Shown here in pieces: positions 1 through 64,000 of a stretch of DNA of 64,000 nucleotides (its first letter is position 1; each line of letters starts with the position of its first letter). Origin of the DNA: Pecten maximus (taxonomy: Eukaryota); assembly GCF_902652985.1 (NCBI RefSeq), contig NC_047033.1:13020001-13084000 (forward strand). The letters run 5' to 3'. Under the pieces are notes generated by a model. The model saw only the letters and a program-made list of their open reading frames with translations, was not told the origin of the DNA and ran no database searches. The translations under genes and the position numbers were made by a program.

Positions 1-159
1 CTATCTTCCCGAGAAACACAAACCACCACGGTCAGGACTTAATAAGATATGGTTGATATTATGTCATTAACATTGATTCTATAACATTTATCGAAACACA
101 ACAGAAGTACTGAGTCGATGATTGTGTGTTTTATGACACGCCCAATATCTATAATGGTA

Positions 160-470
160 TATGTAAGACAATAAGATAGTTCTACATGTAAGACAATTAG
201 AAGATTTTACATGAAAGGCAATTTGATAACTGTACATCGAAGACAGGTAGATAATTGTACCTGTAAGACAACTAGAAAATTGTATTTGTAAGACAATTAG
301 ATGATTTTAAATGAAAGACAACTAGAAAATTGTAGGTGTTAGACAATTAGATGATTTTAAATGAAAGACAGTTAGATAATTGTACGTGGAAGACAGTTAA
401 ATAATTGTACATGTAAGACAATTAGATAATTGTACATGGAAGACAATTAGATAATTATACATGTACGACA
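160..470. repeat. Degenerate 25-bp minisatellite (consensus ~TGTAAGACAATTAGATAATTGTACA), ~12 copies
   Basis: AAGACAATTAG-like motif recurs at 25-bp spacing (162, 187, ...). Confidence 0.85.
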
Positions 471-3400
471 TATAAATAAAATAGTACAATTATGCCAGTT
501 AACGAAACAGTTCTAAAATCTGTTTTCCAAAAAAGCTTAAACGGGAAAGGTATAAAACAACAAAAATAGATACAGTGACAATTCAACAAGCGCCATGTTA
601 CAACAACATGAGTTATGAATATGTGTCAGGCCTAAAAGACATTCAGGTTGGATATTTTTTCTGCCCGTTTTTGCCAGATGATAACCCTTCATATTGCGTA
701 CTTATTTACTTTGTGCCTCGCTGAGTAAATATTAGCATAACGTTGAGTAATCCCTCGGACCGAGTGTGACCTGGTTGGATAGTTTGGTGTTATCTCGGCC
801 ATTATCAGTTCCAAGATGACTAGTCTTTCATCCTACAGACCTGTACTTAAGTAAACTAAAGATTACTCCCAGATTTTTGTTACCATACCTTTTGTCTTTT
901 TGCATTGCCTGTGTATAACGTTCATTCGATGATAAGGTTATACTGATCAGGTGGGGAATTTCTAAGTTCGCATACCAGAAACCGTCCCCTAAATAATCTC
1001 CAGGTAAATCCGAGGTACGGCCTAGGTTTGGATTCTCCAACCTAGTCATATCACGCATCTTGCCTCATATTACGCCTGAAGTCAGTGGATAGGGACTTTA
1101 AACGACTATAAGGTAAGGTTTATATAACGTTTGAATTTTGAATTTGAAATATTGACGATTCTTTCTTTCTTTAATTTCGTGGATTGTTTATGTTGATATA
1201 CAAATTCATGCTCGTTGTTTCAGGAACGCTTACTGATCTTCAATATTTTTATTAATTTCCCATAACATCATAAATATATAGCTATGCCTTTCCTCGAAAG
1301 CGCGTGTTTTTGTTAAGTCCGATAATTGTACAAATGTATAATATAAGATGAACACCGATAATCAAGAGACAATTGTGAGACTAGGGAATGTGACGGATAG
1401 TGTGTTAATAGCACTGAAATTGAAACTTATCTAGCAAATGTGACAAATGACCATATAGACATCGCTATTAAGATAACATATTTACATGTTAAGTAAATAC
1501 ATTATGTTCAATGTATACATGCTTTACGTGCTCCATTTGGTTCATATAATAAAATGCCACTAATGTCTCTAGAGTATTAGAATCATAAATGAAATTTATT
1601 ATTTTAGTCTCAAGGAGATGATATAGTATTAGAATAAAGCGTAACAATTCATAACAACAAAATTGGTTGCCAGCCTGATCATATTCTTACACTATCGATA
1701 TTATCATAATCATATAAATATATAAATAATATAAAGAATGATGCAATGAATAAACATTTATCACAGATACGTCATTCATTTAAACTGGTACGTTTATACT
1801 CATCTATTTCTGTGTAGTCTAACAATCATATCATGTATGTATTTAATATTATCCATTGTTTGACACATAAGACAGAAAAGAAGCAAAAACACGATACTAA
1901 TATCATTTCGATGTTTGCGTTGAAAGCAACACTGTTCCAAATCGTGTATTGATAACTCAATAACCTCCAATATGTGTCCGTCACATGAACTTAAGTTGAC
2001 AGTGGAAAGTCAATATTTATTATCCAATTATTAGCTTCATCGTTTATCTGCGGATCAACACTATATCGGTCATATTTCTTTGTATAAACTTCTAACTCCT
2101 AACCTACTTTTACTACAGAACCTTATATCTCAGCAGTTGTGTTTAATCAGGAATGGGCTCGATTAATCCTAATTACTTTTGTTTGTTTAAATTAACTTGT
2201 GTGTGAACTTAACATATTTTGATGTTTACGGATAGCATTGATGTATTACGCATAGACTTGTTATAACCTCGATATTAACCTCGATTTGATTTTGTATTGT
2301 TTAACGTCATATCTAATAGTTTAGACAATTCAAGGACAATAGTTATAGATTGTATTTGATTGACATCATAGTTAACTTCCGTACATATGTCCATAACAAA
2401 ACATATTTTTATTTGTCAAGAATAAGTGATATGAGATCGATAGGCCCAATGAATTGTCAAACAAATACTGCTGAAACCCAGACAAACATTGCTAAAATAC
2501 TAAACCATGCCTTACTGTACACATCGAAATCGTTATCTGTATCTTATCTGTGGTAAAGTGTAGCGGAGTGACGAAATCCCCGAACCATTCAAGTTTACCT
2601 TGGTGAAAATCGATAAAATGTCTCTCAAGCCTTTCAGCATTTTGTTTATCAATCTTCGTTACGACAATAATGATTTGTGCGTTAAAAGCCAGTTGAAGAG
2701 CCTAAGAAATCCTGTGTAACCTTCTCATGAACGGTCTTTCGTGCTGAAATGATACCAATATACGGATGACCGAAAAAAGATAGTTCAAGTATTAAAATGA
2801 TAATTATTTGTTTCTTAAAACATTGTAGACAAAAATGTTTTCATTATTGCTATGGCACTAGCTCATATTTTTACAGTTTTTTTTTTCATTGTATCAAAAT
2901 CTTAAATCCTAATGCATAATTCCGTATCTTATTCAAAATATCAGTTCGACACAGTGCATCAATGTTATAACAAAATTGTGTACTGCCAGGGTATGCTTAT
3001 ACATATTAACCGGTCAGATTAACGTGTCATTGTTCGAATTTTTCAATAAAAAGATGGCTGTGATCGGATATTAGGACAGTCAAACGTGACTTCAACAATA
3101 CTGTATTGGACTGAGTTAGTGTGTCGGATACGACAGTGTGTCGGTAAAGTCAATGTTGGTAATGACAGTTGAGTATGTCACCGTTATGGTGGATATGGTC
3201 AGATGTTACACGATGTCGTTCAAGTCAGTGTCGGCAATAACAGTGGAGGGACCAATCAACCAATTGTTTTTCCATAGACTTTAGTGTTAACGTTTTGGAG
3301 TATATCATTAAAATTCTTGAATTCAATATGGCAATTATGGTTTATAACGAAAGTTTAGGGTGTCATATAACACGTAATCAAAAAAAAAAGTTGGGTCCTT

Positions 3401-5993
3401 CAGCTCGAATTTTTTCCAGGGTAGCCATTTTAAAATGGGTGAATTTCGCAGTAAAAATTCTCTAAAATCTGAAATGTTGTTGAAGTCAGTGATCGGTAAA
3501 GTCAGTGTCGGCAATGACAGTGGGACATGTCTCCGTTCTGATAAATATGATCGAATGTTAATGTCAGTTTCACAGGGCATTTTTGTACACGAATGTACTG
3601 ATACCAGTAACACTTATAGGATTTTCTATCATCCGTTAATTAAATATAGAATAGTTATTTTTTATGATTATTCCGACTTATATGATCATACATATCGTCA
3701 TAAAAATTGTGTCCTTTTTATTTTATAAGATTTTAGATTAAAGGAACTATCGTCCCTCTTTACACACTTTTTGGGAAATTAACTGAACTGATACCATCAC
3801 CTTGGTGACAAGGAGGACACTCATACTTGGTCATAGTGTGGATAAAACCGCAGTTCTGAGATTAGACAATGCTCATTTTGGATCAAGGCGAATGCCCACC
3901 CTGACAGCTGTGTCCCACATTACAACAGATGCTGTTACATCGATACGGTTCGATATTTATTACCAGAAGTCAACTATAAATATTTATAGGGGCGCGTATT
4001 TTAGAAATAGTCAATAAACAGTTCTAATATTAACCAGTAACATTCAATGTATTAATGATGTTATCATATTAAATTCCCCTAAGGATGAATGCGGCCGAGG
4101 TTTATCGCATTTCCATATGACTGTTCGTGAGCATTTGAATGACATTCCTTTGATGTAGAAATCAAGGTTTGATAATTTTGAAATTCTGAATATAATAAGC
4201 AAACACCAGTTCCTTAGTGTATGATAACGGGATACAAATGTATATGAATATATCATGTAATATAGTCTAATGTTATAATTGGTATAGGGTTAGTTAGTTG
4301 TAATGTCTATGGTTCTGCTAACATATACAAAACTGTATAAGGACGACATATTCTTAAAATGAGCCAACACAGTTGATGAATACAAAAGAGATAGCTTGAT
4401 CTATCTTAACTCGTTAAATCATTTCAGCGTGTGTACACAAACCAAGTAACACATTTATGTATGAATAGATTGCCGTATTTGTGGAATGATCAGTAAAACC
4501 ACATCATACTACTGTTCCGTACTTCTAATACCGTACATCAATACTTGCAGATCTATTTGTATACACGTATAGCAATCCAAAAAAATCCACCATTGGTTTA
4601 CATGAATATGAAAAACGTCGAAAAAGCAGTACACCTATTATAATATTAGGGAAAAGGCTACAGATAACTGCATCGATGTTAAATTTCAACAAAACGAGTA
4701 TTTATTTAATGCCACTTCATCTGTTGTTGGCTCCAATAATAATAATAATAATAATAAAAACTATCAAAAAGATAACAAAAAAAATGTCATATGAGACTTC
4801 ATCTCGAGATTATGCAGGCTTGCGTTTACCAAAAAAAAATGCTCGCAAATTATTTTTAAGTTAACAGTATCGACGTATGAACATAGCTATAGACTTTTTA
4901 CAACAATTTGCACGAAGTTAAACTGGGTGATAATGGGACGAAATCTGAGTAGCCGGGAAAAAATAGGGTCAGGCCTCCATACCAATTTACGTTTGTTCGG
5001 GAAATTGAATCCCGATCGTTTAGTCGGCAGGCGAGTGTCTTACACCGTCACATCACGACAATGTACTGTATCATTAGTCTTGGATTCAAAATGTCAGTAT
5101 AGGTCGACATGGGTCTTGACCGATGAACAAAGTATGGGTGTGACCACGGCAATATTAGTCCTACCCTATCAACGATAACACGGAGGGTTTATGTCTGTTT
5201 ATTCCTACCCACACACTGAGGTGTCACCTGTACTACAGTCGGGGTGATAGGTATGTTTACTTAAAGGGGAACATCCCAGACCATCGATCACCTAAAACAA
5301 ACATTTATCTCACCTGGATATATTTGTTTAAAATGCCATTGTCTCCTGTTAAAGTCCTATGAACTATGTCGTTCATTGAACTATTTTTCTTATGTAGAAT
5401 TATGATAACGAATGGTATAGTACACTTACTAAAAAGTTGAGACCGACACGTTGTGTATCTATAATTTTTAATCAAGCCTATTAAACCAATGATATTTGTT
5501 CATCGTGAAGAATTGACAAAAATGTTAACCAGATTATGTCTAATATATCTATCATGACCACTAAGATATAACAGTATTTATTTGGGTTTTTTGTTTGTTT
5601 TTTTTTTCTGGGGAGGAGGAGTGTTTGCTTGTTTTATAAACATTTTGTTTTTCACTAGGTACTTGTCCTAACAAACAATTTTGATGTTGATTTTTATATA
5701 TATTGGCCATATTTACAAACTAATTGTAAATGTATTCTCTTTCGTGCTGGTCACGTGACCACGGGAGGAAACGAAGACCGGAAAAACATCCAGAAAAGGA
5801 CGTTGGAAATTAATGGATAATGTATTTATTTGAAAACATGTTTGGTATATTTCAGTAATAAATGAAACATTAACCCGCATTCGTACCTTTATCATTCACC
5901 CTGATGTTCCGTGTGAATGAATACAAATAATAATGATATAGTGATCCTATAAAATACTTGCCAAAGCCTTCCGTTTGAAAATTATAGTTTTTT

Positions 5994-5995
<2 letters not shown>

Positions 5996-6026
<31 letters not shown>
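5996..6026 (+). repeat. Poly-G tract (31 G) preceded by T8
   Basis: Directly visible; ~270 bp upstream of the acceptor of mucin A's first coding exon. Confidence 0.9.
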
Positions 6027-6028
<2 letters not shown>

Positions 6029-6307
6029 TCTACCTTTCAGAAAAATTTTGGTTGTGATAAATAGAGATCTTTTTGATGCCATACTTACTTTTATTGAAAA
6101 GTTCATAAATTTCACTTATGAATCAAATATGATGAGTGAAATATAAAACTGTAGATGTTTATAAAATCTTAAACATAAATTAATACAGTTACATTAATAA
6201 TAAAATATGAATACTAGACTATCTTCACCCCTATGAATAGATGTGATGACAAACGTAAGGTCCTATTTATTTATTTTATTTTATCTTTTCAGCCATAAAA
6301 TACCAAA

Positions 6308-6386
6308 ATGCTGGCCAATGTCCCTTTTGCTCTGGTCGTTGTAGCAAATATATGCCTCCAGTACAATGCAATGACTATTGATCCAG
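6308..6386 (+). CDS. Mucin A coding exon 1: signal peptide MLANVPFALVVVANICLQYNAMTIDP
   Basis: Acceptor ttttcag at 6292, ATG 6308, donor G|GTAGG (phase 1) joins in frame to the 6859 ORF. Confidence 0.8.
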
Positions 6387-9300
6387 GTAGGAATATCATA
6401 TATCTGTTTTATTCATTTTTATTCGTACTGATGCATGAAAGAAAAATCGTTCGTCAATTACAATGTAAGAATTAATCATCATTTCTGATATAGCTTACAT
6501 ATCAATTACGAATAACGATTTTTTTTTCTTTAAATACTTCCCCCGTCCAATTATTTCAATCTCATGAGTTGTTTGCATAAGTCCATAGAAGCACCGCAAA
6601 TTAATCGCAAAGCACTGTAATTACTCAAATTCCAAGTAACAGCACATCCGTCAAATGATTCTTGAGATGTGATTAATCTGATACAAGTGAATTGAAGAGG
6701 CTTTAGGCATTCTATAAAGGTAACAGTATGTCATTACTAGATGGTCTATTTTACCTTAATGTTATTCAAACATTAGAAGTAGCACAGCATGTTGATATAG
6801 TGATATATCTGTTGACACAATATAACAATGTTTTCGTTGATTAATTACAGCCTTCGCAATGTGTTATAATCTATGTCCAACCACAACTACTACTACGTCA
6901 ACTTCAGTGTCAACTTCTACAGCCAGTAAAACAGCTTCAGAGCCTACTACTAAAGTCACCAAAACAACCCCAGTGCCTACTACTACAGTTAGTAAAATAA
7001 ATCCAGCATCTAATCCTACAGTCACTAATCCAACTGCAGCGCCCATTCCTACAGTCACTAATACAACTCCAGCGCCTACTACTACAGTCACGAAAACAAC
7101 TCCAATTTCTAATCCTACTGTAACAAATACAATACAAGGACCAACTAGTACAACACCAGTGCCAATTACTGGAGCTTTTAAAACAACTCCAGCGGCAATT
7201 ACCCCAACCGCTAAAACAGATCCAGTGTCAACCACTCTAGCCATTAAAACAACTGTAGCGCCAACTACTGCAACTACGAAAATAACGTCAGCGCCAACAG
7301 CGACAAAAACTAAAACAACGCAAGCGCCTACTGCAACTACCAATGGAAACACTCATATGCCTACTGACAAAACCACTAAACCGACTCAGGCGCAAATAAA
7401 TTTAACTACATCTTCTTTTCCAATTGCATCAAAAGCTACTAACTATGAGGTAACCACAACAAGAAATACACAACCGGCAGCTTCGACCACGAATTCGACA
7501 AAAACTCCAACAACGGTCACTAAAACCAATAATCCAACTTCATCTGTAAGGACTTCTGGACCTTCGTCGGCCACCCTTCATCTAGCGAGCACGACAAAGC
7601 CTGCTTCAGACAAAACGACAAGAGCATCAGTGCCATCACAGACTTCTACTACCACAAAAGGGGTGAAAACAGAGAAAACTACGTCATCTGTACCGGATAT
7701 TGTCACGACAGAGCATGATATCCCCAATGATACAACAACTGCAGTAAGGACACCAACCCCTAACGTGACTCCTGAGTTAACGACAGTGCAAGTAGGTAGT
7801 ACAGAAGTGAAAAGCAGTAGCACTACAACGGCATCATCTAGTAGACCTATGTCCACGACATTCGATTCATCTACAACAGAAGGCGATAACACGATATCAT
7901 TTTTTGAAACTACAGAACAGGCAACAGCACCAACACAGAGGCAAACAACTACGTCGTCAGAGACATCGTCTACCACAAAGACAAAAACAAAAGCTCCGGC
8001 AGCGACAACAGTGATGATGGATGAATCGACGACAAATGTGGCAGTAACAACTAATTCCCATGTAACGACATCCAATGGGCTTACAGATATCCCTATGGCA
8101 TCAGATGCTATAAAAAACACAGATGTGACAACGTTACAGGGACAGACGACAACCAACAATCCTTCAACTACAACACATAGCCATTCAAGTACAACAATAA
8201 AAACACATGGGCCTGCTAGCAGTTCATCGATAATAACAACAAACTTTTCAACAACACCGATGAAAACAACAATAAATTCAACCACAACAACAAAAACAGC
8301 TGAATCGACAACAATTGATCGACAAACAACAAGTGAATCAGATGGAGGTTTGACTACAGAACAACTGACAGGAAAGGTGACCACGACCATACCCAGCACT
8401 ACATCTAAGTCAACTTCGACATCAACAAAAGAGTCACCGGTGTCCCTTACAACCACAAGTCTAAGTACAAGTAAAACTGACACGCCCTGGACCACACGTA
8501 TCCAAATAACAACACCAACATCAACAACGAAAAATTTTGTCGCATCGACTCTTATCACATCCGCAACAGAAACAGCATCACCAATTACGACAACAAATAA
8601 AATACCAACGCACACAGCTGGTGGAACTTTTTCAACCACAACGGATGATATTTCAGCTATGACGACAACAAAAGACAGCGTATTCTCAGCAGTAACAACT
8701 GTCAAATCAAGAAATTCTACTAGCACACAACAAGAAAATGCAACAATGTCTACTAATTCACCTACGTCCTACACAAAATCCTCAAAATTCACAGAGAAGA
8801 CTCAATTTACTCAGTCAGTCACGCAAACACAAACAAAAGCAGAAGGAACCTCATTGCACGCAATACATTCTTCGACAACTCAAATTGCAACAGATATAAA
8901 TTCAACACCGACAGCAAAACCAAGTCCAACAAAATCTAACACAACACCAATGACAGCCTCATCATCTTTAAATGTTAACACCGTAAGTATGAGTATGAAC
9001 ACAACGACAGCTAAAGCTCCTTCAACTTCCAAAACAACTGCAGCACGAGTCTCTCCAGCTACAGCGACTGTTTCCAAAACTACAACGTCTACAATCAAAA
9101 CCACTCCTCCAACCAATATCCCTACCACTCCGAATCCAATCACAACTACAACTACGTCAACTACAACTACACCAACGACGTCAACTATAGACTGTGTAGC
9201 AGTTTGCCTAGCCTGGGGAAGAACACCAATATATACATCATCATCACCCGTGACGTCATCATCAGCATTGGTCACGGCATCACCATCACCGTATGACAAC

Positions 9301-12300
9301 GTGGAACCACAATGGGGTAAGTTAATTCAAATTCAATTTGTATACGTCGTAGATATAGAGGTTACACAACGGGTGATTGTTGGATATGGAATTTATTTCA
9401 CACAAGTAAGTTATGTTTTTAAAGTTACAAAAGACACGAGCTTTAGCGAGTGTCTTTTGTAACTTTTAAAACATAACTTACGGAAGGTCATATTCCACTA
9501 GTGGTATAAAACGTATATTTATCAAACAGTCGGGACATTTATACAATGGCATGGCCTGAGAGTGGAATAACGCAGGGTATTGTGGTAAAAAAGAATTTAT
9601 CACATTTTAAGAGAAAATGAGAAGAGAAGTATCCTCAATTAGACCGCATGTACAAAGAGGTTATGGAATAAGGTCTTTTATTAAATAAATTCGGTGAACT
9701 AAGGTTCATACGCAATCTGGCATGGTATATTTGACCTAGATGTGTCCCGGAGTAGAAATAAGTTGGTGGTTCCGGCGGATATAATCTTTTTTAGATATAG
9801 TCTAACCGTTCTATCATTATACCTCAAACAAATTGCAAAAGAAACAGAAACATATGTTATAAGTAGATCTCAAATGTATATACAACATGCTAAAATTCGA
9901 AAGAAATCGAAAAATGGTTCTTAATACTTGATACTGATATTTGAAGAAAAACAAACCCGGAAACGCTTATTGCTGACGTCAACAATCGGTATTCTTTAAT
10001 GATACAATCATACATGAATAGAGTTTCTAATTTTCTGAGTTTGAGTTGAGGTATGAAATGATGGATTGATGATCAATTTAGGTATTGTCCTGATCGCTTG
10101 AAATTAGCACGAGTCATCTCGTCCACACCAGATCTCGTCTACATCATATCGTCTGGAAACTAGTGTAACTAAGAGATACAATTAACATGTTTTACAAACA
10201 TGTTTTGAGTTTGAAATCATCATTTATTAGAATATTTGGTTAATAAAGAACTCTGATATACAACAAATCTGATAAAATGTCGTAATCATAAGACATTTCG
10301 TCCCAAATATTGCTATTTTAGTATACATTTAAATGTTTTAATTGTTAATTTCGCTTTCATTTATGTATATTGAATCAAAAATAGTGAAAACATATTCATG
10401 GATTTGGATAAATTGTAACACAGAGTCAGTGAAGTATCTATTTCATCATATTGTCAATGAATTTGTGTATAGAATATAACTGACGGTTATTGTGACCTTT
10501 GATCCCTCAAAATTGACCTTTCCCATTAGTTCTTTGGTTTTGAATTTGTATACGTGTTTAACCACTAAATAAAGATTATGAATAAAAAGTTCCTTTTGCA
10601 ATTTGTTTGATGTTCAGCTCTATTTTGCGTAAAATGGTTAGACTAATAAGTTTTGAGACAAGAAAGAGATGTATTATTACGTATACAAATTGGCAAATTG
10701 TTCCAACACTCATAGCAGAGGGAAGGAAGGAATTAGCATATGAGCTAGTTCTACAACGAATCTGTGTAATATGTTCAGACAGTCCAGTCCTATAATTGAG
10801 ACCTGATGAAATTGTGCCATGAACAAGATTGCTAAGCTATACTGGTGTATTATGATAATGCATTGATGAAATTGGATGATTTTGTGGTTTTGTCTTCTGT
10901 CAATCACTTTACTCCAACATACCTCACAGTACAGTTTTCCAATATTAGTTTGTTAGCACCAGTAACCATTCTGGCGGTTTCTATATTTAATAACTAACAT
11001 TTCATAAGTAAGGAGATTGCGTCAGGAAAACCCCAGAAGGACCCAATAGCGTTCTTTACAATATCGTTTCTTTTTTATGATTAAATGTGTTTTTTGTATT
11101 TTTCAGAAATCGCTGTATTCCCACTTCATTTCACAATTTCCTTTAACATCCCATGGACATCAGACTATGACGTAACAACATCAAATGTGTATATCAGTAT
11201 ATCGAATAAAATCCGTGTTTTCGTAAGTTATACAACACCATTCTATACCTTGATCGTTTATTAAGAATTTACCTCTCAAAAGTTCATTTCATTCTAGGAT
11301 CTCCGAGATAAATATGCAACACTTTTCTTTTTTAATTGTTTTGTTTTTCCCTTTTTTTAAATAATTTTCCAATAATTTTAATAATTGCCCAATCTAATTA
11401 ATAATTTTCCTCAGTGTTAAGCGTAAAGCTAAAATTAATGGGCAATCTTTATTTACGTAAAAAAAATCCAAGCTTTAACATAAGATATTTATCACGTTAT
11501 TACAATGTCTGATTTCTGATGCAATCTTCGATTTGACTTCATATAAAGTGTATTATAGTTTCTCAAGTTTCCTGGCAGTTGGAAAGTTTGTATATAATAA
11601 CCTATCTCACGTAATGTCGTGTCATCATATTACAGACTTTCATGTATATCCGTTTGATTTACGTTTCAGTTAGAGAATATTTATATCCACATCCCTGGCC
11701 TGAGGAGTAAAACAGTCAATGATTTAAGGTAAATTAATCTTTATATGACTACAATAGTTTCATTGTTTAATTTCTTACGTTACAATCTAGATAATCTTAT
11801 ATGACACGATAATGAGTATAAGATTCTGTTCATCACATAACTACTGTTAATGAGAGAGTAATTGAAAACTCCACAATTAATGTAAGACGGACAAGTTTCT
11901 TCTCGGCTGATGCAGTATGCGTTTATCTACAGGGAGCTCGAGAGTGTGATGGGTATTACGACGTCAATATCAATTTATAAAGTCTCAATAGTGTAATTAC
12001 GGTATAGATCATAAAGCCGTATTATAATTATGGTAAAACAGGCCAGGTATTTGAGTCATATTTAAATTAAAGTCACGAGAGAAGAAATTAAGTGTAGCAT
12101 TTTTACTTCCTTAAAAACACAAGTTCAGCACAGTCATCTTTCAAATGAATCTTAACTGGGCGACGGTGACAAATAATAAGTGAGGGAAATATAATGCTGT
12201 ATCAATTAGATTAAGTTAAGTACTGTTTTATATCCACAGTAGGGGGAGTGTGGTATGTACGTACACGTTACGTGTCACAGCATCACTGTACCAAACAGCA

Positions 12301-15300
12301 GGCGCTTACAACGCCTCCATGAAGCTGATCAGTGATGCACAACAACGTTTGGAATCAATACGATCTGCAGCAGGGATAGGACCGCTTAGTATTGACTATG
12401 TCAAAACCAACAGGAACGCGGAATTTGGTCAAGGTAGGCAAACTCACTCACCTAAAATAGAAAGTAGACTGAAAATCTATTTTCGATAACTCTTACTAAA
12501 TTAATACATAAACAAATGTTGTCAATTTAATGTTTCCACTAAAGAACATTAATGAACGAATAATTTAAATGTTGTTCAGTCTGAATGAATATAGAAATGT
12601 ACATTTTTTTTTCATTACATACGTAGATGACTTTATTATTAAAACTAGTTCAATCTAATTAAATATGATAGAAATCCCATTTATCAATATCTCAACCACA
12701 GCGATGAGAAGTAATATTTGCACAATTTATGAAAATATCATTCAATTGTATAAGAAATATGGTTATTTATTATGACCCAGTTTGATAATTTTGTTTTACA
12801 TTTCAGCCATGGAGGACTCGCAGTCCCCCTGTAATGCTACAAACATATGTCCCTTAGGTTACACGTGCCTCCACACGTCCACTGAGACCACATGTGTACA
12901 TAAGTGTAAGATAGATAACCCGTGTCACAACGGAGGCACGTGCTATGTAAATGAACAGAACATAGTTGGATGCAAGTAAGATTTTTAACATATATAATGT
13001 AAATAATCATCTTGCCGTATATCACATGCATATCATTTATTTATTTCATAATAAATTTAGTTTAAACAACATTTTTTACTAATCTTCTCTCTGTGGCTGT
13101 TATAACTCGGTTAATGAATAAAAATTGTATGAGAACTATTGAAAGGAAGGTAATATCCTGTCAAAAGTGAGAACGTCAGATTTTCAATTAAATGTTTGTT
13201 AAAAAAGATTTTCATTAAATATTTATTCTTTTCAAACACAGAATGGAAAACGCACTAAGCTTATTAACAATTACGAAGTAACTTTCAATATGTATAAAAA
13301 GGGAAAGGGCGATAAAATGCATATGCTAATCGAGTTGAAATAGTTTCTATTCCCCTTTTTATTTCAGATGTAAACCGAATTCAGATTTGATATACTTTGG
13401 AGATTATTGTGAAAGTTCCGATGAACGTTTGGCATTAGAGAAAAAGTACATCATCGTCATTGCCTGTGTGTCGGGTGCTGCTCTAGTACTACTTTTTGTT
13501 TTTATAAGCTGTATATGTTTTCGTAAAAGACCTTTCGACCGAGGAGAGTATAGTTTTCAGTAAGTATACAAATCAAAATCAATTGTTCCAACGATTGTAC
13601 AACAGGCAGCAAGATATGAGAACCATTCAAAACAAATTTGGAGTTTAGAGTAGAGCTAAAATTAATTCAACTACATAATACAACTGCTTCATCCTTCTAG
13701 GTCTCGACAGCGATACTAAGAGCCTAAAGTTGTTATAGGAGGAAACTGAACTCGAAACATATCAGATCAAAAGAAATATCAAACGTTTGATAGAGATGTA
13801 CAAAAGACTTTCAATAAATTCCATATTTTCAAAAACAGGGATTCAAAGAATTATAATTACAAACACGTATATCCTGAACCGCGTCATTACCCAAATGAAG
13901 TAAAACGTGACAAGCTTGCAACGATAACCTCGGACGCTAAAATCCAGTAGTGTCTACCATCCGCAATCACAAAGGATTGTACATAAGGCACACAAGAATA
14001 TTTGTTATCAAAAACAGTTTTGTTGCTCGTTACAGTTCTATTACTTCAAGAAATGCAATTAACTCTCAATATAATTTTCTATGATGAAAAATGCAGTCAT
14101 TGCTTATAACATCTACTTATCAACTACATTGTATTCTTATCAACTACTGACATAAACGGCTTATCTGGTTAATATCTCCAAACTTATTTGTATCCAATGC
14201 ATTTGATTTCACAATTACTTACATTCCATTTACTGGTAGAAGCACTTCTGCCTCCTTCATGAAACGTGATTGCAAATCATATTTGGTTCGAATATCACGA
14301 TGGATTGATTGGTTGCTAATCCGTGATGAACTTTAAAACATATGTGCTGTGATGTATGATGATGATGTATGGACCACAGTATTGTCGCTCGTGTGAAATT
14401 AATAATTCTAAAATTGATTTAATGGTTTTTATAATGTTTTCATGTGAACCTTTTTCGTTCGCGGCCATTACAATTCAGTCTTATCTATTGTTTACCTAAA
14501 TCAAAGGTTTTAAGAATAGCCAAGTTTTTATTTTACTGTCAAAAATGAAAGTAGTGTGTTTTTGTCATAATGATATATCTTTTTTTTACGCCATGCCGTA
14601 AAAATTAAAATTCCACAAAGGGAGATAATCTATTCGTGTCCAATATATTTTTGTACAGAGAGTTCAATGACGCATACTACTACAGATCGACTAAGGATGA
14701 TGTCGACACTATACACAAGCTCTACGCTGTAGATAACCAGGCTTATGATAACGCTACCTTCGATAACGACAATACGTCCACATTTAAAGAAGCTAGGGTA
14801 AGTATGGAAGAAGCTATGGAAGGAGCAAAAAAACTAGGGTCAGTGTCAAATAAATTAGGGTAGTTGTCAAATAAGCTAGGGTAGGTTTCAAAGAAATCTG
14901 TTTCCAGTGTCATAGATGCTACGGTAAGTGTCTAAAAAGCTATGGCATGTGTCAAAGAAGCTATGGTATCTGTCAAAGAGCTAGGGTAAGTGTCTCAGAA
15001 GCTAGGGTAAGTGTCTAAGAAGCTAGGGTAAGTGTCTAAAAAGCTAGGGTAAGTGTCTAAGAAGCTAGGGTAAGTGTCTAAGAAGCTAGGGTAAGTGTCT
15101 AAGAAGCTAGAGTTAGTGTCTAAGAAGCTAGGGTAAGTGTCTAAGAAGCTAGGGTAAGTGTCTAAAAAGCTAGGGTAAGTGTCTAAAAAGCTAGGGTAAG
15201 TGTCTAAGAAGCTAGGGTAAGTGTCTCAGAAGCTAGAGTTAGTGTCTAAGAAGCTAGGGTAAGTGTCTAAAAAGCTAGGGTAAGTGTCTAAAAAGCTAGG

Positions 15301-18300
15301 GTAAGTGTCTAAAAAGCTAGGGTAAGTGTCTAAGAAGCTAGGGTAAGTGTCTAAAAAGCTAGGGTAAGTGTCTAAAAAGCTAGGGTTAGTGTCTAAAAAG
15401 CTAGGGTTAGTGTCTAAGAAGCTAGGGTAAGTGTCTAAACAGCTTGAGTAAGTGTCTAAAAAGCTAGGGTAAGTGTCTAAGAAGCTAGAGTTAGTGTCTA
15501 AAAAGCTAGGGTAAGTGTCTAAGAAGCTAGGGTAAGTGTCTAAAAAGCTAGGGTTAGTATCTAAGAAGCTAGGGTAAGTGTCTAAAAAGCTAGGGTAAGT
15601 GTCTAAGAAGCTAGGGTAAGTGTCTAAGAAGCTAGGGTAAGTGTCTAAGAAGCTAGGGTAAGTGTCTAAGAAGCTAGGGTAAGTGTCTAAGAAGCTAGGG
15701 TTAGTGTCTAAGAAGCTAGGGTAAGTGTCTAAAAAGCTCGGGTAAGTGTCTAAAAAGCTAGGGTAAGTGTCTAAGAAGCTAGGGTTAGTGTCAAAGAAGC
15801 TAGGGTAAGTGTCTAAAAAGCTAGGGTAAGTGTCTAAGAAGCTAGGGTAAGTGTCTAAGAAGCTAGGGTAAGTGTCTAAGAAGCTAGGGTAAGTGTCTAA
15901 AAAGCTAGGGTAAATGTCTAAGAAGCTAGGGTTAGTGTCTAAAAAGCTAGGGTAAGTGTCTAAAAAGCTAGGGTAAGTGTCTAAGAAGCTAGGGTAAGTG
16001 TCTAAGAAGCTAGGGTAAGTGTCTAAGAAGCTAGAGTTAGTGTCTAAGAAGCTAGGGTAAGTGTCTAAAAAGCTAGAGTTAGTGTCTAAGAAGCTAGGGT
16101 AAGTGTCTAAGAAGCTAGGGTAAGTGTCTAAGAAGCTAGGGTAAGTGTCTAAGAAGCTAGAGGTTAGTGTCGAAGAAGCTAGGGTAAGTGTCTAAGAAGC
16201 TAGGGTAAGTGTCTAAGAAGCTAGGGTAAGTGTCTAAAAAGCTAGAGTTAGTGTCTAAGAAGCTAGGGTAAGTGTCTAAGAAGCTAGGGTAAGTGTCTAA
16301 GAAGCTAGGGTAAATGTCTAAGAAGCTAGGATAAGTGTCTAAGAAGCTAGGGTAAGTGTCTAAGAAGCTAGGGTAAGTGTCTAAGAAGCTAGAGTTAGTG
16401 TCTAAGAAGCTAGGGTAAGTGTCTAAAAAGCTAGGGTTAGTATATAAGAAGCTAGGGTAATTATCTAAAAAGCTAGAGTTAGTGTCTAAGAAGCTAGGGT
16501 AAGTGTTTAAAAAGCTAGGGTAAGTGTCTAAGAAGCTAGGGTAAGTGTCTAAGAAGCTAGGGTAAGTATCTAAGAAGCTAGGGTAAGTGTCTAAAAAGCT
16601 AGGGTAACTGTCTAAGAAGCTAGAGTTAGTGTCTAAGAAGCTAGGGTAAGTGTCTAAAAAGCTAGGGTAAGTATCTAAAAAGCTAGAGTTAGTGTCTAAG
16701 AAGCTAGGGTAAGTGTCTAAAAAGCTAGGGTAAGTGTCTAAAAAGCTAGGGTAAGTGTCTAAGAAGCTAGGGTAACTGTCTAAGAAGCTAGAGTTAGTGT
16801 CTAAGAAGCTAGGGTAAGTGTCTAAAAAGCTAGGGTAAGTGTCTAAGAAGCTAGGGTAACTGTCTAAGAAGCTAGAGTTAGTGTCTAAGAAGCTAGGGTA
16901 AGTGTCTAAAAAGCTAGGGTAAGTATCTAAAAAGCTAGAGTTAGTGTCTAAGAAGCTAGGGTAAGTGTCTAAAAAGCTAGGGTAAGTGTCTAAGAAGCTA
17001 GGGTAAGTGTCTAAAAAGCTAGAGTTAGTGTCTAAGAAGCTAGGGTTAGTGTCTAAGAAGCTAGAGTTAGTGTCTAAAAAGCTAGGGTAAGTGTCTAAGA
17101 AGCTAGGGTAAGTGTCTAAGAAGCTAGGGTAAGTGTCTAAGAAGCTAGGGTAAGTGTCTAAAAAGCTAGGGTAAGTGTCTAAGAAGCTAGGGTAACTGTC
17201 TAAGAAGCTAGAGTTAGTGTCTAAGAAGCTAGGGTAAGTGTCTAAAAAGCTAGGGTAAGTATCTAAAAAGCTAGAGTTAGTGTCTAAGAAGCTAGGGTAA
17301 GTGTCTAAAAAGCTAGGGTAAGTGTCTAAGAAGCTAGGGTAAGTGTCTAAAAAGCTAGAGTTAGTGTCTAAGAAGCTAGGGTTAGTGTCTAAGAAGCTAG
17401 AGTTAGTGTCTAAGAAGCTAGGGTAAGTGTCTAAGAAGCTAGGGTAAGTGTCTAAAAAGCTAGGGTAAGTGTCTAAGAAGCTAGAGTTAGTGTCTAAGAA
17501 GCTAGGGTAAGTGTCTAAGAAGCTAGGGTAAGTGTCTAAGAAGCTAGGGTAAGTGTCTAAAAAGCTAGGGTAAGTGTCTAAGAAGCTAGGGTAAGTGTCT
17601 AAGAAGCTAGGGTAAGTGTCTAAAAAGCTAGGGTAAGTGTCTAAGAAGCTAGAGTTAGTGTCTAAGAAGCTAGGGTAAGTGTCTAAAAAGCTAGGGTAAG
17701 TGTCTAAAAAGCTAGGGTAAGTGTCTAAGAAGCTAGGGTAAGAGTCTAAAAAGCTAGGGTAAGTGTCTAAGAAGCTAGGGTAAGTGTCTAAGAAGCTAGG
17801 GTTAGTGTCTAAGAAGCTAGGGTTAGTGTCTCAGAAGCTAGGATAAGTGTCTAAGAAGCTAGGGTAAGTGTCTAAGAAGCTAGGGTAAGTGTCTAAAAAG
17901 CTAGGGTAAGTGTCTAAGAAGCTAGGGTAAGTGTCTAAAAAGCTAGGGTAAGTGTCTAAGAAGCTAGAGTTAGTGTCTAAGAAGCTAGGGTAAGTGTCTA
18001 AGAAGCTAGGGTAAGTGTCTAAAAAGCTAGGGTAAGTGTCTAAGAAGCTAGGGTAAGTGTCTAAGAAGCTAGGGTTAGTGTCTAAGAAGCTAGAGTAAGT
18101 GTCTAAGAAGCTAGAGTTAGTGTCTAAGAAGCTAGAGTAAGTGTCTAAGAAGCTAGGGTTAGTGTCTAAGAAGCTAGGGTAAGTGTCTAAAAAGCTAGGT
18201 TAAGTGTCTAAGAAGCTAGAGTTAGTGTCTAAGAAGCTAGGGTTAGTGTCTCAGAAGCTAGGGTAAGTGTCTAAAAAGCTAGGATAAGTGTCTAAAAAGC

Positions 18301-21300
18301 TAGGGTAAGTGTCTAAAAAGCTTGAGTAAGTGTCTAAAAAGCTAGGATAAGTGTCTAAGAAGCTAGGGTAAGTGTCTAAGAAGCAAGGGTAAGTGTCTAA
18401 GAAGCTAGAGTTAGTGTCTAAGAAGCTAGAGTTAGTGTCTAAGAAGCTAGGGTAAGTGTCTAAAAAGCTAGGGTAAGTGTCTAAGAAGCTAGGGTAAGTG
18501 TCTAAGAAGCTAGAGTTAGTGTCTAAGAAGCTAGGGTAAATATCTCAGAAGCTAGGTTAAGTGTCTAAGAAGCTAGAGTTAGTGTCTAAGAAGCTAGGGT
18601 AAGTGTCTAAAAAGCTAGGGTAAGTGTCTAAAAAGCTAGGGTAAGTGTCTAAAAAGCTTGAGTAAGTGTCTAAGAAGCTAGGGTAAGTGTCTCAGAGGCT
18701 AGGGTAAGTGTCTAAGAAGCTAGGGTAAGTGTCTAAGAAGCTAGAGTTAGTGTCTAAGAAGCTAGAGTTAGTGTCTAAGAAGCTAGGGTAAGTGTCTAAA
18801 AAGCTAGGGTAAGTGTCTAAAAAGCTAGGGTAAGTGTCTAAAAAGCTAGGGTAAGTGTCTAAGAAGCTAGAGTTAGTGTCTAAGAAGCTAGGGTAAGTGT
18901 CTAAGAAGCTAGGGTAAGTGTCTAAGAAGCTAGGGTAAGTGTCTAAGAAGCTAGGGTAAGTGTCTAAGAAGCTAGGGTAAGTGTCTAAGAAGCTAGAGTT
19001 AGTGTCTAAGAAGCTAGAGTTAGTGTCTAAGAAGCTAGGGTAAGTGTCTAAAAAGCTAGGGTAAGTGTCTAAAAAGCTAGGGTAAGTGTCTAAAAAGCTA
19101 GGGTAAGTGTCTAAGAAGCTAGAGTTAGTGTCTAAGAAGCTAGGGTAAGTGTCTAAAAAGCTAGGGTAAGTGTCTAAGAAGCTAGGGTAAGTGTCTAAGA
19201 AGCTAGGGTAAGTGTCTAAGAAGCTAGAGTAAGTGTCTAAAAAGCTAGGGTAAGTGTCTAAAAAGCTAGGGTAAGTGTCTAAGAAGCTAGGGTAAGTGTC
19301 TAAAAAGCTAGGGTAAGTGTCTAAAAAGCTAGGGTAAATGTCTAAGAAGCTAGGGTAAGTGTCTAAGAAGCTAGGGTAAGTGTCTAAGAAGCTAGAGTTA
19401 GTGTCTAAGAAGCTAGGGTAAGTATCTAAGAAGCTAGGGTAAGTATCTAAGGAGCTAGGGTAAGTATCTAAGGAGCTAGGGTAAGTGTCTAAAAGCTAGG
19501 GTAAGTGTCTAAGAAGCTATGATAGGTGTCATACTCCATAGGATTAGGGAACGATATATACATGTGGATATATGAAGCACCTAAAATATTAATTTAGTAA
19601 TATATTTATTTATAGAATATTAAATATGACCGCATATCATTGCAATTCATCTTTCTAGCATATAGAACTCTTCAATTATCATTGGAGTCCAAAATTGTGA
19701 CAATCCCGAAGGATATTCAGGACAAATTAACTATGCATTGAATGGTCGACAAATTGAATTTATTGCCAATTATGAATGTTACTCGGCTGATATATAAATG
19801 GAATGACAACTGTTATCAAGCAAGTCAGATGTATATTTTGTAACTATAATTCTTATCCAACTGACCTTAAATCATGGATTTGTAGTTAAAGCTACACACG
19901 TTGGCATTTGACCTGCTTAAGAATGTTACTTATCAATGTAAGCAAAATATCAGTAAGTAAAAAAAACCACATTTTTATCAACAACCGCCTGAGGCCAGAA
20001 AGTGTAGACACAGTTATGTCACTATTGTAACGTTTATAATATTTTATTATAAAATTTACATTTCATTAAAAATATAGAATCGGTTGTCTTTACGTAATAA
20101 TTTCAGGGAAAGAAATTGTTTTTAAAAAATCCATGACATTAATGGTACCCATACAATCCCATTAAGACTCTCTATCCTATAATATCTCGTTTACGTTTTT
20201 CTTTTGTTCAGTAGGCATACATGTTTATGTACATATTCTTGATAACTTCATTTTGATGAACTTGTCATCTAGAACAATTAATTGATTTCTTTTGTCATAA
20301 CCACACACAAATTGACATTTCACATTCATCATCGTTTGACTAATGTATTTTTCTACAATACAAATATTGTTCAAACAAAATAAATAAAATAACGACAGTT
20401 TTCTATTGTCCAATAGAAAACTAACTGCATGCTTTAAATAAAAGTATTTAGATGCCAATATGCCGATAAGACTTTAAATGCATTACGAATTGTTGTTAAA
20501 GCATAGCTTTCAAATAAGCGGACTATAACCAAATCTTTCCAACGCTAAAATTTTAGCACATTTTCACAAAATATTACTAATTGAAAAATGGAATTATCTT
20601 TACATGACTTAAATCAATTAATCTCTATTTGTTTACGCTGTCGAAAAGTAATCTGTAAAAGTTTCACATTGATGTATTTTTGTCGTTGGATGTTGTTGCT
20701 GTGATATTAATTGCTGTTGTCTTTCAAAGCTGATACTTTTCGTCATTACGTGTTGACACTTAAATGCCTGTCCTGATTTCTGTATTGACCCTATATAATT
20801 GTCTCCATCGTATGTCTACCCATACCTGTCCTAATATGTCCAGGATGACATTTGCCCCGTTTAGCGTGTCAGCGTTGTGTATTGAAAGTAGGTCTTTGTT
20901 TTTGCTCCCGTGAAATATGTAGTTTGTTGCATTGTGTTGACGTTTGCTGAGCGTTGGCATTGTGCATTGACGCTGTGAGATCTACTTTGTATTTGTGTGT
21001 TGACGATATGATGAGTTTTGTATTTGTGTGTTTACGATATGATGAGTTTTGTATTTGTGTGTTGACGATATGATGAGTTTTGTATTTGTGTGTTGACGAT
21101 ATGATGAGTTTTGTATTTGTGTGTTGACGATATGATGAGTTTTGTATTTGTGTGTTGACGATATGATGAGTTTTGTATTTGTGTGTTTACGATATGATGA
21201 GTTTTGTATTTGTGTGTTGGCGACATGATGAGTTCAGTAATAGTGTGTTGACGGTGTGGTGTAGGTTTTCCTTTTCTGTTGATGTTAATATACTGTACTG

Positions 21301-21507
21301 TTAACCCATTCTTATGTCAATGAACTGATGTACTTTTTGTCACTGTTTTTAAACATGTGTTGTTTAGGTGGTGATCACGTGGTATTTCATTGTTTAGTAT
21401 GGACGCTGTGATGAGATTTCTCAATGTATCGTTGTTGTCGTGTTGCTGCCGTGAATTTCCGTATCTGAAATTATCACAATTTTTCATTATTTTTTTTCCA
21501 GATATAA
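6308..21507 (+). CDS. Transmembrane SEA/EGF mucin, paralog A (MUC13/MUC3/MUC17-like architecture), 9 coding exons, ~1139 aa
   Basis: Manual splice with all GT-AG sites and consistent phases: 6308-6386, 6851-9316, 11107-11222, 11670-11728, 12240-12433, 12807-12975, 13368-13559, 14659-14797, 21502-21507 (3420 nt). Signal peptide, PTS, SEA with RGSVVC, EGF-like, TM, tail ending EARI*. Exon sizes 116/59/169/192/6 are identical to paralog B. Confidence 0.9.
6851..9316 (+). CDS. Mucin A exon 2: ~820 aa Thr/Ser/Pro-rich (PTS) domain bracketed by CYNLC and CVAVC
   Basis: ORF 6859-9462; acceptor ttacag|, donor TGG G|GTAAG at 9316; the end (TIDCVxVCxxWGRTP...PSPYxNxxPxW) matches paralog B. Confidence 0.93.
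9406..9481. repeat. Near-perfect hairpin (32-bp arms, 1 mismatch, 12-nt loop), probably the centre of a palindromic MITE
   Basis: GTAAGTTATGTTTTTAAAGTTACAAAAGACAC (9406-9437) vs GTGTCTTTTGTAACTTTTAAAACATAACTTAC (9450-9481). Confidence 0.85.
11107..11222 (+). CDS. Mucin A exon 3: SEA domain N-part (EIAVFPLHFTISFNIPWTSDY...)
   Basis: tttcag| acceptor, |gtaag donor, 116 nt; homologous to B exon 33937-34052. Confidence 0.9.
11670..11728 (+). CDS. Mucin A exon 4: SEA (LENIYIHIPGLRSKTVNDL)
   Basis: 59 nt with canonical sites; homologous to B LETIYKDIPGFRKITIVHY. Confidence 0.88.
12240..12433 (+). CDS. Mucin A exon 5: SEA C-part with GSVV motif
   Basis: ccacag| then (S)RGSVVCTY...NRNAEFGQ; overlaps ORF 12250-12489. 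Confidence 0.9.
12807..12975 (+). CDS. Mucin A exon 6: Cys-rich / EGF-like modules
   Basis: SPCNATNICPLGYTC...CVHKCKIDNPCHNGGTCYVNEQNIVGC; 169 nt as in B. Confidence 0.93.
13368..13559 (+). CDS. Mucin A exon 7: EGF end + transmembrane helix + basic stop-transfer
   Basis: CKPNSDLIYFGDYCE...YIIVIACVSGAALVLLFVFISCICFRKRP...GEYSF; 192 nt as in B. Confidence 0.93.
14659..14797 (+). CDS. Mucin A exon 8: cytoplasmic tail ending ...TFKEAR
   Basis: Acceptor gtacag|, in frame with ORF 14636-14863, donor AGG|GTAAGT; DNQAY and EAR motifs shared with B. Confidence 0.85.
14789..19520 (+). repeat. 21-bp tandem satellite, consensus GAAGCTAGGGTAAGTGTCTAA; homogeneous core ~14980-19520 (~215 copies) plus ~9 degenerate proximal copies
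   Basis: Directly visible. The first 15 nt of the unit equal the last 9 nt of exon 8 plus the GTAAGT donor. It lies in the last intron of mucin A. Confidence 0.97.
20987..21233. repeat. 31-bp minisatellite (GAGTTTTGTATTTGTGTGTTGACGATATGAT), ~8 copies
   Basis: 31-bp periodicity (21001, 21032, 21063...). Confidence 0.92.
21502..21507 (+). CDS. Mucin A terminal coding exon: Ile + stop (ATA TAA)
   Basis: Strong acceptor ttttcattattttttttccag|ATATAA; mirrors B tttcag|ATTTAA; AATAAA at 21938. Confidence 0.7.
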   Translation: M

Positions 21508-23690
21508 CGGGAGTTGAGGAAGTAAAATTTGTAGTCGATGGTCGTCGCTATGGATGTTTACATGGATCTGTTTCACAACTAGACACCCGATGGACACTAA
21601 TATTACGTTAGTTACATAGGATGATATCGGAACTGTTGAACACAGGATGCCTCTAGTGCAACGTTATATATAATACCAGAAGGGCTGAACAACAAATCAT
21701 CTGGTTCTTTTACATATCATATCTTGATTGGAGACAATTCAATGCTCACTTCCTCGCCTTTGAGGATTAAACGGATATTACACCATGCTATCGGAGATGA
21801 CGGTGGCGTTACTTACTGGTATCATTAACACATCTTTGATAAACGCAATAGCAATATCTTTGGTAGTTGATTCTTATCAGGTGTGACGTCATACTTTATA
21901 ACGTCGTAATTAAAAACAATGGCGAGGACATTTCTGTAATAAACTCATTCGGAAGTTTATTTTATTCTTTTTGCTCGACGGGAGCTTATTGGTCGTGAAA
22001 CAAAACGCTTGGAACCATTTTATTGTTGAAATAAGAATGAAAGGTCATGTATAGGTAATATATTGTGTTCACTGAATATCTATGTGGTAAATGATCAATT
22101 ATTGTGCTGCTAGAAATGTTCTGATAAACGAAATGTTGGTGCTGTATTCAAAACAACCATTTTGGTGAATGTGTGAGTATTAAACACAATTTAACCAAAA
22201 CAATACAAAGAACACATGTATATACCCCATGGAAGTTTGATGAAATTAGATGTATCAAATAAAACAGTATGATATATAATTATGGGTGTGAGTTAATCTC
22301 TGTGCGATTCTAAACAGACAGAAATCGTCAGCTTGGAACTATTTTATTTTTTTTTGGGGGGGGGGGGGAGGGGGAATGATTTCTTGTTGAAACAATTTGT
22401 TGTATCAAATGAAAACTTTAAATTATATTTGTTGGAACCACAATACCTTCTGTGATCTTGTTTCGGTAAATAATTTTCCCTGGTGTCAAGTTTTTGAGTC
22501 CTATAAGAAAGGTAGAAGGGGGAGGGTGCGTGTGTATGTGTGTGTGCTATATTTGTTTGTTTTGTTTTTATTTTTGTTTTTATAATATAAATAGAATGCC
22601 TTCAAAATAATGATCGTTATAGTACAAGTACAAATATTGTATATACCATTACAATACGTTCATAGTATATATTGTTGTGTGCTATACTGAAACACACTTT
22701 TGCTGTAATTTCCATAGACTTCTCAAATGAAGAGGATATAAATCCAACGCATTTTCGATACATAAATCTATGTTATCATCTGCATGATTTGAAAATCATT
22801 ACGTTTATATCACAGGTACTTGCTATCAAAGCTCGCCCACATACAACTTGGTTGCACTTACCTCGATTTCTTTACCTCATTCGTTTTTTTTTTATATCCG
22901 ACAACCATTTTGTTTTGATATATACAATTGATATCTATCGTGGCAGCTATAACGGACATTTAATCACAATGGGTACAATCTGCTGATTCTGTTTAATGAT
23001 TTCACGATGATCGTGACATAGTTCTAAGCATACTATTAACCCAAGTATGTATCTACGGTCGTAATCGTTAGAGGCTATTTCAAGTAGAGCGACTTTTTCT
23101 AAACAAACTTGAGATTATTTGAAAATTGATAACAGAAATGACCCATTGCTCTTAAGCTAATATATGCGAAGATTTACCTGCTAGGTATTTTGGCCTAGCA
23201 CTCCTTGACTTTCCTACTACCCTGCCCCACCCTACCGATTATGACAAGTTATATCAGGTAGTCCATTCCCAATAGACTATTGTTAGACAATTGGCTACCA
23301 GGGAGAATAGTCAGGTGTGCGTAAAGGTAGGAATGATTTCATTGATATTTTGTGTTTCCCGTGGATTATCATTGGTGCTCATATGATATTAATTGTGCCA
23401 TTATTACACTGATATTGATAATTTCTTGTCTTTTGTATTTCAGGTGTGAGTTTGTAACACGTGATTTTCATTACTCTAAACTGAAACATATGTCTCGTTA
23501 TCCATGTAATTGATTTCATTAACCATTAACCTACTTTCTATTTTATTTACTATTGGGATATGATTTAATTACAATAATAATAATAATAATAATAAAACAT
23601 ACCTCATTATTCTTTGTAAAAAAAGATGTCAAAATTGTTTTTGTATTTATATGAAGTTTTCGCTGAGTGAGCATGTATTAACAGATACCA

Positions 23691-23849
23691 GGCCCAGTTC
23701 CATCAATATTCCTTAACTTTTAATTCCCCATAGGAAAGAATTACAGTATTTAAGGATTGTTCCTTACCTAAGATTTATCTTTAAATTCTGTGATGCTTTC
23801 CTATGGAAAAGGCTTTCCTTGTGTTAAGGAGCATTGATGAAACTGGGCC
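23691..23849. mobile_element. MITE, 159 bp, ~27-bp imperfect TIRs (GGCCCAGTT...)
   Basis: GGCCCAGTTCCATCAATATTCCTTAAC ... GTTAAGGAGCATTGATGAAACTGGGCC. Confidence 0.75.
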
Positions 23850-25349
23850 ATAATGATGAGCAAATCATCAATCGATATTCAAAGTATGCTGTTAAGAAGT
23901 GTTTTTTTTTAGCTTTTCGGGTTTGAGTCACTCTGAATTATCAATTATTTCTTTTTAAAAATATGCAATGCCTTATTTGATGACTTATTTCACACACAAC
24001 TGTTCTTTTCTCTTCATGCAATAAATCTTTTAACATATAGATTTTTGTAAAGGTCGGTAGAATGAATGTTCAATTGAAATTCCTTCTAGAAATTTAATCT
24101 TTATATAATAAGGTGGTGTTAAATATCTATTCTACGTCTGAGATGCCGTTGGTTTAAAAAAACGAATTTGATATATAAAACATTAATGCCGATACCAGTC
24201 TGAAACGAGTGATCCTAAGTATTACTTTTAACCCAACACGAAAATACCCGAATGTATTTGATAGTCTCAATTACTCTTGGGGGAGACGCATGTTCGATAT
24301 AGACTCCCCTTATATCGGAAATGTACATTGCATTTCTTGTCTGATTCAGACTCAGCGGTAACTTATCTTAACCTTTTCAGGGGGTATATCAACTAAATAG
24401 TTTTAGATAATACGGTACAGCACGTTGTCAACTCAACTTCTAGTGCGTAACATTATCCCATAACTAAAGTAATGTCATTGAATCTATTTTGTAATTTCTG
24501 AAAACGATCTCAAGGACTAAGGTTTATCCGATAACAAATAACCCCCGAAAAAAAAAGAAGATATTTTTTGTAAAGCATTTTTTAAAAGTAATCTACAATT
24601 TTTTGTTGATCTTTAAATATGTTCCATGGATTACGAGAAAAAAAAACTAAAAATATCAGAATCTGTATTTATATATTTGTCATAATGTACTTTGGTCCGG
24701 TCCCGTCTTTACCTAAGTTATTTGCGTTAGTTAATACAACATTAGGTAACCGATAAATAGATGGCATGTTAAGACGGTGCTTAGAGGGATTAAGATACCT
24801 GATGCAGGTGTTGTATCCTTTAGTACGCTAATTAGCTATTAATGTTTACCCAGTCTGGAGTGTAATATGGACTGGCTGATATTTATCAATGATGGACCTT
24901 TGGTCAGGTCAATATTTTAGATATATTAACCTCATCAAAATTCCTTATTTTATTATATTAGATATGAAACTTATTTGCAAACGGATGGAGTTGCATTATA
25001 TTTGTCTTGAAAACTGTAAATTTACATTTTTTTCATTGTGACTTCACAATGATCATGACATATACACGCAACATTGTCTTGGTGTTTCTAAACATCGAGA
25101 CTTCAGGTAAATATATTAAACTTTGAACTTACACGTCATAATGTTTTAACCATAGAGAACTGAGGAAAATCGGACCATATCTAATATAACAAATAATACG
25201 ATGTAACAGTATAATGAAAAAGCGTTATGCAAAATAATGTAGAAATTACGGTCCTATCGCAAATACATCATAGATTATTTTATAATATCAGATTACTCAA
25301 AATAAAATGTCAATGAAAAATCATATTCAAATCAGGGATGAAGGATTTC

Positions 25350-26173
25350 ATTTTCTGTTATCCTGGACCGGGATATCCGCAGTTTTACCGGGTTGAGATT
25401 TTCGTATCTCACCCTAGGGAAAAGACAAGCTACGAGTGCTCTTTTCACGTTATTAACAATTGTATTTCGTCACGTCAACAATACCATGACGTCAGGGTAA
25501 TAGTACAATAACGTCATGTCGACAATTCTATCACGTCACGTCAACAATTCCTTGAATCGATGTAACGTAATATTAGATACATAAGAAGGTAAGCAGGGTA
25601 AGAGAAAAATAAGCATTCACCCCATTGGAAGTGAGACAGGGGAATCTCAACCTCGGAGTAAGAAAAAGCTGCCAAACACGAGGCTTAAGAATCTTCCCCC
25701 TCGGGTTGAGATTAATATAATCTTTCAACCCCTTGGGGTGAGACAGGGGAATCTCAACCCGAGGGTAAGATTCTTAAGTTGCCAAACACGAGGCTTGCCG
25801 ATTGTTTGGCAGCTTAATAATCTTACCCCGAGGGTTGAGATTCCCCTGTCTCACTTCCATGGGGGTGAATGATTATTTTTCTCTTATCCCTGTTTACCCT
25901 CTTATGTATATAGCATTCACGTTACATCAATGCAAGGGAAATGTTGACGTGACGTGATTGAATTGTCGACGTGACGTCATGATACTGTTGCCGTGACGAC
26001 ATGGTATTGTTGACGTGACAAAATACAATTGTTGAGAACGTGAGAAGAACACGTGTAGCTTGTCTTTTCCCTAGGGTGAGATAAGAAAATCTCACCCCGA
26101 TAAAACTGCGGATATCCCTGTCCAGGGTAAGAGAATCCCCTGTCTCACCACCGTGGGGGTGAAAGATTCTATT
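25350..26173. mobile_element. Two adjacent, oppositely oriented copies of a non-autonomous TIR element, forming a large imperfect palindrome
   Basis: 25714-26173 has ~35-40-bp imperfect TIRs (AATCTTTCA.CCCC...GGTGAGACAGGGGA.TCTC); ~25358-25678 is a diverged reverse complement of ~25802-26130; related fragments at ~28945-29045 and ~29600-29670. Confidence 0.75.
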
Positions 26174-26572
26174 CATCTTAAGAAAGGATTGGTTATTTCT
26201 GATTCAGAATCAAATGATCGTTCGGTCTGAATTTTTGGATTAAATTCCTTTTATAAAACATTGAAATATATATATAACCTTCCTGATATCTGTTACACTA
26301 AGAATTGGAATAAACTCCTACTTAATCCTCCACACGTTTCGACGTTCATATCCAACAAAGTGACCCGGATATACAGTGTTTTTCACATAGGTTGATATTT
26401 AGAATATATCACTTACTTATATGATAAAAGGAGACCAATAATACCTACAACAGAAACTACATTAATTAGATTTCTGGCTTACTGATATATAATGAATAAC
26501 CTTTATAGACGGAAGTCTTTATATGTTTTTTTATAAAAAGAAAGCCTTCATAGAGAAAGTTTTATCTATAAT

Positions 26573-26928
26573 ACTTTTATATTTATAAAACTTTTTCTGT
26601 AAAGGCCACTTTTATATCCATAAAACTTTCTCTGTAAAGGCCACTTTTATATTTATAAAACTTTCTCTGTAAAGGCCACTTTTATATTTATAACACTTTC
26701 TCTGTAAAGGCCACTTTTATATCTATAGCACTTTCTCTGTAAAGGCCACTTTTATATCTATAAAACTTTCTCTATAAAAGCCACTTTTATATCTATAAAA
26801 CTTTCTCTGTAAACGCCACTTTTATATCTATAACACTTTCTCTGTAAAGGCCACTTTTATATCTATAACACTTTCTCTATAAAGGCCACTTTTATATCTA
26901 TAAAACTTTCTCTATAAAGTCCACTTTG
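26573..26928. repeat. 35-bp minisatellite (CTTTCTCTGTAAAGGCCACTTTTATATCTATAAAA), ~10 copies
   Basis: 35-bp periodicity (26591, 26626, 26661...). Confidence 0.92.
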
Positions 26929-27858
26929 ATATTGCCATTGTCGAATATCCTCTATTTACATTGTTACAAAAGAAATGTATAGAGTATCTGTTTCTATATA
27001 AATGCATCTTTTTATATCAATAAAATGAAATCTTATATTGATATCAAGTGTTATACTAGAGGGATTTAAGTATGGAAACGAAACAATAAATGTAAAATCT
27101 TTATGGACGATGCTTCATGTATATTACCAAAATAATTTGTAACACACATTTGTGTTGGTAATATTTATTTTAGTAACATCGACTTTGAATAAAATAAATC
27201 AGACAATATTAGCCGTTATCTAAACATAGCTAATAAATACCTGACTGCTGGAGGTAAAACATACAGGGAAATAAAGAGTAATGGTCAAATCATTTCTTTT
27301 ATTTAGCTGATTTTGCCCATATTACTACGGCTAGTGTACAACAGTAATTAAACTTGGATGTTTTATTCAAAATATTAACAATGTGTTAAAGTTGACATTC
27401 AAAACACAAATTTCTCAAAACTTCGTGATGGAATAATAATCACCGTGATATCAGCACAATAACCCTAAGATGTAAGATAATATAGAAAAATGAGTACACA
27501 TCACTTAGTTTCGTCTTTACATTTAATGAGTGGCATTTCAGTGTGATAACACTATAAAAACGGACACTGTCTGGGTATGACCTGAGTGTCCATAAGATGT
27601 AAACCATTAGAAAATCCAACTGTGACATTCCTCTTAACTGAATGTTTGAATACGACAGAGAATAACTTATTCAAAGACCAATAATTCATAAAATATAAAC
27701 AAACAAAAAATAAAACATAAATAAATCATACAAAAAACAATTGTTTGATTTAACAAATGTGTGAGATATTTTCAACATTCACGTTAGTTTCAATCCTACA
27801 GAAATATGTTGTACATATATTCATCATTACGCTAACCTAACCCGATAAATCTCTATGA

Positions 27859-27959
27859 TAAAAATTACCACATTTATAGAATATCATTCATGGTCAGTAT
27901 GATTTACAATTTGAGTGTTTAAAAATTACCACATTTATAGAATATCATTCATGGTCAGT
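27859..27959. repeat. Exact 40-bp direct duplication
   Basis: TAAAAATTACCACATTTATAGAATATCATTCATGGTCAGT at 27859-27898 and 27920-27959. Confidence 0.85.
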
Positions 27960-30180
27960 CAGTCTGGATACAGTTATCTACAATGAATATTTTATATGCA
28001 GAATTCTACCCAGTGCATGTAAAAAAATATTTTTTGAAGAAAGATTGATAGAATCTTGAGGTGTGATTGAGAAATATCCAACCTGCGGAATAAAGTCTTA
28101 CTGATGATTTGCCGAGAGACATTCAGTGATATCAGCTCGAAAAATGGAGATTCTCTGTCACGTCCTCAAAGAAGGGGATGGTTGTTTCAATCCCATAATA
28201 CTATTTTAATTACGCTGAGTCCGATTTTTCCAATATTTGAAAAATATATTGCAATATATTGTTGCGAGAACGTGTGATCTGCCATACCTCAGGGGTCGAA
28301 AAAAAATCTTGAGCAAGTGAAACTGTAGACAAATCTGAATAATGGGAGAGGGAAAAAGTCATTCTAATTCTGCTGATGACATCAATTGATCTACCCTTAG
28401 CTGACCCAATACCTAGTTTTTCAATAGGAGATGATAGACACGTTTGGCTTTCCGGGGGGAAAGCCAACCCACAAAACAAACAACTTGACACGTTGTTCAA
28501 AAGCATTGTTCGCTTTCTGGAATTTAAATGAGAAATGTTAATCTTGTCAGCTTTCATTAACATTATTAATATGCACATATTATATAGTTTCAGAAATGAA
28601 TCGGTTCATAAGAGAAAAAAATGTTAAAACGCGTAATGAATATCTGTTACTGAAATATACGCAAAGGTTTGAGAATATTATTAAACGGAGAGAGAAATAT
28701 ATGTTTAAATACCATCTGACCTGGCTCAGGGGTGGACATTTCTCTGTTGTCGTGACGTGAATCAATACATAAATCCGTAATGTATTATTGCTAAATGTCT
28801 TCACTTCAGACCACTTTCACTGGTCAATGAAGTTGGAGTCCTTATGGGTCAAACATATTCGTGCGAACATGACAATCCCACCTACTAATGGCTTGTATGT
28901 CAGATAAACAGAACCTTACATTGGTCTGTTCCGTGGATAGCAATTTCTCTTATCCTGGACAGGGATTTTCCACAATTTTACCTATGTGAGATTTTCTTAC
29001 CTCATCCAAGGGTTGAGGCTCTTTGAACGTTCTCAACAATTGCATGTCTAGCGCATTATGCCATGTTTGTCTGCAAAGCTCTGTCATTTATATCGAACAG
29101 AGATGCCATATCAAGACAGTTTAATGCTTATATTTACGTTTGATGAATTGTTTTTATTTGAAAAATATGTTGGTTTCGACTTATAATTTAAATTTCCTGC
29201 CTTATCGTCAATCGCGAAATTATACCGTTTCAAAACTGGAACAGCCTTTCTTCTCACGTGCAGATTGCCACACAAAATAGTGCATACAAAAACGACAAAA
29301 ATAATGATATTGGTTTTCACAATGTTTTATTTATTATCATATTTGCTTTATTTGATGTGTTTTTGTCGATATTATACCATTTAGTTTAGTTGTTTCAAAT
29401 GTCTTGTGTTTGGTCACTCAGGAGTTCAGAGTTCGATTCACATTGGCCGCCATCTTTGTTTACATTGTAAATGTATTCTTACGCACTGGCATCATGGCAT
29501 GCTTTGGGTGTCAGTTATACTCTCATAGACAACACTTTGTTTTGGTTAGTTTATTTAGTGACATTGCCAGACAAATGTAAATATCAGATTATAAACAAAG
29601 TAAGGGGAAAATAATCATTCATCCCAGTGAGACAGGGGCCCTCGACAAGCCTCATGTTTGGCACCTTAAGAGTCTGGTTCTCTACAATGTTTTTTGTGGC
29701 AAGGTTTATCCGCTAATCTGACTTATACTGAAAATAATTGCATTTACAGTATACAGATGTATGGGATATGTATATCATTTTCTTGGGTATATGACGTTTT
29801 AGTGATGTAGATTATTACAGAACTACTTTCATACGAAATGGAAGTAGAATATATAGTAAGATGAAAAAGATGAAAAGCAAGAACAGATTTCGCGGGAGTT
29901 TTAATCTACGAAAATATGGCTTAATCTGCACTTAGCAGATGACATCGAATTTATTTTAGGAAAATAAATCATTAATCAGTACAACGTAAGTATGTTTGAA
30001 CAAATAAACACGCAATCTACATATGGAGATGTATTGAAACTTTACTGACTACTATACAACACGACACGATATGATAAGTTAATTATATGGTTGAGTGAAT
30101 ACCAAATATCCTAAGTAAATCCCTGTATGTTTTTTACATTGCTTTTTATATATGGTGTTGTTTCAGATAACGTTGTCGCC

Positions 30181-30274
30181 ATGGTTACTAGGTGGACGGT
30201 TGTGTTGGTCGTCATGGCTTTGACTCTTATTACACAAGGAGCGTCCATGTCTCTCTCATTATACCAACAACAAG
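30181..30274 (+). CDS. Mucin B coding exon 1: signal peptide MVTRWTVVLVVMALTLITQGAS...
   Basis: Acceptor tttcag at 30166, GCC ATG G context, donor G|GTAGG phase 1. Confidence 0.88.
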
Positions 30275-33200
30275 GTAGGTCTCGGCCAAGTTCCGGACAT
30301 ACGTCCCTTTCTGCAACTCCAGATTTCGTCTCATATTTCCTTCCGGATTTCTCGTTTGGTCCCAACCTTTTTACTTTTTTTTTTCAGAATATGATAAATG
30401 TTACCAAGTATGCCCTACTACAACAACAACAACAACGACGACGACGACCACAACAACTCCTACAACCACAACAACACCAACCACAACTCCTACAACCACA
30501 ACAACACCAACAACAACTCCTACAACCACAACAACACCAACCACAACTCCGACAACCACAACTACAACACCTACAACCACCACAACACCGACGACAACAA
30601 CAACACCGACGACAACAACAACACCGACGACGACAACAACAACTCCGACGACAACAACAACTCCGACGACAACAACAACAACAACACCGACAACAACAAC
30701 AACAACAACAACAACACCGACAACAACAACACCGACAACAACAACAACAACAACACCGACGACAACAACAACATCTACAACCACCACAACACCGACGACG
30801 ACAACAACAACCACTACAACACCGACGACGACAGCAACAACCACGACTACAACACCTCCAACTACCACAACGACTGCGACAGCAACTACACCGTCTACGA
30901 CTAAAGCTACAACCACTTCACCGACAACTACCGCAAGTAATTGTTTTCTAGAATGCCGTACAGCTTCTTCGGAAAATATCAGCAAACCAACAGCTATACC
31001 AATTTTACCAAACTCCACAGGTACGGTAACTAACGTACTACGAACTACAAAAGTTTTGACAATGACTCCTACAAGCCAAATGGCATTAACACCAACACAG
31101 GTCACAAAAAATACGACCCCGCTCAAGGTGACTGTAACCCCAGTACAGTTGACTAAACCTACTCTACTTAACCCAACAAACACAAACTGTGTTAAGGTAT
31201 GTCGTTCATCGACATTGTCAACAACAACTACCACCACTACTCCGACAACTACAGTAACAACGACACCAACAACTACTACAACTCCGACAACTACTACAAC
31301 TCCGACAACTACAACCACCACCACACCTACAACAACCACGACACCAACAACTATTACAACTCCGACAACTACAACAACTCCGACAACTACTACAACTCCG
31401 ACAACTACTACAACTCCGACAACTACTACAACTCCGACAACTACAACCACCACCACACCTACAACAACCACGACACCAACAACTACAACTACCACGACAC
31501 CAACAACTACAACTACCACCACGACGCCTACAACTACTACAACTCCGACAACTACAACAACTCCGACAACTACAACAACTCCGACAACTACAACAACTCC
31601 GACAACTACAACCACCACGACGCCTACAACTACTACAACTCCGACAACTACAACAACTTCGACAACTACAACAACTCCGACGACTACAACAACTCCGACA
31701 ACTACAACCACCACGACGCCTACAACTACCACCACGCCTACAACTACAACAACTCCGACAACTACAACTCCGACAACTACAACCACCACGACGCCTACAA
31801 CAACTCCGACAACTACAACCACCACGACGCCTACAACTACCACCACTCCGACAACTACAACAACTCCAACAACTACAACAACTCCGACAACTACAACAAC
31901 TCCGACAACTACAACCACCACAACGCCTACAACTACTACAACTCCGACAACTACCACAACACCAACAACTACGACCACCACAACACCGACAACTACAACA
32001 ACCACCACTCCGACAACTACTACAACTCCGACAACTACCACAACACCAACAACTACCACAACACCAACAACTACGACCACCACCACTCCGACAACTATAA
32101 CAACTCCGACAACTACGACCACCACCACTCCGACAACTACAACAACTCCGACAACTACAACAACCACCACTCCGACAACTACTACAACTCCGACAACTAC
32201 AACAACCACCACTCCGACAACTACAACAACACCGACAACTACAACAACCACCACTCCGACAACTACTACAACTCCGACAACTACCACAACACCAACAACT
32301 ACCACAACACCGACAACTACAACCACCACCACTCCGACAACTACCACAACACCAACAACTACAACAACCACCACTCCGACAACTACCACAACACCAACAA
32401 CTACAACAACCACCACTCCGACAACTACTACAACTCCGACAACTACCACAACACCGACAACTACAACAACGACCACGCCAACAACTACTAAAACTACAAC
32501 ATCCACCACGCCAACGACTACAACGACTCCGACAACTACAAAAACTACTACTCCAACCAAAACGCCAACAGCTTCCACCACCACCACCACTTCTTCAACT
32601 ACCATGCCACTCGCTTCTACTACACATTGTGTTAAAGTTTGTCGATCAACATCACCCCCGATGCCTATATCGTCTTTGACCTCAAATCAACCGACATTCA
32701 CGTCAAAACTTATGCCTGTTCAACAGCCAAAGTTGACAACTCCGACGACAGCAATTACTGTAACATCAAAAGGAAATACATCACCGAATACTATTATAAA
32801 CACCCCCAAGACAACGTCGTCAACTAACCATACGACAGAATGTGTACAGGTTTGTAGAACCACTTCACACACGACACCAACTACTTCAACATCGACAACA
32901 ACTCCGACAACTACAACAACTCCGACAACTACAACAACTCCGACAACTACAACATCTCCGACAACAGTAACCACCACAACACCGACAACCACAACTACAA
33001 CATCTCCTACTACAACCAGCACAAAACCAACAACTACCACAACCACACCGACAACTACTACTCCATCAACTACAACCACTACGTCTACAACTACTACCAC
33101 TCCATCAACTACTACAACCACAACGCCAACAACAACAACTCCTACAACTACAACAACTCCGACAACTACAACAGCTCCGACGACTACAACCACCACCACG

Positions 33201-35482
33201 CCTACAACTACTACCACTCCAACAACTACAACCACAACACCAACAACTACAACTACACCGACAACTACCACAACAACCACGCCCACAACTACAACATCAA
33301 CAACCACCACTACCACTACTCCAACAACTACAACCACAACAACACCAACAACAACCACACCAACTACAACTACAATAGATTGTGTAAAGGTTTGCCGATC
33401 CTGGGGCAGAACTCCATTATTTCCGACCACACCGGACAAAAAGCCAGTCACCACTGTACCGTCTCCATACAGCAATAAGACTCCTCTCTGGGGTAGGTTA
33501 TCTCTTAAACTACCATTACTGTAAACGTCCATATCTTGGCGCACACATATTTTAGCGCAAACTTCTCATTAAAATAGTGCCAAAATCGCTAAAATTAAAT
33601 TATCGCTAAGATATGTATCTTTGTGTTTTTTTATGATCTGGATGAAAATAAGAAATCCTTTGGCACCTTTATGCGTGTATTTATATTTTTGATCTTTATG
33701 CAGTGTTAAATTGAACAATTGTTTCAAGGTAAAAATGGAAGAATATTTAACTTCAATAAACATTTTCCAAACATGCATATTTTGGGAAACGATTTTCTTG
33801 ATGTGTAATTTACATGAACTATCATAAAAATAACACCTCTATCATCACCAACCATTTTTTAAATTGTAAAATACAATTGTTGAGCGTATGCTTTATAAAT
33901 ATGTTTTGTTTATTTTTGGGAGTGATTTATTTTCAGAATCTGCCTTATTTGTTTTACCGTTTACCATATCTTTTGATATTAAATGGGATGATGACTACCT
34001 CCAGAAGGAGTCTGATCAATACCGGGATCTTTCTAGGAAGGTCATAGATCTGGTAAGACACGCAATACAGTAAAATAGCTTGATATGCAAATATAGAATA
34101 AAAAGGGAATATATATAAAAGAATTATTACATTTTCAGTTTTGTGTCAGATGCCGATTGGTCTACATCTTATCGCGTGTTATCCCAGGTTACATCGAATT
34201 GAATTCGCTCGTGCGGGCGTTCTGTGACGTTGCATAGTTTCATCCAATCATATTTGTCAGACACATTCCGTCAAGTTGCGGGAGAGTGCAACATGTTTTA
34301 TGAAATATGCTGTATCTATGACGTTGCGGTGGATTTATGTAATAAAATGCATTTCCAATGGCAAGGGATCATGCCTTCAGCATTTGCATGTTCTGCCATG
34401 TTCTGGTTTTGCTACAGAAATGAAAGGACACAGTTATGACACTTTGTTTCTGTCTAATTGATGACTTATGGAGTTAAGATAACCAGTATCAACCTCGGCC
34501 GGATATTGGTCATCTTCGATTTTACGTACACTACTGACAATTGTCGACAGTATAAGCCAAGTTGTATTCTTTCTTATTTTACAGTTGGAGACGATTTATA
34601 AAGACATTCCAGGTTTCAGAAAAATTACCATTGTTCATTACAGGTACAAACGTTACACAATTAGTATTGTATTCAAAGTTTGTTATGATTTAGTGCTATA
34701 TAGTTTAAAGTAGATGTGCATATATATGAATAAGTCATAACTTTACTTTAAAAGAGTAACATTGATTCCAAGCTACAAAGACAACTATAGTAACAATGCT
34801 ATGAAATCTACCACATCTTCAACTACATACGCTCAATACAACCTTGTATTCATTTATTTGTTTATTTTAAACTTCAATTTAAACATTTTTATTGCTATAG
34901 ATAATAGTATTTTTTTTAGAATTTTACATTTGGACTTTTTTTTCTCACTAATACATACTTATTCCTTAAAGAGCAACATACGCTAACACGATTTTTAATT
35001 CCTCATTAGTTTTTCCATTATTTCAATTGTATCCGCAGGCATGGCAGCGTGGTTTGCACATACGCTGTGAATTTGGACGCGACGTCACAGCGAGATAAAA
35101 CATGGGCAACAACTCTTGTTAGATTACAGACAGTTCAAAACCAAATGGACTCCTGGAGTACTGTCCACAATGTAGGAACTCTCGTTCCTGGATATATCAG
35201 GAAAAACCGCCCAGCTGAATATGCACAAGGTATTTAAAAACGATACGTGGGTGGCCGTTACCCCCACCTGATATCGCTACAAAGATTCACGGCGGCAAAA
35301 TTAATGATATAACAACATTTTCATAAAACAAAATAATTTCGGTAATCCAAAAGCTATCTCCAGATAGATACTGAAAAAAACAGCATGCATTTAGGCACAA
35401 AATGAGAGGAAAATGTCAGAAAGACGAAAACAAACAAAACACACGCGCGCGTGCGCGCGCGCCAAAAAGCAAACACACAAAC

Positions 35483-35560
<78 letters not shown>

Positions 35561-38262
35561 AGCAAAACAAACAAAATTCATACACACAAAGAAACACAAA
35601 CAAAAGACAAAAACAGACAGGCTAGTATTCAGTTTTCTCATGTACTCGGAGTGTTTTGATCTTACAATTGTATGGTTCTGAATACGTAGTCAATTGGTTA
35701 CTAGGAAACGCGTAGTCAGGTCATCCGGGCATCTAGGAAAGGGTTCTAGAGGGGTCTCGGGTCAGCTTTCACATATGGAGTTCACCAGTGGCTGGAAGGA
35801 GGATAACATTAAGAAGATATTGCTTGTATTGTTTTTAGGGGATTTATAAAACATTCTCGCAACACTAAATGTAATGGTGTATTACATGAAGTGTCATTGT
35901 GTGTAAACTTTCGTTGTTTTCGTGGTTGCAATGGAACTGAGAATGTAAATAATTGTTGTATGTATTATTGTTATATTATTTGATGGACTTAACCACAAAA
36001 GAGTGTACCCAAAAAATAAGTTGAAAATTCCCTACAATATAAAGACGGCTATTTTACAATATCCCCCCTCCGGACTGGACAACTGACGGACATTATAGGG
36101 TTATCATCTGGGAACGAAACTGTGTCCAGAACCCTCATATTGTAATCATAGCAATGGAAAAACGTGTTTGTATGTTATATATCTGTATTAAAGTTCAAAT
36201 GATGTTATTGACCGATTTTTTCTTATTTTTATTTTATTTTTTTATTTGCAGCCCAAGTCATTGTTCAGTCTCCTTGTTTTGCCACGGGAATTTGTCCAGT
36301 TGGATATGACTGCCAATACACTGGGGGAGTAACGTCTTGCATTCATAAGTGTATGACTACCAATCCTTGTCAAAACGGAGCGGAATGTTACGTTAATGAA
36401 CAGAACAATATCGGTTGCAGGTGTGTAAAATCGAAAATCACTTAAAAGTCGACACTTCCCGAGGAATCAAAAACCGGAACTATAACAAAAGGCTAACATA
36501 ACAAATAGCATCACATCGTGACAGCAAGACTCCATCACGCCGACCGATGATAATCGGTGTACAGGTCGATTCGGCTTCTATTAATTTCAATTGTTACACC
36601 TCACTGCAATGGTCATTTATTCTATTGAAGGTTGCAGAGTAGTCACTCACACTTCACGCTTAAATCCCAAACTGGTTGTGATATATATTTATATAGTCTA
36701 TTCACACTCATACTTAACAACCAGAAGAACCTGATTTAAGATACAAGTTTGTAGGCGTTAGAGTTGTCTAACAAAATGTTCATGTAAACAATTGTTCATT
36801 CATTAGGTGTAAAACAAGTGACAAGTTTGTGTATTACGGGGACCATTGTGAAAACTCAGACGAACGCCTCAAGATGCAGTCTAAGTATATCATTCTCCTG
36901 GCGTGTGCTGGGGGCGCTGTCCTCCTCATAGCGCTTATCTGTGTGTGTTGTCTCTGTGTCAAACGAAGACCGAGGGAGAAGGGAGAGTACCAGTTTCAGT
37001 AAGTTCCCTGATCTATAATTAAATCATATATCAATGCGGATTACTGTAAATGTACTAATTTTGGTGCACTCAAATTTTAGGGCCCAACCGAATTTAAACA
37101 GACTAGCACAATGACGGATTAGCGTTTTACTTTTTTTTTTTTGCTTTTTTCCGATATATTCAATATGAAGGTCATCAGTTGTTCTTACGCATAATATCGC
37201 TGCTGACGGTTAAAAAAATATTATTAATTATTGTAGGGAACTCCGGGATTCGTACCACTATCCTCCAATAACGGACCTGGAGATCGACAATAGCTTCTCC
37301 GGTGCTGACAATCGGGCCTACCAGACGTCGTTTGTAAGGGAGGAAGTACCAGGATCATCTCATCGATTTTCGACCAACGAAGCAAGGGTAACGCGTGAAA
37401 AATATACCAAATTCTGATTATAGAAATAAAACGAAGCAAGGGTAACGCGTGAAAAATATACCAAATTCTGATTATAGAAATAAAACGAAATAAGGGTAAC
37501 GCGTGAAAAATATACCAAATTATAATTATAGAAATAAAACGAAATAAGGGTAACGCGTGAAAAATATACCAAATTCTGATTATAGAAATAAAACGAAATA
37601 AGGGTAACGCGTGAAAAATATACCAAATTATAATTATAGAAATAAAACGAAATAAGGGTAACGCGTGAAAAATATACCAAATTCTGATTATAGAAATAAA
37701 ACGAAATAAGGGTAACGCGTGAAAAATATACCAAATTCTGATTATAGAAATAAAACGAAGCAAGGGTAACGCGTGAAAAATATACCAAATTCTGATTATA
37801 GAAATAAAACGAAATAAGGGCAGCACGTGAAAAAAGAAAAACAAAAACAAAAAAAAACGTGAAAAATATGCAAAATTCCAATTAAAGAAATGATCATAGT
37901 ATAATAATAATATACGTTTTGCTCCATTGTTAAGTGTCAAAATATGGCTATTTTGGTTTCATGTGAACTTCAAATTATCACTTATCATCATTATATTACC
38001 AGCATAAGGGCAAAACAGACAGAAGTTTACAAATGAGAATCGGCAGAGCAATTGCATAAGAAATGTGTTGTTCTATCGGGCTGCAACTAAAGCGCTACAT
38101 TGTCATAAACAATTATGTAGCATGGCGTGAAAGCCAAATCACGGAAACAACCGATATGTTATGTTATACTTAATGAACAAAACATATATTTAAGACTCTA
38201 TTTAAAAAAAAAAGAAGTTTGTTATTATATCTAATAGTGTTCTTTTATTATTTCAGATTTAA
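30181..38262 (+). CDS. Transmembrane SEA/EGF mucin, paralog B, 9 coding exons, ~1360 aa
   Basis: Manual splice: 30181-30274, 30388-33492, 33937-34052, 34585-34643, 35039-35229, 36252-36420, 36807-36998, 37237-37387, 38257-38262 (4083 nt). All GT-AG, with the same phases as paralog A (1,1,0,2,1,2,2,0). Confidence 0.92.
30388..33492 (+). CDS. Mucin B exon 2: ~1035 aa PTS domain of P(T)5/P(T)7 repeats with six CxxxC motifs
   Basis: Acceptor after a long T tract, reads EYDKCYQVCPTTT..., in frame with ORF 31056-33524; donor TGG G|GTAGG. Confidence 0.93.
33937..34052 (+). CDS. Mucin B exon 3: SEA N-part
   Basis: ESALFVLPFTISFDIKWDDDYLQKESDQYRDLSRKVIDL; 116 nt. Confidence 0.92.
34585..34643 (+). 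CDS. Mucin B exon 4: SEA
   Basis: LETIYKDIPGFRKITIVHY; 59 nt. Confidence 0.9.
35039..35229 (+). CDS. Mucin B exon 5: SEA C-part with GSVV
   Basis: (R)HGSVVCTYAVNL...NRPAEYAQ; overlaps ORF 35049-35237. Confidence 0.92.
35439..35560. repeat. Compound microsatellite: (GC)n-like tract, (CA)~24, (CAA)~10
   Basis: Directly visible; intronic in mucin B. Confidence 0.92.
36252..36420 (+). CDS. Mucin B exon 6: Cys-rich / EGF-like
   Basis: QSPCFATGICPVGYDC...CIHKCMTTNPCQNGAECYVNEQNNIGC; 169 nt. Confidence 0.93.
36807..36998 (+). CDS. Mucin B exon 7: EGF end + TM helix
   Basis: CKTSDKFVYYGDHCENSDERL...YIILLACAGGAVLLIALICVCCLCVKRRP...GEYQF; 192 nt. Confidence 0.93.
37237..37387 (+). CDS. Mucin B exon 8: cytoplasmic tail ending ...STNEAR
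   Basis: ttgtag| ELRDSYHYPP...ADNRAY...TNEAR |GTAACG; homologous to A exon 8. Confidence 0.85.
37377..37834 (+). repeat. 54-bp minisatellite, 8 full copies plus a partial, containing the exon-8 end and splice donor
   Basis: Unit ACGAAGCAAGG|GTAACGCGTGAAAAATATACCAAATTCTGATTATAGAAATAAA; GGGTAACG recurs at 37386+54n up to 37764. Confidence 0.95.
38257..38262 (+). CDS. Mucin B terminal coding exon: Ile + stop (ATT TAA)
   Basis: Acceptor tcttttattatttcag|ATTTAA; gives the same EARI* end as A; AATAAA at 38694. Confidence 0.7.
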   Translation: M

Positions 38263-39334
38263 ACAAAACAATTGTAATGGATTGAGTTGAAATGAGGTTG
38301 CTATTTATGCGTGTATTCAATATAGTAGCACCAATCCATATGTTTCTCACGTCAAAAAGGTGACGAAATCATGGGTAAAGATACCGTTAAAAAATGCAGG
38401 CTTAGACTTTAAGCTATCCTCATGGACGAATTCAATGTCAAACTGCAGCAGAATATCTTGTTTGTGATCTTTATCATATTAATTACTTGTTAATTGTCAA
38501 AGTAGGTATTATCGCATCAAAACAGCTATATATGTGAGGTGGGGGTTAATCTGGGAAAACGCTACTTATAATGCCAACTTAAAAGTATGTCATTCATTTA
38601 CTATTTTGTAAGGCCGTGTGTTTTGCCAAGACCTTAATGAAAACATTTTTGGAATGTAAAAATACAATAAGCGGACAAATTTGTCCGTGTTCCAATAAAC
38701 AGCATATGATAATTCTATTATAGTGTCTTAAACATTTACTGTAATTCAAATAGATTAAGATTTTATAGTAAAACTTATGTAAAAAAAACCCACATTATCC
38801 CCCTCCCCGATCCCTTCTTCATTCTCATGTTTAAAAGGGAGTGTATTTTATATGTAATTGTATAAACAAATGTTCATATATTTTCTTAATATAGAAAACG
38901 AGATGTTTTGTGTTACCTTTCTGTTTATGCCATTCTCAGTTTTGAACAGTATTGCATATTTTTTACCAATACGAATTGTTCTCGTGTCGGTCAGGAATTG
39001 TTATTAAGCACTTGTGTATATGTTTGGTTTCCAAATTAGTTGTTCTTTTTTATGTATTTTAATGTAAAATCCTTAATACAATACCCTATTTATATTGTAT
39101 GTGATAAATATAGACCTATGTATTTTGGTGTATTGACATGCCGTTGATATATATCACTTGATAACTTTATACTTCTATTTTAATATTTTATATCGTTAAA
39201 TACGTAAGCTATTAATTAAGATATATACATATCTGTGTGTATGAGTGCGTTGGAAAGTAGGTATACATTGTTAGATTTTAATGTCTAATGATCCAAATTT
39301 TGGAATAATTTATCAGACAGCTCAAATGTATCCT

Positions 39335-39911
39335 TATGCTATGGCGAGTATTGTTGGACCAGGGTCTCCTATTTGGTGAACTGATGTACAAAGAATTCCA
39401 AGATCATTCATCCAAGAACAACAGAGAATACCGACATTATAACAAAATCGTAATTATAACAACTAGGATGAATTGCGAACAAAAATATAGATTTGCATGA
39501 ATATCCTTAAAAATTAAAAAGAGAATATTGATTTCATTTATTGGCGATTTTATGATTACATTGGTATTCTCTGTTGTTCTTGAATGACTTATCTTTTCCT
39601 AGTACATTTAGTATTAATGTCATCTTGACATCGATGCTTTTAATTATTAGTTTATAAAATTGATTTTCAAAATTAAAACATGTTTAATGTACAATTTGAC
39701 TGATCTAATAAGAGGTTCTTTTTCATATATCAATACGCAACGTCAATGGCCGTATTGTTTCGTCTCATTTCCCGCGCCGTTTTCAATTTTTTTTTCATAG
39801 AGGTATGAAAATAAACATTAACCAATCAGAAAGCCGCATACAAGCAATGCAAAATTAATTATTCGTTCACCAAATAAGAGGCGATAGTCCGGTAGCACTC
39901 GCCATATCATA
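39335..39911. mobile_element. Decayed TIR element / MITE with nested inverted repeats
   Basis: ATGGCGAGT...TATTTGGTGAAC (39341-39381) is inverted against GTTCACCAAATA...ACTCGCCAT (39865-39905); inner IR AGAACAACAGAGAATACC / GGTATTCTCTGTTGTTCT. Confidence 0.6.
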
Positions 39912-42900
39912 ATGAGACCAGGTGTTCCAATAGGGTAAGTGTCTTCCGCTAAATCGTCCACACCTGAATCTTAAAGTTATTTTATTAGAAAATTTAATAC
40001 TTGGGTGGAACCGTAGATATTAATCATATCCAACCTTGATTTAATTATCAAATATGTCAGGAAGTTAAGCATATTTTTTGTCACGAACTATACATCTTGT
40101 CCAGGACAAGACGACCAGTGTCGCTCCTTGGTGATGTAATGCGGAAACAACTAGGATCTGATTGTTAGATATGTCTTATGAATATATTCCCTGTGTATTA
40201 TGATATAGTTTATATATACATGTAATTCATGAAACATACGTTTTTGTCATAATATTTTTGTGGATCCCAGTACCACCCTAGCTTTTTATAAACTCTTTTA
40301 AGTCATAAAACACTGATTTGTGGGTAAAAAATAAATTTCAATTTGATTTTATTGTAAAGAGGTGTGTATGGATTTGTATCCCTAGTGAATATTTTGAAAC
40401 CGAGAATTAAAGTACAATTTATTCTGTTTTCATTCTTTATTTGTTTCTTTGTTACCGTTATTGGTTTTCTTTGAGTTGCAAATGCAAATTTGTGAATGAT
40501 AATATATCAGATAGTATTGCAAAAAAAAGTACAGAAACCTCTATATCTCATGCCGCGAAAGTGCTAGGGAGACAGCAGATCTGTGTTTGACTTTTATTGT
40601 ATCATATATATATATATCCATACCATAAATGATATCTTCTGTAAAGGCAATGCAGATTGATAATATGCTGTCTTTGATGATAAAATGATTTTTTAAATCA
40701 TTAAACAAAATTATTTTTAAAACATCTGCTGGAGTAGTTTTTTCTGTATGTTCGGTTAACCTTGCTATGCATTTCAAATATTATTTGAAAATCAGCTCCA
40801 TACCCGCATGCGCCCTTGCCTTCATTCCTACGTATATTTTCCTATGAACATCCCAATAAGCGTTTTGTATAATGCTGCTAGTGTCTTAAACGTTTTTTTG
40901 TTTCTTTTCTTTCATTCAAAAAGAAAATTATAATCTATTGTTTCATTATTGTGAAAACAATAAAAAATGAAACATTAAAATAAAATTGTTTCTCTAAATC
41001 TTTGCACATCTACCAAACAGCATGATGTGGCTGTAGTTGTGTCCTTTCCTACGATTTGAATTTCTTCTATTTTTTCGGTGTCACTACAGACAATACTTAA
41101 CTGTACTTAAAGTATCATTACTAAATGAAACGGAGGACCTAGGTAAAATGACAGCACCTTTCAATATCGAATTCTGGGACTCCACAGTGGTGCTAAAAGT
41201 CAAAATGGAAGGAAAGACCTGGAAATCTAAAAAGGCTCCAGGGTAGAATGCGACACTGAAGTCATAATTAAATCGTAATGTTAAATATGTCACTAGCGAA
41301 TCATGGGACTAACAACAAACATAATGAGCTAACTCTCTAGCAAACCCCAAGGGATGCATAAAAGACGCGTAAGTAAAAGAACCCTTAAATAAAAATCTTA
41401 GATACAACTTTGGTATCTGCATTATAAAGCTTGTTTGTACTTCTTTGCTGGTAGGCGATACTTTTCTGATTATCCAAAATATATTATTCCAAGATTAAGA
41501 AACAAAGTTATACATTTAATGTTGTTGCTAACAATTAAAGATGCGAACTTCTGTGATAGGAACGGAGAAAACCTTGAAATTAATGGTGTAAATAATCCCT
41601 AATCACACCGTCAGCTTCCCCTTCACAAAGAAGCAAACGCCGTATCCAGTCTTCTGTATATCTGGTTAGGTACAACCTCATATATGAAAGAAAATAAATT
41701 AAGATATGATGGAATTAATTCCATTGTGAATCACCAAATACTTTCGGTCAATCTTAATATATATGTAAAATGTATTTCAAAACGTTTGCGAAACAAGTTA
41801 TACCACCTTATATTAATCACTGTTGTTTGTTCGAATGGAAGCGTACACCGGGATCTAGTGTGAAAGGAAACATGATAACCCAGAGAATAACCACATGGTC
41901 GGGTAGGCCAACCATACCATTTCCCGATCGGGAAAATTAGCCTCTGTTTCCTAGGTAGAAAGGCTGAGTACGTCACCACCGCGCCATCCGACACTCCTGA
42001 CTTCGATACATCCTTATGTGATTTCAGAGGGTTACTATCCAAGGATACTTGTGTCCAATGAAAATAGTATTCTTTAATATGATTTGACAGTTCATATTTC
42101 AGTATGGAATTATCACAAATTGGGTGGACGAATGATCTACGTCGGCGATTTGCGATTGATATTCAGCGACCAGAATCTATAAGGAGTCAGTGTATTTATT
42201 ACAATGTAATACTGCGGAACCATTGTATATTTTTCTTTGTCGGAAAATGTTTGATAGTCACATTTCTTTATTTGATAACCGGAGCTGTACCTCTTGGAAG
42301 AGGAGCAATATTTGGATATTCATGTACCGCAGTGAACATTATTTGTATGTGGAAATCATTCTTTTTCAGAAAATTACTTTTTTTACAACTTTATACTGCA
42401 TTGAAATACAATTAAGAAAAAAGAAACTTTCAAACAGATTGCAAAGAACAGCAATGTGAAAATTTTAGCCGTCTGTGTTATTGCGGCCCATACTTACACA
42501 TGTAAACACTTCTTGCTATTCAAACAAACGATTTGATGCATGTGTAATTTATTACTGAGTATGTGTTAATTTAATCAGTTATTATTGAAGAGTAATAAAA
42601 CCACTACAGTGCATACGAAATCTGGATAGACTAAAGTCAGTTCATTATAAAAATGGACGGGATGATTATTCAAGGAAGAAAATAATCAATCGAGGTTATA
42701 TGTGTTGTCCATTGTTTGCCAATACATTCGGCCGATTATGATGAGTGAAATGAAACCACAGAAAAATAAATATACGAAACTTCAATTGAAGATTTATCGT
42801 TTTAATAGTATCAGTTGTTACAGTCAGGACACTCGCCATAATAATTTCCCTTAATAACACATGTTAACTCTTATTTAACTATAATCATTGCTATCGAGTT

Positions 42901-43005
42901 TTGAATTGACAAGAAATTTGCTATTAGCACTTCAATTACCAGATTAAAAATGTATATTATTCTATATTATCATATTTTTTTGATAACCTACAATGAATGA
43001 ATTAA

Positions 43006-43432
43006 CTAACACTTTGATCCAACAATAAAATAATATGAGCTGAAGTCTTGAAGCTGTGCATCAACTGCAGTTCCTTGAATTTCCTCGGCAGCTATGGTTT
43101 TGTATCCTGTTTCGGCCATTGCAGAATCTATTTGCTTCCTGGAGATATTTATCGTACGGTAATTGTACTCTCCAACTTGGTAAAGTCCTCCCTCCAAACA
43201 AGCCGCGAGGACGAGGTACCCACCCTTCTTCAGAAGTGTGGAAACATTCTCGATACAGCTTTTATATTCTGCAACATTACTTACTGCCGCCTCGAAACAA
43301 TAGCTTGTAACTATGATGTCAAAAGGTGCTCCGTCATAGTCACTTCCGAGAGGTTGCTGTGACGTCACGTCTATAGGTACAATGCCTTTGACCTTTTGTC
43401 TTATCTCCTTTTCTCTTTCTTCAGCAGTCACC
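43006..43432 (-). CDS. NNMT-like exon 3
   Basis: ORF 43006-43431; acceptor tttttataaag|. Confidence 0.93.
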
Positions 43433-45115
43433 CTTTATAAAAAAAATAAGCTTAACATGTCATTATGATGTCATACAAAACTAAATTAAATATGTGAATA
43501 ACCAATCACAATGTTGAATGGAATCAATGTTATTAATTTCATACTTGTTTTTATTTTGAAAATAGCATCTTCTTACTACATCTATGCGACAATTTTCATA
43601 TCAAATAAAATCTGGTTATGTAATATGAGATTCATTAAACATTCGTAAAAATGTATATGCATCACACCTAATGCGCTTGGTATATCAAATTAATCATTTA
43701 ATCAATTCTATATGAAACAGACACACATGTACGATCATCTCTATGTATAATACAAATGATATGGATGTTTAAGGGTAAGGTTTTGTAACAACAAAAAGAC
43801 GTAAGATGCTCACGTGCGACCATCCAGACTGCTGACGTAGTCAATCATCATTTTCGGATGATCTATCTTCCCACTTCGCCATTTCTCTAGGTATTGACGG
43901 TTCTGAGATGTGTAGTCAGATAGGAAGATCTCGTCTACGTGATTACTAGCCGAGATTACAGTGTGAATGGATGGGCCAGTACCAACATCAAGGAGACGCT
44001 TACCACGAATTGGATCTGCAGAAACACAAGTGTATAAAAAACAGATAATATTTGAGCTTCAGGAAGTATACATTATGTTTTGATATCTATCCACTTAATT
44101 GTTTGAAGCAGAGATCAAAACTATTCGTTAATTTGTAAAAACTCCTTTTGTTCTATGCGTTTATCATCCATGAACCTTTGTAGATTTGAAAAATCGGGGG
44201 CTTTCATCAGTCATGTATACTGTGAAATTGAATAAATAAAAATTGATTTGTTGCACAGCTTGGACAATGCCGAGTTATATGACAATATTTCCTTTTGCTC
44301 TACATATTCACTAGATAGTCGTACCAAGTAAAATAGAAAATTGTCATATCATAATTATCACATAATTCCCAATGATGCAGTGACATGAAGAACAATGTTC
44401 GTGACGTCGTTCCTTAATGACGTCGTTTATACTAAAAATAATTTTGACGTCACGTATGTTTCCGCTACTGGATTGATGAAGTTTCGATTGATCGTTGTAA
44501 CTTTGTATGTAGTTATGTTGTATAAAGAGGTGAAAAGCTTCCCGGTGGAATTTATTGATTTAAATAGTTATTCTGTGATTATTTTCACAAACTATATTTT
44601 GTAGCGGGAACAGTCGCGTGTACTCGTGACTTTATAAGAACCCCCTCCCCCTCTTTATACACGCTTGTATGGCCATTGCAACAACACCGTTACAGGCAAA
44701 TATCATTAACTGGAAATATGTAAAAAATATTTTCAAATTTCACAAATTTCCCAATCACAGAGAAATTATCTTAAAACATAATGGAACTTGATCTGTTTTG
44801 TCTTGTTTAGTCATTAGAATTTCTTTTTAGTTGATTTTCAAAATCAAAGAAGACTTTTTTTCTAAGTGTACAGAGAACATTATTCGTGCAATTGATGAGT
44901 GTGAACTATAGTAAAATACCTTAATCTAGATCAACCGTTTTCTTAAAATTTATTGATATTGTGTGACATTGTGTCTTACTTTGGCTGAAGAATCGGTGGT
45001 AGATATTGAGATCAAGCCTCATATTGATGGAGGCCTCTTCAGTCCCTATATAGTTGTCAAGGTACCATTCGGGATCAAACTTAGCATAATCCTCCGTCTG
45101 TGGCCGATCTTCCAT
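43006..45115 (-). CDS. NNMT: NNMT/INMT/PNMT-family SAM-dependent small-molecule methyltransferase (NNMT-like; orthology not established), 3 coding exons, 254 aa
   Basis: Exons (minus) 45115-44980, 44015-43814, 43432-43006 = 765 nt, GT-AG. Motifs FDPEWYLDNY, LLDVGTGPSI (SAM motif I), LSDY, IDVTSQQPL, DIIVTSYCFEAA and LLKKGGYLVL match the family. Confidence 0.92.
43814..44015 (-). CDS. NNMT-like exon 2 (SAM-binding motif I)
   Basis: tttctgcag| PIRGKRLLDVGTGPSIHTVISASNHVDEIFLSDYTSQNRQYLEKW...LDGR |gtgag. Confidence 0.93.
44980..45115 (-). CDS. NNMT-like exon 1
   Basis: MEDRPQTEDYAKFDPEWYLDNY...RFFSQ, donor |gtaag phase 1. Confidence 0.9.
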
Positions 45116-48100
45116 CTTTGAATATTGTTCAGCTTAAACTAGCGAAAAGAGCTGAAATTCATTGAGAGACATATGATTTATAACGTTTTCTTCATCTTAA
45201 AATGTTTTTTTGATATCCCCATATTTTAAACAAACAAGTCTATAAAGCATTTTAAAGCTTTCGGGTCAAATAAAGAGAATTTCTTAGATAATATGGTGTT
45301 TTGACATCATTTTGACTACATTTTGTATGCACGTATTACCATCAAAAGTACTTAAGTAAAACATTGGCTATATCAACCCTCGAAATGAGCCTTTGAATTG
45401 ACAAACAAATTATCATAAAAAGGATTTTTTACGATTTTGTTTTTTATTCTTATTCAATTCCGATTTTAAGCCAAACAAAAAGAACGATTACAACCAGACA
45501 TACTGCATGATTCAAATAGAAATTAGGATAACTTTAAAAAGATACATTTTCTTACATTGACCCCCAAGATTACAAATAGCTACTCTTCTGAACCAGTAAG
45601 TCAGGAAATTGTAATAATAAAAACATTTTTAAATTAATAAAATTCCACTTAGTATATATTTGTTGAGAAATGGGATTTTAAAATGGTTATTTAAAAAAAA
45701 ATATGATATTTGCTAAGGGTAAGGGTTAGTAGTTATTACAATAAGATCAAAGTTTGAATAACGGTATCTTATATTCTAACATCAAACAGAATGGACTTTA
45801 TCTCTGTATACTTGCATAGCATCAATACATTTAAGTTAAGAAATTGTGTACCAGCCAGTATCATAAGAATGGGAAAAAAACATGTGCTGCGAAAATAGAA
45901 TTAGAGCCAAACATTGCTACGAAAACATCTAAACATGTTTTAAAAGGTATTCAGATTTTTGTAAAGCATAAACAACACAAACTTTTAAAGAAAAATAAAT
46001 AATCAAAAAAATAATGTAAGTGAACAAAAAACAAAAACTTAAACCCCTATTAAAGAGAGTGTCACTCATTGTTTCGTTCTTTTGTTATCTAGAAATCCAC
46101 ATAATTCTATTCTTGTCCATTGTTAGCTGTTGTTATCTACGTCTTCACGAACCTATCGTCACATTCCATTCCAAGGTCATTTGAAAAGAGTGTTTCATTG
46201 ACCGATAGTTTATAAAGTATGTCACACCCAACAGCATGTACATGTTCCCGTCATAATACGTCAATATACTAGTGTCAGACCAACACATTTATTGACCGAT
46301 CACGTGTAGTTGTGAGATAAAAGTAGGCATGATATGACGTGGCATTACCTGATGAGTTCTCTAACTCAAATGATCTTCTGTGAACAAAATTAATTTAATG
46401 TTTTTCATTATTGTTTTTGTCCGGTGAAATAATGATAGAATATAATTATAAAATTGTAACATTTGTTTTCTTTATCATTTCCATTTCCTACGCTGGCGTT
46501 CCCCCCTCATGATGATGGTGTATACTGACATTTATCTGACCATATGAATTAATTCCTGCCCTACAACCTACTGTTTTTCAGGATAAATCTTGTAGGAATC
46601 TTCGACATGTCAGTTTACATTTCGTAGTAAGGAATTGACTGTATTTTTAGATGATGTTCCCTCTAGAAGCATTTCACTCAATTATAGTTGCGCTAATATT
46701 ATTTTTCTGCAGTATTTCCTATGACAATCATTGTTGGTGCACTGATTTAGCATTCCGATAATATGTTTTAATTAAGATTTTGCTATATAAAATGTGTACG
46801 TTATATTAAGTGCATTTACATAATTAATACCATAGTTTTTTAAACACTTCATCAAGAGAAATGACATAAAAACATGAAGGTTAGCTGGCTATCCTTCGGT
46901 AAAAGTACCAAATCCATGCTCATTACAGATTAGCTGTATTAGGTCGTTCTCCAAAAAAGGACCCTAACTGCCAGTTTAATGCTGGCTAGCAGAACACATT
47001 ATCCCAAACCAATTGAGAGTCAGTGGAGCCAATATAGATTTACCATATACAAAAGTAGCTATTTCGTACTTTCAGGACTCGTCAGTGATGCTAAGTGGAC
47101 GACCACAATAGGCCGAAAGAAATGCACTGATCTGGATGGCAGGTGTGAAGACATTTATGATATGATCCTATCTGTTTCGAGGACATTAACCCTGATAAAG
47201 AGAACATAAAAAACGTATCTGTGACACGGACCTTATATGAAAAAGTGACGAGCAGATTATAACGTCTACTATATAATTGCATATATCAGCAAATATGTTT
47301 ATCATCAAGATCCAATTGGAAATATTTTCGTTTTGCAATATGAATTTAGACGTGTTCGGTGTCGTTGATATGCCTGGTAGTTCCACTGTCTCCACCCTAC
47401 TTCTCATTTTAATAATGTGACATCAGCTGGATTTGACTTAGATCTGTGTGGTGGTTGCTCCGATTTGACCAAGATTTGTGTTGTGAGTGTTCTCGATGAA
47501 GCAGAAGACGCTTAACCAGCTGGAGCATCTTGGCCTGTATTCATGGAACCGTAATCGTGATCTGAGATCTGTACAAACATTTTGCTATGATTTGAAGGAA
47601 ATTTGGAAAAACTTCAAGTGGAATGATATTTTCAATGATTAGGTTATTCTTTTAAACAGCTATACGAAAGATGTATTTTTCGTTCAGATTCGTGACGAGA
47701 CTCTTAAAATGCATCTACTACCCTAGTTCTACATATTGAGAATTTGACTAGACCCGGATTTGACCTTAATTTGCATCATTGTGTGTTGTCGATCAAACAG
47801 AAAACGCTTATCCTTGCGAAACACTTTGTCCTATTCTTCTTTTCAATGATCTTCATGCAAATCTACAATTTGTGTCAACATTTCAGGTTTCTTATGTTAG
47901 AAGATTTGTTATTAGAAGAATTTTCAAAAATGGCCCATTTGGCGGCTATTTTGAAATTGTAGTTTTCTTGCCTTTTGTGCAAGGCTCAAATTTCACATTT
48001 TTGGACTTAAATGATTACACTTAAACCATCTATGCGTTGTCCATTTTGAATGTTTCTAACTCATTTTTGTATATACGATGTATATCATGTCAAATTCTAA

Positions 48101-49894
48101 TTTTGATCCACAATAGCTCAAAAACGAGCATACCGACATGTCATTTTCTTTTCATTTTGTATATCTCTGTATTCTCCCGTTTAAAATGAGGTAAAATATT
48201 TTAAAAGTTAGTCATCAGAAAATTTTGACTTTTCACCAGAGCAGATGCAGATCCTCAAAATATTATTAGATTTGTGTAACAGTATACAATGCTTCCTCTA
48301 CTGTTTCATACACCTTGTTTTCACTTACTGTATAACATGAAACATTCGTTGGGTATACATTTTCGTTGACTTCGAAGTTGCTATGGATCAATGAATGTAT
48401 ATACAACGATTATTGTTGCATACATTGTTGTTATATTATTATTGTTTCTAAGTTTGTACCCATGAAATAATTTGAAAGCCTCCAAACCACGAAGTACACA
48501 CGAACATTTATGATATAAGTATCTAATTCACCTATTTAAATGCTGGTTGAAATTATGTCACATTCGCTATCTCTGATCACATTCTGGCAATGTTAGGTAT
48601 TATCGTGATGAAGGATCACACAACAGATACACTTAACACACGAAGTAGATAATGGCATGTGAAATTGTTCAGCTGGTAGTCATGACAATACACCGAAACA
48701 AACAGATCAAATCGCAAGTTGTGTAAGGTAGTTTTTGGATAATTCATTGGGTCAGATTTTCCTAGATGATTTGTTTTTGTCATTGTGAAATCACGGAAAC
48801 TTATTTTGGTATTAGAATTTCTGGTTGTTCCCTAGCTTATCCATACTACGTATTATTACCACACTTCTAGTATTATGCCGTACGCCGACTTTATATAAAT
48901 CAAAATCGTATCATTCTGAATTATTTGTTAAGAATTATATAACATTATTTTTCGTTTTTGCATGCTTAACAATCTTTTAAAAAAGTGATGATTTTGCAGC
49001 CAATTAATGTTCGGCATAATATTATGACCAGCAGCGAAAACACAAACGGAAATTTGACCGACAACAATGTGACAAAAGATTGTACAAAAGACAAACTAAT
49101 TGAGGGTTAAATACAGTATAGCCAAAATGAAGTAAACTGTATCATACAGCTGTTTCGTGCTTCTAGACCTTTCAAGGGATGCTAAGGCAAGCTAACAAAA
49201 GAGGTCCTGGCCGAAAGAAATACCCACATGTGGATGATAAAAGTCAGAATCATAGACATCAGTGATTCTAAGGGCATACAGTGATCACAGGAGAGGACAA
49301 AAAACCTTGCAGTACGCCAATAGGGATTCAAAATATCGGATATTGTTAATAAATACACATTTAAAAAAAAGGAACCCTTACCCTCACACATAGTCAATAA
49401 AATATGTTAGATTCAAGATTTAGGCATCGGAATATGTGGAAAAACGAGGGAGGGCTAAATATTTGCAACAATCGTTTTGTACACTGTTAGTTATCATAAT
49501 TAATCGTGCCGTGTCAGTCAATGTATCAAACACACGACACCACAACAGGTCACTACCACCTTAAATACCAATGCTTGCCATTAAAGTCTCAGTCACGTAT
49601 ATGATTTTTCGTGTCACGTGTGAAATGTCACGTTTTGGCCACGCCGTTGTACCTCATTTTTGATCTTCACGATTGCAAGTTTATCATGATGTACTAGTCA
49701 CGGTGACGTCATATCGCGTCGCTGTGACACTACGGTATAGGCACTTTAAACTAAACTTCAGTTTTCTTTGTATCTTGCTGTCGCTTCTTTTTGATTTGGT
49801 ATTTGGTATCAAACTAGCCCTATTGTCTATGTTTTACTGCGTTTATACTTAAACTAAAATATATATATCTTTTAATCAGAGTTATTTTAGTGTT

Positions 49895-52316
49895 CCATGG
49901 TACAAGATACTCAAAAATGGTTGGAATATACATGGAGGTGGAGTAATTATGCTACATTAAGTCAACTCTCCCAGCAAGACGTCGTCCAGATTTAGAATTT
50001 TCAAAAAGATAGTAAAGCTGACCCATCAATTATTTTGAATGAAGACGACAAATTCATATCTAACCAAAAATAAGTTTTTAGTACTTTTAATGACTACTCC
50101 ATCAATGTTGCGAGTGAAATAGGCTCTGATGACAGGTTTGGTTTGTTTGGTTTGTTTTTGTTTAACGTCCTATTAACAGCCAGGGTCCTTTAAGAACGTG
50201 CCAGGTTTTGGAGGTGGAGGAAAGCCGGAGTACCCGGAGAAAAACCACCGGCCTACGGTCAGTACCTGGCAACTGCCCCACGTAGGTTTCGAACTCGCAA
50301 CCCAGAGGTGGAGGGCTAGTGTTAAAGTGTCGGGACACCTTAAGCACTCGGCCACCGCGATGACAGTGACTTTAATGCTCATCCTAGCATTTAAAAAATT
50401 CTAGAACAGAATGACCCTGTTGTTAATCATTTCAATTTTAATCCTGTAAACTCAAAATATGTTTCTAAACTGATCTCAATGATCCAGAGTAAGAAGCTAC
50501 AGGTGCTGATGACATATCAGCAAAGATTTTGAAATCATGTGCTGACACCATTGGTCAGCCTTTAAGCAGCCTTATTAATTTTAGTTTTGAAAACCATACC
50601 TTTCCTGAAACTTTAAAACAAGCACAAGTTCTACCTAATTTTTAAAAAAGAATTCCTCTAGACAAACAGAACTATAGATCTGTAAACATCCTACCAACTG
50701 TATCCAAGCTCTTTGAAAGAGCTATACATAACCAACTTAAAGTCTTCTTTAACAATATGTTCAGTCCTTTCTTAGCGGCTTTCCGACGGGGTGTCCTTAG
50801 GGGAACTTTCCTTAGGCTTGTCGAGGACTGGAAGCTAGCTCTAGACCAACATAGGTGTGTGGCAGCTATCCTCATGGGTCTGTCTTAGGCGTTGGACTGT
50901 CTCCACCATGGACTTCTGCTTGCACAGCTGGAAGCTTATGGTCTGTCGGGGAGGCTGTTAAACTCCTTGACATCTACCTGAGGAATCGCCAGCAGCAGAT
51001 CAAGATTGGTCCTCCTACTAGTACCTGGGGTGATCTCCTGAAAGGCGTCCCCTGGGGTCTATTATAGGACCACTCATGTTCAATATATTCATGAATGGTA
51101 TTTGTTTTTATTTTGTTGAAAAATCTTTGCTCTATAATTATGCGGATGGCAAAACTTTGACATACTAGTATATGGATCAAACTGTTCTCAAAAGAGTATT
51201 TGAGAAGGACAGTGAAGCTCGTATCAACTGGTTTGACAATAATTCCATGAAAGTAAATCAAGATCAATTCCAGCCAATATTCCTTAGGAAAAAAGACCAA
51301 TGACAAAACGACCTCATTCAATATATCTGGAACTGAAGTGAAATGTAATAAGAATGTTACACTACTAGGTGTCAATAAAGTCTTTTTGTTTGAATTTGAT
51401 GACAATGTCACAGACATCTGTAAAAAAAAAAAGCCTCTAAACAATAGCTGTCCTTAAGAGAATCGGAAAATTTCTAACTAAACAAGGTCTATTATTTACA
51501 ACTTTTTTTATTCTCTCCAACAACTTTAATCACTGTCCCATTGTAAGGCACTTTTGATGTACACATTTACATCTAACAGTTAATGTAGACAAAATACAAG
51601 AAAGATGTTTTCGATTTGTCACCGACGACCATGAGTCTCCTGTTGAATCTATCCCGGCTAATTCCAACTCAAACCTTTTTCATGTAATACAGTACACAGC
51701 TTATTGCTAAGAAGGCTTTTAAAATAATAAATAAGGATGCGGATGCTACTAGATATCTGCACAACTTGCTGGCTTTCAAAACATTTTCGTGTGACTCTAG
51801 GAGGGAACACCGACTGAGTTCTACGAGGTGTAGATTGAAATCGTTCCGTTATCAGGCCACGTGCATGTGGAACACGTGACATATGTCCAATGACTCCCCA
51901 ATGACATACGCATGACTGACTCTTAAAGGTCGTTAGACAGACTGTTCCGTATGTGGGATGGACCTCTGTGCAGCTGCCCAGTTTGCAAGTTTTGATTAGT
52001 GCTGTTATTGTACATTTAGTAATTACTCTAACTTATACCTGCTGGGTTATGCTTTTTAATTATGCTTTGTATGTTTTAATGTAAAGTTCTGCCTGTGATT
52101 TTGTTTTGCATAATGCTGAAAATCCTTGTACAATGATTTTAGCATGTTTTTTCTGTCTTTTATTTATGTTTTATTTATGCTGCATGACTGTGATTTATCT
52201 ATTGTTGCTTTTACTTTGTTCTGTCGAAATACAAGCTCTTCTGAGCTTATTTTTTTTTTATTTTCCCACAATTTTCGACGCAAAATAAAGCTTCTTTATT
52301 TGTCCCTGTATCTGAT
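49895..52316 (+). mobile_element. Decayed non-LTR retrotransposon (CR1/L2-group LINE) with endonuclease remnant and reverse transcriptase pseudogene
   Basis: Frameshifted translation gives HGGGV...RRRPDLE (APE endonuclease-like), ATGADDISAKILK, NYRSVNILPTVSKLFE, LRLVEDWK, KGVPWGS-GP, YNYADG (YADD decayed), a C-terminal WDGPLCSCPVC and an AATAAA near 52284. Confidence 0.88.
50136..50358 (-). mobile_element. tRNA-derived SINE (223 bp) inserted in the LINE, 8-bp TSD GATGACAG
   Basis: Minus strand shows A box TGGCCGAGTG, B box GTTCGAAAC, core TTCTCCGGGTACTCCGGCTTTCCTCC (V-SINE-domain-like) and a (CAAA)n tail; TSDs at 50128-50135 and 50359-50366. Confidence 0.9.

Positions 52317-64000: not shown

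What the first reader, a model, noticed from the sequence alone, without database searches (positions are those of the whole stretch)
14789..37834. The same exon-end/5' splice donor is tandemly amplified, apparently independently, in both mucin paralogs ('splice-donor arrays')
Seen: in A the last intron starts with an array of GAAGCTAGG|GTAAGTGTCTAA (21 bp, ~215 copies). In B it starts with ACGAAGCAAGG|GTAACG... (54 bp, 8 copies). In both, unit 1 is the real exon-8 end (codons E-A-R) plus the donor. The units differ in length and share only the EAR|GTAA core, so they look like two separate amplifications at the homologous site. I saw no comparable array at the other 14 donors of the two genes. 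Established: competing 5' splice sites bind U1 snRNP, and a stop more than ~50 nt upstream of a junction typically triggers NMD. Inference: copy number could act as a rheostat on the last splice, controlling C-terminus identity and mRNA level. Alternatively this site is a recurrent repeat-birth hotspot.
Basis: partly seen in the sequence, partly recalled or inferred. Interest (0 to 1): 0.9.

Follow-up and report, generated by a model that had tools for sequence, protein, structure and literature searches.

The report
Splice-donor minisatellites in two scallop mucins
In two neighbouring king-scallop mucin genes, the last few coding bases plus the splice signal that follows them have been copied in tandem into the last intron (about 226 and 8 times). 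This is a known, probably harmless kind of repeat that is very common in this genome, and nothing here shows it is a dedicated splicing control.

Summary
TRF and my own parsing find a 21-bp array of 226 units (14789-19533) and a 54-bp array of 8 full units plus one decayed unit (37376-37895). Each starts in register at the end of the homologous exon 8 (…EAR|GT) of two old paralogs. These are SEA/EGF/TM mucin-like genes of Pecten maximus. None of the 12 other inferred donors has downstream copies.

The units share only the exon end and GTAA, and the arrays are far younger than the gene duplication, so independent birth is the simplest reading.

This is the "mirage" junction minisatellite known from amphioxus and from human F7 and CBS. 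The scan has already reported it many times on other DNA of this genome.

I confirmed that it is common:
- Triple AGGTAAGT arrays give 9,708 genome matches, against 938-2,817 for controls.
- An unrelated FIH/HIF1AN exon end is amplified about 19 times.

Within array A the donor positions are not conserved above background.

The rheostat idea is untested and unlikely. The coincidence between paralogs is modest: about 1/8 if each gene has one array.

The parts
14658..14797 (+). Exon 8 of mucin-like gene A (cytoplasmic tail, ...TFKEAR)
   Evidence: Frame and translation. Homology to B exon 8. AG acceptor at 14656-14657.
14798..21501 (+). Inferred last intron of gene A (6,704 nt); 71% of it is the donor array
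   Evidence: Donor AGG|GTAAGT at 14798. Acceptor (T)8CCAG ends at 21501, followed by ATA TAA. Inferred from paralog conservation, not from RNA.
14789..14809 (+). Unit 1 of array A: last 9 nt of exon 8 plus the authentic donor and 6 more intron bases
   Evidence: In register with the consensus, 18/21 identical.
14810..14997 (+). Decayed proximal units 2-10 of array A; most donors are degraded, with stronger ones at 14924 and 14986
   Evidence: By hand count, the decay is no stronger in donor positions than elsewhere in the unit.
14998..19533 (+). Homogeneous core of array A. Across the whole array, 144 units carry AGG|GTAAGT. Multi-unit block duplications are visible.
21502..21507 (+). Start of inferred last exon of A: Ile codon plus TAA stop
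37237..37387 (+). Exon 8 of mucin-like gene B (...STNEAR)
37388..38256 (+). Inferred last intron of gene B (869 nt); about half of it is the donor array
   Evidence: Donor AGG|GTAACG at 37388. Acceptor ...TTATTTCAG ends at 38256, followed by ATT TAA.
37376..37807 (+). Array B: eight full 54-bp units, each holding 12 nt of exon end plus 42 nt of intron start. Units 1, 2 and 8 carry GAAGCAAGG; units 3-7 carry GAAATAAGG.
37808..37895 (+). Ninth, decayed unit of array B (donor lost: GGGCAGCA; A-rich insertion)
38257..38262 (+). Start of inferred last exon of B: Ile codon plus TAA stop
13366..13560 (+). Transmembrane exon 7 of A (paralog anchor)
   Evidence: tblastn of A against B, 46% identity. 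Only two copies in the genome.
36805..36999 (+). Transmembrane exon 7 of B
   Evidence: 85% identical to M. yessoensis P0001.

Best explanation
Both arrays are junction-spanning ("mirage"-type) minisatellites.

**Origin (inferred).** In each gene a short stretch covering the last 9-12 coding bases of exon 8, the 5' splice site and the first intron bases was duplicated in tandem. It was then expanded by slippage or unequal exchange: to 226 x 21 bp in A and 8-9 x 54 bp in B. The two events were separate. They share a seed only because the EAR codons and the donor are held constant by selection on the protein end and on splicing.

**Effect (inferred from precedent, not shown here).** The arrays are most likely tolerated by-products of a genome that makes minisatellites at a very high rate, and they swell the last intron. 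Splicing most likely uses only the first donor, the one next to the exon, through exon definition or 5'-to-3' choice as in human F7. The last intron may be especially tolerant. The last exon adds only Ile plus a stop, so a slip to a later donor would cost one residue and add a short tail.
For: **Anatomy**
- Arrays and register.
- Only these 2 of 14 inferred donors carry copies.
- Edge units are decayed and the core is homogenised, with block duplications, which is typical minisatellite turnover. PMC3087553 describes the same for mirages.
- Donor positions in the array A core are not conserved above background: 5.9% vs 3.9% mismatch.

**Independence**
- The units share only the exon end plus GTAA.
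- B's unit is unique in the genome.
- A-like hits elsewhere share only a donor-like core.
- The duplication is older than the Pecten/Mizuhopecten split.

**Commonness in this genome**
- AGGTAAGT x3 at 8-38 nt spacing gives 9,708 matches, with about 10 separate arrays in the first 7.3 Mb of C1.
- Controls give 938, 2,817 and 2,103 matches, with 4 arrays in 12.9 Mb.
- Nine such loci are packed with arrays, many with CAG|GT cores.
- One is verified as a true junction array: a 43 bp x 18.8 array built from the exon end ...HPCDRQSQ|GTAAGT of the FIH/HIF1AN ortholog, PDB E = 1e-28.

**Precedents**
- Amphioxus mirages do not disturb normal splicing.
- In human F7 IVS7 only the most upstream of 5-9 identical donors is used.
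- The human CBS VNTR c.1444_1467+7(16_21) spans a donor.
Against: - No RNA evidence was obtainable for these two genes, so the last intron, its acceptors and donor choice are all inferred.
- In A, 144 downstream donors are as strong as the first. The F7 work found that consensus-strength pseudo-sites can capture some splicing, so some leakage is plausible.
- Arrays at the homologous donor of both paralogs are not the default expectation if the per-donor rate is only about 1%.
- Two other unverified first-reader notes report homologous-intron arrays in other paralog pairs of this genome. That could point to site-specific propensity or to inheritance.
- Donor-bearing arrays are 3-10 times enriched over control 8-mers. 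Birth or survival is therefore not simply random with respect to donors.
Confidence: 0.7

Rival explanations
1. Inherited array with turnover. The ancestral gene already carried a minisatellite at this donor before the A/B duplication. Each copy has since been rebuilt, with new unit lengths re-seeded from unit 1. The coincidence would then be descent, not recurrence. The arrays would still be neutral.
For: - Array A has an old decayed layer at its 5' edge under a young core.
- An earlier unverified note reports junction arrays kept at the same junctions in three distant scallops (s1-788721).
- Two other notes report homologous-intron arrays in paralogs.
Against: - The intron-derived parts of the two units show no similarity beyond GTAA.
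- Neither intron holds a relic of the other's unit.
- Array B is uniformly young (95% identity), with only one decayed unit.
- The paralogs are only about 46% identical in their best exon, so an array would have had to persist for a very long time.
Confidence: 0.15
2. Functional donor array. The repeated U1-binding sites compete with, or buffer, the last splice or a nearby poly(A) choice. Copy number would then tune C-terminus identity or mRNA level, and it was selected in both paralogs.
For: - The same site is hit in both paralogs.
- 144 near-consensus donors lie in a terminal intron.
- Downstream-donor use would place a stop (14861-14863 in A; 37415-37417 in B) upstream of the last junction.
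- The human CBS junction VNTR is reported as associated with enzyme activity (title of Lievers 2001, cited in PMC2630376).
- Consensus-strength pseudo-sites can shift splicing in F7 constructs.
Against: - Donor positions show no conservation within array A, and 20% of units carry a weakened AGA|GTTAGT.
- The units differ completely in size and content between the paralogs.
- The same repeat type sits in unrelated genes all over this genome.
- Identical downstream donors are silent in F7 and harmless in amphioxus.
- No RNA data were available here.
Confidence: 0.07
3. No last intron, or not always. Exon 8 reads through the GTAA into a short tail (A: 21 more residues; B: ...EARVTREKYTKF) and ends at an intronic poly(A) site. 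The arrays would then lie in a 3' UTR, or in a composite terminal exon, rather than in an intron.
For: - Read-through frames stop quickly in both genes.
- B has AATAAA at 37425-37430, 8 nt after the read-through stop, repeated in every unit.
- A has AATAAA near 14847.
- The M. yessoensis model of the B ortholog ends at exon 7, so no annotated relative confirms exons 8-9.
- I estimate the I-plus-stop acceptors could be a post hoc pick at roughly 1 in 10.
Against: - A has AGG|GTAAGT exactly at the point where similarity between the paralogs ends.
- Both genes have a strong pyrimidine tract plus AG followed by Ile-stop.
- AATAAA is expected by chance in 65% A+T DNA.
- Junction arrays in this genome typically start at true donors, as in the FIH case.
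Confidence: 0.06
4. Assembly artefact: the arrays, or their lengths, are products of mis-assembly of repeats.
For: A is 4.7 kb of near-identical 21-mers, so its exact copy number could be wrong.
Against: - The window has no N.
- The array has structured variants, decayed edges and unique flanks.
- The assembly comes from about 66x PacBio reads with polishing and curation (PMC7191990).
- B is only 0.5 kb.
Confidence: 0.02

Closest known systems
Amphioxus "mirage" minisatellites (Adh3, globins BflGb6/BflGb9; Canestro et al. 2002 as cited in PMC3087553)
   Same: - Tandem repeats whose units span an exon-intron boundary.
- Copies keep AG/GT signals.
- Edge units escape homogenisation.
- Normal splicing is reported as undisturbed.
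   Different: - Here the arrays are in a mollusc.
- They sit at the same donor in two old paralogs.
- One array is far larger: 226 units and 4.7 kb, against a handful of units.
- Splicing and length polymorphism were not tested here.
Human F7 intron 7 37-bp VNTR (PMC1557585)
   Same: The first unit spans the exon-7 donor, so the real donor is followed by identical pseudo-donors. This is the best-studied model of how such an array is read: only the most upstream donor is used.
   Different: - F7 has 5-9 copies of a sub-consensus donor in an internal intron of a vertebrate gene.
- Array A has 144 near-consensus copies in a terminal intron whose last exon carries one codon.
Human CBS 31-bp VNTR c.1444_1467+7(16_21) (PMC2630376, citing Lievers et al. 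2001)
   Same: - The unit is 24 exon bases plus 7 intron bases.
- It has 16-21 copies and is polymorphic.
- Copy number is reported as associated with enzyme activity, which is the nearest precedent for a rheostat.
   Different: That is an association study in humans. No comparable population or expression data exist for the scallop genes.
Other junction minisatellites of the same Pecten maximus genome
   Same: Same structure in unrelated genes. I verified the FIH/HIF1AN exon end at C1:4.977 Mb (43 bp x 18.8). Earlier notes of this scan report many more.
   Different: The present case adds the homologous-site coincidence in paralogs and an unusually long array.

Membership tests
Junction-spanning ("mirage") minisatellite | Head-to-tail array of short units (about 10-160 bp) | tested here: met
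   TRF finds 21 bp x 223.7 and 54 bp x 8.5.
Junction-spanning ("mirage") minisatellite | First unit contains the real exon end and its splice site, in register with the array | tested here: met
   The exon end is inferred from paralog homology and splice consensus, not from RNA.
Junction-spanning ("mirage") minisatellite | Copies retain the splice signal | tested here: met
   144 of 226 units carry AGG|GTAAGT. All 8 full B units carry AGG|GTAACG.
Junction-spanning ("mirage") minisatellite | Boundary units are excluded from homogenisation | tested here: met
   A units 2-9 and the last unit are decayed, and so is B unit 9.
Junction-spanning ("mirage") minisatellite | Regular mRNA uses the copy next to the exon | not testable with these tools
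Junction-spanning ("mirage") minisatellite | Length instability or polymorphism | not testable with these tools
   No reads and no second haplotype were available.
Regulated cluster of alternative 5' splice sites | Splice-site positions conserved above the rest of the unit | tested here: not met
   Mismatch is 5.9% at the 9 donor positions and 3.9% at the other 12, over 212 core units.
Regulated cluster of alternative 5' splice sites | More than one donor used in RNA | not testable with these tools
Recursive splice sites | Pyrimidine tract plus AG directly abutting GT (AG|GTAAGT) | tested here: not met
   The unit reads ...AAGAAGCTAGG|GTAAGT. It is purine-rich upstream, and the AG is separated from the GT by one G.
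SEA-EGF-TM membrane mucin | Long Ser/Thr/Pro-rich exon | tested here: met
   ORFs 6859-9462 and 31056-33524.
SEA-EGF-TM membrane mucin | SEA and EGF domains before a single TM helix | tested here: inconclusive
   Single exons give SEA E = 0.0037 and EGF E = 0.011, both below Pfam cut-offs. The relative P0010 passes SEA at 32.3 bits against a cut-off of 26.4. A hydrophobic stretch is visible in exon 7. The joined spliced model was not searched.

The most novel reading that the evidence does not exclude
Junction minisatellites are not placed at random. Certain donors, here the EAR|GTAA end of the last coding exon, would be intrinsically prone to seed or retain arrays. The same site then fires repeatedly in paralogs and orthologs. 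In a terminal intron, the resulting string of up to 144 U1-binding sites would measurably alter last-intron removal or 3'-end choice, making copy number a heritable expression variant.
Probability: 0.1. Interest if true: 0.6.

Novelty: new member of a known kind. Interest (0 to 1): 0.25.

Why it matters
On its own this is one more example of a known repeat type, so it changes little.

Its value is as material:
- A natural array of 144 equal-strength donors behind one real donor, in a terminal intron, is a far stronger test of how a cell picks the first 5' splice site than the 5-9 copies of human F7.
- The scallop genome as a whole seems to hold more than a thousand such donor arrays by my rough extrapolation. 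It could show whether splice sites attract tandem duplication.
- For annotation it is a warning. Gene predictors and short-read aligners will misplace junctions in these arrays.

Tried and rejected

Whole-genome pattern counts were used instead.
- Annotated proteins: the search for homologous proteins with the 867-aa mucin ORF found nothing. With P0001 it found only P0001 itself. The representative library holds no P. maximus copy of A or B.

- The joined spliced model was not built or searched; exons were searched singly by reference.

**Tests that did not discriminate**
- Upstream-ORF length as a test of real exons before other arrays: median 98 nt against 86 nt for random sites.

**Ideas rejected**
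- The A unit is a genome-wide satellite or transposon part. Hits at C1:5.22 Mb, C1:47.4 Mb and C16:30.5 Mb are 70-75% matches that share only a GTAAGTGTCT-like core.
- Selective disabling of proximal donors in A. The decay of units 2-9 is about as strong outside the donor positions (hand count).
- Recursive splice sites (see membership test).
- A minus-strand coding repeat. The LDTYPSF frame is open by chance and no ORF was listed there.

Full report
**Where we are.** The window is C19:13,020,001-13,084,000 of a 918,306,378-bp assembly in 3,983 scaffolds, with a longest scaffold of 60,076,705 bp. These figures are exactly those of the king scallop Pecten maximus assembly (PMC7191990).

**The two genes.** Genes A (about 6.9-21.6 kb) and B (about 30.1-38.3 kb) are tandem paralogs. 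Each has:
- a long Thr/Ser/Pro-rich exon;
- weak SEA and EGF signals;
- a transmembrane exon;
- a short cytoplasmic-tail exon.

Exon-by-exon tblastn pairs their exons at 30-52% identity. The TM exon finds only these two copies in the genome. A Mizuhopecten yessoensis protein (P0001, KP79_PYT24201) is 65-85% identical to B exons and 27-59% to A. The A/B duplication is therefore older than the split of those two scallop genera. I did not build or search a joined spliced model; exons were searched singly.

- TRF reports 14834-19530 (21 bp x 223.7, 91% matches) and 37376-37834 (54 bp x 8.5, 95%).
- Exon 8 ends at 14797 in A (...TFKEAR) and at 37387 in B (...STNEAR), followed by GTAAGT and GTAACG.
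- The two exon-8 peptides align with z = 5.7.
- Parsed from the exon end, A has 226 units. Unit 1 is 9 exon bases plus the real donor. Units 2-9 are decayed. The core is homogeneous, with 144 AGG|GTAAGT and 35 AGA|GTTAGT units.
- B has eight full units that begin 12 nt before the exon end, then one decayed unit.
- The array fills 71% of A's inferred last intron (6,704 nt) and about half of B's (869 nt).
- In both genes a strong acceptor is followed by an Ile codon and TAA.
- Of 14 inferred donors, only these two have downstream copies of their junction.
- The A unit has stops in all three sense frames (read directly from the unit).
- Reading through the donor stops at 14861-14863 in A and at 37415-37417 in B, giving ...EARVTREKYTKF in B.

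**What it is.** The structure matches a described repeat type. Tandem repeats that span an exon-intron boundary were named "mirages" in amphioxus Adh3 and were found again in amphioxus globins. There they do not disturb normal splicing, and their edge units escape homogenisation (PMC3087553). Two human genes show the same thing:
- F7 intron 7, a 37-bp VNTR of 5-9 copies in which only the most upstream donor is used (PMC1557585);
- CBS, whose VNTR is written c.1444_1467+7(16_21), meaning 24 exon plus 7 intron bases (PMC2630376).

The lead to this literature came from earlier notes of this scan. Those notes report the same repeat type many times on other DNA of this same genome. I checked the papers myself.

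**Is it common here?** Yes.
- Three exact AGGTAAGT at 8-38 nt spacing occur 9,708 times in the genome. The reversed motif gives 938. A same-composition control, AGTGAAGT, gives 2,817 and its reverse 2,103.
- Counting separate arrays in the listed part of C1, the donor motif gives about 10 in 7.3 Mb and the control gives 4 in 12.9 Mb. That is roughly a 4-fold excess, binomial p about 0.01 by my arithmetic.
- Extrapolated, this is on the order of a thousand arrays of the strictest donor type alone. A control 8-mer sitting in hundreds of arrays implies about 10^5 minisatellites in the genome. Both figures are rough estimates of mine.
- Nine fetched loci are packed with arrays, many with CAG|GT cores.
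- One I verified by homology. At C1:4.977 Mb, a 43-bp unit repeated 18.8 times is the last 35 nt of an exon of the FIH/HIF1AN ortholog (...YPYPIYHPCDRQSQ|GTAAGT; PDB hits at E = 1e-28) plus 8 intron bases.
- The A-like hits elsewhere in the genome (C1:5.22 Mb, C1:47.4 Mb, C16:30.5 Mb) share only a donor-like core. The B unit is unique.

**Independent or inherited?** The units differ in length and share only GAAGC[T/A]AGG|GTAA, the part constrained by coding and splicing. The arrays are 91-95% homogeneous, while the genes are about 46% identical even in their best exon. Two separate births is the simplest reading. An old array that has been rebuilt in each copy cannot be excluded, because A does have an old decayed layer at its 5' edge.

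**How surprising is the shared site?**
- If each gene simply has one array among eight donors, the chance that they coincide is 1/8.
- With a per-donor rate of roughly 1-8%, a given paralog pair shows such a coincidence with probability of roughly 0.1-5% (8f^2). The 1% end is my estimate; the 8% end comes from unverified counts in earlier notes.
- This genome has very many duplicated genes, and 784 windows were read.
- Two other first-reader notes report similar paralog cases. They are unverified.

I therefore treat a site-specific hotspot as possible but not shown.

**Function.**
- Inside array A the nine donor positions are, if anything, less conserved than the other twelve: 5.9% vs 3.9% mismatch over 212 units.
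- A fifth of the units carry a weakened donor.
- The variant map shows block duplications typical of unequal exchange.
- The decay of the proximal units is not focused on the donor (hand count).

Nothing in the sequence points to selection for or against the decoy donors. By analogy with F7 and amphioxus, and by exon definition (my knowledge), the first donor should be the one used. The F7 study did find that consensus-strength pseudo-sites can take some splicing, so some leakage in A is plausible.

**What could not be done.**

**Verdict.** The feature is real and correctly described. It is a new member of a known kind, ordinary for this genome, with a modest extra point (same donor in two old paralogs) and an unusually large array. 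The splicing-rheostat reading is untested and unlikely.

Noticed in passing
L014, L017, L018 (G000:C1:5216000-5245999): About 30 kb that is almost wall-to-wall minisatellites: 22 bp x 265, 34 bp x 43, 22 bp x about 140, 20 bp x 156, 56 bp x 40, 28 bp x about 110, 15 bp x 103 and more. Several have donor-like cores.
   Followed up: partly
L022:4432-5235 (G000:C1:4977431-4978234): The FIH/HIF1AN ortholog has its exon end (...HPCDRQSQ) plus GTAAGTC amplified 18.8 times as a 43-bp unit. Two further arrays flank it in the same 7 kb.
   Followed up: yes
window 37425-37430 and each later B unit: Every 54-bp unit of array B carries AATAAA 8 nt after the read-through stop. An intronic poly(A) isoform ending ...EARVTREKYTKF is conceivable. 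It could also be chance in A+T-rich DNA.
   Followed up: no
window 56139-57056: A 36-bp x 23 repeat is open in one + frame (TTKVKASQFNGM-like 12-residue repeat, 305-aa ORF) and in one - frame. It ends just before a CACAAG|GTAAGT donor at 57054, so it is probably a coding minisatellite in another gene.
   Followed up: partly
window 151-470: A 25-bp x 12.8 array with a GTAAGA core at the window's left edge. It could be another junction array, but its upstream exon, if any, is cut off.
   Followed up: no
window 20986-21253: A 31-bp x 8.6 array inside A's last intron, about 250 nt before the acceptor. It does not touch the junction.
   Followed up: no
window 26573-26932: A 35-bp x 10.3 array between genes A and B, with a CTGTAAAG core.
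   Followed up: no
window 5996-6026 and 30420-30854: A run of 31 G upstream of gene A, and an (ACA)n tract of 145 copies at the start of B's Thr-rich exon region.
   Followed up: no
window 14789-19533, minus strand: One minus-strand frame of the 21-bp unit is stop-free (LDTYPSF). No long ORF is listed there, and I take it for chance.
   Followed up: partly
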